Shown here in pieces: positions 1 to 64,000 of a DNA stretch of 64,000 bases. The DNA lies in NCBI GenBank assembly GCA_050952625.1, contig JBMNLH010000001.1:224001-288000 (forward strand). Direction: 5' to 3'. The stretch comes from Bacillota bacterium (GTDB taxonomy: Bacteria > Bacillota > Ch66 > Ch109). Made by a program: the position numbers and the translations under genes. The notes below the pieces were generated by a model. That model made no database searches, was not told the origin of the DNA, and worked only from the letters and a program-made list of their open reading frames with translations. Position 1 is the first letter of the stretch; the number at the start of each line of letters is the position of its first letter.

Positions 1-2
1 AA

Positions 3-1064
3 ATCAATGAAGCCGTGACAATCCTGTCAGACGATTTTGACCATGACTTTCGGAGCAAACCATATTCTTTTCCGGGTCGGGCTTTGTTTATTGGTTTTGC
101 GGAAACAGCAACGGCACTTGGTCACGCGGTGTTTAACTCTTACGCCGGAGCAGTTCAGTATTTGCACACAACTCGAGAAAACTTGCTCGGGGCCCACGAT
201 ACTCTTTTTTTTACTGAAGATCACTGCCACGCCCCGGATCAGCGATGCCTGATTCCCGATTCCTCTCTGATGCAAGGGCATGACCTGGTAGTGTTGATTG
301 ACGACGAAATCACCTCAGGCAATACCGGCCTGAATATTATAAAAGCGATCCAACAAAAGTATCCTCAAAAAAAATATGTTATCTTGACGATTCTAGACTG
401 GCGTTCTCCGGCCGCGCAGGCTAAATACAAGTCAGCAGCCGAGGAACTAGGCGTAGAGATTAAGGTCGTTTCTCTGCTCAAAGGAAGGTTTTGGGCCGAG
501 GGCATGGCCCCGGTTATTAAAGAACCATTGATAACCGAGGCGAGTGGCGGGTCGGCACCGAGATACCTTGAGGAAAAAATGGGGTTGGAGATCAAGGCCC
601 CTTTAGTTGGTGGACCGGCCACCAATTATTTGGGTTATACCGGTCGGTTTGGCCTGAATGCCTGGCATAATAGCCGTTTATTGACGGAGGCCCGAGAAAT
701 TGGGCAGTGCTTGGCATCCCAAAGAAAGGGAAAAAGGACGCTCTGCTTGGGGACTGGCGAGTTTATGTATATACCTTTTTTAATTGCCAAATACATGGGT
801 GAAGGGATCCAGGTGCAATCAACGACGCGCAGTCCGGTACACCCCTGCCAAAGGGAGGATTACGCTGTTAAACAAGCCATCCGGTTTCGAGATCCCTTTA
901 TCCCAGAGGTAAAGAATTACGTCTATAATATCCCACCGAATCGTTATGACGAGGTTTTTGTGTTTTGGGAGAAAAAAGTGCTGGCCGAGCAAGTCGCCCC
1001 GTTTGTCCAAGCCATGGAGCAATTAGCGATAAACAACATTGTTTTTGTCAGTTTTTGTCACTAA
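3..1064 (+). CDS. Ter-associated phosphoribosyltransferase with TRSP-like C-terminal domain (5' partial)
   Basis: PRPP-binding motif VVLIDDEITSGNT, FAETATALGH, C-terminal LCLGTGEFMY...STTRSP; frame is open to the window edge; ter context. Confidence 0.85.
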   Translation: MNEAVTILSDDFDHDFRSKPYSFPGRALFIGFAETATALGHAVFNSYAGAVQYLHTTRENLLGAHDTLFFTEDHCHAPDQRCLIPDSSLMQGHDLVVLIDDEITSGNTGLNIIKAIQQKYPQKKYVILTILDWRSPAAQAKYKSAAEELGVEIKVVSLLKGRFWAEGMAPVIKEPLITEASGGSAPRYLEEKMGLEIKAPLVGGPATNYLGYTGRFGLNAWHNSRLLTEAREIGQCLASQRKGKRTLCLGTGEFMYIPFLIAKYMGEGIQVQSTTRSPVHPCQREDYAVKQAIRFRDPFIPEVKNYVYNIPPNRYDEVFVFWEKKVLAEQVAPFVQAMEQLAINNIVFVSFCH

Positions 1065-1076
1065 ATTCTGGGAGGG

Positions 1077-2255
1077 TTGGTTATTAATTCTGCATCTGAA
1101 CTAAGGATCCATGATCGCCTGCGAGATTATCCGCTCGTCCCAGATCCGCCGCATTTAGGCAGTTACTCGGCCCAGGATGTTGTTTTTTTGTTAAAGGATA
1201 TTGGTTCTGATGTTCAAGAACAGGGCAATGAGGAACGAGAGCGGGCGATTCAAAATGGGAAACATTACTCGGAAATGTTGCCAATCGAATATGAACCGAC
1301 GCCGGAATACCTTGATCTTTTCCACCAATCGTTACAAGAATCTGGCTATCGACTGGCCTTGGCCACAGCCATTGTCGCGGAAACTATCCTCAGTAAACGC
1401 GGCCACCACGTAGTGCTGGTTTCACTGGCGAGGGCCGGAACTCCAATTGGCATTCTCATCAAAAGATATCTTCTACAGTTTTATGGCCTCAACGTTCCGC
1501 ATTACAGCATTTCAATTATCCGGGATAAGGGTATTGACAAGCAGGCTTTGATCTATATCCTGCAGCGGTATCCCCGGAGCGCGATTCAGTTTATTGACGG
1601 TTGGACCGGTAAAGGAGCTATTGCCCGGGAACTGGTTAAATCGGTTCTTGATTTTGAGCAAGAGTTTGGTCTGCCGTCAGGGACAATTCCCAGGGATCTG
1701 GCGGTGCTGGCTGACCCGGGACACTGTGCCAACATTTTTGGCACCCGGGATGATTTTTTAATCCCGAGTGCCTGCTTGAATTCAACAGTCTCCGGCTTAA
1801 TGTCCAGAACCTTCTATCGGGAGGACCTGATTGGGCCTCAGGATTTTCACGGAGCGAAGTTTTACCGGGAACTCTTAGCTAAGGACCTATCCAATTATTT
1901 TGTGGATACCGTGGCCGGCTATTATGCGGCGGCGCAGCCGGCAGCCCGAAGTTTGCTGAAAAACAACCCGGATTATGGGGCGGATCAAAATCCCGCTTGG
2001 CTGGGCCAAAAAGACGCCCAAAAGATTCAAATGAAATACGGCCTTAGCAGCATCAACTATGTCAAACCGGGCGTAGGGGAAACTACGCGGGTGCTTTTGC
2101 GGCGTATCCCGTGGAAGGTCCTGGTTAAGGACCCCGCTAACCCTGATCTAAAACACATTCAGATACTGGCGGCGGACCGAGGGGTGCCGGTTGAAGAGTG
2201 TTCGGACCTGAGTTATTCCTGCTATGGTTTGATTAAGACCCTGGGGGATATGTAA
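1077..2255 (+). CDS. StiP-like ter-cluster protein (PRTase-like + PELOTA-type RNA-binding domain)
   Basis: GSYSAQDVVFLLK, HYSEMLPIEY, SLARAGTPIG, FIDGWTGKG, VKPGVGETTRVLLRR motifs typical of this family. Confidence 0.88.
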   Translation: MVINSASELRIHDRLRDYPLVPDPPHLGSYSAQDVVFLLKDIGSDVQEQGNEERERAIQNGKHYSEMLPIEYEPTPEYLDLFHQSLQESGYRLALATAIVAETILSKRGHHVVLVSLARAGTPIGILIKRYLLQFYGLNVPHYSISIIRDKGIDKQALIYILQRYPRSAIQFIDGWTGKGAIARELVKSVLDFEQEFGLPSGTIPRDLAVLADPGHCANIFGTRDDFLIPSACLNSTVSGLMSRTFYREDLIGPQDFHGAKFYRELLAKDLSNYFVDTVAGYYAAAQPAARSLLKNNPDYGADQNPAWLGQKDAQKIQMKYGLSSINYVKPGVGETTRVLLRRIPWKVLVKDPANPDLKHIQILAADRGVPVEECSDLSYSCYGLIKTLGDM

Positions 2256-3067
2256 TGATCTTTGCCAGTGATTTGGATCGGACCTTGATCTATTCAGAGA
2301 AGTTTTTACAAGGCTATGTTGGTCAGGTAAGAGCGGTTGAATCTGGCCAGTATAATTCTTACATGACCCAGCGGGCCACAGGGTTATTAAGACAGATCGC
2401 CCGTTGCCTGCTTTTTATCCCCTGCACTACCCGAACGATTGAACAATACCAGCGGATTCAATTCTTTCAAACGGAAGTAATCCCCCGTTATGCCTTGGCC
2501 AGTAATGGAGCTAATCTCCTGGTCGAGGGTGCTGTTGACCGCGTTTTCCAGAAAAGCATTTTTCACACCCTCGCCAACGAGTGCTTGGCTGGCCCGGAAA
2601 TAATTAAAGAATTTGGCCGGTTGGCCAGTGCGGAATGGACGCAGCCGCTGCGTGAGGCTGATGGAGTTTTTTACTACTGCGTCATTGACCGAACCAAAGC
2701 ACCGCGGCAAGAGTTAGCCCGGTTCAGGGACTGGGCCCGCAAACAAAACTGGGAGCTGTCAATTCAGGGGAGAAAACTCTATTTAGTGCCGGCGGTGATC
2801 AACAAGGGAACAGCCTTAAAGCGCATGGCAGAAATAACCGGGGATGACCGGATTATTAGCGTCGGGGATTCTTTGCTCGACTTACCGCTTCTCTTAGAAG
2901 CTGAATATGCCATTTCCCCGGCCCACGGTGAATTATACGAGGAATTATACGAGCAGTTTGCCAATTCCGGTCGCTGGAAGTTTACCGAAGTATCCGGGAT
3001 AGGAGCCGGCGAAGAAATATTAGAGTTAGCTTTAGACTACGCTGGATTTAGAACAAGCTGGATCTAG
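2255..3067 (+). CDS. HAD-superfamily hydrolase, ter-associated
   Basis: Motif I DLDRTL, TTR, INKG, GDSLLD; TAATG overlap with upstream gene. Confidence 0.88.
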   Translation: MIFASDLDRTLIYSEKFLQGYVGQVRAVESGQYNSYMTQRATGLLRQIARCLLFIPCTTRTIEQYQRIQFFQTEVIPRYALASNGANLLVEGAVDRVFQKSIFHTLANECLAGPEIIKEFGRLASAEWTQPLREADGVFYYCVIDRTKAPRQELARFRDWARKQNWELSIQGRKLYLVPAVINKGTALKRMAEITGDDRIISVGDSLLDLPLLLEAEYAISPAHGELYEELYEQFANSGRWKFTEVSGIGAGEEILELALDYAGFRTSWI

Positions 3068-3145
3068 AACAAATTCAAGGCAACATTAAAACCATTAATT
3101 GACAGTATTTGCAAGGTAATAGCATATTTCTTGTAGTTTATGTTA

Positions 3146-3257
3146 TTTTCATCCGTGGCTGTGCCTAGCGGGCATGGGCGGTTAATAGAAAATAAGTTAT
3201 GAGCCAAAACCAATTATTTGCTTTGGCGATTGTGCCTAGCAGGCATTGATGGCTAAT
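3146..3257 (+). repeat. Two copies of hairpin repeat module C (TTTTCAT..GTGG.TGTGCC-loop-GGCATGGG.GTTAAT)
   Basis: gtgcctagcgggcatggg at 3161 and gtgcctagcaggcattg at 3233; related copies at 26552, 28289, 31113, 45470, 59072, 63572. Confidence 0.7.
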
Positions 3258-3282
3258 AAAGAATGAGGAGAGGGGTCGGATA

Positions 3283-3966
3283 ATGAAACACCAAATTTTA
3301 TACCCGGGTGCATTCCCCTTAGTACAAATCAATCTGGAACACGGCGAGATGATTAAGGCAGAATCTGACGCCATGGTAGCTATGTCGAACACGGTTGATG
3401 TAGAAGGCAAGATGGATGGCGGGCTGCTCGGAGGACTGGCTCGGATGGTGGCGGGAGAAAGCTTTTTCTTTCAGACTCTCACTGCTCGTCGGGGCCCGGG
3501 GGAGGTCTTATTGGCCCCTGCAATCCCGGGTGACGTTATTGATGTGGAACTGGATGGTTCTTACAGTCTGGTCGTTCAAAAAGACGGGTTTTTAGCCGGC
3601 TCGGCTGACCTTCAAGTTTCGACCAAAATGCAGAACCTAGCGCAGGGAATATTCTCCGGGGAAGGTTTTTTTGTGGTTAAGGTAAGTGGAAAAGGACTGG
3701 TGTTCCTCAATACCTACGGGGGCATCCACATCATTAATCTCGAGCCCGGTCAGGAGTATATTGTGGATAATAGTCATCTGGTTGCTTGGCCGGAATACAT
3801 GAATTATACCATTGAAAAAGCCTCCAGCGGGTGGATTTCGACTTTTACTTCGGGTGAGGTAGCTGTGTGTCGGTTCCGGGGACCAGGGCCGGTCATTATC
3901 CAAACGAGAAACCCTGGAGGATTTGGCAATTGGCTACGCCAATTCATTCCCCAAGGGAGACGCTAG
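3283..3966 (+). CDS. AIM24 / TIGR00266 family protein
   Basis: AESDAMVAMS, GESFF, GEGFF, IVDNSHLVAW, SGEVAVCRFRGPG..QTRN; typical ter-cluster associate. Confidence 0.9.
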   Translation: MKHQILYPGAFPLVQINLEHGEMIKAESDAMVAMSNTVDVEGKMDGGLLGGLARMVAGESFFFQTLTARRGPGEVLLAPAIPGDVIDVELDGSYSLVVQKDGFLAGSADLQVSTKMQNLAQGIFSGEGFFVVKVSGKGLVFLNTYGGIHIINLEPGQEYIVDNSHLVAWPEYMNYTIEKASSGWISTFTSGEVAVCRFRGPGPVIIQTRNPGGFGNWLRQFIPQGRR

Positions 3967-4095
3967 TAAACTTGATGTGAAATTACTTACTTGGTTGTCG
4001 GTTATTGTGTTGGTCACTGTCTGACAGCCGGACCGACGTTGACTGCTTAGTTTACCGCTTACATTTTATTATTTTTGAAAGGGAGGGTGTAGTCA

Positions 4096-5391
4096 ATGCT
4101 GGTTACGAGGGGACAGAAAGCGGACCTGACCAAAAAGTATCCCGGTTTGACTGAAGTTATTATCGAAATGGGTTGGGATAATGGTGGAAGGAATATCGAG
4201 ATTGATGCAGCGGCCTTTATGCTCCAGGGTAACGGCAAGTGTCGGGGAGATGAGGATTTTATCTTTTACGGGAACCCAACTGGCCGAAACGGAGGAGTAC
4301 AGATCCAAAATGCCGCGGCTCCCGGTACGGCTAAGATAAAGATCAACTTAAACACCGTTCCTCCTGATGTGGCCAAGATTGCGTTTACCCTTACTATTTA
4401 TGAAGGTCCCCAAAGAGGGCATTCTTTTGGCCAGGTGCCAAGTGCTTACCTGCGAGTTGCTAATCTCGGGAACGAGGAACTGCTTCGCTTTAATATGGGC
4501 CGAGAATTTCAGACCGAAACAGCCATTGTGGTGGCTGAGCTTTATCGACATAGCGGAGAATGGAAGTTAAACTCGATTGCGATGGGTTATCAGGGTGGTC
4601 TGGCGGCATTGTGTGGTGGTTTTGGGATTGTGGTGGATAATAACCAGACAGCTAACCCGGCTCCTCAGAAATCACCAGCCCCGACAATCAAATCCCCAAG
4701 CCGTTCCGAACCCCAGGCCTCGCCTCAGGCCTTGCCTCAGGCTTCACCCCAGGCCTCACCTCAGCCCAAGCTTAACCTGAGCAAAATTGAGTTAAAGAAA
4801 AAGGGCGATAAGATCAACCTGGAGAAAAAGGCCAATAACAAATTGGGCGAGATTTTGATCAATCTGAATTGGAACCAAAAGGCCCAACCTACCGGCTTTT
4901 TTGGGTCCCTGCTGGGCGGCAACAAAGGGATTGATCTTGATCTCGGCTGCCTGATTGAGATGCGGAATGGGGATAAAGGAGTTATCCAAGCCCTCGGCAA
5001 ATCTTTTGGTTCTTATCATACTTATCCCTATATTGCACTGGATGGTGATGATCGAACCGGGGCGGTGGCGTCCGGGGAAAATATCCGGATTAACGGCGAC
5101 CATATCCCGGAGTTTAAGCGAATACTTGTGTTTACCTTTATTTATGAAGGGGCGACCAACTGGGCTGAAGCCGATGGGGTGGTCACTATCAAACAGCCGG
5201 GCGGCCCGGATATTGTGGTGAAACTGGACGAGCATGATAATCGCAAAAACATGTGCGCCATTGCCTTAATCGAAAACATGAATAATGAGACCTTTAGCAT
5301 AGAACGCCTGGTTCGTTATTTCCCCGGGCACAGACAGATGGATGAAGCCTTTAGGTGGGGCCTGCGCTGGAAAGCGGGTCGTAAAGATTAG
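4096..5391 (+). CDS. TerD-TerA family two-domain stress protein
   Basis: N-terminal TerD (DAAAFML..DFIFYGN..ELYRHSGEWK), PQAS-repeat linker, C-terminal TerA-like (DLDLGCL, LDGDDRTG, W.AGRKD). Confidence 0.88.
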   Translation: MLVTRGQKADLTKKYPGLTEVIIEMGWDNGGRNIEIDAAAFMLQGNGKCRGDEDFIFYGNPTGRNGGVQIQNAAAPGTAKIKINLNTVPPDVAKIAFTLTIYEGPQRGHSFGQVPSAYLRVANLGNEELLRFNMGREFQTETAIVVAELYRHSGEWKLNSIAMGYQGGLAALCGGFGIVVDNNQTANPAPQKSPAPTIKSPSRSEPQASPQALPQASPQASPQPKLNLSKIELKKKGDKINLEKKANNKLGEILINLNWNQKAQPTGFFGSLLGGNKGIDLDLGCLIEMRNGDKGVIQALGKSFGSYHTYPYIALDGDDRTGAVASGENIRINGDHIPEFKRILVFTFIYEGATNWAEADGVVTIKQPGGPDIVVKLDEHDNRKNMCAIALIENMNNETFSIERLVRYFPGHRQMDEAFRWGLRWKAGRKD

Positions 5392-5400
5392 TGTGTGGTG

Positions 5401-5435
5401 GTGAGGAGTGAGGTGTGAGGAGTGAGGTGTGAGGT
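5401..5435 (+). repeat. Heptamer tandem repeat (GTGAGGW)x5
   Basis: gtgagga gtgaggt gtgagga gtgaggt gtgaggt just after the stop codon; same unit at 14722-14749. Confidence 0.85.
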
Positions 5436-5533
5436 GCCAAACGTTTAATGTTAGAAGCAGCACATCAAACGTGGGATATTGAAGGTTAACGATTCGAATA
5501 AAGAACGGTCATTTTATGGTAAAGGAGATTGAT

Positions 5534-6550
5534 ATGGGTTTTCGGTTTTTCAAACGGATTAAGCTAATGCCGGGAGTGACGATGAACCTCAGCAAATCAG
5601 CCCCCTCTTTTTCCTTTGGCCCCCGGGGGATGAAGTATACCGTTGGGGCCTCGGGAACCCGCACCACTCTGGGGATACCCGGCACTGGCCTGTATTATAC
5701 CAAGCTCAACAGTCGGAAAAAGAAAAACCAAGATCAAGCACCACCTCCCCCCCAATCGCTCGCTGAAGCAGGCTTCTTTCGTCAGCTTTTTAGTTCACCG
5801 GAAGAAAAAAGCTTGCTTCAAGGAATGAGAAAATTTTTGGAAGGGAATCAAGCCGAAGCCTACCAGGTTTTGCAGCAGAATGCCAATTCAGTCGACAGTC
5901 AGTTTATGTGTGGCTTTATCGCCCTAGGTCAAAAGAAATATGAGCAGGCGGAAAGGCATTTTCGGTTTTGCCAGCAACGACTTGGTGAATTAGGCCAAAC
6001 CATCAAGAAGCTGGGCGGGGATTTTGAGATGCTTCTGGAAGTAACCGAATTTATTGAGGCACCGGTGTTGGCGGACCAAAGAGGCCTGACCCTGGCCATG
6101 GTGGAAGCCTACCAGCACCAAGACAAATATCAGCTGGCTCTGCAGACCTTAACCGAGATCTGGAACAGCAACCCGAGCGATAAGGTGATTTTGCTGTCAT
6201 TGACTGACCTGGTGGCCAATTCGCTGTCGTGTACCAACGAGGAATTAAAAGAGATTGCCGAACTTACCAGTGATGTAGAAAACCAGGAACCGATTGATGC
6301 TAATATTCTTTATTTGCGGGCCTATGTTTTATATCGGCTGGGATTAAAAGATGCGGCGATCAAACTAATGGGGGCGGTTGCGCGCAAGAAAAAGGACCGG
6401 CCCCGTGAACTGCTGCTCTGCGCCAAGTACATGCGGGGGCAGATGTATGAGGAGATAGGCGAAACCAAAAAGGCCAACAAAGATTATCAGGAGGTTTATG
6501 CTGAGGACCCGCAGTTTGAAGATGTCGCGGCAAAACTCGGTTTAAGCTGA
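5534..6550 (+). CDS. DUF4236 domain + TPR-repeat protein
   Basis: MGFRFFKRIKLMPGVTMNLSKS...GIPGTGLYY (DUF4236 pattern) then TPR-like helices; RBS AAAGGAG favours start 5534 over 5516. Confidence 0.82.
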   Translation: MGFRFFKRIKLMPGVTMNLSKSAPSFSFGPRGMKYTVGASGTRTTLGIPGTGLYYTKLNSRKKKNQDQAPPPPQSLAEAGFFRQLFSSPEEKSLLQGMRKFLEGNQAEAYQVLQQNANSVDSQFMCGFIALGQKKYEQAERHFRFCQQRLGELGQTIKKLGGDFEMLLEVTEFIEAPVLADQRGLTLAMVEAYQHQDKYQLALQTLTEIWNSNPSDKVILLSLTDLVANSLSCTNEELKEIAELTSDVENQEPIDANILYLRAYVLYRLGLKDAAIKLMGAVARKKKDRPRELLLCAKYMRGQMYEEIGETKKANKDYQEVYAEDPQFEDVAAKLGLS

Positions 6551-6565
6551 CTGATTTTGAATCAC

Positions 6566-6646
6566 AAGACTCCTGCATTTATTAGCGGAGGTTACCTTTT
6601 AAACTTCAGGTGAAGTAGAGTCTCTGCCTGAAGCCTCCAGGTTCAA
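6566..6646 (+). mobile_element. IS200/IS605-type end remnant (short palindromic non-autonomous element)
   Basis: aagactcctgcatttattagcggaggttacc, cttcagg..cctgaag hairpin, ends ggttcaa; homologous to 44069-44136. Confidence 0.5.
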
Positions 6647-6696
6647 AGAAGTTGAACGAGTTTACTTGATAATTTATAACGTAAGGGGGATTTTTC

Positions 6697-7356
6697 ATGT
6701 TTGATGAAATGGAAGGCGCAACTAGAAGACTGCCTGTGTATCTGCTATTAGATCGTTCTGGTTCGATGTTTGGGGAACCGATTGAGGCTGTTAAGCAAGG
6801 CATTAAGTATCTGGTTTCCTCCTTGAAAAAGGAACCCCAAGCGATTGAAACAGCTTACTTGTCGGTAATCTCCTTTGGCAGTGATGCCCGGCAGGACGTC
6901 CCTTTAACGGAACTGTCTTTATTTAAGGAGCCTAACCTGGAGGCTAATGGGACTACCTCGCTGGGTGAAGCCTTGAAAATTCTAAACCGCTGCTTAGAGA
7001 CTGAAGTAAAGAAGTCTTCCCCCACGCAAAAAGGCGATTACAAACCGCTGGTGTTCGTGATGACTGATGGGGAACCCACGGATGCCTGGGAAGGCCCGGC
7101 TCAAGAGATTAAGAAAAAGGCGGGTAAGTTAGCGAATATTGTGGCAGTAGGCTGCGGTCCGCACGTAAACACAGCGACCTTGAAGCAAATTACCGAGATC
7201 GTCCTGATGATGTCCTCTTATCAGCCAGATGATTTTAATCAGTTCTTCCGCTGGGTATCCCAATCGGTTAAACAGGCTAGTATCAAATTCACCAAGGACA
7301 GTGATCAGCCAACTAACCTGCCGGCACCACCGCCGACCATTCAAATAATACCTTAG
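6697..7356 (+). CDS. terY: TerY vWA-domain protein
   Basis: RRLPVYLLLDRSGSM (MIDAS), DYKPLVFVMTDGEPTD, FFRWVSQS, LPAPPP terminus. Confidence 0.9.
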   Translation: MFDEMEGATRRLPVYLLLDRSGSMFGEPIEAVKQGIKYLVSSLKKEPQAIETAYLSVISFGSDARQDVPLTELSLFKEPNLEANGTTSLGEALKILNRCLETEVKKSSPTQKGDYKPLVFVMTDGEPTDAWEGPAQEIKKKAGKLANIVAVGCGPHVNTATLKQITEIVLMMSSYQPDDFNQFFRWVSQSVKQASIKFTKDSDQPTNLPAPPPTIQIIP

Positions 7357-7418
7357 TTCTTTGGATCAAGGGCCTCTTGCTAAATGAAGGAGGCCTTCCG
7401 CATAAGGGAGGCGGAGAC

Positions 7419-8945
7419 ATGGGGTTACAAGCACAAATTTCAAAGAGCTGCCGAGTTGGTGTTAAAGATGAATTATTATCCCTGGGTTTTTTGATAGTCG
7501 AGACTGAGGAACATCTGCTGGTTAACGCCAATGATGCTGAGCATCAGCAGTTAATTGACCGGCTGAATTCCCGCCAGATAACGCTGGAACAATTTATGAT
7601 CGAGGCTAAGCAAAGGTTTGGTCCGGACAAATCGAACTGCAAACCGGATGGTCGGCCCAAAATCCGGATTAATAATCAGCTAATAGAACAGAGAATAATC
7701 AAAAAAGGACAGGTTCAAGATCTTGAACCAATCTTTATTGGTACGGACCCGACGAGCGGCGGGTTTATGCTCCAAAAATTGGAGACGGCTGAGCTTGGTC
7801 AATTCCTCTCTCATCCCAGTGAACTAACCGGCAAAGCAGAAGGTCCGGATGGTTTTTCTGCACCGAAGGGGACGGAAGCCCGGGCCGAGGGAAAGATCGG
7901 TTTGACAGGGGACCAGGATACTCCTGGTTTAAGGGTGGCCAAAACCAGGCTTGAGGAAAATGCTGAACAAATCCCCGAGCGTCACGAAAGCCCCGAAGGT
8001 CACGAAGGTCACGAAAGCCGCGAAGGTCACGAATTTTCAGAACTTCACGAAGCTAAGCACGAACAGGTTGAGGAAGTAATTGTTCCGCAGTGGAAAAACC
8101 TTCCCCCAACCGACCTGGAGGATTGGGTGGAAGTTAATGTTTCAGCCTACCAGGAACGCCCGGATGGCTGGGCCGTAGCGGCCGCCAGTCGCCGAGGGAA
8201 AATTCACGCCCATGAAGGCAGTCACCGGGACGATGCCTTTGCGGTGGGATTTCAAGAAGGCTGGAGCATTATCGTTGCAGCCGATGGGGCTGGTTCCTAC
8301 AAGTTATCCCGCGTCGGGGCTAAACTTAGCTGCCAGGTCGTGGTGGATAACCTGAAAATATTGTTGCGAGACTTTAAATTGAAAGAGATAGAAGGGGCGG
8401 CCCTTCCAGAAGAAGCCGACCTGATTAAAATAAAACTGTTCCTTACCGATAGTATTCAAAAGGCAATTAAAGCGGTTAAGGCTGAAGCCGCTAAAAGGAA
8501 GGTTGAGTTTGAGTTTTTCTCCACCACGGTTCTGACTGCGCTAACCCACAAGTGGCTGGATAAATGTCTCGTCGCTAGCATTCAAGTCGGTGATGGAGCT
8601 ATCGTGGTCTGGCATGGCGGCGATAAGGTGGCCATTTTAGGCCAAGCTGATAGTGGTGATTATGCTGGGGAAACAAAGTTTATTACCTCTAAAGGTATTG
8701 AGGATGAACTGGAGCACAAAGTTTTTTTTACCATCAAGTCCGATGTTGATGCGGTGGCGGTGATGACAGATGGGGTGGCTGACGATTTTTTCCCGGCGGA
8801 AACAGTAATGCCCAAAATGCTGGCGCATGTCTATAATGAACTGATCGGATCGGAAAAACCCGATGAGGAGCTGTTGAACTGGTTGTCCTACGAACGCAGA
8901 GGTTCTTTTGATGACCGTACGCTGGTGGTTCTTCATAGGAGGTAG
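7419..8945 (+). CDS. PP2C-family phosphatase of the TerY-P triad with long N-terminal extension
   Basis: SRRGKIHAHEGSHRDD, AADGAGS, QVGDG, MTDGVADD, DDRT; RBS GGAGG before ATG 7419. Confidence 0.87.
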   Translation: MGLQAQISKSCRVGVKDELLSLGFLIVETEEHLLVNANDAEHQQLIDRLNSRQITLEQFMIEAKQRFGPDKSNCKPDGRPKIRINNQLIEQRIIKKGQVQDLEPIFIGTDPTSGGFMLQKLETAELGQFLSHPSELTGKAEGPDGFSAPKGTEARAEGKIGLTGDQDTPGLRVAKTRLEENAEQIPERHESPEGHEGHESREGHEFSELHEAKHEQVEEVIVPQWKNLPPTDLEDWVEVNVSAYQERPDGWAVAAASRRGKIHAHEGSHRDDAFAVGFQEGWSIIVAADGAGSYKLSRVGAKLSCQVVVDNLKILLRDFKLKEIEGAALPEEADLIKIKLFLTDSIQKAIKAVKAEAAKRKVEFEFFSTTVLTALTHKWLDKCLVASIQVGDGAIVVWHGGDKVAILGQADSGDYAGETKFITSKGIEDELEHKVFFTIKSDVDAVAVMTDGVADDFFPAETVMPKMLAHVYNELIGSEKPDEELLNWLSYERRGSFDDRTLVVLHRR

Positions 8946-8950
8946 TGGGG

Positions 8951-10390
8951 ATGGCTAAGAAAAAAAAGCGGAAGGCTAGGCTGGCCGATGGGACGGAAGT
9001 CGAATATTTACCCGAAGTTATCGGTGAAGGAAGCGAAGGCATCGTTCATTTTACGGCTGACCGCAAATCAGTCCTTAAGTTTTACAAAGATGATGATGAC
9101 CAAAAAGACCCGGAGCGAATGGAACGCATCAAGCATATTGTCGAAAAATATAACCCCACTATAGAGGAAAGGACCGGGGATTATTGGAAGAAACTTTATT
9201 GCTGGCCAGATGGACTGGTTGTCTCGCCCAGTTTGGGAGTACGGGTCCCGGTTTACCCTGCTAATTTTTTTACTAAGGACGGCATCGAAAAGAAACTAAG
9301 TTGGTTTGTCAACCCCAAAAGCCGTAAGCATCTACCCCCATCAGACCGGGGAAATTGGCTAGGTCATTTGCAGATGGCGATTACGATGGCCCGGGCAACG
9401 CGGCGGCTTCATTCAGCGGGCTTAGCCCATTCAGACCTGTCTTACAATAACTTTCTCGGCGATCCGGTTGCCGGGGTGACCGTTATGATTGATATGGACG
9501 GTCTGGTTGTGCCGGGGCTGCACCCGCCGAAGATTGCGGGCACTCCGGGCTTGATTGCCCCGGAAGTGATTATGGGCATTGCGGAACCCTCCATCAGAAC
9601 AGACCTTCACGCCTTAGCGGTTCTAATCTATCAAACTCTGCTTTTTCGCCACCCCCTGCGCGGGCCAAAGGTTAACTCAACACTTTCGGCTGAAGAGGAT
9701 GAATCTCTCTCTATGGGGCAAAAAGCGTTATTTATTGAACACCCGCTGGATCAGGCTAATCGGCCTAAAAATCTTAGGCTTAGCTATCTGTATTTGGGTC
9801 CATATCTGACTGAATTAATCAACCGCTCGTTTATCCAATCGCTGCATGTTCCGGAAGACAGACCAACGGCAATGGAATGGGAAGATGCCCTGGTTCGTAC
9901 CGCCAATCTAGTCTATCCGTGTAGCAATAAGGACTGTGAAATGAAGTGGTATGTCTTTTCACGGACAGCTAATTTTGTTTGTCCATTTTGCCAGCAAAAA
10001 CTGGCCCTGCCCCATATCCCAATCATGCAGTACTATAAAGAACAGCTAGGTCGGCCGGGTCACTTTTTAACGGAAAAACAGAGTTTAGTTGTTTGGCATG
10101 GTCTTTACCTGTACAAATGGCATGTCTATGATAATGTTTGGCCGGGCGAGAATGCCGACAAAACACCACAAGGTTATTTTATTTATCATAACAACAACTG
10201 GTATCTTTATAACCTAGCCATGGATTTGACAGCAATTGAAGGCGGCGTGTCCAAAAACGTGCCGCTGGGCCATTACATCCGGATTACAGAGGGCTTGCAG
10301 TTAAGGCTATCTTCTGAAGCCCATGGTCGGTTGCTGCTAACTCAGCTTCTGCGAGGCGGTGATCAATATTTACTTACAGGAACAAATTAA
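8951..10390 (+). CDS. Ser/Thr kinase of the TerY-P triad with Zn-ribbon and FHA-like C-terminus
   Basis: IGEGSEG, VLKFY, HSDLSYNN, IDMDG, GTPGLIAPE, TDLHAL; CSNKDC..CPFC; RBS AGGAGGT. Confidence 0.88.
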   Translation: MAKKKKRKARLADGTEVEYLPEVIGEGSEGIVHFTADRKSVLKFYKDDDDQKDPERMERIKHIVEKYNPTIEERTGDYWKKLYCWPDGLVVSPSLGVRVPVYPANFFTKDGIEKKLSWFVNPKSRKHLPPSDRGNWLGHLQMAITMARATRRLHSAGLAHSDLSYNNFLGDPVAGVTVMIDMDGLVVPGLHPPKIAGTPGLIAPEVIMGIAEPSIRTDLHALAVLIYQTLLFRHPLRGPKVNSTLSAEEDESLSMGQKALFIEHPLDQANRPKNLRLSYLYLGPYLTELINRSFIQSLHVPEDRPTAMEWEDALVRTANLVYPCSNKDCEMKWYVFSRTANFVCPFCQQKLALPHIPIMQYYKEQLGRPGHFLTEKQSLVVWHGLYLYKWHVYDNVWPGENADKTPQGYFIYHNNNWYLYNLAMDLTAIEGGVSKNVPLGHYIRITEGLQLRLSSEAHGRLLLTQLLRGGDQYLLTGTN

Positions 10391-11690
10391 TCAGTTGCCA
10401 GCGCATGGTCATTTAAAGCTAAGACCGGGCGAATATGAAGGCCCGGTCCTCATTAATAGTCCGGCGATCATCGAAGGGAATAACGCGACGGTTTGGGCGA
10501 AAAGCGGTCCGGTGCTGCGGATCAATACGCGCGGGCTTATTCTGAAGAACTTGCAGGTTGAAGCAACAGCTAACCAGGCCCCGGGTTATCAATCAATCGC
10601 CATTATGACCGAGGAAAGACATGCAACCGTTGTGGATAACGTGGAAGTCAAAGGAGCAGTGGTTGGGTTTGGTGATGAATCTGGCGATTGGGATTACCCA
10701 TGGTCCCTTAATCTGGGACAACTGCCGCCGGGGCAAGCCATCTCTCTTAAACTGCGGTTGCTGGTGCCGGTGCGGTGTCGACTGGTCTCCCGGATCGGGG
10801 GAATCAAGTTTGAACCGGAAGAGATAGCAGCTGGTTTGACTGAAGTAACGATCAAAATTGACCCCCTGATGCCCAATTCGATTATCCATGGCCATTTCCA
10901 ATTGGTATCTAAGTTTATCCGGCGAATCTCCGTCAGCGGCAGGGTGACCGGGCTAACAGACAATGCGCCCAGGCAAAGGGGCGGACAGGTTATTTGGTCG
11001 CCGAACGAAGTGACTGGGTCCGGACCTGATCCAGTAGTTGAGGGAGCCGAGCCATACCCGCATCTGCACAGGCACTTACGCTCGCACTCACGCTCAGTTC
11101 CAGAAAAAGGGCAGCCAGAGCCTTCGGTTAACTTAAATCGGTTGAAAAAAGGACATCGAGTTGACCTGGTTGCTGAAAACGCCGCTGCGAAATATATCTT
11201 TGGGTTGGGTTGGACAGGCCGAATTGAGAAGCAGATTGAGATTGATGTAGTCGCCTTTCTTCTGGGAGATAATGAACAGGTCTTAAAAGACAACGACTTT
11301 GTGTTTTATGGAAATCCGCGCAGTGCCGAAGGCAGTGTGGCCCTTCTGGGAGCAAATCCGGCCGAGGGATTAAATGAACGGGTGTTGATAGATTTTTCCA
11401 AGGTACTGGGGGAGCATAAAAAGATGGTTATTGCCCTTTCTGTCTATCAGGGTCAAGAAAAGAGACAGGGATTTGCTCAGATGGCCCAGGTATTTATGAA
11501 GGCCAGGGAGGAAGCCAGTGGGCAAGATGGATTATATTTTGCAATGGATGACAACTTTACTTTGGAGACTTTATTAATCGCCGCCGAAATCTACCGCTAT
11601 AAAGGTCAATGGAGATTCGCCGCAATAGGCTCCGGTTATCGCGAGGATCTGGCCTTTCTTTGTCGCAAATACGGGTTGGAAGTTGAGTAA
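10359..11690 (+). CDS. Beta-helix-like N-terminal domain fused to C-terminal TerD domain
   Basis: LRPGEYEGPVLINSPAIIEG (parallel beta-helix start pattern); C-terminal IDVVAFLL..DFVFYGN..EIYRYKGQWRF (TerD). Confidence 0.75.
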   Translation: MINIYLQEQINQLPAHGHLKLRPGEYEGPVLINSPAIIEGNNATVWAKSGPVLRINTRGLILKNLQVEATANQAPGYQSIAIMTEERHATVVDNVEVKGAVVGFGDESGDWDYPWSLNLGQLPPGQAISLKLRLLVPVRCRLVSRIGGIKFEPEEIAAGLTEVTIKIDPLMPNSIIHGHFQLVSKFIRRISVSGRVTGLTDNAPRQRGGQVIWSPNEVTGSGPDPVVEGAEPYPHLHRHLRSHSRSVPEKGQPEPSVNLNRLKKGHRVDLVAENAAAKYIFGLGWTGRIEKQIEIDVVAFLLGDNEQVLKDNDFVFYGNPRSAEGSVALLGANPAEGLNERVLIDFSKVLGEHKKMVIALSVYQGQEKRQGFAQMAQVFMKAREEASGQDGLYFAMDDNFTLETLLIAAEIYRYKGQWRFAAIGSGYREDLAFLCRKYGLEVE

Positions 11691-11859
11691 ACCTCTCAGG
11701 TGGCCACTTAATCCGGAACCAAATATAAAATTGCGAAACAGGGATATTTAGATAACAATAGCAGATTTGAAGATAACACTTGTGCCGCATTCCTCTAAAT
11801 TCATTTAGGGGTTAGGCGCAAAATTACTTAATTACCCGTAGCATATGTTATTAATAGAG

Positions 11860-12013
11860 GATTAGGCGCGAACCCGCTGGGGTTTGGTCTCGGTAAAATA
11901 CTATACAAGCAGTGGGGTTTACGACCCAAGCACTCACGTACCCGCGTATCCGAGTCAGATCCGAAGTTCACGGGAGCACCCGAATCTTCTGACTTCAGTC
12001 AGGAGAGGTTCAA
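11860..12013 (+). mobile_element. Orphan IS200/IS605 (tnpB-type) right-end / omegaRNA-like remnant
   Basis: Terminal hairpin gaatcttctgacttcagtcaggagag followed by GTTCAA, resembling IS605-group right ends; no tnpA/tnpB ORF. Confidence 0.5.
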
Positions 12014-12075
12014 ACATAGTCTGCTATTGTGTAGGCATAGGTTGTCGTGGAAATCTTTGGTTTGCTGTATTTGGG

Positions 12076-12084
12076 TGGTATAAT
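12076..12084 (+). promoter_or_regulatory. Extended -10 element (TGGTATAAT) upstream of jetD
   Basis: TGnTATAAT about 50 nt upstream of the jetD start; no clear -35. Confidence 0.5.
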
Positions 12085-12134
12085 AATCATAAATCGGCGT
12101 CTAACCGTTATTATTCAAGATCTTGGAGATCCTT

Positions 12135-13220
12135 ATGCAGATAATTGTCGAACAGCTTATTCAGGCAAACGCCACCAAAACCATTAAAACAGCGGGGTTG
12201 GAAGATTTAGTACACCGTCACTTAGGCCAGGGGTTTATCGAGCAGGGCGGTTATGTTGCCTTTGCCCAGGTTATCGAAGAATTGTGTCGGCGGGGGCAAT
12301 TGGTACCGGTGAAATCTGCGGGGGGGAATGGCCGCAACCCGCAATTGTTTAACCATTACCGAAAGCAACTGGCGGTTTTGGATTCAGTCATTAAGCTAAA
12401 TCTGTTGTCCTTGGATACCCGGATTCGGGTGGACAAATACCTGGCCAACCCCGGCCAATACCAGAAAGATCAGGCCTACCTGACTGCCTTGGACCGCTTT
12501 TTCAAAGATCCGGGGTTAAGTGAAACGCTGCAAGTGCCTTATGCTATTAATGAACGGTCATTTCAAATCTTCGGGGACGAGAAGTTCCTGGCTTCTAGCT
12601 CTGGTCGGGCCTTCCTCCAGCAGATTGGACTGACCTATGCTAACCTGGGTTGTTATACGACACCGGAACCTTTTTTCTACGTGGACTATCGACAGCCGGG
12701 GGAAGAGCGGACAAGCTGCTTGGTGATTGAGAATAAAGACACCTTTTATACCCTGAGAAAGTGTTTCGCCACCGGCCGGTGCCAGATCAATCAACTGCCC
12801 ATTAACCTGTTGGTTTACGGCGAGGGACGCAAGATTGTCAGCAGTTTTGCTTTTATGACCGAGGTTACTGGGCCAGCCCCAGCAGCTGCAACTTATTATT
12901 TTGGCGATCTGGATCCGGAGGGGATTGACATCTTTGGTTCCCTAGCGGAAAGGTACCCGGATTATTATATACATCCTTTTATCTATCTGTATCAGCAACT
13001 GCTTGAACGGCAGGGCGAACAGGCCCCAGTGCGCCGAGACAAGCAGCAGCGGCTGCAGCCCAAGCACCTGGAAGGTTTTCTCCAGAACTTTGAACCAGCC
13101 GTGGCCCAGCAAATTGTAGAACTGATCCAGAATAATCGTTATCTGCCGCAGGAAGGACTGGCCTATTCCTTCTTTGCCGAGGAGGTGGGCATAGTTGAAA
13201 AGCATCCTGACCGGGTTTAG
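12135..13220 (+). CDS. jetD: Wadjet nuclease JetD (Toprim, DUF2220-like)
   Basis: NERSFQIFGDEKFL, VIENKDTF, YGEG, YFGDLDPEGIDI, PQE; first gene of operon ending in SMC ATPase. Confidence 0.87.
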   Translation: MQIIVEQLIQANATKTIKTAGLEDLVHRHLGQGFIEQGGYVAFAQVIEELCRRGQLVPVKSAGGNGRNPQLFNHYRKQLAVLDSVIKLNLLSLDTRIRVDKYLANPGQYQKDQAYLTALDRFFKDPGLSETLQVPYAINERSFQIFGDEKFLASSSGRAFLQQIGLTYANLGCYTTPEPFFYVDYRQPGEERTSCLVIENKDTFYTLRKCFATGRCQINQLPINLLVYGEGRKIVSSFAFMTEVTGPAPAAATYYFGDLDPEGIDIFGSLAERYPDYYIHPFIYLYQQLLERQGEQAPVRRDKQQRLQPKHLEGFLQNFEPAVAQQIVELIQNNRYLPQEGLAYSFFAEEVGIVEKHPDRV

Positions 13221-14739
13221 CGAAAGGATGAAGAATTTCGCCATCTTTCAGCCGCTCTTTGATTTAAGCAACAGCCGCAAATACAGTGAGTATGATCCGG
13301 TGGCACTGGGTTTCGCCATTCTGCTGTTGATCCTGGAGAACATGCTGATCGGCCGAGAACCCTGCGATCACCAACGGATCGGTCATTTTCTGCGGCGGGT
13401 TGTGGAAGACAATTATCGGCACCGGCTGAGCGAGGAAGAGGCCTTGGAAATGGCCTATTTCTTTCTTGATGCCCTGCGCAACGGGGGCCGCCCGTTTAAT
13501 TGTGCCTTTCAGGATTTGGAAAACGGCCAGCAGTCTCGCTACAAATTTGCCCTGATTGAGACTGCCGCCTACGAAATCCACGGCAAAATGAGCTTTAAGC
13601 TGACCAGCACCGGCCTGGATCTGCTCTTTAAGACCAAAGAAATCTACAAAGAGCTGCGGATAACTATTTCTCAGCTTTATTTGCGCCAGCAGATTGAGAA
13701 GGGGGTCTTTCAGGAGGCTTTGCGGACCGTGGATGATCTCTATGTTCAGGTCCGCGAAATTCATGCTAAGTTGGAGCGGATGAAGCAGCGGGTGATGCGC
13801 AATGTGGCGGAGTTTTCCCTGTCGGCCTATATTTCCTTGATGGAGGAAGTCTATGCCCAGTTGCACCGGGAAAAAGAGGTGTTTAACTCACTGGTCAAAC
13901 TGTTGCAGGAAACCCAGGAATCTTATTTTTACCGGGAATTGAACGAACAGGAAAAACAGAGCCTGGATCAACTGATGGCTGTGTCGCGCGGTTTGGATCA
14001 AGTCATTAATGAGCATAATCGGTTGTTCACTCATAAATTAGAAACCTCTGCTCTGTTGGAAGAAGCCATGCTGGACAGCCTGGCTAATACTTTTCGCACG
14101 AAAATTAACTTTGAACAGGAATTTATTGATCAGATCATTGAGCAGAATACGGATCTGGAAACCCTGCGCCAGTTGGTCCAACCTCTGTTGCGTCCGCGCG
14201 TCAACCAGTATTTCAATATCATGCGTGTTTTTGAAGCGCAGCCGCTGCCCAAGGAGGAGGAAGAACCCCAGGAGTCCTGGTTAACCCCGGATGAGGTTTA
14301 CTTGCAGCAATTGGCGGAACGGGAAAAAGCAATTAAACACCAGCGAGACGAGCGTTACTTGCGGTATCTGGAAATGGTCATGCTGCCGGCGTTGACCAGT
14401 GATCACTACAGTTTGAGCGAGATTTTGGAGAACCTGCCCTCAGGGGATTACGCCCAGACCGTGGCGGAAGTCGAGTTTTACATCTTTTTAGTGCAACTGC
14501 ACCAGTTAGGTGAAATAACCCTAAACATTGATCCAAAGTTCAAAAATAAACTAATGGATACCGAGACCGGGAATTTGCCCTTTCTACTGTTTAAAACCCT
14601 GGAACAACACCCGGCTTTGTCAGACGCAGGCACCCTCGAAATCATTGCCTTAGAGGCAGAGATTACTTTAGCTAACGGCGGCACCGTGTCGGATTACCGG
14701 TATCAGGTGCGAGGGAGAACGGTGAGGCGTGAGGCGTGA
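13195..14739 (+). CDS. jetA: Wadjet kleisin-like subunit JetA (type III-like)
   Basis: 514 aa helical protein (LLFKTKEI, QLYLRQQIEKG) overlapping jetD, followed by JetB/JetC; assigned by size and position. Confidence 0.75.
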   Translation: MKSILTGFSERMKNFAIFQPLFDLSNSRKYSEYDPVALGFAILLLILENMLIGREPCDHQRIGHFLRRVVEDNYRHRLSEEEALEMAYFFLDALRNGGRPFNCAFQDLENGQQSRYKFALIETAAYEIHGKMSFKLTSTGLDLLFKTKEIYKELRITISQLYLRQQIEKGVFQEALRTVDDLYVQVREIHAKLERMKQRVMRNVAEFSLSAYISLMEEVYAQLHREKEVFNSLVKLLQETQESYFYRELNEQEKQSLDQLMAVSRGLDQVINEHNRLFTHKLETSALLEEAMLDSLANTFRTKINFEQEFIDQIIEQNTDLETLRQLVQPLLRPRVNQYFNIMRVFEAQPLPKEEEEPQESWLTPDEVYLQQLAEREKAIKHQRDERYLRYLEMVMLPALTSDHYSLSEILENLPSGDYAQTVAEVEFYIFLVQLHQLGEITLNIDPKFKNKLMDTETGNLPFLLFKTLEQHPALSDAGTLEIIALEAEITLANGGTVSDYRYQVRGRTVRREA

Positions 14740-14749
14740 GGGGTGAGGG
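14722..14749 (+). repeat. Heptamer tandem repeat (GTGAGGS)x4 overlapping jetA stop
   Basis: gtgaggc gtgaggc gtgaggg gtgaggg. Confidence 0.8.
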
Positions 14750-14921
14750 GTTAAACGCAAAGTGAAGCGCGAGAGATTTTTCGCTTGGTTCAGAATTATC
14801 ATGCCTTGACTGTGCAGACCGTGGGTGCGAGGCCGATAGATAAGAAGAGGGAGTTCAGAATTATCATGCCTTGAGCGTACCAGAGAAGCAAGTTGATGGT
14901 TCTGCTGATTCCTAACTTAAC

Positions 14922-15028
14922 CGCCATTCTGAGCGGAGCGAAGAATCTTTAACCAGCCTTATAGATTACATCTTCCGCTTGGGTGCAAGCGGATCGCCAA
15001 GGGATTCTTCACTTCGTTCAGAATAACA
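14922..15028. repeat. REP-like palindrome (CGTC/TGTC-type, module B)
   Basis: cgccattctgagcggagcgaagaatc ... gattcttcacttcgttcagaataaca inverted arms; related to 28205-28277 and 45391-45460. Confidence 0.75.
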
Positions 15029-15114
15029 AGGAGCGAGTAATACTGGTTGTATTCACAGCCATGTCAAATAATGTTAAGTAACGACCCTTAGGTGGGCACG
15101 CAGGAGTGGTGGAA

Positions 15115-15849
15115 ATGAGTGAATTTTACCGGGGAGAGAAGGTTCAGACCGCTCTAGCTTTGTTTCTGGAATTAATCAGGCGGGGGCAGGTTAATGTGGA
15201 CGATGACTTGGAACTGATCCAGGCCTACAAAAACGATCCGGAAGTTCAGGAACTATCGACCGAGCTGTTTGAATCCCAGGCAGAGGTGAAGATCCTGGAG
15301 ACCGTGGACCGGTTATACCTCTCGCCAAATCTGAACAATCGATTTTTTGGCTACACCAACGAGCAACTGCGCCAGCGGCTAAGATTAAGCGATAACAAGG
15401 AACTATATCTGGCTTACTTTGTCATCCTGTCATTGCTGGCCATGTTCTACGGCAGCGACAGCCTCGAAGAAGTCAGCCGTTATTACGTGACGGTGCAGGA
15501 TCTGGAGCAATTCATCACTGCCAAACTAGAGAGCCTGAAACAGGAGGCGGATGTGGACGCTCTGGAGCAAGCGGCTGAGTATAACCTGAAGACTTCGGCC
15601 GAACTCTGGCAGGATATGCCGGAATATGACACCGAAATTAAGCAACTGCGCCGAACAACCCGAAACCGAATCAGCTTTATTTTAAAAGTCTGCTCTTTCT
15701 TACAGGATGAAGGTTTAGTCTTGGTACAGGGCGAGCGAGAAATCTATATTCAGGATAAGACCGAACAAATGGTGCGCAAGTATTACTCGGACAATGAGCG
15801 AAAGGAAAAACTGCTTGGTCTGATCAGGCCGGCAAAGGTGGGGACATAA
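15115..15849 (+). CDS. jetB: Wadjet KITE-like subunit JetB (DUF6063-like)
   Basis: FGYTNEQLR..ELYLAYFVIL..FY pattern; abuts the SMC ATPase; RBS AGGAG before ATG 15115. Confidence 0.78.
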   Translation: MSEFYRGEKVQTALALFLELIRRGQVNVDDDLELIQAYKNDPEVQELSTELFESQAEVKILETVDRLYLSPNLNNRFFGYTNEQLRQRLRLSDNKELYLAYFVILSLLAMFYGSDSLEEVSRYYVTVQDLEQFITAKLESLKQEADVDALEQAAEYNLKTSAELWQDMPEYDTEIKQLRRTTRNRISFILKVCSFLQDEGLVLVQGEREIYIQDKTEQMVRKYYSDNERKEKLLGLIRPAKVGT

Positions 15850-18800
15850 ATGCCACAGATCTGGCGGATTCGCCTGGCTAATATCGAGTATGACGGCGGA
15901 AAAAAGGTTTATACTGATGAACTGTTTCGGCTGCGGGGCAAGAATGGCCTGATTAATCTGGCTAACGGCGGGGGCAAGACCCTGTTGGTGCAGTTGCTGC
16001 TGCAAGCGGTTTTGCCCAATGAAAGCTTTAATAAACGGCGCGTAGTAGACCTGCTGGCCAACAAAAGGTATACCGGGCATATTGCCGTAGAATGGCGGCT
16101 GGACAGCCCGGAAACGGAATTTTTAACTACTGGCTTTTGTTTTACCCGGGGAGCTGAGGAAGACGGCCGGCTGCGCTATTTCATGTATACAATCCAGTAC
16201 ACGCAGCCTAATGAATTTGATGTTAAAAATCTGCCCTTGGTCAAAAAGCAGGTACCCGTCGCCTATGCGGAACTGTTACACCTATTGCGGCAGAATACCG
16301 GTTCTTCGGAAGCGCGGATTAGTGTCTTTGATCAGGACGATAAGTATCGCGCCTACTGGCAGGAACTGCGGACGTTTAATATCTTCGGCAAGGAATGGAA
16401 AAATATCAAGACCATTAATAACCGGGAAGGCGGCGTGGCCGAATTTTTCAGCGGAGCTTCAACCACCAAGCAGTTGCTGGAGCACCTGATCATTCCCGCG
16501 GTCGAAGGAGCGATCTTTGACTCCGAAAAGGAAGCCCAGGAATTGACCCAGTCTTTCTGGCAGTATTATCAAAGCCTGATGCGCATCCCGGAGTTGCAAA
16601 AAAATTTGGAGAGTTTTCAGGTGCTGCGCCAGGGTGGGGAAGCAGTGCTGCAGGAGGTCCGCACCTATGCCCGCAGCAGTGACCAACTAGTGCAGGTCAA
16701 ACAGCAGTTAGGCCAGCTTTTTGGGCAGGTGTTAACTGAGCTGGAATTAACCCTAACCGAACGGCAGCAGGTCGAGGAACAATTGGGAACTCTTAGCCAG
16801 CGGCAGGGCCAGTTGGAGTACCAAGCTGAAAGTCTGGAGCACGCTCGTCTGTTTCGGCAGTTAACCGAAGGCCGAAGTAAAATGGCTGAGCTGGAAAATA
16901 GCCTGAAAGCAAGCCGCAAGCAGGAACAGGCAGCGGATTATCGTTGGCGTCTGGCCAAAGGACAGAACCGATTTTTGGATATTCAGGAGTTGATCGGGGA
17001 GATAAAAGGCTGGGAGCAGGCTCGGGAAATCCAGAGCCAGGGCCACGAGGAGCAGCTTGCTCAATTGGATAGCTACCGGGCTACCGTGCGGCAACGACTG
17101 ACTGAACTTCAACAGGCCCGGCAGCAACAGTATGTCGAACTGACTACCCGACAACAGCAGCACCAAGCGGAGCAAACCAGCTTAAAACAGACCAGGACCG
17201 CATTATTGGCGGAAAAGGACCAGCTGAGCCGCCGGATTGGTGCCCTGCACACCCAGAAGGAACACTACAGTAAACGGTATGATGAAATGTGGCAAACCTA
17301 CCAGAACCTGCTCTGGTTGGAGGACCCGGCCGCCGCCCTGACAGAACTCACGGCAGAATTGGCGCGAACTCAAGATCAGTGGCAGCAGGCCCGGCAAGAA
17401 AAGGAAGAACTGCTGGCAGCCGAACAGGATCTGACCAATCAGCTGCGGCACCAGGATGCTCTGATTATGCGCCAGCAAGCGGAAGTAACTGCCGCGGAAC
17501 AAGCCGCCCAAGACTATCAGGAAACCTTGGTCCAGGTGCAGGAGATGCTCCAGCGGCACTCGATTACCGCTAAGGAGCCCTTTGCTGAGCGGAGCCGTCT
17601 GGAAAGTCAGCTGCTCAGCCTTTCCCTAACGCTTCAGGCCCAGCAGACGCGGGAGGGGGCGGAGATCAGCCGTCTGGAGGAACAACTTCATTTATTGACC
17701 CAGTACGATTTTTATGTTCCCAATTATGAGTTGCTGGCCCTGCAAAAAACCCTGCAGGAAATCGGCGTTATCGCTAAACCGGGCAGTCAGTGGCTGCAGG
17801 ATTTACAGATTGAAGAGGCGCAGCGAGCCGCTTACCTGCGGCATAACCCGCTCTTGCCCTATGCCCTGGTTCTGACCGAGGCGGATTTTAAACAGCTGCA
17901 GAATCGGCGGGGGATGTGGCGGGAACTGGTGTTAAACTGTCCGGTACCGCTGGTGGTCCGCAGTCCGGAATTAACGCCGGTCGAGACTGAAACTGCTGGG
18001 GATTGGCTGCCGCTAGATGAAAGAAACACCTATGTTGTCTGGCACAAGGGTTATCGTTACGCCGTTTCTCCGGCTCTGCTGGCTCTGGAACAGCCGGGCC
18101 TTGAGGAACAACTGGAGCGGAAAAACCAGATCCTGGCTAATCTCCGTCTCAGCCAGGAGGCTGTGGTACGGACCGGGGATAGGCTGCAGCAGTTTTATTG
18201 CACTTATACCGTTGATTCAGCCAACCACATCCAGGAGCAGCTGACCCATACCCGGCAGGTTCTGGCCGAATCCCTGAGCACCCGCGAAACCATGGAAACT
18301 AGGCAGCAGCAGTTGCAGGAACGCCGGCCTCAATTGGAAGCGGAATTGGAAAAACTCCGGGAGCGGCTCAACCAGATTGAGGTCAGTCAACAGCACTTTC
18401 AACAGTGGCAGCTTGACCGGGAACAGCAACTGCAAATCTTGACCGAACTCGAACAACTACGCCAATTAGAGAAACAGCAACAGACGGCCGAACAGGAGTT
18501 GGAGGAAAAACTGAACCGGCTGGAACAGCAGATCCTCACGACTCAAGGCAGTATTAGTCAACTAGAAGGAACCCTGACCCAGCTCCAGGAAAAACTAGTT
18601 AATACCCCTCACCCGAATCAGCCGGCTGCTCTGGTGTTGGATGTGCCTTATGAGCAGGCGGACAGCGTCTTAAAGGAACTGGAAAAGCAGGTCAATCAGG
18701 CAGCTTCGCAGATTACAGCCTATGATGACTTGATTAGCCGCAATCGACAGCAGATTGCCAAGTTGGAACGCGAGATTCAGAAGGAGCTAAAATTGACGCT

Positions 18801-20244
18801 GGAGGAAGTCGCGGAGGCCAAGCAGCGAACCACTGAGTTTGACCTGGATCGGTTAGAAAAAGAGGTTGGTGAGTTGACCCGGCGGGTTGAGCAAGAGCGG
18901 GAAGCGGTCAGACTCCAGAACGATAAGGTCCTGAAGATGGAAGGTCAGGCTGAGGAGAGGACGACGACAATCTGGAAGAAGTATGGTCAGCTGCCTTACG
19001 CCGAATTTGGCGATCTTGACCGGGACGCAGCGCGGATTAAGGCGGACCAGCAGGAAACAGAACGACAGCTCAAGGAAACCCAACTTAGGCGTCGGCAAGT
19101 GGAGGAAAGCGAAAACCTGTTAGATAAGATGCGGGAAAAATTGCAGGATAACCTGAGTCGGTTTAAAGTGGCGGAGGCCGGCGCACCGATGGCCGCGGAG
19201 GAATGGGCTCAGGTCAAACCGCGGTTGCGCTTGGTGGTGGAAGAACAACTGGGCCGTCTGGAAGCCTTGCATGATCGGATTCAGGCCCAGCGCGAGCAGG
19301 TAAGTCGAGCCTACCGGCAATACACTCAAGTGCTAAAAGAACAGAATAATCAGGTGTTGAATAAGTTCTTGAATCACCTATTGGCGGATGAAAGTCGGCA
19401 GTTCGATCTGCCGGCCATTGAGACTTCCTTTGCAAAATGTTTTGAGACCCTGGACAACTACGAGCAAAAGGTGCGCTACGATCTTCAGGAATGTGAACGG
19501 CACAAACAACTGCTGGTGGAAAGGTGCGTTAAACAGGCGGAACGGATTGCCGCGGAAATAAAAACGATTGACCGTTACGTCAAGGTAGATTACGCCGGGC
19601 AGACGGTCAGTGCCGTACAGATCAAGCTGAAAGACTGGGAGCCGGCGAACGCCCCGGTATTGATGGATAGTCACCTGGAGGCTTGCATCCTGAAACTGAA
19701 AGAGATGAGCCAGGAACCGGTCGAGAAGTTGGAACGGTACATCCGCAATCAACTATCCTCCCGGCAGCTGTTGGATGTATTAGCTAACCTAAACCAGGGT
19801 GTGGTTAAGGTGCTCAAGCCGGACGAACACCCGGTCTCGCCCCGGTATGACCAGTGGGACAACGTGGAGAAGTGGTCCGGGGGTGAACGATTTGCGGGTT
19901 ATATGGCCATGTTCATGGCCATCTTGAGTTATACCCGCAGCAAGCTGAGTAGTCTGCGCAACCCCCATAAGGTCCTGGTGGCCGACAACCCGTTTGGGGC
20001 CGCCTCGTCTGCGCACGTGCTTAATCTGGTTTTTCAGATTGCCGCTAATAATAATATCCAGATGCTCTGCCTGACGGCCCTGACTGAGGAAACAATCTTC
20101 AGTTACTTCCCGGTTGTTTACAGCCTGAAGCTGCGTCAGTTCATGGGCAAAGACTATATCCAGTCCCAAATGGAAAAAGGCTTTTACCAGATTGATCCTT
20201 TGGAAGAAGAACTAATCCGACGCCGCCAAATGACCCTCTTCTAG
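15850..20244 (+). CDS. jetC: Wadjet SMC-like ATPase JetC
   Basis: Walker A NLANGGGKT, ~1000 aa coiled coil, signature WSGGE, Walker B LVADNPFG. Confidence 0.9.
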   Translation: MPQIWRIRLANIEYDGGKKVYTDELFRLRGKNGLINLANGGGKTLLVQLLLQAVLPNESFNKRRVVDLLANKRYTGHIAVEWRLDSPETEFLTTGFCFTRGAEEDGRLRYFMYTIQYTQPNEFDVKNLPLVKKQVPVAYAELLHLLRQNTGSSEARISVFDQDDKYRAYWQELRTFNIFGKEWKNIKTINNREGGVAEFFSGASTTKQLLEHLIIPAVEGAIFDSEKEAQELTQSFWQYYQSLMRIPELQKNLESFQVLRQGGEAVLQEVRTYARSSDQLVQVKQQLGQLFGQVLTELELTLTERQQVEEQLGTLSQRQGQLEYQAESLEHARLFRQLTEGRSKMAELENSLKASRKQEQAADYRWRLAKGQNRFLDIQELIGEIKGWEQAREIQSQGHEEQLAQLDSYRATVRQRLTELQQARQQQYVELTTRQQQHQAEQTSLKQTRTALLAEKDQLSRRIGALHTQKEHYSKRYDEMWQTYQNLLWLEDPAAALTELTAELARTQDQWQQARQEKEELLAAEQDLTNQLRHQDALIMRQQAEVTAAEQAAQDYQETLVQVQEMLQRHSITAKEPFAERSRLESQLLSLSLTLQAQQTREGAEISRLEEQLHLLTQYDFYVPNYELLALQKTLQEIGVIAKPGSQWLQDLQIEEAQRAAYLRHNPLLPYALVLTEADFKQLQNRRGMWRELVLNCPVPLVVRSPELTPVETETAGDWLPLDERNTYVVWHKGYRYAVSPALLALEQPGLEEQLERKNQILANLRLSQEAVVRTGDRLQQFYCTYTVDSANHIQEQLTHTRQVLAESLSTRETMETRQQQLQERRPQLEAELEKLRERLNQIEVSQQHFQQWQLDREQQLQILTELEQLRQLEKQQQTAEQELEEKLNRLEQQILTTQGSISQLEGTLTQLQEKLVNTPHPNQPAALVLDVPYEQADSVLKELEKQVNQAASQITAYDDLISRNRQQIAKLEREIQKELKLTLEEVAEAKQRTTEFDLDRLEKEVGELTRRVEQEREAVRLQNDKVLKMEGQAEERTTTIWKKYGQLPYAEFGDLDRDAARIKADQQETERQLKETQLRRRQVEESENLLDKMREKLQDNLSRFKVAEAGAPMAAEEWAQVKPRLRLVVEEQLGRLEALHDRIQAQREQVSRAYRQYTQVLKEQNNQVLNKFLNHLLADESRQFDLPAIETSFAKCFETLDNYEQKVRYDLQECERHKQLLVERCVKQAERIAAEIKTIDRYVKVDYAGQTVSAVQIKLKDWEPANAPVLMDSHLEACILKLKEMSQEPVEKLERYIRNQLSSRQLLDVLANLNQGVVKVLKPDEHPVSPRYDQWDNVEKWSGGERFAGYMAMFMAILSYTRSKLSSLRNPHKVLVADNPFGAASSAHVLNLVFQIAANNNIQMLCLTALTEETIFSYFPVVYSLKLRQFMGKDYIQSQMEKGFYQIDPLEEELIRRRQMTLF

Positions 20245-20275
20245 CCACGGGGACGGTTCTCTTGGCCGGGATTAA

Positions 20276-20539
20276 ATTATCTTATTCGGCTCACGAGCGG
20301 AGGGAGATTTTGGCAAAGATAGTGATTATGACCTCTGCATTATTAAAAATGAAGTTAAACATCGGCGCAGGATGGCTCAAAGTCTTTATAAATCACTGTA
20401 TGGAATCGGTGTACCGGTTGACATAATTGTTGAAACTCCAGAAAGATTTGAAGAATTAAGAGAGAATCCTTTTTTAATCTACCGGGATATCGCCAGGAAC
20501 GGGAGGGTGGTTTATGAAAAACCAGACTCTCGTACATGA
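20276..20539 (+). pseudogene. 5'-truncated MNT (minimal nucleotidyltransferase) antitoxin
   Basis: Own translation: IILFGSRAEGDFGKDSDYDLCII...VPVDIIVETPERF...IARNGRVVYEK; in-frame TAA directly upstream, no start codon. Confidence 0.8.
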
Positions 20540-20614
20540 TTGGTTAAGAAGGCCTTTATTATCGCTGAAAACGTTATTGTTTGGATCGAAAAGATATTGG
20601 CCGCAACCGAATAA
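20514..20614 (+). pseudogene. HEPN toxin remnant with large internal deletion
   Basis: RBS GGAGG + MKNQTLVHDWLRR joined out of frame to KAFIIAENVIVWIEKILAATE*; overlaps MNT end as in MNT-HEPN pairs. Confidence 0.65.
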
Positions 20615-20632
20615 AGGAGCAGGTGACGTTGC

Positions 20633-23600
20633 GTGAACTTTGTCGCTGACTTGCATATCCATTCCCACTATTCCCGGGCAACCAGCCGGGACTGTAACCC
20701 GGAGAATCTGCAGCAATGGGCAATTTATAAAGGCATTACTCTTCTGGGCACCGGTGATTTTACCCATCCGGCGTGGCGGGAGGAACTAAGGTCCAAACTA
20801 GAGCCGGCAGAGGAAGGGTTTTACCGTCTGCGCCAGGAGTTTTGCCAGCCGGGTCTGGTGGAACCGCCCGGTAGCCCGGCTGTTCGCTTCGTTGTTTCCG
20901 GGGAGATTAGCACGATCTATAAAAAAGGGGGGCGGGTGCGCAAAGTCCATCATCTGTTGGTTTTGCCGAGCCTGGAAGCAGCGGATGAACTCAGTCGCCG
21001 GCTGGAGGGCATCGGTAATATCCGTTCGGATGGACGGCCGATCCTTGGTTTGGACAGCCGCCATCTCTTAGAAATGGCCTTGGAAGTCTGCCCGGACGTC
21101 ATCTTTATCCCCGCTCATATCTGGACCCCGCATTTTTCTGTTTTTGGGGCCAATTCCGGTTTTGATACGTTAGAAGAGTGTTTTGAAGACCTGACGGAGT
21201 ATATATTTGCCGCCGAAACCGGTCTGTCGTCGGATCCGCCGATGAATTGGCGAGTCTCTGCCTTGGATCGGCTGACCCTGGTTTCTAATTCGGATGCCCA
21301 TTCTCCCCGGAACCTGGCGCGGGAGGCAAATCTTTTTGCGACCGACCTTGCTTATTCGGCCATCCGAGCAGCCCTGCGCGAACGCGACCCCGCTCGCTTT
21401 TTAGGCACCCTGGAGTTCTACCCGGAAGAAGGCAAATATCATTATGATGGGCATCGGGCTTGTCAGGTCCGGTGGGAGCCGGCCCAAACCCGGGCCGCAG
21501 AAAGAATCTGTCCTTACTGCGGTCGAAAGGTAACGGTCGGGGTTCTTCATCGGGTCGAGGAACTAGCGGACCGGCCGGTGGGGTATCGGCCAGCCAACGT
21601 TCCGCCCTTTGAGAGCTTGGTGCCTTTGCCCGAGATTATTGCTGCGGCCTTGGGGGTTGGGGCCCAGAGTAAGAAGGTAGAACAGCATTATTTCTCGATG
21701 CTCGCCCAACTGGGGCCGGAGCTGGTGATCCTGCGCGAAACACCCCTGGAACAGGTGGCCGCGGCCGGTGGGGTATTGGTAGCGGAGGCAATCCGGCGGA
21801 TGCGGGCCGGGGAGGTGGAGACCTTGCCTGGTTTTGACGGGGAATACGGGAAGATAATCCTGCTACGGCCAGAAGAAAGGCAGCAGCTTCTGGGACAGGG
21901 TAGTTTGTTTGAGGAGACGCTCCCGAAGGCAGAGGTAAAGGCAAAAACTCGTAAAACAAGGTCTAAGGCGGACAGACATGATAGTGCACAGGTCGGGAGT
22001 TCTAAAATCGATGCTAATCAGACTGAGGCTTTAGGACCAGAGACTGCCGGAGCGGCATCCTCTCGAAACGATGCGGAGACCGCAAAATCCATAAATTCTC
22101 GTTCTGCAGCTGCGGATACCTCTCGGGAGGGGTTGCTAACTAAGGATGATAAGAGTCTTTCAGTACCTTTAATCGGCTTGGCGAACAATGAGGAAGTATC
22201 TGATGTCAGGTTAACCCGTTACGACGGCCGGCCGGTCTTTGGTGAGGCGTGTGAGGAAGCATCTGATGCCAGGTTAACCGCAGTGGGCGAGGCAATGCTG
22301 GATTTAGTGGCTGCGGGAGTTGATCCAGAACTAAGTTCCACGTTCACTCCGGCTAACGGTCCCGAAATCCTGGCCAGTCTGAATCCAGAACAGCGGGAGG
22401 CTGTGACTGCCGAGGAAGGGCCGGTGATCGTTATCGCCGGTCCAGGTACCGGCAAGACCCGTACCTTGGTCCACCGGATTGCTTATTTGATTAAAGAACG
22501 GGAGGTTTCACCCCACCAGATTACCGCCGTAACCTTTACTAATAAAGCCGCCCAAGAGATTCGCCACCGGCTGACAGAAATCCTAGGTGATAGGGCAATA
22601 GTTCGGGCTATAACTATTGGGACGTTTCACAGCATCTGCCTGGATTTGCTCCGTACTCAGAGGAATAACGAGGGTTTAGTTGTGCTTGATGCCATAGATG
22701 CCCAGGATCTACTTCAGGAGGCCTGGCCGGAGGGCGATAAAAAGAGGGTTAAAGGACTACCCAAGATCCACCGGGAGATTTCCTTTCTCAAAAGCGGTGG
22801 GCATACCTTTTCCTCTCCAGCGGTTCCCGTAGAACTGCGTTCCCTTTATCAGGCCTACCAGGAGAGGCTGGCCGAGTACGGTGCCCTCGATTACGACGAT
22901 ATTCTGCTGGAAGCGGTTGATCTATGTGAAACCTGGCGGAAAGCCTCGGATAGTACAGCCACCGAACATGAGGAGTTAACTCGGTTTACCCACCTCCTGG
23001 TCGATGAATTTCAGGATGTTAACCCGGTCCAGTATCGGCTGGTTAAAGCCTGGGCCGGGCAAGGAGCTAATACCTTTGTGATTGGTGATCCGGACCAGGC
23101 CATTTATGGTTTTCGCGGGGCTGACTACCGGTTTTTCGGGCGGCTGAAGGAAGACTATCCGGCAGCGCGGGTTTGCCGGCTCACCTTAAACTACCGCTCC
23201 ACCCCGACCATACTGCGGGCCGCCTCGGGAGTGGTGGCTAATAACCCGGAAAACCAGCTTCTCGCGGACGGAGAGCGAGACTTAATAGCCACGCATAATA
23301 CACGAAAAACAACGGACCATGTTCTTGCTGATGGCGACACTGTGGCCGAGACCCGGGGTAATTATGTAGAGCCATCTAAATTAACCCTTCTTACTGATGG
23401 CGACACTGTGGCCGAGACCGCACCGGTAGACAGAGCATCTACCCGGGAAAGCCTTGATGATAAGGCGGCCGAGGAGTCGCTGCCAGCTTCTAAACCAGCC
23501 CCACAATTGAGACCGGTCCGCCAACACGACGGCAAAATTCAGCACTGGGAAGTGGCCAGTGAGCTGGCCGAGGGGATTGCTATTGTTCAGGAAATTAACC

Positions 23601-24784
23601 GTTTGGTCGGAGGAGCGACTATGCTTCAATCCCACGGTCAGGGCGGCGGTTTGTCTGCGCGGAACCGGAAAGCCGGGGAAGAAGAAGCTCGAGGGTTCTC
23701 TGATATAGCTGTTCTTTTTCGGACCAGTCGCCAAGGAGAGCAATTGGAGGAGTGTTTCCTGAGGGAAGGAATCCCCTACCGGGTAGTTGGTCGCGAAAGC
23801 TTCCTGGCTGAGCGGGAGGTGCGAGAGGTTCTGGCGTTTTGCCGGTGTTTAGTTGACCCAGAAGATGATTTTCACCTGATCCGTTGTCTAGGTTCGACAG
23901 TTTTTGGCCTCGGTCGGTCAGGGATATCCCTGGTCCGCGAAAAAGCCCGGCAGATCGGGGGCTCAGCCTGGCAGGCGATCATCGATTTAACAGAAAGTCA
24001 GTTCTCGTCCCCATCGGCGGTCATTAACAAGCTAGCCGCCTTGCGCGATTTAATGAATAAATACCGATCCCTGATGATGTCTGAACCACCTGGATCGCTG
24101 CTGTCCCGCTGGATTGAGGAGCATCAGCCAAAGATAAAGCGACCGGAATCCCTTTATCGGCTGCAAAGGGTAGCTTCTCGGTTTAACGACTTACCCTCTT
24201 TTCTAGCGCAACTCGTTCTGGGTCAGGAAGTCGATCATGAACGTCCGGGAAGCAATGTTCTAACGGCTGAGGTCGTAACCCTGATGACCTTGCATGCTGC
24301 CAAAGGGTTGGAGTTTCCGGTGGTTTTCATTACCGGGGTAGAAAAAGGGTTGTTGCCGCTTAAAGAGTGGCGAACTCAAGAAAAGCAGGATAAAGTGCGA
24401 AGCGGTAATACAGTCGAGCAGAAGGAAGCGGCACCTTGTAAAGAAGAGCAAAGTAAAGAGGAGCTAGCTCATAATCAGGACCAAGGCCAAGACCAGAACC
24501 AGGGCCAGAAGGGGAGGGCAGAAATCAAGCAAGTTGTGACACTAGCCGAGGAGGCCCTAGCCGAAGAACGTCGGTTGTTCTACGTGGGACTGACCCGGGC
24601 TAAGGATCAACTGATCCTGGTCACGGCCAAGAACCGGAACCGGCCGGGAAAGAAGGCTTCTACTCAACCGTCCCCTTTCCTTCGGGAGATCCCTCCAGAT
24701 TGCCTGGAGCACAAAGACTGGGATACCCAGACCTGGCGAAAAAGTGATGGTAGCGAAAATATTAAGCAGCTTAGCTTGTTTTAA
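20633..24784 (+). CDS. EndoQ/TIGR00375-type PHP nuclease fused to UvrD/PcrA SF1 helicase
   Basis: ADLHIHSHYS, GTGDFTHP, PAHIWTP, SNSDAHS, GKYH..HRAC, CPYC, PGFDGEYG; helicase AGPGTGKT, VDEFQD, GDPDQAIYGFRG, NYRS, TLHAAKGLEF, EERRLFYVGLTRAK. Confidence 0.88.
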   Translation: MNFVADLHIHSHYSRATSRDCNPENLQQWAIYKGITLLGTGDFTHPAWREELRSKLEPAEEGFYRLRQEFCQPGLVEPPGSPAVRFVVSGEISTIYKKGGRVRKVHHLLVLPSLEAADELSRRLEGIGNIRSDGRPILGLDSRHLLEMALEVCPDVIFIPAHIWTPHFSVFGANSGFDTLEECFEDLTEYIFAAETGLSSDPPMNWRVSALDRLTLVSNSDAHSPRNLAREANLFATDLAYSAIRAALRERDPARFLGTLEFYPEEGKYHYDGHRACQVRWEPAQTRAAERICPYCGRKVTVGVLHRVEELADRPVGYRPANVPPFESLVPLPEIIAAALGVGAQSKKVEQHYFSMLAQLGPELVILRETPLEQVAAAGGVLVAEAIRRMRAGEVETLPGFDGEYGKIILLRPEERQQLLGQGSLFEETLPKAEVKAKTRKTRSKADRHDSAQVGSSKIDANQTEALGPETAGAASSRNDAETAKSINSRSAAADTSREGLLTKDDKSLSVPLIGLANNEEVSDVRLTRYDGRPVFGEACEEASDARLTAVGEAMLDLVAAGVDPELSSTFTPANGPEILASLNPEQREAVTAEEGPVIVIAGPGTGKTRTLVHRIAYLIKEREVSPHQITAVTFTNKAAQEIRHRLTEILGDRAIVRAITIGTFHSICLDLLRTQRNNEGLVVLDAIDAQDLLQEAWPEGDKKRVKGLPKIHREISFLKSGGHTFSSPAVPVELRSLYQAYQERLAEYGALDYDDILLEAVDLCETWRKASDSTATEHEELTRFTHLLVDEFQDVNPVQYRLVKAWAGQGANTFVIGDPDQAIYGFRGADYRFFGRLKEDYPAARVCRLTLNYRSTPTILRAASGVVANNPENQLLADGERDLIATHNTRKTTDHVLADGDTVAETRGNYVEPSKLTLLTDGDTVAETAPVDRASTRESLDDKAAEESLPASKPAPQLRPVRQHDGKIQHWEVASELAEGIAIVQEINRLVGGATMLQSHGQGGGLSARNRKAGEEEARGFSDIAVLFRTSRQGEQLEECFLREGIPYRVVGRESFLAEREVREVLAFCRCLVDPEDDFHLIRCLGSTVFGLGRSGISLVREKARQIGGSAWQAIIDLTESQFSSPSAVINKLAALRDLMNKYRSLMMSEPPGSLLSRWIEEHQPKIKRPESLYRLQRVASRFNDLPSFLAQLVLGQEVDHERPGSNVLTAEVVTLMTLHAAKGLEFPVVFITGVEKGLLPLKEWRTQEKQDKVRSGNTVEQKEAAPCKEEQSKEELAHNQDQGQDQNQGQKGRAEIKQVVTLAEEALAEERRLFYVGLTRAKDQLILVTAKNRNRPGKKASTQPSPFLREIPPDCLEHKDWDTQTWRKSDGSENIKQLSLF

Positions 24785-24798
24785 GGGGGGAGATCTGC

Positions 24799-25908
24799 AT
24801 GGGTCATATCGTTAACGCCAAAGAAGAGGTTTACCGGGCTCTGGCCGAGCGACTGAATCGAAATCCGGTCGGGGTACCCGTAAATGAGGGGTTAATGGAG
24901 ATCCTGCACCGCCTGTATTCGGAAAGCGAGGCCCTGGTGGGCAGCAAGTTTCCCTTGTTGCCGATGCCCGCCGACAAAATCGCTAGTCTGACCGGGATCA
25001 AAACCGAGGAACTGACCGGAATCCTGGATAGGATGGCGGACAAGGGGTTGGTGCTGGAGTTGCCTCGCCGGGAGCGTACTTTCTACATGCTAGCCCCGAT
25101 GGTGGTTGGTTTCTTTGAATATACCTTTATGCGGGTGCGAGACACGGTGAACATGCGGGAGCTGGCCGAGCTCTTTGAAGCCTACTTTCAGAGTGAAGAG
25201 GTAAAAAAGGAGTTTTTCGGCGGAGATACCAAAATGTTTAAGACCCTGGTTTATGAGCGGGTGATCCCAGCGGCGGTAGAGACTGAAGTATTGGACTATG
25301 AGCGGGCCTCGCAAATTATTCGCCAGTCTGGTGGCGGGGTCTTGTCGATGTGTTCCTGTCGGCATAAGGCTAGTCACTTAGGTCAGGCCTGTGACGCACC
25401 GCTGGAAGTGTGTACCTCCCTGGGTGAGTCTGCGAACTGGCTAGTCCGCCGGGGAATGGGTAAACCGGCCTCAGTGGATGAAATGCTGCGGGTGCTGGAT
25501 CAGACCGAAAAGCTGGGCTTGGTTCACTTGGGCGATAACGTCCTGAATAAACCTAGCTATATCTGTCACTGCTGCGGTTGCTGCTGTCTGATTATGCGCT
25601 CGATTAAGGAATCCGGCGATAAAGCCGTTCATCCGAGTAATTTTCAACCGATATTGAACCAGGATCTTTGTACCGGTTGCGGGATTTGTGCGGAAAGCTG
25701 TCCCATTCAAGCCATTGCTCTGGAGGTGGATGGAAGCGGAACGGAAGTACCCTCCGTGAACATTGAACATTGTATCGGTTGTGGCGGATGTGCGTCTGCC
25801 TGCCCGACCGAGGCCATGACTATGTCACGCCGTTCAGTTATCCATGTCCCTCCGGTCAACAAGCGAGAGCAGTTTGCTCGCATCAGTCAGGAAAAAGGCA
25901 GAGGATAA
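24799..25908 (+). CDS. 4Fe-4S dicluster protein with N-terminal wHTH-like and Cys-rich domain
   Basis: CSCRH, ICHCCGCCC, two CxxCxxCxxxCP ferredoxin motifs. Confidence 0.85.
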   Translation: MGHIVNAKEEVYRALAERLNRNPVGVPVNEGLMEILHRLYSESEALVGSKFPLLPMPADKIASLTGIKTEELTGILDRMADKGLVLELPRRERTFYMLAPMVVGFFEYTFMRVRDTVNMRELAELFEAYFQSEEVKKEFFGGDTKMFKTLVYERVIPAAVETEVLDYERASQIIRQSGGGVLSMCSCRHKASHLGQACDAPLEVCTSLGESANWLVRRGMGKPASVDEMLRVLDQTEKLGLVHLGDNVLNKPSYICHCCGCCCLIMRSIKESGDKAVHPSNFQPILNQDLCTGCGICAESCPIQAIALEVDGSGTEVPSVNIEHCIGCGGCASACPTEAMTMSRRSVIHVPPVNKREQFARISQEKGRG

Positions 25909-25930
25909 ATTAATTTGTTAGTAAGAAATA

Positions 25931-25951
25931 AGCCAGGAACTAATCCTGGCT
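25931..25951. terminator. Hairpin terminator after Fe-S gene
   Basis: agccagga actaa tcctggct inverted repeat; weak U-tract on + strand. Confidence 0.5.
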
Positions 25952-25960
25952 AAAATGTCG

Positions 25961-25994
25961 TTGACACATATCCCAAACCGGACTAAAATAGTCC
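25961..25994 (+). promoter_or_regulatory. sigmaA promoter of rrf2 overlapped by palindromic operator
   Basis: TTGACA(25961)-17-TAAAAT(25984); GGACTA-AAA-TAGTCC at 25980-25994 covers the -10. Confidence 0.75.
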
Positions 25995-26020
25995 TATAAG
26001 ATAGAAGGTGCTGTGACAGA

Positions 26021-26437
26021 ATGGAAATTATCAGGAGAAATACCGACTATGCGATTCGGGCCCTAGTTCATCTGGCAATTAATCTGGGACAAGTTGTCAG
26101 TGCTGGGGAGATCGCGGCTAGTCAGGAAGTACCGATTGACTTTCTGCAAAAAATTTTACAGAAGTTTGTTCGCCAAGGGTTGGTTCAATCCCATCGGGGG
26201 ATTCAGGGAGGTTTTTCTTTAAGCCGAGACCCTAGTCAAGTAACTGTGTTGGAAATAGTGGAGATCATGCAGGGAAAACTGGTCATGAACCGTTGTTTTT
26301 TGGGGAAGGATGGCTGTCCGCGCGCCCCTAAGTGCGCTCTCAAGCAGAACTGGTTGGACCTTGAACAACAACTGGTTGATTCACTGGCCGGAATCACGCT
26401 GCAGGACCTGGCAAATCAGCTTCAGGGACTTGATTAA
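26021..26437 (+). CDS. Rrf2-family Fe-S transcriptional regulator
   Basis: TDYAIRAL, LQKIL, SHRGIQGGFSL; three Cys (C..C..C) in C-terminal loop. Confidence 0.92.
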   Translation: MEIIRRNTDYAIRALVHLAINLGQVVSAGEIAASQEVPIDFLQKILQKFVRQGLVQSHRGIQGGFSLSRDPSQVTVLEIVEIMQGKLVMNRCFLGKDGCPRAPKCALKQNWLDLEQQLVDSLAGITLQDLANQLQGLD

Positions 26438-26551
26438 AAACACGTTGCAAAATATGATGATTGGCGGGGGGTGGTGAATTATCGGTTGGTAGTGAACCAA
26501 TTTTAGTGAATAACCAGTTAGTAAATAACCCGTTTACAGTTGTTTATGCTG

Positions 26552-26700
26552 TTTTCATTAGTGGTTGTGCCCCTTCGGGGCATGGGCGTTAATACAAAAG
26601 TAGGTTATTAAGTATCGTGTCGTTGCTATGAATATAACCATTTATTCGTTAATCGTGGTGCGGGCAACGCGTGATAATCATAAGCGAAGCGAAGAATTCT
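26552..26700 (+). repeat. Composite repeat: module C + module A + left arm of module B
   Basis: ttttcattagtggttgtgccccttcggggcatggg; tatgaatataaccatttattcgttaatcgtggtgcgggcaacgcgtgataat near-identical to the 45343-45392 segment; agcgaagcgaagaa. Confidence 0.8.
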
Positions 26701-26739
26701 CCTCACTAAATATCGAGGGATAATATTTTGTCGAAAACA

Positions 26740-26754
26740 AGACTATATTTGTCC
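26740..26754 (+). promoter_or_regulatory. Second putative Rrf2 operator upstream of hcp
   Basis: AGACTATATTTGTCC resembles GGACTAAAATAGTCC at 25980. Confidence 0.55.
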
Positions 26755-26859
26755 ATTATTGAGATTAATGCCGGAAATAGGCATAAGAAAACGGTAAGTC
26801 ATTTCGGTAAAATTCGGTGAATCGTTAACGGCGAATTAATAAAGAAGGAGGATGTAACT

Positions 26860-28143
26860 ATGTTCTGTTACCAGTGTGAACAGACGGCCGGGGGAACTGG
26901 CTGTACTAAAGTAGGGGTTTGTGGCAAGAATGAGGATATAGCCAGCTTGCAGGATACCTTGATTATTGCCCTGAAAGGCATCGCAGCTTATGCCTACCAC
27001 GCCCGGGAACTAGGGGCTTGGGACGAACAGGTAGACGCATTTCTGGCTGAAGGTCTTTTCACCACCCTAACCAACGTGAATTTTAACCTGGATAGCCACA
27101 TTGACTTGCTGCTCAAGGCTGGAGCAGTGAACCTTCGGGCCATGCAAGTTCTGGACAAGGCTAATGTAGATCGCTTTGGCGTTCCAGAACCAACGCCGGT
27201 CGCGGTCGGCACCAAAGCAGGCCCGGGCATCCTGGTGACCGGGCATGACTACCTTGATCTCTATGAGTTGCTCAAACAGACTGAAGGAAAAGGGATCAAC
27301 GTTTATACTCACGGAGAGATGCTGCCGGCACTGGGCTACCCGGAATTGAAAAAATTCCCGCATTTGGTGGGTAACTATGGAACTGCCTGGCAAAACCAAC
27401 GAAAGGAGTTTGAAGCCTTCTCCGGTGCGATCCTGGGGACCACTAACTGTGTGCTGATTCCTAAAGACTCCTACCGGGAGCGGATGTTCACTTGCGGTAT
27501 CGCGGATCTGCCCGGTGTCCTGCACATCAAAGACCGTGACTTTACGCCGGTGATTGAGAAAGCCCTAGCTTTGCCGCCGCTGCCGGAAGAACCCGGACCA
27601 AGGACCGTCACCGGTTTCCACCAGCAAGTCGTACTGGGTTTGGCCGACAAAATAATCGCTGCCATTAAAGCCGGTAAGATTCGGCATTTCTTCCTGGTTG
27701 GTGGTTGTGACGGGGCGAAATCAGGCCGGAATTATTACACTGATTTCGTTAAGCAGATACCTCAGGACTGCGTGGTCCTCACGCTGGGCTGTGGCAAGTA
27801 TCGCTTTAACTATCTTGACCTGGGTGAGATCGACGGAATTCCACGGCTCATCGATCTGGGGCAGTGCAACAATGCCTACTCCGCGATTCGGATCGCCGGT
27901 GCCCTGGCCGAGGCCTTTGACTGTACCGTCAATGACTTGCCGCTAAGCTTGGTGATTTCCTGGTTTGAACAAAAAGCGGTCTCGATCCTGCTGACCTTGC
28001 TGCACCTGGGGATTAAAAACATTCGGCTTGGTCCCAGCCTGCCAGCTTTCATTACGCCGAATGTGCTCAAAGTCCTGCAGGAAAACTATAACCTCCAGCC
28101 CATTACGACTCCGGCGGAGGACTTAAAAGCTATTCTAGGATAA
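26860..28143 (+). CDS. hcp: Hybrid cluster protein (hydroxylamine/NO reductase), short form
   Basis: MFCYQCEQTAGGTGCTKVGVCGK, YTHGEMLP, GGCDG, GCGKYRF, GQCNN, SWFEQKAV. Confidence 0.95.
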   Translation: MFCYQCEQTAGGTGCTKVGVCGKNEDIASLQDTLIIALKGIAAYAYHARELGAWDEQVDAFLAEGLFTTLTNVNFNLDSHIDLLLKAGAVNLRAMQVLDKANVDRFGVPEPTPVAVGTKAGPGILVTGHDYLDLYELLKQTEGKGINVYTHGEMLPALGYPELKKFPHLVGNYGTAWQNQRKEFEAFSGAILGTTNCVLIPKDSYRERMFTCGIADLPGVLHIKDRDFTPVIEKALALPPLPEEPGPRTVTGFHQQVVLGLADKIIAAIKAGKIRHFFLVGGCDGAKSGRNYYTDFVKQIPQDCVVLTLGCGKYRFNYLDLGEIDGIPRLIDLGQCNNAYSAIRIAGALAEAFDCTVNDLPLSLVISWFEQKAVSILLTLLHLGIKNIRLGPSLPAFITPNVLKVLQENYNLQPITTPAEDLKAILG

Positions 28144-28197
28144 GTTCAGGTTCACAGAAGTCTGTTGCTTTCATTTCGTTAATTCAAAATAGTTTTT

Positions 28198-28327
28198 AGT
28201 ATCGTGTCATTCTGAGCGAAGCGAAGAAACCTTCCCACGTTGAGAAGTAAGATCTTTCGCTAACGCTCAGGATGACATATGTTTACTATTTTCATAGGTG
28301 GTTATGTCCTGAAGGCATGGGTAGTTA
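28198..28327 (+). repeat. Composite repeat: intact REP-like module B + module C
   Basis: tgtcattctgagcgaagcgaagaaac-cttcccacgttgagaagtaa-gatctttcgctaacgctcaggatgaca then ttttcataggtggttatgtcctgaaggcatggg. Confidence 0.85.
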
Positions 28328-28635
28328 GTAAAGCAATATTTATGTTAAAATAGATATGTTTTTACTGTGGTGTAGTTATTAGAGAAGCCGGTGTGTTGTT
28401 ATTCCTAAAAATATTCAAACCACCGGCTTGTCCTTAATCTAAATTGCCGGATAGAGTCGGCTTTGAAACAGCTAAACTGCTTAGCTTCTTTTCCGCAAGA
28501 CTTATACTGATTTATGTGTTGATCGTGGTTTTTCTTTCTGATGCTGCTTAGCCGCATATAAGGCACTGTTTCGAAAAAGCGTTATTAACTTTGAAGGACT
28601 CTGGATACTATGATTAAGGAAATTAAGGGGTGGTT

Positions 28636-29154
28636 ATGTTGCAGTGGACCGAGGAGGCCTTGCAGGAAATTGAAAAGGTGCCCTTTTTTGTGCGGAAGAT
28701 GGCTAGAAAAGCGGTTGAAAGCGAGGTTACCAAGGCCGGGAGAACTGAGATCACTGTAGAAGATGTTCGGACCGCTCGGGAGAAGTACATTAAATTTGCC
28801 GAATCAGAACGCAGTTCAAGTAAGAAATCCACCAAAATTGCGGTTGTCCGTTGTGAAACGGTTTCCGAGGTCTGCCCGGGGGTTGCCTGTTTTAAAGCCT
28901 TTAACCAGCGAAAACTGGCTTTTAAAGAATACGGTCCGAATACCGAAATGATTGGTTTTTTCACCTGTGGTGGCTGCTCCGGACGCCGGGTTTCCCGATT
29001 AGTCGAAAAGCTGGTTAAACATGGGCTGGATGTCGTCCACCTTTCGTCATGCATGCTGTTAGATGGGGATTACCCTAGCTGCCCGCACCGGGATCAGATT
29101 AAACAAAGCATTGAAAAAAAAGGAATAAAGGTGGTCGAAGGAACACACCATTGA
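28636..29154 (+). CDS. PCP-reductase-like N-terminal domain + CGGC domain protein
   Basis: WTEEALQEIEKVPFFVRKMAR; CPGVAC, TCGGC, HLSSC, CPH, GTHH. Confidence 0.88.
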   Translation: MLQWTEEALQEIEKVPFFVRKMARKAVESEVTKAGRTEITVEDVRTAREKYIKFAESERSSSKKSTKIAVVRCETVSEVCPGVACFKAFNQRKLAFKEYGPNTEMIGFFTCGGCSGRRVSRLVEKLVKHGLDVVHLSSCMLLDGDYPSCPHRDQIKQSIEKKGIKVVEGTHH

Positions 29155-29307
29155 TTTGAGGCTCAGGGGGAGTCTGATGATCCAGAGAAAATTAAGGGCG
29201 TCAGCTTCTTGTCTTGTAATAGCGTAAGCAGTTATTAGGCAATGAATCCTTGAAACAGGAATTCTTTGGGTTTTTGTCTATGAAGAAAGGAATGGAGCAG
29301 ATACTCG

Positions 29308-29979
29308 GTGTCAAGAGTGATGGTTTTTGCGCCCCATCCCGATGATGATTTGATCGGTTGCGGGGGTAGCATAGTTAAGCACCTTCAATGCGGGAATACA
29401 GTTACGGTTGTTTATCTGACTTCCGGGGAGTCAGGTAGTTTAAAGTACAGCAAAACAGAACTGGCTCAAATTCGTGAAGCCGAAGCAGTCCGCGCCGCCA
29501 CGCTACTCGGCCTCACGGACATAATATTTCTGCGAAACCCTGACGGCTACCTGGAATTTAACCGGGATAACCTGATCCGGATCACCGGTCTAATCAGAGA
29601 TAAACAACCGAACATTGTCTATTTACCCCACAACCAGGATTTGCACAAGGACCACCTCCGAACCAATGAACTGGTGCTTGAAGCTTGCAATCGGGCAGTC
29701 GGTCCCTGGTTTCAGGAGTGTACCGGTGAGCCCTGGTCTGTGGATACTATCCTAGGTTATGAAGTCTGGACGCCGTTAATCAATGTTTCTTACGTTGAAG
29801 ACATTACTCCTTACCTGGAACAAAAAATTGCCGCCCTGCGTTTGCATGAATCCCAACTTCAAGATATCCAATACGACGAAGCGGTTCGGAGCTTAAACCG
29901 GTATCGAGGGATCATGACTGGTAAGGGCCAGTATTGTGAGTGCTTCCAGATTCTTAAAGTGAGTGAATTATATGGATAA
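29308..29979 (+). CDS. PIG-L/LmbE family N-acetyl-sugar deacetylase
   Basis: APHPDDD, LTSGE, IREAEA, HKDH, HESQ. Confidence 0.9.
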   Translation: MSRVMVFAPHPDDDLIGCGGSIVKHLQCGNTVTVVYLTSGESGSLKYSKTELAQIREAEAVRAATLLGLTDIIFLRNPDGYLEFNRDNLIRITGLIRDKQPNIVYLPHNQDLHKDHLRTNELVLEACNRAVGPWFQECTGEPWSVDTILGYEVWTPLINVSYVEDITPYLEQKIAALRLHESQLQDIQYDEAVRSLNRYRGIMTGKGQYCECFQILKVSELYG

Positions 29980-31045
29980 GAATAAGTTGCTGATGATCAC
30001 ACCCTTCTCCAAGAGCCAGCGGGGCAACAGTCTGACGGTCGCCAGGCTTCGTCATGGCTTACAGGGGAGGGGTTTTTTAGTGGAGGTATTATCTTTGGAG
30101 GAATCAGCTTGGCAAAGGTCATTAACCGCTATGACCCGGGAAAAACAGTACGTTTTGATCCACGGTTTTCATGGCTACTATTTTGGGCAGGTGTTGGCAA
30201 AAGTACCTGAGATAAAACAATTTCCTCTAATCTTAACTGCTACCGGCACTGACCTGAATTACTACTTGAACTTAACCGGAACAGAGGTTAACCTGGTTTA
30301 TCATGCCTTCCGGGCGGCTAATAAAATCGTCGTCTTTAATGAAGAATTTAACGAAATGCTTCGGAGCTTAGACTCAGATCTAGCTGCTAAGCTAATTACC
30401 ATCCCTCAAGGAGTGTGTCTGCCGGGTGATAAATCTGGCAACTTAAGCCGGAATAAATCCAGCCAACGCTGGGATCTGCGATTGACTGAGGAAAATATTG
30501 TGTTTGTCATGCCCAGCGGTCTAAGAAAAATAAAAAACATTGAATTGGCGATCAATGCTTTAGAGAAAGTCCATGCAGATTTCCCTCAAATTCGGTTAGT
30601 GTTGCTGGGGGCAGTAATCGAGGCAGACTACTATGGCAGCCTGCTAAAACGAATCAAGGAACTTGAATGGGTCAGTTATCTTGGTGAAGTTCCCCATGAT
30701 GAAGTCAGAAGTATCCTGTCATTGGGGGACATTGTCTTGAATACCTCTGATTCTGAGGGCCAGCCTCAGGGTGCCCTGGAGGCGATGAGTCTGGGCCTGC
30801 CGGCCATCCTGTCAGCGGTCCCCGGCAACTTGAATCTGATAGAAGCGGGAGTAGAGGGTTTTTACATCCGGACTGAAAAAGAGTTAATTGAGGCAGCCAA
30901 GACCCTAATCAACAATCCTAGTTTAAGGAAACAAATGGGTGCAGCGGCCAGGAGGCTGGTTGAGGCCAGGTTTAGCGTCAAAAAGGAGTTGGCTGCCTAC
31001 AGCGAGCTATACCACCAACTTCTAGCGTATAGGCCAAAGCAGTGA
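29972..31045 (+). CDS. GT-B (family 4) glycosyltransferase, SenB/GLT1D1-like N-terminus
   Basis: GNSLTVARL, HGFH, TGTDL, LRKIKN, NTSDSEGQPQGALEAMSLG; overlaps deacetylase stop. Confidence 0.85.
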   Translation: MDKNKLLMITPFSKSQRGNSLTVARLRHGLQGRGFLVEVLSLEESAWQRSLTAMTREKQYVLIHGFHGYYFGQVLAKVPEIKQFPLILTATGTDLNYYLNLTGTEVNLVYHAFRAANKIVVFNEEFNEMLRSLDSDLAAKLITIPQGVCLPGDKSGNLSRNKSSQRWDLRLTEENIVFVMPSGLRKIKNIELAINALEKVHADFPQIRLVLLGAVIEADYYGSLLKRIKELEWVSYLGEVPHDEVRSILSLGDIVLNTSDSEGQPQGALEAMSLGLPAILSAVPGNLNLIEAGVEGFYIRTEKELIEAAKTLINNPSLRKQMGAAARRLVEARFSVKKELAAYSELYHQLLAYRPKQ

Positions 31046-31149
31046 AGAATCTTGACGGTATCCTGTTCATACTCTGTTAGTGTCGCCACGCGGCCTCGGG
31101 GCTACTTTGTGTATTCATTTTCTGATGGTGCTGTTAGCGGCATGGGGGT

Positions 31150-31854
31150 CTATTTTACCCTAGTTACTGCCGTTTTTTTCTTATTTAGATAGTAGCCGAT
31201 AGCAAGGACCAGGATTAACGTGATGACCGGGACGATAATCTCGAAGAAGGGAATGAAGCAGCCTGCCTCACGTAAAATAATTGGATCTTCGGCGATCATC
31301 CGGCCGCCAGTCCAGGCTAATACTCCGCCCCCAAGGTAAATGATAAATGGAAAACTTTCCATCAACCGCAGAATAAAGGTACTTCCCCACACAATTATCG
31401 GAATGCTAATTGCCAGCCCAAACATAACCATTAGTATGCTGCCGCGGGCTGCTCCCGCTATCGCGATGACATTATCAATCCCCATAAAGAGATCAGCCAA
31501 AATGATAATTCTAATGGCATCTAGGATATTCTTACCGGATTTTATTCCGCCGGCTTTGTCGGTCCCGTCTTGATTATCGTTTAACAACAGCTTAAACGCA
31601 ATCCAGACTAGCATTAATCCCCCGATAAATTGTAATAACGGTATGTTTAACAGATAGAGGGCTGCAGCGGTTAAGGAAACTCGGACTCCTACTGCCCCTA
31701 CTGTTCCCCAGATAATGGCGGTCTTTCGTTGTTCCGGTGGAAGCGATTTAGCCGCCAGGGCAATGACTATCGCATTATCGCCTCCTAATACCAGGTCTAT
31801 CACGACAATGCTAAACAGGGCAACAATTGTTTCGGTACCAGTCAAAATAAACAA
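31150..31854 (-). CDS. TerC-family (YjbE-like) membrane protein
   Basis: IDLVLGGDNAIVIALA, ADLFMGIDNVIAIAGAA, GLAISIPIIVWGS. Confidence 0.9.
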   Translation of the reverse strand: MFILTGTETIVALFSIVVIDLVLGGDNAIVIALAAKSLPPEQRKTAIIWGTVGAVGVRVSLTAAALYLLNIPLLQFIGGLMLVWIAFKLLLNDNQDGTDKAGGIKSGKNILDAIRIIILADLFMGIDNVIAIAGAARGSILMVMFGLAISIPIIVWGSTFILRLMESFPFIIYLGGGVLAWTGGRMIAEDPIILREAGCFIPFFEIIVPVITLILVLAIGYYLNKKKTAVTRVK

Positions 31855-32050
31855 CTCCTATTTGTTGCTTGCGTTATAACTTGGTTCCAACCCCTTCTTA
31901 ACGTCGTTCCGGCTTCTCTCTAGATTATATTCATAATGCTATTCAACAGTCCAAGATAAACCTTCAAGCTCGTGCAGCATTCTCTTGTATTGACGCCTTT
32001 AATAGTCTAGGATACTATCATCTATAAGATTTTGTTTCGGGAGGTAGAAT

Positions 32051-32434
32051 GTGTTTAACGATATGTTAACAGATGCGTATCATTTTAAGGTGTGCCATGA
32101 CGAGGTTAAACCCTGGGAGGCAAGCCAAATAACCTGCTTTAATCAAGATAATCAAGAAATTGGCAGGCTACAATTCACTGGACCTGAATACGATTACTGT
32201 GTACGGATTGAAGATTTATATGTCAAGCCTGATTGTAGACGCCAAGGTGTTGGTAGCGCGATGCTTAATTATTTAATCAAGCGAAACCCAGCGGTTCCGA
32301 TTTTTGTGAATATAGTACCTGTTTATCGAGGTGTAGATCTGAATGGATTAATTGAATTCTACACGGTTAACGGTTTTTATGTGAAAAGAACGTCGACTAT
32401 TCAGGCTGAAGGATATTTTAATTTTGGGGATTGA
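32051..32434 (+). CDS. GNAT-family acetyltransferase
   Basis: LYVKPDCRRQGVGSAML, FY..NGF; RBS GGGAGG. Confidence 0.8.
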   Translation: MFNDMLTDAYHFKVCHDEVKPWEASQITCFNQDNQEIGRLQFTGPEYDYCVRIEDLYVKPDCRRQGVGSAMLNYLIKRNPAVPIFVNIVPVYRGVDLNGLIEFYTVNGFYVKRTSTIQAEGYFNFGD

Positions 32435-32440
32435 TGAAAG

Positions 32441-32677
32441 ATGATTCATTTAATCACAGTATATCCTCCAGAAGACCTCTTTCTTGAGGATGTACTTAAA
32501 CAGGCCGGAATTTCCGTCATCAAGATTAGGGAAGCCATTGGGACTGTCCATGGTATAAGTATTGGTCCTCTAGCCGAGATAAAATTGTATGTTCCAAAAG
32601 CACAAGAGCAAGCAGCTAATGAGATTATCAGAGATATAGAAAAATTTTCGATATGCAATAATAACGAAAGCGATTAA
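32441..32677 (+). CDS. DUF2007-like small protein
   Basis: LKQAGI...EAIGTVHGISIGPLAEIKLYVP...A.EII pattern. Confidence 0.7.
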   Translation: MIHLITVYPPEDLFLEDVLKQAGISVIKIREAIGTVHGISIGPLAEIKLYVPKAQEQAANEIIRDIEKFSICNNNESD

Positions 32678-32707
32678 AACAAAATCCAAAAATGGGAGGC
32701 AGTAAAT

Positions 32708-33016
32708 ATGTGGTTAGCCGAGGAAATGATTAAATTTTTTGATTTTCCTCCTTTACAAGGCACAGACAACCAAGTCGCCGTGGCAGAAAAAATACGAGTC
32801 AGGATCTTGCTTGATTTGATTGATGAAATAGCTCGGCGGCACCAAAATTCGGTAAGTAAATTTGGTGATGAACTTTACCAAAAAATTTTTCAGTTAATTC
32901 AGGAGAATTCGATACCAGAAAGCAATGTTTTCTGGGAGATTAGTCGACAAGATTGGGCAATTTGGTGGATCGAAAATCGATTTAGCACAGTTGCAGACTT
33001 CCTGGGGCATATATAA
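32708..33016 (+). CDS. Hypothetical protein (LQGTDNQVAVAEKIR...WWIENR)
   Basis: RBS GGGAGG; resembles small L.GSEKQ..WA..IR/WWID proteins of mobile DNA. Confidence 0.6.
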   Translation: MWLAEEMIKFFDFPPLQGTDNQVAVAEKIRVRILLDLIDEIARRHQNSVSKFGDELYQKIFQLIQENSIPESNVFWEISRQDWAIWWIENRFSTVADFLGHI

Positions 33017-33869
33017 AACAGACAAACATTATGTTTGGAAATTACCGATCAGTTTTCAATCTGTAAAACTTCGGATTCAATCTGTTTTCTCGCTTCCAGC
33101 CCCGGTAATTTCAGGATGGACCGGTCGTTGCTCCCGGTCCAAATTCACCGGAAGCTCTGCTGTCGAATTTTGTTGTTCTTTAGGATTTTATATTTCTTGC
33201 CTTTTATCTTTCCCGCATGTTATTATAGGGTCAACCTGATAGATTATTTTGAAAATGAAGTACAAATCTTTAAACTCGTTTTATTCTTACTAATAGTTGG
33301 CAATAGCCAATTTTTGCATTAGTACATCAGCCCACTTTTTATTAAAGCATTTTTAATATTAACACTATTGAGTTTAAAAAAAATCATCGTAATTTTTTGA
33401 ATAATAAGAGGAATTAGAAAGAATGCGTCGAATATATATTTATAAATAGAAGGGTACTTAGCTTTAACCACTAAGACGTTATCTAAATGCCAATAATCAT
33501 TCAAGTAGTGGAAGCTTTAAAAGAATAGGAAAGGAGGTGGGAGCCGGGGCCCCGACCCTTAAGGATTCGACAATCGTACCGTTATGGAATCTGGTGATTA
33601 ATTCTGCATCATAACATTTTAAGTTAATACGAAACTCTCAACTCCTCATTGGCCAGTGTGTAGGAATTCATCGGGGGTCCCTTCAAACAAATAACAAACA
33701 AAAAAGGGGGTGGATAAATGGAGAGAGCTTCTCCCGGGTAATCTGCTAGGGAACTGGCAGATTGGTAACCATTTTTATTTTTATTGCATTATGATTTTTA
33801 TTGTGTGAATCTTTTGTTTCTTCTAAATCAAATGATTAATCCTTTAAATATTTAGAAGGGGGTTATGAT

Positions 33870-34469
33870 ATGTCAGATCATGAACACGTATTTGCGAATC
33901 CAGCCCCGGCGGGGTTGATTGCCCTGGCGATGGCGTGCTGGACTTTCTGGGCGATGTATACTGGACGGGTAACTGGTGATGCGGCACCGGTTCTGGCTTG
34001 CTGGATGGTTGGCGGCGGCCTGGTCCAATATGTGGTAGGGATGTTTGAATTAAGAAACGGTGTTCAGTTAGGTGGTAACGTGTTCTTGTTCTTTGGTGCT
34101 TTCTTTATGTTTGTTACCGCTTTGAGTCTGATGACCAAGTATTTGCTGGCTAAAAATGGTATGCCAATGGACGCAAGAATCGAAGGTTATGCCTGGATGG
34201 CTTGTGCAATCGGTTTAATCGGATTTACCCCAGCATACCTTAAGGGTCCCAAATTGATGTTCCTCTTGGTTGTCATCGTGGATATTTGTCTAGTTTTCAT
34301 TGCTTTAATAGATATGGCTGCGGTTCCGAAAGCAGTCTATGCTCCTCCTGTTGGCTGGATGCTCTTCTTAGTCGGAGTTATGGGTCTATACCTGTCAACG
34401 GCAGTGATGCTTAATACAGCTTTTGGCAAGTCTGTATTACCGACTACCACTCCGTTTATCACTGGCTAA
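33870..34469 (+). CDS. AceTr (GPR1/FUN34/YaaH, SatP-like) carboxylate channel
   Basis: N-terminal ANPAPAGL signature and six hydrophobic segments. Confidence 0.85.
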   Translation: MSDHEHVFANPAPAGLIALAMACWTFWAMYTGRVTGDAAPVLACWMVGGGLVQYVVGMFELRNGVQLGGNVFLFFGAFFMFVTALSLMTKYLLAKNGMPMDARIEGYAWMACAIGLIGFTPAYLKGPKLMFLLVVIVDICLVFIALIDMAAVPKAVYAPPVGWMLFLVGVMGLYLSTAVMLNTAFGKSVLPTTTPFITG

Positions 34470-34586
34470 GAAGATTGGTGCTTAAGCCTATTAATGTCAG
34501 TGGGCTATTATCCTTGCGATTTGTGAAAATTATCTGTCTTTTGAATTACCATTAAATTAACTAATTATGAATAGTTGATTAAACAC

Positions 34587-34638
34587 GGGGATAGGACTTC
34601 GTAAACTACGAAAGTTCTATCCCTGAGTTTTTTATTTG
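34587..34638 (+). terminator. Intrinsic terminator
   Basis: ggggataggacttcgt aaact acgaaagttctatccct followed by T-tract. Confidence 0.65.
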
Positions 34639-34651
34639 ATTCTTACACAGC

Positions 34652-34679
34652 TAAAGATTTGACGGGTTTTTTCCGATAT
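34652..34679 (+). promoter_or_regulatory. sigma28 (SigD/FliA) promoter
   Basis: TAAA-N16-TCCGATAT. Confidence 0.7.
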
Positions 34680-34720
34680 TAGTATTAATCAGCAAATTTA
34701 GAAAATGGGGGCGGTCAGGA

Positions 34721-35788
34721 GTGAAAATTGACAGTTCAATTATTTCGATGACCAGTCAGCAAAGCGTTTATCAAGAATACAACAAACGCGAGACCCTAAG
34801 AGTCTGGACGGCTCCCGGTCAGCCGAATTTGGCGAAGCAGGGATCAAGCTTGCAACCAGTGGCGGCTAATTATACCTTGGAATTATCGCCGGAGGCCTTA
34901 GAGGCATTGCAGCAAAATTCGGAAGAGATTGAGATCGATATCGAAGCCGAATTACCGGAAAAAGACAAACAAAGGATTATGGTATTGCAGAAAATGCTGA
35001 GTTTACTTACCGGGAAGGAATTTAAGTTTGTTCTGCCGAAGAAAATTAGAATTAACCCTAACTCGGCTACTTTAAAATTGGGAGTCAGACAAATCAGCGG
35101 GAATGGACCGCAGCGGTTGGGATGGGGACTGGAGTATACTCGGTATGAATCTTACCGAGAAAGTGAACGACTGTCTTTTAATGCTTCAGGGATTATTAAG
35201 ACTGCTGACGGCCGAGAGATTGTTTTTACCACTGAGTTGAACATGAGCCGGCAATTCGTGCAGGAAAACAATATTGCGATACGGGCTGGCGATGCTCCTT
35301 TAACTGATCCCTTGATTATTAACTATAAAGGGGCCGCGGCTGAACTGACTACAACCAAATTTAGTTTTGATTTAGATACAGATGGCCTAATGGATCAGAT
35401 TTCTTTTGTCAAAGGAGGCAGTGGCTTCTTGGCCCTGGATCGAAATGGCGACGGTGTGATCAATAATGGCAGTGAATTGTTCGGCCCGAAAACCGGTAAT
35501 GGGTTTGCAGAATTAGGTCAATATGACGTTGACGGTAACGGTTGGATAGACGAATCTGATCCGATCTACCAGCAGTTATGCATTTGGACCAAGGATGCCG
35601 AGGGAAAAGATTGTCTGTTGGCCCTAGGCCAAGTAGGGGTAGGGGCCATTTATCTGGGTCATCTGGCGGCCGGTTTTAGCTACAAAGACGAAGACAATCA
35701 ATTGTTGGGGGTAGCGCGAAAGGCCGGCATCTTTGTCCGTGAAAACGGCACAGTCGGAACAGTGCAGCAGGTCGATTTGGCGATATAG
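34721..35788 (+). CDS. Conserved hypothetical protein with DxDxDG Ca-binding-like repeats
   Basis: DPLIIN, FDLDTDG, LALDRNGDGVINNGSELFG, YDVDGNGWIDESD, GVGAIYL, QQVDL. Confidence 0.8.
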   Translation: MKIDSSIISMTSQQSVYQEYNKRETLRVWTAPGQPNLAKQGSSLQPVAANYTLELSPEALEALQQNSEEIEIDIEAELPEKDKQRIMVLQKMLSLLTGKEFKFVLPKKIRINPNSATLKLGVRQISGNGPQRLGWGLEYTRYESYRESERLSFNASGIIKTADGREIVFTTELNMSRQFVQENNIAIRAGDAPLTDPLIINYKGAAAELTTTKFSFDLDTDGLMDQISFVKGGSGFLALDRNGDGVINNGSELFGPKTGNGFAELGQYDVDGNGWIDESDPIYQQLCIWTKDAEGKDCLLALGQVGVGAIYLGHLAAGFSYKDEDNQLLGVARKAGIFVRENGTVGTVQQVDLAI

Positions 35789-36000
35789 GCGAGAGAATGA
35801 GTAGGTTTTATTTTGTTTATTAACTTAAGGTCGATAGGGGTAACTTTTCAGGATTTTTTCGGGATAATGTCTATTAGAAGTAGTGTGGTTTAGACCGAGA
35901 TAAATATATTATGTTATGCAATTATACGATATGAACATATTATGGTATTTTAATGGAATTATAAGCTTTCAGAGTTTTTTTTGAGTCAGGGGCAGAGGTT

Positions 36001-36561
36001 ATGGATTTAAGGATACATCAGCAGTTTGGACAAATAGGACTTAATATTAAGAAACCATTTCTCAACCTGGAAATAAGGCCTCAACGTTTTGAAGTCAAGA
36101 CTAGCTTGCCGAAAGTATCAATCCACCATGAATTAGTCCCCCTGAAGATCGATCAGCAAGAATTTTTTGCTACCCTGGGTTACCGAAATTTACGACAGAT
36201 TGCCCAACATTTTTTAAGCATTGCCAAGAGTGCAGTCCTGGAGGGTATAGGACGCAGGGCGGCTGAAGGTGATATGCTGGGGGCAATTGAGAAGAATATT
36301 AGTGTAGCCGATATTGCTCGGATGAACGCTGATAGATACGTAGAGTCTAATCTGGTTTTTCCGGGACCTGCGCCAGCCCCAGAGGTTGATGTTCCTCGGG
36401 TCCCAGTCAAAGTGGACGTGGAACCGGGCCGGCTTGATGTCAACAATGTAAAAGGAAACGTCAAGGTGAAACTGGATTGGGGGCAAGTAAATGTCTATCT
36501 GAAGCAAAAGCCCTACCTACAGTTGGAGTATACCGGTAAAATGATTGATACTGTAGTGTAA
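36001..36561 (+). CDS. DUF6470/YviE-like flagellar-locus protein
   Basis: IHQQFGQIG..IDQ..EGIGRRAAEGDML..V.VYLKQKP pattern. Confidence 0.7.
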   Translation: MDLRIHQQFGQIGLNIKKPFLNLEIRPQRFEVKTSLPKVSIHHELVPLKIDQQEFFATLGYRNLRQIAQHFLSIAKSAVLEGIGRRAAEGDMLGAIEKNISVADIARMNADRYVESNLVFPGPAPAPEVDVPRVPVKVDVEPGRLDVNNVKGNVKVKLDWGQVNVYLKQKPYLQLEYTGKMIDTVV

Positions 36562-36889
36562 GGCCTCTCCCGCCTACGCTTAATAAAAGGCGAAAGCTTC
36601 TTGCCTGATCGACCATAGTCGCATGAGTCCTGCGCAATCTCGGCCGGCGTGAGTTCGGACACTCTTTGTCGTGGGGCTTTAATTATTTCTTGCCGAGATT
36701 ATTTGTCTGAGTTTAAAGGTTCGTTACTTTGATGAAGAGAGAGAGACAGGCCTAAGATTATAAAGTAGATCTCTGACGCTATCAGTCTAATGATTTATGA
36801 GTATACTTTAACGGAAAATAATGTTAATATATTTAAAGGTAAGTTTAAATATAAGACTACTCTAAGAAATGGGAAAGGGGACCGGTTCA

Positions 36890-37312
36890 ATGTCAGAAGA
36901 CCGTTTAACTCATATCGAATTAATGCTGACTGAATTAATTCGAATAACGGGCAATACAAACAGTATTGTTGAGGAGTTGCGTCTTCGAGTTGATAATATT
37001 GAAACTGCTTTTCTTGAACTGAATTCAGATGTAAGCACCTTGAAATCTGATGTGGCAACCCTTAAGTCAGATGTAGCAATCTTGAAATCTGATGTGACTG
37101 CCCTTAAATCGGATGTGGCAACGTTGAAATCAGACGTAGCTGTCTTAAAATCAGATGTGGCCACCCTAAAGTCTGACGTAGCGGAGCTTAAGGCTGGCCA
37201 AAAACGAATTGAAGCAGATATAGAAACTATCAAAGAAAATCATCTATCTCTTTTTGAAATGTTTGGAGAACACGATGTTGCGATTAGAAACCTGCGTCGT
37301 CGGATAGTATAA
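36890..37312 (+). CDS. Heptad-repeat coiled-coil protein (LKSDVAx repeats)
   Basis: About 8 tandem 21-nt/7-aa units at 37020-37195; RBS favours ATG 36890. Confidence 0.8.
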   Translation: MSEDRLTHIELMLTELIRITGNTNSIVEELRLRVDNIETAFLELNSDVSTLKSDVATLKSDVAILKSDVTALKSDVATLKSDVAVLKSDVATLKSDVAELKAGQKRIEADIETIKENHLSLFEMFGEHDVAIRNLRRRIV

Positions 37313-37589
37313 GAACATTATAAGATAAATTGAGTGAATGTCTTACTAAATCGCTAGGTTTATCCATATTTTTTAATTTAGCAGGTCATTCCTTGCGGCA
37401 GTTTTTCTTATGGATTCAGCTTAACAGCGGTCATAACCCTGAAGAAACCAGGCTATTCTGTTGAAATAATGAAAAAGGATTCCTGTTGAAAAGGGAATCT
37501 TTTTTATTTGTGACGGAAATAAAATTAGAGATTAGAGTGATTCGATAAATGGGATTTAACCCAAACACCATTTTTCAAACAAATTAGAT

Positions 37590-37617
37590 TAAAGAAGCAA
37601 GCAAACGCTTTCGATGA
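37590..37617 (+). promoter_or_regulatory. sigma28 promoter
   Basis: TAAA-N16-TTCGATGA upstream of GTG 37668. Confidence 0.55.
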
Positions 37618-37667
37618 TTTTATTGAGAATTAAAAAGTTTAGAGATAAGGGTCTGAGAGGTGGAACG

Positions 37668-40022
37668 GTGAACAAGATTAACCTTAATAATCAGTATAAT
37701 CAGTCTGTCAATAATAAACATACCCTGGATGGTCAACCAGCGGAAATAAAAAATGGAGAAACCTATTTATGCACCGTGAAAGAAAAAAAACCAGGCAACG
37801 AGGCGATCATAAAAATCAAAGGGAAAGAATTGACAGCGAAGTTTGAGAGTGCGATCCCGCGGAATGACCGTTTTATGGTCGAGGTTGTCGGGGTTGAGGG
37901 GGATAAATTAAGGGTTAAAGCTATTTCACCCAATCAGGCGAGGTCCCAAGCAAACATCGACACCTCAAAAACGGCGCGGGATTTTGGTGGTGGCTCTCTT
38001 TTTTCTTCCGCTGCCTTAAAGGAAGCAACTGCGATCCTGGCCAAATACAACGTTTCACCTAATCCAACAGAGATAAATTGTGTCAAATCATTTCTGAGGC
38101 AGGGAACGGGCAGCCTTGAAGATAAACTAGATACCATTAGGGCTTTAGCCAGTAAAGGTTTGGAAATAAGCCCCCAAAACTTGCGGGCCGTTCATGAGGC
38201 TTTACATGGCCAGCCATTTAGTGATGTGCTGCAAGACCTGGCTAAGGACCTGTCGATTGAGTTAAAAGATATACTTAGCCAAACTACCCCGGGATCCAGC
38301 CCATCGTCCTTTCAGCCAGGGGCGGCTGACCTGCGCCTTATTCAGCAGGTAGAGAAAGCGATCCGGCAATTGATAGAGCAGCTCACCAGCAATCCCCAGG
38401 TTGGTGAGCAGACAGAACAAGCAATCAAGCAACTAGTTGAACAGGTAATTAATAATTCACAGGCCAGTGAGCAAATTGAAAAGGCGATTAGGCTGCTAGT
38501 GGAACAGTTAACCACCTCGCGTCCCGGTGAGCTAGAAAACGCCATCAAACAGTTGGTTGAACAGATGGGCCACCTTCAAACCAGTCAACAAGCCGAACAA
38601 GTTTCTAATCAGCGGGTTGGAGAGGCGGTTAATGCGCCACAATCCGGCGAGTCGCCAGAAAAAGCAACCAGACCACATATTGAACAAGTAACTAGTTCTT
38701 CTGCACAATCAACAGATAAGGATTACGCTCATAACCTTAAGCACTCCCATAAGCCCAGCTCAGAGTCTAGTTTCCTCACTAATATTAACCCGGAAAGCGG
38801 AATTAATACTGACCAGACTGACTTAAACGAATTATGGCAAGCCAGCCCAATTGGCAAAGATTATTTGATTACCGAAATTACTAAAAAGCTGAGTCAAGTG
38901 GCCAAATCCTTTACCGACTTGCGCCGGGAAGTGGTTAGAAATTTAGAGAACATAAACCGAATCATTCATGCATCGCGAACTAATGCTTACCCCCAGGTAA
39001 AACCTTTGCTGGAATCGACGATTGATCTTTTGGATCGGGCTATCCTGAAAAGCGACCTTACCCTTTATACTGATCTGCAGACTGAAAAGCACCTAATGGT
39101 GGCCAGCAGCCGATTAGCCGAAGCGAGAAAATTATTAGCCCAGGGTTCCGCCAGTCAGGCCGCCGCGATCGTGGAGGAAGTAAAACAGAAGCTAGAGGTC
39201 TTGAACTGGCGGCCGGTCATTAACCGGGCTATCCATACCCTGCCGAAAGACGGCTTTAATCTGCATCAGTTGAACTCGTATTCTGAAGATATTTGGCAAC
39301 TAAGACAGGCTGCCGCTAAAATCCTGGCCCCTGATCACGGGGCACGTAATCTTTTTGAAACGCTCCGGGCTCTGGGCTTGAATCATGATTCAGAAGTCGG
39401 TCAGGCTTTAACCGCCGGGCAATCAGGCCGGGATCAGCCAGAACTGCGAGAGAATTTGAAAGCGGTCCTGCTTAAACTATCGGGGAATCAGCTGGAATTC
39501 AATTTAAACCAGGCCGCGCATCAAAAAATGGCCCACATATTGGACAATTTGACCGGGCAGCAATTGCTCAGCAAATTTGAAAGCAGTACTGAACTGCAGA
39601 GCATGTTCTTTAACCTGGCGGTTAATGTGGGGGGAGATTTGGCGAGTGTAAAAGTATTTATTAATTCGCGTAAGGAAAGGCAAAAAATTGACTGGGCCAA
39701 TTGCAATATTTATTTCTTAATCAAAACGAAAGAATTGGGCGAAACCGGTATCCAGCTTACCGCGGTTGACAGCAACTTAACCCTTACCTTAAAAAATGAC
39801 CGGTCGGATTTTGTTAAGCACACCGAGAGATTGGTTGATAAGTATACCTCAAAGCTGCAAGAGGTTGGCTATAACGTTGTGGGGGTGAATTTTGCTCGGC
39901 TGAATGAGCCACCCCAAGAACCTCAGTTTTCTGCGAACACTGGTCCCAGCAGCAGTAATCCGGCCAACAACCTGAGTAGTAAGGGGGCCAATCTAATGAA
40001 AGGGTTTGATTTTAAAGCATGA
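37668..40022 (+). CDS. FliK-like (hook-length control-like) protein
   Basis: LTGQQLLSK, IYFLIKTKELGETGI..L.LTLKND..LQEVGY C-terminal T3S4-like domain; ATGA-coupled to FlhB-like gene; RBS GAGGTG. Confidence 0.7.
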   Translation: MNKINLNNQYNQSVNNKHTLDGQPAEIKNGETYLCTVKEKKPGNEAIIKIKGKELTAKFESAIPRNDRFMVEVVGVEGDKLRVKAISPNQARSQANIDTSKTARDFGGGSLFSSAALKEATAILAKYNVSPNPTEINCVKSFLRQGTGSLEDKLDTIRALASKGLEISPQNLRAVHEALHGQPFSDVLQDLAKDLSIELKDILSQTTPGSSPSSFQPGAADLRLIQQVEKAIRQLIEQLTSNPQVGEQTEQAIKQLVEQVINNSQASEQIEKAIRLLVEQLTTSRPGELENAIKQLVEQMGHLQTSQQAEQVSNQRVGEAVNAPQSGESPEKATRPHIEQVTSSSAQSTDKDYAHNLKHSHKPSSESSFLTNINPESGINTDQTDLNELWQASPIGKDYLITEITKKLSQVAKSFTDLRREVVRNLENINRIIHASRTNAYPQVKPLLESTIDLLDRAILKSDLTLYTDLQTEKHLMVASSRLAEARKLLAQGSASQAAAIVEEVKQKLEVLNWRPVINRAIHTLPKDGFNLHQLNSYSEDIWQLRQAAAKILAPDHGARNLFETLRALGLNHDSEVGQALTAGQSGRDQPELRENLKAVLLKLSGNQLEFNLNQAAHQKMAHILDNLTGQQLLSKFESSTELQSMFFNLAVNVGGDLASVKVFINSRKERQKIDWANCNIYFLIKTKELGETGIQLTAVDSNLTLTLKNDRSDFVKHTERLVDKYTSKLQEVGYNVVGVNFARLNEPPQEPQFSANTGPSSSNPANNLSSKGANLMKGFDFKA

Positions 40023-40321
40023 TCTACAAATGGTTCGGAAATCCCCGCCAAAAGCCAGGCAATCAGACAAGAGCCGTGGCGATCCATTTCGAAGAAGGTA
40101 AAAATCAAGCCCCGCAAGTAATTGCCCAGGGTAAGGGGGCTATTGCCAACAGAATCATTGAACTGGCGCAAAAAAATGGCATCCCCCTGCAGGAAGATCC
40201 CTTGCTGGTCGAAAACCTGCTGGATATGGATTTAGGGGATAATATCCCGCCCCAGCTCTATCTGGCGATTGCGGATATCCTGCTCATGATCTCCGAATTG
40301 GAAAACAGTGTGAGAGAATAG
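40019..40321 (+). CDS. Stand-alone FlhB/EscU cytoplasmic-domain protein
   Basis: AVAI...APQVIAQGKG.IA.RII.LA..NGIPLQEDPLL..IPPQLY.AIA. Confidence 0.9.
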   Translation: MIYKWFGNPRQKPGNQTRAVAIHFEEGKNQAPQVIAQGKGAIANRIIELAQKNGIPLQEDPLLVENLLDMDLGDNIPPQLYLAIADILLMISELENSVRE

Positions 40322-40368
40322 GAGGAAGGGGCCGGTTGGGTGCCTGGATGGGCAACGGGAAATACCTT

Positions 40369-40396
40369 TAAAGAGAACCCGGTGAATTAACGATAA
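40369..40396 (+). promoter_or_regulatory. sigma28 promoter of fliS
   Basis: TAAA-N16-AACGATAA. Confidence 0.6.
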
Positions 40397-40438
40397 TAAT
40401 ACTAATAATCAGATGTTATTTCTGTTGGAGGGGGATAA

Positions 40439-40858
40439 ATGGGTTTAACCGAGGAGGTATTATACACAAAATCTTCTCAGGAACTGACCAGTATTTTATA
40501 CCAGGGCTGCCTGAAAAAACTGGAATTAGCCATTAAAGCAATTGAAGATAAGGATTACCTCAGAGCAAATTATATCCTGCAACGGGTAAATGACATCTTA
40601 TACCGTCTCGGAGCAGGCTTAAACTATGATGCGGGGGTTATTGCTTATCAATTGGAGGCTCTCTATAACTATATGGCGGATAAGGTTATAGAAGCAAATT
40701 TAAAGAAGAGCATTCTGCCGCTTAAAGAAGTGCTGGTTATTTTGAACATCATTGCTGATGCCTGGAAGGCTGCCTGCGAGAAGAACCCCACCGTTCCGGC
40801 TTCCCAGTTTCAAAAATTAAGGCAATCCTATGAATCGAGATTTTGTGCCTTACGATAA
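40439..40858 (+). CDS. fliS: Flagellin chaperone FliS
   Basis: ELTSILYQG, DILYRLGAGLNYDAG.IA.QLEALYNYM, AW; adjacent to flagellin. Confidence 0.88.
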   Translation: MGLTEEVLYTKSSQELTSILYQGCLKKLELAIKAIEDKDYLRANYILQRVNDILYRLGAGLNYDAGVIAYQLEALYNYMADKVIEANLKKSILPLKEVLVILNIIADAWKAACEKNPTVPASQFQKLRQSYESRFCALR

Positions 40859-40883
40859 ACCAGGTTTTGACTTAACCGAATAA
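40856..40883 (+). promoter_or_regulatory. sigma28 promoter of flagellin
   Basis: TAAA-N15-ACCGAATA. Confidence 0.6.
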
Positions 40884-40925
40884 GAATAATTACTAGACAA
40901 TAATTACTAGACAAGGAGGAACAGA

Positions 40926-42940
40926 ATGCGAATAAACCATAATATTGCTGCCTTGAACGCTTACCGGCAGTTATCGCAAAACCAACTCAATGTTTCTAAA
41001 CATTTGGAAAAGTTATCTTCTGGCTTAAGAATCAACCGGGCAGCTGATGACGCAGCAGGTCTGGCGATTTCGGAGAAAATGCGGTCCCAGATAAGAGGCT
41101 TAAGCCAGGCCAGTAGAAATGCGCTAGACGCGGTCTCGCTTATTCAGACCGCTGAAGCGGCCTTGTCTTCCGTACATAGCATGCTGCAAAGAATGCGCGA
41201 ATTAGCGGTCCAAGCAGCTAATGATACCAATACTGAAGACGATCGCAATGCTATTCAAGAAGAGGTTAATCAATTAACCTCGGAGATCAACCGCATTGGC
41301 AACACGACTGAATTTAACACCAGGAAGCTATTAATGGGCGGCGAGGGGGCCGTAACCCATAACGCAGAAATTGGGCAAACACAGCTAACGGGTGGGACTA
41401 ATAAAATAGAGTATGATATGGTAGTATCAGTATCAGATGTTAATATGGGCGATAGTGGTGTCCCAGCAAGTGCAAAAATAACTTTCAATGGCGTTCCGGA
41501 TGAAGGAGCCACCATAAAAATCGGTGATAAGGTGATCGGTTTCTGGGACAGCAGCAGTGGGGCTTTTGCCAATGAAGCAGCGGCGAGATCAAGATTGGGA
41601 GCAGATTTCGTAGTGGATATTAACGGACATAGCTAATGAAGCGGCAGTAGGAGATGCCATTGCCGGTCTTGATGTGGTGATTGATGATTGGGTTATTACA
41701 AATTCTGGGGCCGTTGTAACTGTTGAAGCAGCAGCTTCCGGAGCGCAAGATAAGCAGTTTGTCGGAGTAGGCTCGCTTGCCACTGGTAGTGATAGTGGTC
41801 TCAGTCTCAGTATTTCTATTGAAGGGGCCTATCATGATTATACGGTTGAGTTCGACGTTAGTGGCACTAATCCTGATAAGGTTGTAGTTGACCACGAAAA
41901 TGGCACAATAACTGTGCAGGTGGACTCATCCGGTTCTCCAACAGTAGCTAGCATTCAGCAGCTTATGGCCGATGAACTTGGAGTTAACGTTACCCTTGAG
42001 TATACGGGAGCCGTTTCCGATTTAGGTGGAAAATCTGTTAACTTAAGTGCCGACGTAACAACAGCCACCGACGCTACTGGCTCTATTTCCTTTACGGGCG
42101 TGCCAACAGATGGAGCGACTTTCACGATTGGGGAAAAAACAGTTCTCGCTTATAATAGTGCAAAGGAAAAGTATATCGGTAAAACTGAGGCAGAAATCAT
42201 CGCCACCTTAGCACCCGAGCTGGATGTAGCTAATGTCATATTATTTGATGTCAAGGATCTAGAAGCGGAAAAAGAATTAGACCCGGCAGCCGATCCGGCA
42301 GCGATAGCAAAGGAAGTGGCAGACGGCGTTTGCCAGCTTAGGCTCAGACATTACTGGTGTTACTCTGGCAGTAGATGATCCACCTGATCCAACCAAAGTT
42401 ATTATCACCGCGGCCACGCCGGGCTTTGCCGGCAACAACATTGCAACTGCAATTGGCGAGGACGTACCGGATGGGATCAACATGACAATGCAGATTGGCG
42501 CGAACGAGGGGCAAAATTTTGTGGTTAACCTACAGGATATGCGAGCGGCAGCTTTGGGAATTACTGGTACTGGAAAGGGATTTTCTGAGACTAATAACGT
42601 AACCGATGGAACAACGGAGATACTTATTGAGAAAGCCTTAAGCTTCTTAACTGCTGAAGATGCGGGAAATGCCATTACTGTTCTGGATAAGGCCATTAGC
42701 ATAGTATCTTACCAACGTTCTAAACTGGGTGCCTTTCAAAACCGGCTGGAACACACCATTGACAATCTTTCCACCACAACTGAAAACCTGACAGCAGCCG
42801 AATCCCGGGTGCGTGACGCAGATATGGCCTTGGAAATGACCGAATTTACCAAGAATAACATCCTCAATCAGGCTGCTACCGCTATGTTAGCCCAGGCTAA
42901 CCAGCTACCACAGGGCGTATTGCAGTTGCTTGGGGGCTAG
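40926..42940 (+). pseudogene. fliC: Flagellin (~670 aa when repaired) split by two +1 frameshifts; sequencing error or pseudogene
   Basis: [29 protein letters not shown] and LGAFQNRLEH..RDADMA..QANQLPQGVLQLL; removing one A at 41622-3 and one G at 42325-6 gives a single frame. Confidence 0.85.
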
Positions 42941-43104
42941 ACAGTAGTTGTTAGATTTGACGCTCATTAAAAATAGTTTAAATAATAGTATTAGCTGACA
43001 AACGTTAATGCTTAATGGGACGCAGTAATGTGAAATAATGATGAATATTTTTGAACGTGTGACTTTCTGATTGGGAAAACAAGATGAAATAATGGAGAAA
43101 ACTG

Positions 43105-43536
43105 ATGAGCGAAATCAGTCGTGTGGAGCGGGCTGGTCTGACTAGACCAGCCGCTAAATCCGAAGTCTCGGGGGAAAAGCTGTCCTTCACCGAAATCCTC
43201 GCCGAACGTCGGGGGACCTTAAACATCGAAAAACTGAAGAAAACCTTAAAAGACATTGAAAAACAGGGAAAAGTCCTGGCAAATACCTGTACCGCTGAAG
43301 ATCTAATGAAGTACAAGAAGATGATCAAGGATTTTTTTGATGAGGTGCTTAAACACAGCCTCAAGGTGGAACAAAGAACCGGTTTTCGTCGGATGAAGAT
43401 TTATAAAACCATTGAGATCGTCGACCAGAAACTGCTTGACCTATCCGATGCCATTCTTAAGGAGCAGGAGAAGGGCTTAAACATCCTGGCCCGAATCGGG
43501 CAGATCCAGGGGATGCTGGTGGATATCCTGGCTTAG
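43105..43536 (+). CDS. yaaR: YaaR (DUF327) family protein
   Basis: IEKQGKVL, YKKMIKDF, VDQKLLDL, IGQIQGMLVDI. Confidence 0.85.
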   Translation: MSEISRVERAGLTRPAAKSEVSGEKLSFTEILAERRGTLNIEKLKKTLKDIEKQGKVLANTCTAEDLMKYKKMIKDFFDEVLKHSLKVEQRTGFRRMKIYKTIEIVDQKLLDLSDAILKEQEKGLNILARIGQIQGMLVDILA

Positions 43537-44038
43537 TTTTTAGCGGGCTTTTTTCGGCTTTTCTCTATTTTTAGAAACAAGAATAAAAAGACAAAATAAG
43601 ATACGACAGCAATTAATGTGGCATTTATCGCACTTCCGAGCAGATAAGCACTGCCGACATTGGCGAAAAAGTCTAGCACTTGGTCAAAAAAAGAGAGGTC
43701 ATAAACAATATCGTACTGTTGCGCCGGGGCTGGGCCAGTGTTCAGGAAGATCGCCCCGGTCTTATAGTTCAGCACATACAAAAAGGGAGATACATAGGCT
43801 AGCAAGATAGCTGGGATAGACGTAGCCACAATGTTTAACCTGAAAAACTTCGCCAACACAATCCCCAAAGGTAGATTTAGACCAGGCAAGGGCAATAGAG
43901 CTAACCCAAATCCCAGGGAAACACTTTTCGCCAATTTATATGGTGATCCTTTAATGGATAATAGCTTTTAAATAAATCTTTTTTTAATAAATTTTTAATT
44001 TCGGTGCTAGTTCCAGATGTAGAGGCATACTCTTCCAA
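43533..44038 (-). pseudogene. DUF2062-like membrane protein with 1-nt deletion in a homopolymer
   Basis: LLSIKGSPYKLAKSVSLG..LLPLPG..YVLNYKTG pattern; adding one T to the T4 run at 43966-43969 joins upstream frame (..KKDLFK|KLLSIKGSP). Confidence 0.7.
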
Positions 44039-44068
44039 GATTATTATCACCACTTTATCTAAGTTCAA

Positions 44069-44136
44069 AAGACCCCTGCTTCTATAAGTGGGGGTTACCT
44101 TGTTTAAACGATGTTCAGCAAAGCTGGAGAGTTCAC
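44069..44136 (+). mobile_element. IS200/IS605-type end remnant
   Basis: aagacccctgcttctataagtgggggttacc...gagttcac; homologous to 6566-6646. Confidence 0.5.
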
Positions 44137-44350
44137 TAGTGTGATTAGTGAAGGATCACCTTTGGTCTTTTATAAGACATCAAATAAGATAACCCAGGAG
44201 GGTTATTGAAACCATCCGGGCATTTTTCTCAAACTAACATTCTCAACTAACATAATTAGACCAATACGACAACTGCTTAAGACAAAAGGATAGTTTTGTT
44301 AACAGGCAAGCTTATACCTTCACTAAAACTAGAAAATACCTAGAAAATAC

Positions 44351-44836
44351 CTAGAACTTTGCTATCTCTTGTTCAACCCATTGCTGAATATCCGGATCCT
44401 CCCAGGTAGAGCCGTCCAAATACTCTACTCGAGCCAGCCGAACTTTCATTTTGAAGGCATCCATAGTTACATTCCAGACACCGGAGCCGGAGGCCTGGGG
44501 TGCTAGTTGTTTCTTTGTTGTAATACGTTTAAGACTACTCTGGCTGTGCGAATCGATTGCCGGCTTACCTTCTTGATCAAATAACAGCAAAGCAAATTCT
44601 ATCTTTGTAATGAACTTGTCCGTCTTATTGGTGTAATTAATCGGGACATCGTGATATAATGGGGCTTTTTGTACTTGGGCACTATCGATTGTCACAGGTG
44701 CATTATCCAGGTTTTCAAATAGAGCTGATTGTTCTGCTTGACCCTGATTGTTTGATCCTTCTTGGCCCCCGGTGTTTCCACACCCAACTAAAAACAGAGC
44801 TGAGCCGAGTAGAATCACCATGCCTAATAAGGCCAT
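44351..44836 (-). CDS. Hypothetical lipoprotein
   Basis: Hydrophobic signal with lipobox LVGC; true start may be a few codons upstream. Confidence 0.75.
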   Translation of the reverse strand: MALLGMVILLGSALFLVGCGNTGGQEGSNNQGQAEQSALFENLDNAPVTIDSAQVQKAPLYHDVPINYTNKTDKFITKIEFALLLFDQEGKPAIDSHSQSSLKRITTKKQLAPQASGSGVWNVTMDAFKMKVRLARVEYLDGSTWEDPDIQQWVEQEIAKF

Positions 44837-45031
44837 CCATTTTGGTTTAATAATAATTCCACCTCCATTTAGTAAAGTTGCCTAAAATTGCAATTAACTT
44901 TTTTGTTGGTTTATATTTTATCACAATTCTACCAAAGAGTAACCAGGTTGTTATCAGAATTGACTGTAAATATGCTGCCTCGCCAGTAGTCTAATACGGG
45001 GGCATGTTTTAGATTAGCATTGGCTGCTCGG

Positions 45032-45259
45032 TTAGACCTCAACATTGTCGGATTGTTCGATTCCGAACGTTCCGAGCCTTTTAGTCCCGAAATGATCATG
45101 TGTCTGGATATCGGGATTATGCTCAGGCGAGGTAAGCGGTTCAGACTCTGGAGTGATCGGCGGAATTTCGGGGATAAATTCCCGGTATATTTCCGGCTGT
45201 TGCTCAAGCAAAGCCTCGTTCAGGGGGACGCTAGTATTACTGCTGTTAGTCTTTTTCAT
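45032..45259 (-). CDS. Small acidic Pro-rich hypothetical protein
   Basis: Strong RBS AAAGGAGG upstream of ATG. Confidence 0.55.
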   Translation of the reverse strand: MKKTNSSNTSVPLNEALLEQQPEIYREFIPEIPPITPESEPLTSPEHNPDIQTHDHFGTKRLGTFGIEQSDNVEV

Positions 45260-45321
45260 CTTTTAATTTGCCTCCTTTAAACCTTGTTCATTTTTTCTTA
45301 AGTTAAGAAAATAAGATATCA

Positions 45322-45501
45322 GTATTACGGTCGTCATTGGGTATGAATATAACCATTATTCGTTTATCGTGGTGCGGGCAACGCATGATAATTCTAAGTG
45401 AGGCGGAGGATCCTTCCCACGCTGAGAAGTAAGATCCTTCGCTAACGCTCCAGGATGACATCTGCCCGCTATTCTTTGTGCCTAACGGACATGGGTGTAA
45501 C
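45322..45501 (+). repeat. Full composite repeat: module B with module A nested in its left arm, then module C
   Basis: cgtcatt|gggtatgaatataacc...gcaacgcatgataa|ttctaagtgaggcggaggatc-cttcccacgctgagaagtaa-gatccttcgctaacgctccaggatgaca...gtgcctaacggacatggg. Confidence 0.85.
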
Positions 45502-45574
45502 TAGCCCTAGTTGTGTCTAGTTTTAGCAGCAAAGCATAAATTCATTAATTTATTGTCGATTTTTCTAATACCTC

Positions 45575-45604
45575 TTGACATAGGGTGAAAAGGTGTGGTA
45601 AATT
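45575..45604 (+). promoter_or_regulatory. sigmaA promoter of tRNA operon
   Basis: TTGACA-18-TAAATT with upstream TG. Confidence 0.6.
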
Positions 45605-45734
45605 AGGATTCGCGAAAGTTGGTTCATCTAGACTGGATCTGGCGCGGTAGGCCGACTGCCCGACGGTGTAGACTTGCAGATTATCAGAGATTAGCCAGGA
45701 AGATGTGGACGGTCTGGCAAGAACCATATTGTAT

Positions 45735-45817
45735 GCGGGAGTGGCGGAATTGGCAGACGCACCAGACTTAGGATCTGGCGGGAAACCGTGGGGGTTCAAG
45801 TCCCTTCTCCCGCACCA
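45735..45817 (+). tRNA. tRNA-Leu (TAG)
   Basis: GCGGGAG acceptor, ccaga-cttagga-tctgg anticodon arm, long variable arm, GGTTCAAGTCC, CCA end. Confidence 0.97.
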
Positions 45818-45833
45818 AACTTTAATTAATCGT

Positions 45834-45908
45834 GCGGAAATAGCTCAGTGGTAGAGCATCGCCTTGCCAAGGCGAGGGTCGCGGGTTCGAATCCCGTTTT
45901 CCGCTCCA
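45834..45908 (+). tRNA. tRNA-Gly (GCC)
   Basis: GCGGAAA acceptor, cgcc-ttgccaa-ggcg anticodon arm, GGTTCGAATCC, CCA end. Confidence 0.97.
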
Positions 45909-46081
45909 TTCGTTAATTCATAATTTTTTATTTGCCTCGGCCGTAATCCTATTGCCGAGGTATAATGTTTTACTTATGTTTCAGATTGGAAATGGCTAAA
46001 CTAATTGGTAATAGTTAACCGGCCCCCATGTTTTCAGGAATCATGGTCAGGGTTGAGTAGAGCAAGGAGGAGCAAGCATAA

Positions 46082-47401
46082 ATGAAATTTAGTGTGGAGA
46101 AGATACAGTCAAATCTGGCTACTCTGGAAATTGAGGTAGAAGAACAAAGAGTTGAAGAAGCTCTCGACCAGTCCTATCGGAAAATTGTCAAGCAGGTTAA
46201 TATACCCGGTTTTCGAAAAGGCAAGGTACCTCGACCAATACTGGAAGCTCAATTAGGCCGGGGAGTTCTTTATGAGGAAGCCCTTGATATCCTCCTAAAT
46301 CAAACCTACTCAGAGGCCCTTAAAGAGTCTGCCCTTGAGGCGGTCGGCGAACCCAAGGTCGAAGTTGTTCAGATGGACCGTGACTTGCCCCTGATTTATA
46401 AAGTGACGGTTTCCATTAAACCGGAGATTGTTTTGCCTGATTTTAGCGAAATAGAGGTTGAAGACGAGCTTCCCCAGGAGCCAACCGACGAAGATGTCCA
46501 AAAGGTTTTGAATAATTATCAGCAGCGAATGGCCCGATTGGAAAACGTTGAATCCGGCACAGTTGAACAAGGACATATTGTCCTGATTGACTTTGCTGGC
46601 TATTTGGATGGTGTTCAATTTGAGGGTGGAACCTCTCAAGACTATTCCCTCGAGATTGGCTCGCAGACCTTTATCCCGGGGTTTGAAGACCAGATGGTCG
46701 GGATGCAGCTTAACGAAGAGAGGGACATTGAGGTTACTTTCCCGGAAGAGTATCCCCAGCCGGATCTAGCCGGAAAACCCGCCACCTTTAAGGTAAAGGT
46801 AAAAGAAATAAAGCAACGTGTCTACCCGGCAATAGACGATGAGTTAGCCAAAGATGTCAGTGAATTTGAAACCCTGGCTGAACTGAAAGAAGAAATTCGG
46901 CATAACCTCAGGGAAAAAGCGGAAAAAGACGCCAAACGGGAGATGCGGGAAAAAGTTGTGGAGAAAGTAGTTGCGCCGATTGAAGTAGAGGTGCCGGAGC
47001 CCCTGGTTGAGGAACGGTTGAAGGATATGGTTACCAAATTCGCGCAGCAAATCAGCATTCAGGGGACTACGCTAGAACAATATCTGAAGATGACCAATAA
47101 GAGTATGAAGGATTTGTTGGAATTTTTACGCCCGCAAGCAGAAACATGGGCGAAGTCTACCCTGGTTTTAGAAGCGATTGCCAAAAAGGAAAACATAACC
47201 GTTACTGATCAGGATGTTGAGGACCGCATTACCCGGGCTAGTGAAGAGTTCGGGATGAAACGAGAAGACGTCAGTGAATCAGTGAATGGCGTTTTGGAAT
47301 CTTTCAAAAAGGAAATACTGCTGGATAAAGTAGTTAATTATCTATTGACTACTGTAAAGATTGTACCGCCAACGGCCGATTTGGTAGCGGAGAATGCTTA
47401 A
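46082..47401 (+). CDS. tig: Trigger factor
   Basis: PGFRKGKVP, FKBP domain (FEGG, FIPGFE, FPEEY). Confidence 0.97.
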   Translation: MKFSVEKIQSNLATLEIEVEEQRVEEALDQSYRKIVKQVNIPGFRKGKVPRPILEAQLGRGVLYEEALDILLNQTYSEALKESALEAVGEPKVEVVQMDRDLPLIYKVTVSIKPEIVLPDFSEIEVEDELPQEPTDEDVQKVLNNYQQRMARLENVESGTVEQGHIVLIDFAGYLDGVQFEGGTSQDYSLEIGSQTFIPGFEDQMVGMQLNEERDIEVTFPEEYPQPDLAGKPATFKVKVKEIKQRVYPAIDDELAKDVSEFETLAELKEEIRHNLREKAEKDAKREMREKVVEKVVAPIEVEVPEPLVEERLKDMVTKFAQQISIQGTTLEQYLKMTNKSMKDLLEFLRPQAETWAKSTLVLEAIAKKENITVTDQDVEDRITRASEEFGMKREDVSESVNGVLESFKKEILLDKVVNYLLTTVKIVPPTADLVAENA

Positions 47402-47557
47402 AGTGAGTTATTGGGGTAATTTTTTGTTATTCTTTTCCGTATTATTTTAAGAAGACTTTGGTATTTAAGAACACGGGGGTATTCTTTAAGAAAGCATAAA
47501 GTAACGAGGCAACCCCTTTAGGAATATTTTATTTTAAGGAAGGTGGTGTCCTAAACC

Positions 47558-48160
47558 GTGTCATTTCTTGTTCCAATGGTAGTGGAGCAGACTAACCGGG
47601 GAGAAAGGGCTTATGACATTTATTCACGTCTGCTCAAGGACCGGATCATCTTTTTAGGTAGCGCGATTGATGATCATGTGGCAAATTTAGTAATTGCTCA
47701 ATTACTTTTCCTGGAGGCTGAGGACCCGGACAAGGATATTCATCTTTATATTAATTCTCCTGGTGGGTCGATAACGGCTGGGATGGCGATTTACGACACG
47801 ATGCAGTACATTCGTCCGGATGTCTCAACTATTTGCGTTGGTTTGGCAGCGAGCATGGGGGCATTTCTCCTGGCGGCCGGGACCAAAAATAAGCGTTTTG
47901 CTTTACCCAACAGTGAGGTTATGATTCATCAGCCACTGGGGGGTACCCAGGGTCAGGCGACCGATATTGAGATCCATGCCCGTCGAATTCTGCAGATACG
48001 GGAAAGATTAAATGTGATTTTATCTGAAAGGACCGGGCAGCCGCTGGAGCGAATCCGAAAAGATACTGAAAGAGATTTTTTCATGTCCGCGGAAGAGGCT
48101 CGAAAATATGGTATAATAGACGGGGTGATGATCAAAGCCGGGACTCTAAAGGGAGTTTAG
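47558..48160 (+). CDS. clpP: Clp protease proteolytic subunit
   Basis: [33 protein letters not shown]. Confidence 0.98.
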
Positions 48161-48176
48161 GGCGAGAGGTGATAAC

Positions 48177-49436
48177 ATGTACAAATTCGGAGACGACAAG
48201 GGTCAACTCAAGTGTTCCTTCTGTGGGAAACTCCAGGATCAGGTTAAGAAGCTGGTAGCAGGACCCGGGGTATACATTTGTGACGAGTGTATTGAACTCT
48301 GTAATGAAATTATCGAGGAAGAACTAAATGAAGAGGTCGGGTTCGAACTGGGCGACATTCCCAAACCTAAGGAGATCAAGGAAATACTTGACCAGTATGT
48401 AATCGGTCAGGAAAAGGCCAAGAAATCTCTGGCAGTTGCTGTTTACAACCACTATAAGCGGATCAATATCGGGATGAAGATTGATGATGTGGAACTCCAA
48501 AAGAGTAATATCGTCATGTTAGGCCCTACCGGTAGTGGTAAAACCCTTTTGGCACAGACCTTGGCTAAAATCTTGAATGTACCCTTTGCCATCGCCGATG
48601 CCACCTCTCTAACCGAAGCCGGTTATGTAGGGGAAGACGTAGAAAACATCCTGTTAAAGCTAATCCAAGCAGCAGATTATGATGTGGAAAAAGCCGAAAA
48701 AGGAATCGTCTATATTGACGAAATTGATAAGATAGCCCGCAAAACGGAGAATCCATCAATTACTCGGGACGTTTCCGGTGAAGGGGTCCAACAGGCTCTC
48801 CTGAAGATCCTGGAAGGAACGGTGGCCAGCGTGCCGCCGCAGGGAGGCCGTAAGCACCCTCATCAGGAGTTTATTCAACTAGATACGACCAACATCCTGT
48901 TTATTTGCGGGGGAGCGTTTGATGGCATAGAAAAGATCATTCAGAATCGGACTGGCCGCAAGTCATTGGGCTTTGGTGCTGAGATTCAGACTAAGAGTGA
49001 AAAAAAGATTGGCGAGATTCTGGAGAATATTATGCCGGTTGACCTGTTAAAGTATGGCTTAATCCCAGAATTTGTAGGTCGTTTACCCATTATTGTGACA
49101 TTAGATGCTTTGGACGAAGAGGCTCTGATTCGAATTTTAACTGAACCCAGAAACGCATTAGTTAAACAGTATCAGAAATTCTTTGAACTGGACGGAGTAA
49201 CCTTGGAGTTTAAAGAGGAAGCTCTAGCCGGGATTGCCAAAGAGGCGATTAAACGAAATACGGGGGCCCGGGGATTAAGGGCTATTTTTGAAGACATCAT
49301 GTTGGATGTAATGTACGATATTCCTTCGCGGGGTGATATTACTAAGTGTGTCGTCACTAAAGAGGTAGTGGCGCGTAAAGAGGAACCCCTCCTGGTAACG
49401 GTGGAGAGGAAAAAGAAAAAAGAAGAGACGGCGTAA
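48177..49436 (+). CDS. clpX: Clp protease ATPase ClpX
   Basis: CSFCGK Zn finger, [25 protein letters not shown] loop. Confidence 0.98.
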
Positions 49437-49513
49437 TGGCAGTAATCTGATAGTGATTGCTAAGAAAGACTGTTTACTGAATTAATAATTAGGTTGATAC
49501 TAACAAGTTGCTC

Positions 49514-49552
49514 AGGCGATGCTAGACCGAAATAAGGTCCATCGCCTTTTTA
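49514..49552 (+). terminator. Intrinsic terminator after clpX
   Basis: aggcgatg...catcgcct followed by T-tract. Confidence 0.65.
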
Positions 49553-49674
49553 TTTGAGTTTAAAATTTGAGTTCAAAAGGCCTCCGGCTGCTCCTGTTTT
49601 TGCCCTAACAATATGCTGCCGGTTATTCATCCCTCTTACAGGTAATAATAGGCTGTGAGAGGGGTGAGACTTTA

Positions 49675-51387
49675 ATGGGAGATCTTATAGGTGGCTTTGG
49701 GGCAATTTTAATTGTTATTCAAGTATTTTTCGGTGTAGTCATTGGTGTTTATTTTTGGAACCTGTTACGGGTGCAGCAGGGGAACCGTCAAACAGTTTGT
49801 CGGGAGTCGCAGAAGGAGATGGATAAGTTAAAGCGCTTGCGGCAGATTTCCTTGACTGAACCGCTGTCCGAGCGGACTCGGCCTACCCGTTTCGAAGAAA
49901 TTATCGGTCAGGCAGAGGGTTTAAAGGCCTTGAGGGCAGCCATCTGTGGGCCAAACCCGCAGCATGTGATTATTTATGGTCCTCCCGGTGTGGGGAAAAC
50001 AGCCGCTGCCCGTCTCGTTTTGGAGGAGGCTAAGAATAACCCATTTTCGCCTTTTCTGGAAGATGCTTGTTTTGTTGAACTTGATGCCACTACCGCCCGT
50101 TTTGATGAGCGAGGAATTGCCGACCCCCTGATTGGCTCAGTTCACGATCCGATCTATCAGGGAGCCGGCCCAATGGGTATGGCCGGGATTCCCCAGCCAA
50201 AACCAGGAGCCGTGACCAAGGCGCATGGGGGTATGTTGTTTATCGACGAAATTGGTGAGCTGCATCCAATTCAGTTAAATAAATTATTAAAGGTTTTAGA
50301 AGACCGTAAGGTATACTTGGAAAGTGCTTATTACAGTGCGGAGGATACCAACATCCCGGCCCATATTCATGATATTTTTCAAAACGGACTGCCGGCTGAC
50401 TTCCGAATGGTCGGGGCAACAACCCGGATGCCCCACGATTTACCGCCGGCTATTCGTTCTCGGTGTCTGGAAGTATATTTTCGAGCCTTGCTTCCTTCAG
50501 AAATTGGCATAATCGCCGCTAATGCGGCCCGCAAGATTGACTTTAATCTGGGCGATGACGCGATTGAGGTAGTCAAAAAATATGCGACCAATGGTCGGGA
50601 AGCGGTTAACATTATTCAAATAGCCGCGGGTCTAGCCTTGACCCGAGGCAGCCAAAACATACGAGTTGAAGAAGTGGAGTGGGTCGTAAACAGCGGCCAA
50701 TACACTCCTCGGTCGGATAAGAAGATCCCACCTCAACCACAGGTGGGCCTAGTGAATGGATTAGCGGTTTTTGGGCCAAATTTGGGCACCTTGATTGAGG
50801 TAGAGGCCTCAGCCATGCCAGCCACCCGCTCGCGCGGCAAGATCACGGTTACCGGGGTGGTTGAGGAAGAGGAAATACCTGGGTTTGGTCATACCATGCG
50901 GCGAAAAAGTCTGGCTCGCGGTTCGGTGGAAAACGTGCTAACTGCCTTGCGTCGCTATACTCGAGTCGATCCTCGAGATTATGATATTCACATTAATTTT
51001 CCCGGGGGAACGCCAGTAGACGGACCGTCAGCCGGCGTAACGATTGCGACCGCTGCCTACTCAGCCATGTTAAATGTCCCGGTGGACAACCGCGTAGCAA
51101 TGACTGGTGAAGTATCGGTTCGCGGCGAAATCAAACCGATTGGCGGAGTAGTCGCTAAAGTGGAAGCAGCCCGTCAGGCGGGAGTTAAACGCGTTTTAAT
51201 CCCTAAAGAAAACTGGCAGGAACTGTTTCGTGACCTGGAGGGAATGGAGGTTATCCCAGTCACCAGCCTGGAAGAAGTATTACAGTTGGCGATTAACTCA
51301 GCTTCGGTTCCTTCCCTGGAGGTACGTAAGCCCGGTCTGGAAATTGTCCCACCCCCCACCTCGAACTTTGGCGGAGTCGTCGGTTAA
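49675..51387 (+). CDS. lonB: Sporulation-type Lon protease LonB
   Basis: N-terminal [26 protein letters not shown]; clpX-lonB-lon synteny. Confidence 0.95.
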   Translation: MGDLIGGFGAILIVIQVFFGVVIGVYFWNLLRVQQGNRQTVCRESQKEMDKLKRLRQISLTEPLSERTRPTRFEEIIGQAEGLKALRAAICGPNPQHVIIYGPPGVGKTAAARLVLEEAKNNPFSPFLEDACFVELDATTARFDERGIADPLIGSVHDPIYQGAGPMGMAGIPQPKPGAVTKAHGGMLFIDEIGELHPIQLNKLLKVLEDRKVYLESAYYSAEDTNIPAHIHDIFQNGLPADFRMVGATTRMPHDLPPAIRSRCLEVYFRALLPSEIGIIAANAARKIDFNLGDDAIEVVKKYATNGREAVNIIQIAAGLALTRGSQNIRVEEVEWVVNSGQYTPRSDKKIPPQPQVGLVNGLAVFGPNLGTLIEVEASAMPATRSRGKITVTGVVEEEEIPGFGHTMRRKSLARGSVENVLTALRRYTRVDPRDYDIHINFPGGTPVDGPSAGVTIATAAYSAMLNVPVDNRVAMTGEVSVRGEIKPIGGVVAKVEAARQAGVKRVLIPKENWQELFRDLEGMEVIPVTSLEEVLQLAINSASVPSLEVRKPGLEIVPPPTSNFGGVVG

Positions 51388-51420
51388 ATGATTAAGTTAA
51401 ATCTGCCCCATAATACCAGG

Positions 51421-51452
51421 AACGCCAGGAATTAACCCTGGCGTTCTTTATT
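51421..51452 (+). terminator. Intrinsic terminator after lonB
   Basis: aacgccaggg aatta a ccctggcgtt + T-rich tail. Confidence 0.65.
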
Positions 51453-51606
51453 GCTTTTACGGTATATTATAATAGTTCGCCGGGCTGGAGGGCTATATCT
51501 TGCGGCTGTTGCCGGAAATGAGGTTTCGGGGTAAAATATTGTTAATAAAAATAGAGAAACAGAATCACATTTTTATGGTTGACTATTATCAGGGGAGGTG
51601 TCCGGA

Positions 51607-54129
51607 ATGATTGACCAGACAGATCAAATCAGGATTCGTGAACTGCCTCTTCTGCCTCTGCGAGGTATACTTGTATTTCCATATATGGTGATACATCTGG
51701 ATGTGGGTAGGGAGAAGTCGGTCAAGGCGATTGAGGAAGCCATGATTCAGAACCGTGAGATATTCTTAGTAACGCAGAAGGAGGCTCAGACTGACGAACC
51801 CGAGGAGGACGATATTTATCAGGTAGGAACCGTCGCTGAAGTGAAGCAATTGCTCAAGCTGCCAGGCGGAACAATTCGCGTTTTGGTTGAAGGGTTGGCG
51901 CGGGGACGAGTGACTCAGTATCTGCAGCGCGAGCCATATTTGAAAGTAGAACTGGAACAATTCAGTGAACAACGGGTCAAAAATCCCGAAGTAGAAGCCC
52001 TGATGCGCAGCCTGGTTTACCAGTTTGAACAGTACGTTAAAATCAGCAAAAAAATTCCGCCGGAAACGGTGGTCTCAGTGGTTTCGGTGGAGGATCCCGG
52101 TCGCCTGGCCGATATCATCGCCTCTCATTTATCCTTGCGGGTGGGGGATAAACAAACAATTTTAGAAGCGATTGTGGTTAAAGATCGCCTGGAAGCCCTT
52201 TGCGATATTTTGGCCAAGGAAATGGAAATCCTGGAACTGGAACGGAAAATAAATATCCGAGTTCGGAAACAGATGGAAAAAACGCAAAAAGAGTACTATC
52301 TGCGGGAGCAGATGAAGGCGATTCAGAAAGAACTAGGTGATAAAGACGAACGCTTGGCTGAAGTGGAGGATCTTCGAGATCGGATCAGTAAGGCTAATTT
52401 GCCTAAAGAAGTAGAAGAAAAGGCTCTTAAAGAGGTAGAACGATTAGAGAAGATGCCGCCAATGGTGGCTGAGGCCGTGGTTGTCCGTAATTATCTGGAT
52501 TGGCTGTTATCCTTGCCGTGGAGTACGGAAACAAAGGATCGGCTTGATTTGGACCTAGCAGAAAAAATCTTGGATGAAGACCATTATGGACTGCAAAAGC
52601 CCAAAGAACGGATTCTAGAGTATCTGGCGATTAGAAAGCTGGCTAACAAAATGAAAGGGCCAATTCTGTGTTTGGTTGGGCCGCCCGGGGTGGGGAAAAC
52701 CTCCTTGGGTAAATCGGTCGCCAGGGCCTTGGAACGCAAATTTGTCCGGATGTCCCTTGGCGGGGTCCGTGACGAAGCAGAAATCCGGGGTCATCGCCGG
52801 ACTTATGTTGGGGCCATGCCCGGTCGAGTTATTCAGGGAATGAAGCAGGCTGGCTCGAAAAATCCTGTCTTTCTCTTAGATGAGATTGATAAGATGAGTA
52901 TGGACTTTAGGGGTGATCCCTCTTCGGCCCTGCTCGAAGTGCTTGACCCGGAACAGAATCACGCCTTCAGCGATCATTACCTGGAAGTACCTTTCGACTT
53001 ATCTAGTGTCATGTTTATTACGACCGCTAATGGACAGCACAACATCCCCCGGGCTTTGTTGGATCGGATGGAGGTTATTCAGATTTCTGGCTACACCGAG
53101 GAGGAGAAGCTACAGATCGCGATTAATTATCTCCTCCCCAAACAGATCAAAGAACATGGCCTGGAGCCGTCACAACTGCAGATTTCAGAAAATGCAATTC
53201 GGAAACTAATTAGAGAATATACCCGGGAAGCAGGCGTCCGTAATCTGGAGCGGGAGATTGCTTCTATCTGCCGCAAGTCAGCCCGGGAAATAGTTAGGGA
53301 TCCAGATAAAAAAATCAAGGTCAATACCCAATCCTTAGAGGCATATCTGGGGATTCCCCGCTACCGCTACGGGGTGACGGAGGCAGCTGATCAAGTCGGT
53401 GTAGTTACTGGTTTAGCCTGGACTGAAGTAGGCGGCGATGTCCTTTCGATTGAAGTAGCCTTGCTTAAAGGAAAGGGTAATCTCACTTTAACCGGCAAGC
53501 TAGGAGAAGTAATGCGCGAATCGGCTCAGGCCGGTTTCAGCTACGTTCGTTCACGGGCGAAAGAATTGGGAATTGAAGAGGATTTTCATGAAAAATTCGA
53601 TATCCATATACACGTCCCGGAAGGGGCAATTCCGAAAGACGGCCCTTCAGCCGGAATTACCATGGCCACAGCCCTGGCCTCGGCCCTAAGTAACCGGCCG
53701 GTCCGGAAAGATGTGGCGATGACTGGTGAGATTACCCTGCGGGGTCGGGTATTGCCGATTGGCGGGGTAAAAGAGAAAGTGCTGGCCGCCCATCGGGCCG
53801 GTACCACAACGGTCATTCTCCCGATTGAAAACAAAAAAGATTTGGAAGATATCCCGGCCAATGTGCGGCGCAAGTTGGAGTTTGTGTTAGTCGAGCATAT
53901 GGACCAGGTGTTGCAGCATGCTCTGGTAAATGTCATCTTAGGCGAAGAAGGCACCGCTCAGATCCTGGCTCGGGAAGAAGAAGTTGTTGAGGTGGTGGAC
54001 GACCTTTACATTGAAGATCAAGAAGGGATTAACGATCCATCAGATTCGCCTTTGAATCGCCCTCATAGTCCCTTGGCGGAACCGCCGATAGGTGACGTGG
54101 TTGACGTACCGTCTAACTCAATCGTGTAG
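51607..54129 (+). CDS. lon: ATP-dependent Lon protease (endopeptidase La)
   Basis: [35 protein letters not shown]. Confidence 0.98.
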
Positions 54130-54155
54130 GTTTACCGGCTAATCTAGCTTAACCG

Positions 54156-54375
54156 GCTGACCGAGTTATAAACACAAGTGCCAGTAACATAAAAAAGTCC
54201 ATCGCGCAGTGTTATAACGAAGGTCAGCGATTGGCGACTTACATCAGAGAACGGAGGAGGCAGAGGATCAGCAGGCATCACCTGTCTGAGCCCGCAGGGC
54301 GAGTTTGATGCCGGCCCGAAGCCGACGAGGTTCGTTCCCAGTTAAGCCTGCTGACCGAGTTATAACACAAGTGCC
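54156..54375. repeat. MITE-like segment with three copies of GCTGACC..GTTATAACAC
   Basis: Direct copies 54156-54182 and 54350-54375, inverted copy 54209-54228. Confidence 0.7.
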
Positions 54376-54489
54376 GGAATAGGTTGCTCCCTCTGGGGGC
54401 AACCTTTGTTATCTGGGAATCCTATTGATTCAGCTCAATGTAAATGAGGGTAAGGACTCTATTAGCGAAGGTGGTGAACTGTCAAAGAA

Positions 54490-55074
54490 ATGAAGATTAC
54501 CTCAGCAGAATTCGTCTTAAGCGTGGCCTCCCCTGCCCAGTACCCGCAGGATAATCTGCCGGAACTAGCCCTGGTGGGCCGCTCGAATGTGGGTAAATCT
54601 TCCTTGATTAATAAACTAGTCGGTCGGCGGGCCCTAGCCCGAACCAGCAGTACCCCGGGTAAGACCCGGCTCCTTAATTTCTACCGGATCAATAACTGCT
54701 GGTATTGGGTTGATTTGCCGGGATATGGCTTTGCCCGTGTCTCAAAGAGCATGCGCGGCGAATGGCAGAAGTTGATTGAGCGTTACCTGAAGAACCGCCA
54801 AACCCTGCGGGGGGTTATTCAATTGTTGGATATCCGACATCCGCCCACCGCGGATGACATTCAGATGTATCAGTGGCTCCGTTATTATGAATTGCCGACT
54901 ATTTTGGTTGTTACCAAAGCGGATAAGATTTCGCGGGGCCGTTGGCCGCAGCATTTGAAAGTGATTCGCCAAGCTTTGGGGTTACCCTCAGAGCAGCCGC
55001 TGATAATTTTTTCAGCCGAAACCGGCGTCGGGGTTGAGGAATTGGGAGCCCAGATTGAACAGCTATTAGGCTAA
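54490..55074 (+). CDS. yihA: Ribosome biogenesis GTPase YihA/YsxC (EngB)
   Basis: GRSNVGKSS, TPGKT, DLPGYG, TKADK; follows lon. Confidence 0.97.
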   Translation: MKITSAEFVLSVASPAQYPQDNLPELALVGRSNVGKSSLINKLVGRRALARTSSTPGKTRLLNFYRINNCWYWVDLPGYGFARVSKSMRGEWQKLIERYLKNRQTLRGVIQLLDIRHPPTADDIQMYQWLRYYELPTILVVTKADKISRGRWPQHLKVIRQALGLPSEQPLIIFSAETGVGVEELGAQIEQLLG

Positions 55075-55171
55075 AATTTTTCATTCCTCCATGGAAAAAC
55101 ATTCTATTAATCTTATTTGTGGCATAATATGGTAACAGATTAATAGATTCCATGAGGGGAGGATTTTTCTA

Positions 55172-56011
55172 ATGATCAGATCAAGAGCATTAAAGCGGAA
55201 AGAACATATGGGATTGGTATGGACACCGGCAACCAAGCAATTTGCCCAATCAGCTCCGGCACAACCAGACGAAAGATCGGCGATTTTTCATACCCAGGTT
55301 AGTGTCTTGTCGCCAGATGAGCATATCGCTCCCTTGAACAGTGTACCGATTCAAGATGAGCTGGTTGGACCGGCTAAGCAAGCTGACTTTACTGATGAAA
55401 CTGGTGCTGATGTTCTTTCGCGGACAAAAAAGTTTTGCCTGGATAAAGTAAAAGCATGGTCCGCCGGAGAGACGGTGTTTCGGCAGGGTCTGAATGTCTG
55501 GAGAAATATGGATAATGATGAAGAAGAACCCCCGACTGGCAAGCGCGCTTACCGTTTCCGCTGGCAAGGCCGGGATCTGTCCTTGCTAAAAGGGATTAAC
55601 TGGCCGGCGGTAGCCTGGGGATGGGTAACGGCCTTGGCCTTGACTGTCGCGGTCCTGGGGGCAGCAGCTATTTATGTCGCTCTGACCCCGGGTTCTGTGT
55701 TTTACCTGTCTACTTACTTGTTGTTGAATAAGGTCGTCAGTCCGCTGTTAGGAGGAGTGGTAACCGGGTGGAAAGTAGAACAGAAAGGGTGGCAGGCCGG
55801 TCTCTGGGTTGGAGTTGGTTATGGTTTGACCATTATGGTTTTCCGAATGTACGGAGGCCTATTCTCCTTCTGGTTAGAGGCCCTTACCGGTTTAGTAATA
55901 AGCATGGTTGCGGGGATGGTGGGTGGTCTCTTAGGCCGTATCCTTACGCCCAAACACCGGGCTGCGAAAACCGAGGCAAATAAATCCTGGCAGCCATCTG
56001 AAGTGCATTGA
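55172..56011 (+). CDS. Membrane protein with C-terminal TIGR04086-like 4-TM domain
   Basis: GG..G.K...KGW..GL..G and GMVGG patterns. Confidence 0.65.
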   Translation: MIRSRALKRKEHMGLVWTPATKQFAQSAPAQPDERSAIFHTQVSVLSPDEHIAPLNSVPIQDELVGPAKQADFTDETGADVLSRTKKFCLDKVKAWSAGETVFRQGLNVWRNMDNDEEEPPTGKRAYRFRWQGRDLSLLKGINWPAVAWGWVTALALTVAVLGAAAIYVALTPGSVFYLSTYLLLNKVVSPLLGGVVTGWKVEQKGWQAGLWVGVGYGLTIMVFRMYGGLFSFWLEALTGLVISMVAGMVGGLLGRILTPKHRAAKTEANKSWQPSEVH

Positions 56012-56195
56012 CAAAGGTTTGATCTATCAGTAAAATCAGCTTATAGACTTTAATTTGATTGTTACTTAGAATTATTTACAAGCCGGGCCTAAAAAGGGCG
56101 CACTTGAGAGCGTATCGTTGGATGTGAACAAGGTAGTACCACGGAAGCGAGACTCCTTTCGTCCTTTGAGGATAAAGGAGTCTACTTGTTTTGGA
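56008..56195 (+). promoter_or_regulatory. sigmaA promoter and degenerate T-box leader of valS
   Basis: TTGACA-17-TAAAAT; AAGG-TAGTACC-ACGG at 56130 able to pair with TCGTCCTT; overlapping hairpin agactcctt...aaggagtct. Confidence 0.7.
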
Positions 56196-56280
56196 AGATT
56201 AATGGTTATATTCATAGCAATGACAACCGGAGTTGACTTAGGCTTTGACTAGCTAAAGGACCTTCAGGAAGGAGAAATCT

Positions 56281-58956
56281 ATGAAACAAATGACCCTGGC
56301 CACTGTTTATGATCCAAAAACAGTGGAGGAGAATTGGTATCAGTTTTGGACGGAACATAATTATTTTCGGGCGGAAGTTGATCCGGCCAAAAAACCTTTT
56401 TGTATAGTCATGCCCCCGCCGAATGTGACCGGCTCACTCCATTTGGGGCATGCCCTGGACAATACCCTGCAGGATATTCTGACTCGGTGGCGGAGAATGC
56501 AGGGGTACAGTACTTTATGGTTGCCGGGAACTGATCATGCCGGGATCGCGACCCAGGCTCGGGTAGAAGAGCAGCTGGCTACCGAAGGGGTAAGCAAGTA
56601 TGACTTGGGACGAGAAAAATTTTTGGAGCGGGTATGGGAATGGAAGCACCAATACGGTACCCGGATCACCAACCAACTTCGGTTACTGGGCTCCTCATGT
56701 GATTGGTCTCGGGAAAGGTTTACAATGGATGAAGGGTGCTCCGAAGCGGTTCGAGAAGTTTTTATCGACCTGTATCACCGGGGCCTTATCTACCGGGGTG
56801 ATTACATTATCAATTGGTGCCCCAAATGTCAGACTACTATTTCGGATATTGAAGTAGAGCATGTGGAACGGGATGGGAACCTTTGGCACCTTAAATACCC
56901 GATAAAAGACAGCCGGGAACACATTGTCGTTGCCACGACCCGGCCAGAGACGATGCTGGGCGATACGGCTGTCGCGGTTCACCCAGAGGATAGCCGATAT
57001 AAGCACCTGATTGGCCAGACCGTTATCCTGCCTTTGATGTGGCGGGAAATTCCAATTATTGCTGACGAGTATGTGGAATCCGAATTTGGTACTGGCGCGG
57101 TTAAGGTTACTCCAGCTCATGATCCGAATGACTTTGAAATGGGGCTGCGCCACCAATTGCCGCAAGTGGTCGTGATTGGCCAAGACGCACGGATGACTGA
57201 GCAGGCCGGCCGTTATGCCGGCATGGACCGGTACGCCTGTCGGGCTCAGGTGGTTCAAGATTTGGAAAACCTTGGCCTGCTGCACAAGAAAGAAGAGCAC
57301 CATCATGCGGTCGGTCAGTGCTACCGGTGTGATTCGGTCGTTGAGCCGCTAGTCTCCAAACAATGGTTTGTCCGGATGAAACCCTTGGCTGAACCGGCGA
57401 TGGAAGTAGTCAAGCAGGGCCGAACCCGGTTTGTCCCGGAACGGTTTTCGCGGATCTATCTGAATTGGTTAGAAAACATCCGCGACTGGTGTATTTCCCG
57501 GCAGTTGTGGTGGGGACACCGTATTCCCGTTTGGTACTGTCAAGCTTGCGGCGAAGTGATATGTCAAAAAGACGATCCGACAAACTGCCCGCAGTGCGGG
57601 GGTCAGAACCTGCGGCAGGACCCGGATGTTCTGGATACCTGGTTCAGTTCTGGTTTGTGGCCTTTTTCAACCCTGGGCTGGCCGGAAAAAACCGCAGAGT
57701 TGACGTACTATTATCCGACAACAGTTCTGGTCACCGGCCGGGATATTATCTTTTTCTGGGTAGCCCGGATGATTTTCAGCGGGCTGGCTTTCATGAATGA
57801 AGTGCCCTTCCGAGAGGTATTGATTCACGGATTAATCCTTGATGCCCAAGGTCGGAAGATGAGCAAATCTTTAGGCAATGGGGTTGATCCTATTGAAGTG
57901 ATTGAGAAATATGGGGCGGATACCCTCCGCTTTATGCTCATTACCGGAACCACGCCGGGTAATGATGTGCGTTTTCACCTGGAAAAGCTGGACCAGACCC
58001 GAAATTTTGCCAACAAGGTTTGGAATGCCTCGCGTTTTGCGATTCTCAACCTAACCGACTTTGTCCCGGACTCAAGCGAAGAAGAGGCACCGCAGACCGA
58101 CACCAGCTTAGCCTTGGCCGATCGCTGGATTTTGAGCCGGTATAACCGGGCGGTAGACGAAGTTACGCGGCATTTAAATAATTACGATATTGGCGAGGCG
58201 GCTAGGGAGGTCTATGAGTTTATTTGGAATGAGTTCTGTGACTGGTATATTGAACTAGTCAAGCCGCGTCTTTATGGCCGCGAAACGGAAGAATCCAAAC
58301 GGCAGGCCCAAAAGATTTTACACTATGTGTTGAATAATACCCTAAAACTATTGCACCCCTTCATGCCTTTTATGACTGAAGAGCTTTACCAGCACCTGCC
58401 CCACCAGCATGAGAGTATTATGATTGCTCCCTGGCCGATATTTAGGGAAGCTCAGGCCTCCGCGGCGGCGGAAAGAGAAATGGGCCTGCTGATGGACATT
58501 ATTCGTTCGATTCGCAACCTGCGGGCCGAATTAAAATTGCCCCCGGGTCGAGAAGTGGAGATTATTCTGGTCTGCGGCGATCAGGAAATCTTGTCAACCA
58601 TCAATCAAGGGACCGGGTACATTCAAAACCTGGCTACTGTCTCAAAGATCGAGGTTTATTCAGAACTAGCCGAACGACCGCGCCAAGCACTCACGGCCGT
58701 TGTGGGTTCGGCAGAAATCTATTTGCCTTTAGCCGGGCTAGTTGATCTGAATAAAGAGATTGCCCGTCTGGAAAAGGAAGTTGACCTGATGGACAAGGAA
58801 ATTAGCCGGTTGGATAAAAAGCTGAGCAATCAAGGCTTCTTGGCCAAGGCACCGGCAGCAGTGATTGACAAAGAAAAAGCGAAGCTGGTTGAATACCAGG
58901 TTAAGAAAGAAACCCTTGTCAAAAGACTGGCCGCTTTGCGAGCAGCCGATGGTTAA
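56281..58956 (+). CDS. valS: Valyl-tRNA synthetase
   Basis: [31 protein letters not shown]-terminal coiled coil. Confidence 0.98.
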
Positions 58957-59029
58957 AAAAGCCAGAAGCTGCTGGATTATTCTATCCCGATTGTTTATAA
59001 TTATTTTAGAAAATAAGACGTCAATATTA

Positions 59030-59114
59030 TGGCTGTCATTGCTATGAATATACCGGGATGACAGATGTCCGCAATTCTATTAGTAGTTGTGCCCTATGGG
59101 CAGGTACGGTTAAT
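59030..59114 (+). repeat. Internally deleted copy of the composite repeat
   Basis: tgtcattgctatgaatatac joined to ggatgacagatgtccgc, then tagttgtgccctatgggcagg..gttaat. Confidence 0.7.
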
Positions 59115-59144
59115 TTAGAATAAAAGTTAACCTGAGGTTGAGCC

Positions 59145-60542
59145 GTGAATTATTTAGAGGCTTTAGCGTATTTAAACCAGTTGACAAAATTTGGCATCAA
59201 TCTAGGCCTTTCCAGAATGGAAAGGCTTTTAGCCATTTGGGGAAATCCCCATCAACAATTAGCTTGCGTTCATGTCGGAGGGACGAACGGCAAAGGGTCA
59301 GTTTGTGCGATGGTGAGCAGCATTCTCCAGGCCGCCGGCTTCAAGGTGGGTATGTTTACCTCACCCCATCTGGAAAGCTATACTGAACGGTTTCAGATAA
59401 ACGGAGAGGCGATTCCAGAAGCAGAAGTGGCTCAATTAATAACCGAATTGCGACCTCATCTCGAGCAGATGGTGGCAGAAGGATTTGAGCATCCGACTGA
59501 ATTTGAGGTTAACACGGCCCTTGCTTTTCAGTATTTCCACCGAGCCGGGGTAGATCTGGCGGTAATAGAAGTCGGAATGGGTGGCGACTTAGACTCGACC
59601 AACCTGATTACCCCTTCGGTTTCCATCATTACGAATGTTTCACTAGAGCATGAGCGGGTCCTAGGGCACTCCCTTCGGGACATTGCCAGGACCAAAGCCG
59701 GTATAATTAAGCCGAAGGTGCCATTAGTTACGGCGGCCGAAGGAGAGGCTTGGCCCGTGTTACGCCGGGTAGCCAGTCAGTTGGCGGCACCAGTGATCCG
59801 TATACTTCCCGGCCCGCCAGCCCAGAATGAATTTACGCCGTCTTACCGAACTGTTTGGTTAAACTCGATCCAGTCTAGGAATTCTGGGTTACCCCAGCCG
59901 ACTGCGGTCCAGGTGATGAAGGGACAAACCCTTAGTGTGCGGGGGTTACAACGGGAGTATCGGGACCTTTGGATCCCGCTGCTTGGGGAACACCAAAAGA
60001 TAAATGCAACGGTGGCGGTAGCGACGATTGAGTTATTACGAGAACAAGGCTTACCGATCAGCGATGCTGACATTTACCAGGGGCTTCAGGAGACAATCTG
60101 GCCAGGTCGCCTAGAATTGGTAAGCCAAAATCCAATAATCTTACTAGATGGGGCGCACAACCCGGCCGGAGCCCGCTGTCTGGCTAGTTTTTTAGGCGAG
60201 AGTTTTCCAGATCACCGGCTAGTTTTAGTTATCGGAGTGTTAGAGGATAAAAATCGGGACCTAATTGTTCAAGCGATTGCTCCTTTAGCCAATGAGATTA
60301 TCGTTACCGAACCGCCCGGACCCCGATCTGGTAATTGGACCGAGGTTGCCCGACTGGCGGAACATTATACTGATCGCGTGATTATTCAGGATCGACTGCC
60401 CGATGCTCTAGCAAGTGGGGTTGAGTTGGTGCAAAAATACCAGCACAATGGCCAAGCCGCCTTATTGTGTGTGACTGGTTCTCTTTATCTGATCGCGGAG
60501 GCTAGGGGGATATTAAAGTTCCAAGAGAGGGAGAATACTTAA
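59145..60542 (+). CDS. folC: Folylpolyglutamate/dihydrofolate synthase
   Basis: HVGGTNGKGS, FTSPHL, EVGMGG, WPGRLE, LDGAHN, TGSLY. Confidence 0.97.
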   Translation: MNYLEALAYLNQLTKFGINLGLSRMERLLAIWGNPHQQLACVHVGGTNGKGSVCAMVSSILQAAGFKVGMFTSPHLESYTERFQINGEAIPEAEVAQLITELRPHLEQMVAEGFEHPTEFEVNTALAFQYFHRAGVDLAVIEVGMGGDLDSTNLITPSVSIITNVSLEHERVLGHSLRDIARTKAGIIKPKVPLVTAAEGEAWPVLRRVASQLAAPVIRILPGPPAQNEFTPSYRTVWLNSIQSRNSGLPQPTAVQVMKGQTLSVRGLQREYRDLWIPLLGEHQKINATVAVATIELLREQGLPISDADIYQGLQETIWPGRLELVSQNPIILLDGAHNPAGARCLASFLGESFPDHRLVLVIGVLEDKNRDLIVQAIAPLANEIIVTEPPGPRSGNWTEVARLAEHYTDRVIIQDRLPDALASGVELVQKYQHNGQAALLCVTGSLYLIAEARGILKFQERENT

Positions 60543-60785
60543 TTATAACAATCGAGAAGAATCCCGATGACATTTCTCGTTAGAAGTATGATATAATTAA
60601 CGATGGTTTACATGTAGATTAGTTTTAGGGTCATAATGGTTCATTCTGGCAAACTTGATGCAACCTTACTTATGCGTTCTAGCGGTTAAAGATCCAGATT
60701 AATTAGCCGATGGATTGGATTAATAAACTGGATATCAGGGCACTACTAAGGGCGTATGTCTGGTCTACTCGAAAGAGAGGGATGA

Positions 60786-61418
60786 TTGTTGATTTTTAAC
60801 CTCAAATCTCGGGAAGACAAGTTTTATCAATTTTTCCGAGAGGGTTCCGAAACAGTCTGCAACGGTGTCGCCATTTTACGAGATGCGCTAAATGATTACG
60901 AACGATTGCCGGCCAGACTAGACGAATTAACGGCCATTGAACAGGTTGGAGATTCTATCACTCGATCAATCCTAGAGAAATTGAATCAGAGCTTAGTGAC
61001 GCCTCTTGATCGAGAAGATATCTACATGCTGGCCCGAGAATTGGATCGGATCTTAGACCACGTCCATGGTACTCTGGAAAAGATGGTTTTGTATAAGACC
61101 GGTAAACCGACTGAAGCTGCCAAGGAATTGGTGAGAATTTTGGTTCAGGCAACGGAGGAAATTAAAAAAGCCTTCGCCGTGCTCAATGATTTGAAAACCA
61201 ACTATAACCTAGTGTTAGAATTATGCGAGGATATTAAATTTCAGGAGAATCTGGGAGATCATTGTTATCGTAAGGCAGTAGCAGCTCTTTTTGAAGGAGG
61301 ATTGGATCCGATTGAGGTCATCAAATGGAAGGAAGTCTATGAGCATCTGGAAACTGCATTGGACCATTGCGAAGATGTAGCGAACCTCCTCAAAGGGGTG
61401 GCTCTCAAATATGCCTAG
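60786..61418 (+). CDS. DUF47 phosphate transport accessory protein
   Basis: TPLDREDI, IKWKEVYEHLE..D.CEDVAN; coupled to Pit transporter. Confidence 0.9.
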   Translation: MLIFNLKSREDKFYQFFREGSETVCNGVAILRDALNDYERLPARLDELTAIEQVGDSITRSILEKLNQSLVTPLDREDIYMLARELDRILDHVHGTLEKMVLYKTGKPTEAAKELVRILVQATEEIKKAFAVLNDLKTNYNLVLELCEDIKFQENLGDHCYRKAVAALFEGGLDPIEVIKWKEVYEHLETALDHCEDVANLLKGVALKYA

Positions 61419-62403
61419 CGGAATAGTCTGGTTAGTGATCGTTGTACTGGCTGCTCTCTTATTTGACTACATTAACGGTTTTCATGACACAGCTAACGCT
61501 ATCGCTACTTCGGTGTCAACTAAAGCTCTTACACCGCAGCGGGCAGTAATGTTAGCGGCAGTATTAAATTTTATTGGTGCTTTAAGCGGCACAGCTGTGG
61601 CCGGAACTATCGGGAAAGGGATTGTCGCGCCTCAGGACATTACCCAAGAGGTGGTGGTGGCTAGTCTAATAGGTGCTATTTGCTGGAATATTATTACTTG
61701 GCTATCTGGTATTCCCAGTAGCTCTTCCCATGCTTTAATTGGCGGAATTGTGGGTGCGGTAGTTGCGGGATATGGATTTGGAGCACTTATTTGGGCTGGC
61801 CTGCAAAAAATTATCCTCATTCTTATCCTTTCTCCAATTCTTGGGTTCACCAGTGGCTATTTGATTATGACCATCCTTTTCTTTGTTTTTGGGCGGAAGT
61901 CACCGGTTAAAGTAAATGAGGTTTTTCGGCGACTCCAGGTTTTTTCAGCGAGTATGATGTCTTTTTCCCACGGCTCCAATGATGCTCAGAAATCGATGGG
62001 AATTATCACCATGGCCTTAGTGAGTGCCGGGTTAATAACCGAGTTTCATGTACCGCTGTGGGTTATTCTGGCCTGTGCGACTGCGATGGCCTTAGGAACC
62101 GCTGCCGGCGGTTGGCGAATAATTAAGACAATGGGTGGCAAGATTTTTAAGTTGGAACCAATTAATGGTTTTGCGGCAGACCTGAACTCATCCTTAGTTA
62201 TTCTGACCGCCACTCATTTCGGCATGCCGGTAAGCACGACTCATGTTGTTTCAACCTCAATCATGGGAGTGGGGACTGCCAAAAGAGTTAAGGCTGTGCG
62301 TTGGGGGACAGCCCGTTCGATTGTTATGGCCTGGATTTTAACTATCCCGCTTAGTGCGATAATATCCGCCTTGGTGTATAAAGTTATTATCTTGGTATCA
62401 TAA
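61411..62403 (+). CDS. pit: PiT-family inorganic phosphate transporter
   Basis: NGFHDTANAIAT, PSSSSHA, HGSNDAQK, PVSTTH. Confidence 0.93.
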   Translation: MPSGIVWLVIVVLAALLFDYINGFHDTANAIATSVSTKALTPQRAVMLAAVLNFIGALSGTAVAGTIGKGIVAPQDITQEVVVASLIGAICWNIITWLSGIPSSSSHALIGGIVGAVVAGYGFGALIWAGLQKIILILILSPILGFTSGYLIMTILFFVFGRKSPVKVNEVFRRLQVFSASMMSFSHGSNDAQKSMGIITMALVSAGLITEFHVPLWVILACATAMALGTAAGGWRIIKTMGGKIFKLEPINGFAADLNSSLVILTATHFGMPVSTTHVVSTSIMGVGTAKRVKAVRWGTARSIVMAWILTIPLSAIISALVYKVIILVS

Positions 62404-62473
62404 TTACTAGCTCATTAAGGATCAGCAATCACTAAAGATCAGCTTGAGATAAACAAATTTGACAGGGAGGGAT

Positions 62474-63109
62474 ATGGTGAAAACCCTTAAGATACCTGAA
62501 GCAACCATTATCCGTCTATCCGTATATTCACGATATTTGGCTCAGATTAAACGAAAAGGCGTTGTAACTATATCATCTGGAGAAATTGCCCGAGGAGTAG
62601 GTGTTAGTTCGGCCCAGGTTCGTAAGGATTTAGCCTATTTCGGTGAATTTGGCACGCGTGGCGTTGGTTATAACGTGGGCGAGCTTTATGGGTACCTAAT
62701 GAAGATTCTCGGGTTAACTACCCAGTGGAAGTTGGTAATCGTGGGGGCTGGTAAGCTTGGCTCAGCTTTGGCGATGTATGGCGGTTTTGCTGAGCGCGGC
62801 TTTAAGGTCGTTGGTATTTTTGATAATGACCCTCGAAAGATTGGTCAGAAGTTAGATAACCTTGAAATAATGGATATCAGCCAACTCCCCAAGATTGTCG
62901 AGGCCAATGAGGCCAAGATAGGTATTATCGCGGTGCCGGTAGAAGAGGCGCAAGAAGTAGCCGATACTCTGATCAAGAATGGTTTAAAGGCGATTCTCAA
63001 TTTTTCACCCCGGGTTCTGTCAGTTCCAGATGATGTGGTACTCCGGAGTGTTGACCTTTCTGTCAATCTGGAAATACTGAGTTTTTATCTGGATGCGCAG
63101 AAACGCTGA
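62474..63109 (+). CDS. rex: Redox-sensing repressor Rex
   Basis: IPEATIIRLSVY, QVRKDLAYFGEFGTRGVGY, GAGKLG. Confidence 0.96.
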   Translation: MVKTLKIPEATIIRLSVYSRYLAQIKRKGVVTISSGEIARGVGVSSAQVRKDLAYFGEFGTRGVGYNVGELYGYLMKILGLTTQWKLVIVGAGKLGSALAMYGGFAERGFKVVGIFDNDPRKIGQKLDNLEIMDISQLPKIVEANEAKIGIIAVPVEEAQEVADTLIKNGLKAILNFSPRVLSVPDDVVLRSVDLSVNLEILSFYLDAQKR

Positions 63110-63195
63110 GGCAGGAGCAGTGGTCAACTGACGTCTTCCACTTGGAAGGCGTTATTTCTGTTTGTTGATCATTGAGTCTGGAAATGGGGGGTAGC

Positions 63196-63456
63196 ATGAG
63201 AGGACTTAGTGATAAAAGTGTCTGGATATTGCTAATCCTACTGGTAATTGGGGGCATTATTGGCAGTTGGCTTGGCGTTGTTTTAGTAAAAATGTGGCCC
63301 GGGTTTGGTTTGCTTGGTCAGACCGAGGTAATCGGCTTACCTCCCACAACCCTTGATTTGCAGATTCTTTCAGTAACTTTCGGTTTTGCCCTTAGATTAA
63401 ATCTACTGACAGTCTTAGGGTTTATTCTAGCTTACTTGGTTTTCCGACGGCTGTAG
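63196..63456 (+). CDS. DUF4321-like small membrane protein
   Basis: GGIIGS..G, TLDL....TFG..L.LN pattern; position upstream of maf. Confidence 0.75.
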   Translation: MRGLSDKSVWILLILLVIGGIIGSWLGVVLVKMWPGFGLLGQTEVIGLPPTTLDLQILSVTFGFALRLNLLTVLGFILAYLVFRRL

Positions 63457-63507
63457 CCAAACATTTTTTATGACAACCATGACAAACCGGCGTGCGACTA
63501 ACGTATT

Positions 63508-63668
63508 TAATAGGTATACCTTCTTGTGGCTGCGATCTGTGCCCATGGGTTTCGGCGTCATTATGTCCGCTATTCTTCATAAGTGGTTTTGTCCTTGGGG
63601 CAGGGCATGGGTGGTTAATAAGTATATCCTCTTGTGGCAGCGATCTGTTCACCATAGGTTTCGGCGTT
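63508..63668 (+). repeat. Module C flanked by ~50-nt imperfect direct repeats
   Basis: taataggtataccttcttgtggctgcgatctgtgcccatgggtttcggcgt vs taataagtatatcctcttgtggcagcgatctgttcaccataggtttcggcgt. Confidence 0.7.
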
Positions 63669-63761
63669 GAAAACTGTGAAATGTGAAGTGTATGGAATTT
63701 GCCGGCCAACTCATACTACTCAAAATAGTTAAGATTAAAAAACGACAAAGGAATTGGTTCC

Positions 63762-64000
63762 ATGCAGTTAGTGTTAGCTTCCGCTTCACCGCGGAGAGCG
63801 GAGTTGTTAAAAAAGATTGGTCTGGACTTTATAGTCCGGCCAGCAGTTACTGAGGAAATTATTAAACCAAATCTAGATCTGCTTGAACAGGTTAAAAGCT
63901 TGGCCTTGCAAAAAGCCCGGGTTGTAGCGGAAACGCTATCAACGGGTCTGGTTATTGGAGCGGATACGATAGTTGTGATGGGTCAAGAAGTGCTTGGAAA
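63762..64000 (+). CDS. maf: Maf nucleotide pyrophosphatase (3' partial; absent from ORF track)
   Basis: Own translation MQLVLASASPRRAELLKKIGL...KA...VIGADTIVV...VLG. Confidence 0.93.
   Translation, partial: MQLVLASASPRRAELLKKIGLDFIVRPAVTEEIIKPNLDLLEQVKSLALQKARVVAETLSTGLVIGADTIVVMGQEVLG

Follow-up and report, generated by a model that had tools for sequence, protein, structure and literature searches.

The run of co-oriented genes at positions 3..24784 of the window (the whole stretch analysed, 64,000 nucleotides of a Bacillota contig) is made up of already known modules that were inherited separately and lie beside a widespread DNA-repair gene. We regard it as probable that the Ter/TerY-P genes, a type III Wadjet and an EndoQ-UvrD fusion are three independent units that adjoin one another on the leading strand, and not one defence island as proposed in the preliminary description. 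The gene run itself and its overlaps were confirmed by ORF calls and profile matches, with 16 rather than 15 ORFs in an uninterrupted row on the + strand from the Ter cluster through EndoQ-UvrD. Their products are, in order, PRTase_2+TRSP, StiP+PELOTA_1, HAD, AIM24, double TerD, DUF4236+TPR, the TerY-P proteins (vWA, PP2C_2 and protein kinase), beta-helix+TerD, JetD3, JetA3, JetB3, JetC3 and EndoQ(TIGR00375)+UvrD, and neighbouring ORFs overlap or abut at 2255, 8945, 10359-10390, 13195-13220 and 15849/15850.

As had been noted, the run extends leftwards beyond the window: the Ter part begins ~6.3 kb before window base 1, and genes for a P-type cation ATPase, three TerD proteins and a C-C_Bond_Lyase are found there on the + strand. 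The first gene in the window (3..1064, +) encodes a PRTase_2+TRSP phosphoribosyltransferase of the Ter metabolite cluster (PF15609 E 4e-50, PF12500 E 4e-44); the window boundary truncates it at the 5' end, the start lying ~270 bases upstream, and it is syntenic in two other genomes, G010 and G028. It is followed by a StiP cysteine protease-like protein with PELOTA_1 (1077..2255, +; PF11202 E 2e-107, PF15608 E 1e-33), whose homologues in the same two genomes show 56-59% identity and a conserved order, and by a HAD-IIB-like phosphatase (2255..3067, +), which has weak Pfam and NCBIfam HAD-IIB matches and is also present after StiP in both genomes at ~39% identity. An AIM24 / TIGR00266 family protein (3283..3966, +; PF01987 E 9e-71), matched in none of 80 TerY-P loci, precedes a protein with two TerD domains (4096..5391, +; PF02342 in two stretches, E 5e-64). 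A full-length homologue of the latter with 53% identity adjoins the TerD triplet in G028, and tblastn matches occur in 10/80 TerY-P loci. The DUF4236 + TPR protein (5516..6550, +; PF14020 E 5e-20, with TPR matches) had been put forward as a candidate defence component, for which we obtained no support: it is matched in 0/80 TerY-P loci. It is also absent from the Ter loci of G010 and G028, and our literature search found no paper on DUF4236 function.

Together, the TerD paralogues, C-C lyase, PRTase_2/TRSP, StiP/PELOTA and HAD genes in conserved order compose a Ter metabolite cluster; G010 and G028 share this order, with identities of 38-69%. The Ter-associated metabolite cluster and the TerY-P triad were reportedly described by Anantharaman, Iyer and Aravind in 2012 (Mol Biosyst 8:3142). 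As far as the accessible portions of two citing papers recount that system (PMC11090510, PMC4978471), TerD paralogues, C-C lyase, PRTase, StiP/PELOTA and HAD are common to both, and vWA, PP2C and kinase likewise occur here in that order, the kinase being followed by a Zn ribbon. In contrast to the Ter system, no TerB, TerC or TelA was detected among ORFs of at least 80-90 aa over ~51 kb; in contrast to the 2012 Ter/TerY-P as cited in those portions, the kinase is followed by a beta-helix/Ig gene, and there is linkage to a P-type ATPase. We propose that the genes up to base 11690, beginning with the P-type ATPase gene 6.3 kb before the window, form a Ter stress-response supercluster, in which the TerD proteins would be of the Ca2+-binding type, and the lyase, PRTase, StiP and HAD proteins are predicted to make a nucleoside-like metabolite.

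The TerY-P triad proper is encoded by adjacent or overlapping genes for a vWA protein with MIDAS, a PP2C phosphatase and a Ser/Thr kinase. The TerY-like vWA protein (6697..7356, +; PF00092 E 6e-17) carries an intact MIDAS motif, DRSGS. The phosphatase (7377..8945, +; PF13672 E 4e-43) has a lineage-specific N-terminal region of 235 residues that gave no Pfam match and is matched in 0/80 TerY-P loci. The Hanks-type kinase (8945..10390, +), assigned from its structural model and PF00069, is followed within the same chain by a Zn ribbon and an all-beta C-terminal domain. Its model (pLDDT 92) matches kinase folds with Z 18-20, including PknB (1mru, Z 18.3); the HxD..N, DxD and APE motifs are intact, and the Zn ribbon residues C326, C331, C346 and C349 are invariant across 27 sequences. 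For the all-beta domain (357-470), the fold-search list was filled by kinase matches, and an Atlas search with this part yielded a single unnamed cluster (0.82).

The gene order is common in the 80 related TerY-P loci, which were collected in a metagenome scan by alignment-based search: a vWA homologue lies upstream of PP2C in 60/80 and a kinase homologue is present in 72/80. When the PP2C protein alone served as metagenome query, no relatives were returned, and PADLOC models at E up to 1 gave no match for vWA or PP2C. According to the accessible part of PMC11090510, a Zn ribbon fused after the kinase, as found here, is a defining trait of the Ter-associated TerY-P type. The same part recounts an anti-phage TerY-P system (Gao et al. 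2020) with the three enzyme classes in one operon, as here; there, an OB fold follows the kinase, and here a Zn ribbon and then the unassigned all-beta domain follow.

The next gene (10359..11690, +) encodes a protein whose predicted structure is composed of a short right-handed beta-helix, a PapD/ASH-like Ig domain, a linker and TerD (pLDDT 87; matches to 1xg2 with Z 12.7, 2ys4 with Z 9.7 and 2qz7 with Z 16.3). Its N-terminal module is the conserved fourth gene of the TerY-P type seen here. A homologue is present in 34/80 TerY-P loci and, counting the loci with room after the kinase, in 21/34; a P-type ATPase and TerD are often near the beta-helix genes that follow TerY-P kinases. Earlier named as a candidate defence component, this protein is a recurrent companion of the TerY-P type found here, and it probably serves as adaptor or output of the phospho-switch. 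Within the Ter supercluster, such a switch would consist of the vWA protein, the PP2C phosphatase, the Zn-ribbon kinase and the beta-helix/Ig protein fused to TerD.

The second unit is a complete Wadjet, a known anti-plasmid system; a Wadjet had been recognised from the letters, and all four type III subunit models match here. JetD3, the Toprim nuclease subunit (12123..13220, +; PDLC00591 E 1e-102 over 4-349 of 350, and PF09983), JetA3, the kleisin-like subunit (13195..14739, +; PDLC00558 E 2e-201, full length), JetB3 (DUF6063; 15106..15849, +; PDLC00577 E 1e-99, PF19539 E 3e-62) and the SMC-like ATPase JetC3 (15850..20244, +; PDLC00582 E 3e-112 over 1-1434 of 1472) are contiguous at 12123-20244, with near full-length PADLOC matches. 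The same four subunits compose JetABCD-III of the Bacillus thuringiensis/cereus operons, as given in the accessible part of bioRxiv 10.1101/2025.03.10.642339. The Wadjet of genome G006 has the JetD-A-B-C order found here, although its JetA and JetB genes abut, whereas here a spacer of 366 bp (14740..15105, no strand) intervenes. This spacer derives from short repeats dispersed in this genome, with a 22-nt direct repeat inside it and matches of 25-100 nt at other genomic places. In JetC3, GGGKT resembles a Walker A motif and VLVADN would be the Walker B region, with Asn where Glu is usual; both were read by eye from unaligned sequence. By analogy with type I Wadjet, the SMC-like motor JetABC of type III would extrude small circular DNA, and JetD would cut it.

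JetC3 ends in RRRQMTLF. C-terminal DnaN-binding peptides have a consensus of the QL[SD]LF type, and the terminal motif of JetC3 (codons at 20227-20241) is a putative peptide of this kind, which is both present and enriched: 17/42 type III JetC proteins end in a clamp-binding-like peptide, and such tails occur in type III JetC and some type I JetC. In this genome, a C-terminal Q[LIM]x[LM]F is found in 3/1713 ORFs of at least 200 aa, namely PolC, JetC3 and EndoQ-UvrD. The literature search found no description of the JetC tail and no paper linking Wadjet to DnaN clamp binding, the lone co-mention being in the accessible text of PMC11329512. Taking these observations together with the beta-helix gene, our tentative reading, which we hold somewhat short of probable, is that type III Wadjet could be a sliding-clamp client and the TerY-P triad a four-gene unit with a beta-helix/Ig adaptor.

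The third unit (20633..24784, +) is a single protein in which EndoQ (1-~415), a linker and a UvrD/PcrA-type SF1 helicase (~580-1340) are joined, ending in KQLSLF. The EndoQ half aligns with Pyrococcus furiosus EndoQ (PDB 5zb8) at phmmer E 1e-53, residues 5-413 versus 5-383 of 400, and matches TIGR00375. The catalytic residues named in the accessible part of PMC4357722 are all aligned (D6, H8, H10, E91, H106/107, H162, E195 and SDAH220-223), and the Zn site H274/C277/C293/C296 is intact. The likeness to P. furiosus EndoQ (5zb8, 7k30; PMC4357722) thus runs end to end, from the PHP domain to the C-terminal helical domain, with every catalytic residue kept; the differences are the fusion to an SF1 helicase, His instead of Cys as the first Zn ligand, and a tail with a bacterial clamp motif where the archaeal enzyme has a PCNA PIP box. 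The helicase half is of the UvrD/PcrA SF1A type (PF00580 E 4e-68, PF13361 E 1e-40; motifs GPGTGKT and DEFQD), scores below the equivalog cut-offs of PcrA, UvrD and Rep, and coexists with a separate PcrA-like gene on contig 2. Bacterial fusions of the same kind occur in Yeguia, Anaerotruncus, Mediterraneibacter and Lawsonibacter, annotated as 'UvrD-helicase domain-containing protein'; low-complexity inserts bring ours to 1383 aa, against the usual 1018-1236 aa. No paper on an EndoQ-UvrD fusion was found in the literature search. The EndoQ half is expected to nick on the 5' side of a deaminated or abasic site; starting at this nick, the helicase half would then unwind while tethered to the sliding clamp.

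The fusion is a single ORF in 70/80 EndoQ loci. It is present in 5/5 genomes of the family (N-terminal identity 75-94%), in 61/401 genomes of the phylum and in 597/600 candidate stretches from species genomes, including hundreds of other species. It has no conserved neighbour, the biggest neighbour cluster accounting for 11/80 loci, and its neighbours are housekeeping genes in 6/7 relatives examined. The proposal that it is island cargo or a new defence part is not sustained by this distribution; with mostly housekeeping neighbours in a widespread, lineage-conserved gene, EndoQ-UvrD instead reads, from its sequence and context, as a resident clamp-tailed repair enzyme. Between it and Wadjet lies a start-less remnant of an MNT-type nucleotidyltransferase, the antitoxin of HEPN/MNT pairs (20276..20536, +; PF01909 E 2.4e-10), which covers NTP_transf_2 profile positions 17-80 of 93 and has lost the first 16 positions and the start. 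A 24-codon ORF after this frame gave neither a Pfam nor a HEPN match, so that a HEPN stub is only inferred. Accordingly, the decayed MNT frame of the eroded toxin-antitoxin pair described earlier stands, and a HEPN part finds no profile match; an intact HEPN/MNT pair is ruled out. The decayed gene marks the junction between Wadjet and EndoQ-UvrD.

StiP, JetA and PP2C have no match in 5/5 same-family genomes, among which the only congener, G001, is 78% complete, and for PP2C the sole match among 401 phylum genomes is this genome itself. The Ter/TerY-P and Wadjet genes are unmatched in these five family genomes, single-copy in this genome and richer in G+C than the flanks, which bears out their accessory status. 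They also occur apart: G010 and G028 have the Ter core without TerY-P or Wadjet, G006 has JetDABC without Ter or the fusion, and Jet genes are found in 0/80 TerY-P loci and, within 10 kb, in 0/80 EndoQ loci. A single linked island is contradicted by these counts. Modules that are unlinked core genes in relatives, with no defence-neighbourhood enrichment for the extra genes, had been named as evidence against the island; this is what we observed for the fusion and for the linkage between modules, whereas the Ter/TerY-P and Wadjet genes are accessory.

Co-orientation had also been taken as a mark of the island. Among ORFs of at least 100 aa, 46/49 in the window and 209/247 (85%) in the surrounding 300 kb lie on the + strand; with this background, 16 + ORFs in a row have a chance of 0.85^16 ~0.07, and their co-orientation is no more than background. 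No integrase, recombinase, tRNA or att-like repeat was detected in or beside the stretch (Pfam over ORFs of at least 80-90 aa in ~51 kb, and a tRNA search), which agrees with the preliminary description; the nearest tRNAs are 45.7 kb away. A mobile genomic island is not supported, as no recombinase genes, tRNA or att-type boundaries turned up in these searches. Rfam models searched over 1-32000 (E up to 0.1) and Pfam searches of the small ORFs at 11884, 14983, 20262, 20372, 20514 and 20540 gave no match, promoter and terminator scans gave counts not above shuffles and are hence uninformative, and folding of two intergenic repeat elements gave z of -1.6 and -1.4, with no clear structure.

The G+C content is above both flanks throughout, from the ATPase to the fusion: 48.2% in Ter/TerY-P and 51.5% in Wadjet, against flanks of 43.4% and 44.6% and a genome mean of 45.5%, with the fusion as the richest part (54.6%). 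The rise across the whole block could be read as a single import. Short repeats dispersed genome-wide also sit within the Ter/TerY-P and Wadjet modules. We propose that EndoQ-UvrD was already in place before the other two arrived, and that Ter/TerY-P and Wadjet would have been acquired in this lineage and later colonised by the host's own short repeats.

The arrangement could alternatively represent a composite defence island that was gained, and functions, as one unit, in which Ter/TerY-P senses infection and signals Wadjet and EndoQ-UvrD. The contiguous, co-oriented genes and the G+C raised over the entire block are consistent with it, and papers citing Anantharaman et al. 2012 state, in their accessible parts, that linkage of TerY-P triads to DNA-processing modules is frequent. 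However, no relative or metagenome locus has more than one module in common, the orientation is that of the background, no mobility genes were found, and the fusion is kept where the other modules are missing. This reading is already largely refuted by distribution, and we consider it very improbable. A narrower coupling, of Wadjet and EndoQ-UvrD via the sliding clamp with both as clamp clients, would let the helicase-nuclease process Wadjet-cut DNA or aid at replicating plasmids. It would explain why two Wadjet types lie 5' of the fusion in two families: type III at 388 bp here, and type I, divergent at 135 bp, directly beside the fusion in G008, a genome of another family. The Q[LIM]x[LM]F terminus restricted to PolC, JetC3 and the fusion is in its favour, and adjacency in 2 of ~15 genomes with both compares with ~0.1 expected at random placement, a post-hoc estimate. 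Against it, a 10-kb search around 80 other EndoQ loci found no Jet genes, distances of 160-256 kb separate the pair in 4 genomes (complete or near-complete) from a single genus, JetC1 of G008 lacks such a C-terminal tail, and the count of two was spotted after the fact. We judge the coupling unlikely, and a general Wadjet-EndoQ linkage is rejected by the same EndoQ loci and distances. The position of a Wadjet beside the fusion in G008 as well, and the rare C-terminal peptide common to JetC3 and the fusion, are nonetheless at odds with full independence; the peptide hints at a shared partner.

A variable hotspot upstream of EndoQ-UvrD that gathers accessory DNA with no functional link is a serious possibility, which we rate a little below even. 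The cargo upstream of the fusion differs in each relative, a toxin-antitoxin remnant sits at the junction, G+C differs between modules, and core defence hotspots are reported for other bacteria in the accessible part of PMC10250203. On the other hand, defence genes are there in just 2/8 relatives with readable flanks, and flanking synteny could not be established: G002, G003 and G004 are too rearranged to place insertion boundaries, and near the fusion G004 shares just an amidase gene. The reading of three independent units is the one we retain.

The stretch exemplifies known systems well and cautions against taking leading-strand gene runs for islands. The EndoQ-UvrD fusion hints at the step after the EndoQ nick in bacteria. 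If the four-gene unit is true, TerY-P with the P-type ATPase and TerD would be a metal- or Ca2+-linked switch, and the beta-helix/Ig fourth gene and the ATPase/TerD linkage would supply candidates for both the output and the ion input of the long-unsolved TerY-P switch. If JetC3 is a clamp client, clamps left on replicating DNA may be where its SMC motor is loaded, positioned or licensed, and Wadjet may act jointly with clamp-tethered repair enzymes. The clamp-binding-like tail of JetC would then be the first handle on target finding and discrimination by the uncharacterised type III Wadjet.

Sixteen consecutive plus-strand ORFs lie within positions 3-24784, an interval that the preliminary description had read as one composite defence island. 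Their identities, assigned from Pfam, PADLOC and NCBIfam, bear out its gene inventory: PRTase_2+TRSP (3-1064), StiP+PELOTA_1 (1077-2255), a HAD-IIB-like protein (2255-3067), AIM24 (3283-3966), a double TerD (4096-5391), DUF4236+TPR (5516-6550), vWA (6697-7356), PP2C_2 (7377-8945), a protein kinase (8945-10390), a NosD-like N-terminus joined to TerD (10359-11690), JetD3 (12123-13220), JetA3 (13195-14739), JetB3 (15106-15849), JetC3 (15850-20244), and a 1383-aa protein with a TIGR00375 (EndoQ) region followed by UvrD-helicase/UvrD_C (20633-24784), here called the fusion. Its "eroded TA" is a frame at 20276-20536 that has no start codon and in which the match to the nucleotidyltransferase domain sets in at profile position 17; the 24-codon ORF that follows has no family match.

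It is likely that the stretch is a patchwork of three units working independently, i.e. a Ter unit, a type III Wadjet and the EndoQ-UvrD protein. We compared the modules in the genome under study (G000, in which the window is C1:224001-288000) and 40 relatives, which are a sample with several fragmented assemblies. The EndoQ part of the fusion has a strong match in all five same-family genomes, with 75-94% identity over residues 1-440, and matches in six further families as well. JetA is matched in none of the five, its only close match among the 40 relatives being in G006 (72%), and StiP is also matched in none of them, with matches in G010 and G028 only (56-59%). When the flanks were compared by tblastn with 26 local proteins, the G006 locus had only JetD-A-B-C in common, in the same order as in G000, and the G010 and G028 loci only the order TerDx3(-TerD2x)-lyase-PRTase-StiP-HAD; the fusion flanks in seven relatives (G002, G003, G004, G007, G008, G017 and G024) had no further local gene in common. 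With an E cut-off of 1e-15, none of the 400 other phylum genomes gives a match to the PP2C protein, and its closest relatives in a large protein collection, from a Desulfotomaculum sp. and Heliorestis, match in the PP2C domain only. In the same-family genome G004, a 268-aa frame (C25:9854-10624) matches JetC3 (E 5e-154) at its C-terminal end alone, and JetA was not found there; this frame may be what is left of a Wadjet, or may reflect a break in the assembly.

The Ter part starts outside the window, within the 20 kb upstream, where a P-type cation ATPase heads the cluster (L002:13745-16348, 6.3 kb left of the window) and is followed by three TerD genes, a C-C_Bond_Lyase and then directly the PRTase gene. 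Left of the cluster are minus-strand sporulation genes, an amidase, FeoAB and regulators, and no integrase, transposase or tRNA was found within or next to the 25-kb stretch. The co-orientation of the genes, previously offered as a sign of an island, is leading-strand bias and carries no signal, because 46 of the 49 ORFs of at least 100 aa in the window and 209 of the 247 in the surrounding 300 kb lie on the plus strand, with GC skew positive throughout. The G+C content is 47.8% in the ATPase, 48.2% in the Ter/TerY-P part, 51.5% in Wadjet and 54.6% in the fusion, with 43.4% in the left flank, 44.6% in the right flank and 45.5% in the genome. Short repeats with dozens of copies genome-wide occupy the gaps at 3068-3282, 6551-6696 and between jetA and jetB, which implies that the acquired DNA has been in this genome long enough for these repeats to invade it. 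The elements at 6551-6696 (~110 nt) and 3068-3282 (60-80 nt) have ~95 and ~55 similar genomic copies, respectively, and look REP/MITE-like with no significant fold. The jetA-jetB gap holds a 366-bp repeat-derived insert (14740-15105) with a 22-nt direct repeat, and the two genes abut in G006. Upstream of jetD, an 85-nt stretch (11768-11851) containing a hairpin-like inverted repeat shares 95% identity with positions 24831-24915 of contig 8.

For the TerY-P part, 80 metagenome loci recovered with a profile of PP2C relatives were searched by tblastn with the local proteins. Matches were found for the kinase domain in 72 loci, vWA in 60, the C-terminal part of the kinase in 54, the N-terminal module of the beta-helix protein in 34, the P-type ATPase in 16 (often directly after the beta-helix gene), the double TerD in 10, TerD in 6-8, StiP in three, and the lyase and the PRTase in two each. 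AIM24, DUF4236, TPR, the N-terminal region of PP2C, the Jet genes and the fusion were matched in none of the 80, and DUF4236-TPR, once proposed as a candidate component, is thus left without support; our literature search also returned nothing on DUF4236 function. The beta-helix-TerD protein, proposed at the same time, is confirmed and is a conserved member of the switch: a homologue lies within two ORFs after the kinase in 21 of the 34 loci where a kinase ORF was called and the sequence runs on for 1200 nt or more, and the partner domains vary by locus among TerD, vWA, more beta-helix repeats, and SEL1 or TPR. In its AlphaFold model (pLDDT 87), residues 1 to ~105 match a short right-handed beta-helix (pectin methylesterase 1xg2, Z 12.7, rmsd 2.1, 108 aligned; NosD 7o0y, Z 8.6), residues 105-200 a PapD/ASH-like Ig domain (HYDIN 2ys4, Z 9.7) and, after a disordered linker, residues 269-443 a TerD domain (2qz7, Z 16.3; 2kxt, Z 16.0). 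The kinase model (pLDDT 92) is of Hanks type (Z 18-20), with an all-beta last domain and a Zn ribbon of four invariant Cys. The ribbon agrees with the Ter-associated TerY-P described in PMC11090510, unlike the OB-fold version, which is the one shown there to be anti-phage.

The fusion is a resident repair-type gene rather than island cargo, as its family-wide conservation, wide distribution and gene neighbourhoods indicate, and its earlier placement in a defence island is not sustained. When one genome was scanned for each species, at least 597 relatives were found among 600 candidate stretches, the matches listed including Bacillota, Latescibacterota, Gemmatimonadota and a Treponema. EndoQ and UvrD form a single ORF of 1018-1236 aa in 70 of the 80 loci kept from these, any one neighbour family is found in 11 of the 80 at most, and in six of seven relatives the gene is flanked by ordinary genes of metabolism or regulation. 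P. furiosus EndoQ (5zb8) can be aligned over its whole length with the first ~415 residues (E 1e-53), all catalytic residues given by Shiraishi et al. (PMC4357722) are present, the Zn site (H274/C277/C293/C296) is invariant in nine relatives, and the helicase half carries GPGTGKT and DEFQD motifs. Public records label the protein "UvrD-helicase domain-containing protein", and our literature search found no published study of the fusion. The gene that starts 15 bp downstream (24799-25908) encodes 369 aa, with a 4Fe-4S dicluster at the C-terminal end; it is not kept beside the fusion in relatives and has a paralogue on contig 3. In G007, a DUF763 gene lies immediately upstream of the fusion and a stand-alone EndoQ paralogue (66% identity) ~10 kb away (sites L024:15476-16573 and L025:7249-8511).

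A general Wadjet-EndoQ linkage was also considered, since in G008, of another family, a complete type I Wadjet (JetA1-B1-C1-D1) lies 135 bp from the fusion gene in divergent orientation (L020:554-10775). Among 401 genomes of the phylum, EndoQ occurs in 61 (E up to 1e-80), JetC1-model matches in 107 (E up to 1e-10, ~47 strong) and JetC3 matches in 48. About 15 genomes, as read from the tables, carry both EndoQ and Wadjet, at a distance of 160-256 kb in G066, G146, G268 and G371 and elsewhere on different contigs, except for G000 and G008, where they are neighbours. These two adjacencies, spotted post hoc, are more than a rough random expectation of ~0.1. A general linkage is ruled out by this low proportion and by the 80 EndoQ loci, none of which encodes, up to 10 kb away, a homologue of the Jet proteins from G000 or G008.

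The fusion ends in KQLSLF, as do most of its relatives, and JetC3 ends in RRRQMTLF (20227-20241); the G006 JetC ends in ...RQLALFGNEEDEVII. Among 1713 G000 ORFs of at least 200 aa, only the fusion, JetC3 and PolC have Q[LIM]x[LM]F in the last 17 residues, and five fit the looser Q..[LM]F. JetC3 tails were drawn from two sets of stretches (L203-L222 and L245-L264). The strict motif is present in 9 of the first 20 by eye (11 of 22 with G000 and G006) and in 6 of 20 more divergent ones by script, i.e. in 17 of 42 overall; about a dozen others have near-variants such as QLSLL, QVSMF and QITIF, and roughly ten have none. None of 20 type I JetC tails has the strict motif, and four, each of which has a long extension, finish in QD[ST]LF. 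Type III JetC thus often ends in a QLxLF-type peptide that, judged by sequence, resembles those binding the sliding clamp. The tail could instead be a tether for another Wadjet subunit, and our literature search brought up no publication that connects Wadjet with binding to DnaN. The Walker B region of JetC3, VLVADN, has Asn at the position of the catalytic Glu usual in SMC ATPases.

Functions of the Ter unit are established at the family level. In this organism, the vWA/PP2C/kinase/beta-helix switch, perhaps together with an ion pump, would control the TerD proteins and a pathway to a nucleoside-like metabolite. The type III Wadjet would extrude and cleave small circular DNA, by analogy with the type I systems (10.1101/2022.10.04.510915 and 10.1101/2025.03.10.642339). 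The EndoQ-UvrD enzyme would nick DNA at deaminated or abasic sites and then unwind it from the nick, a helicase step in EndoQ repair being proposed in PMC4357722.
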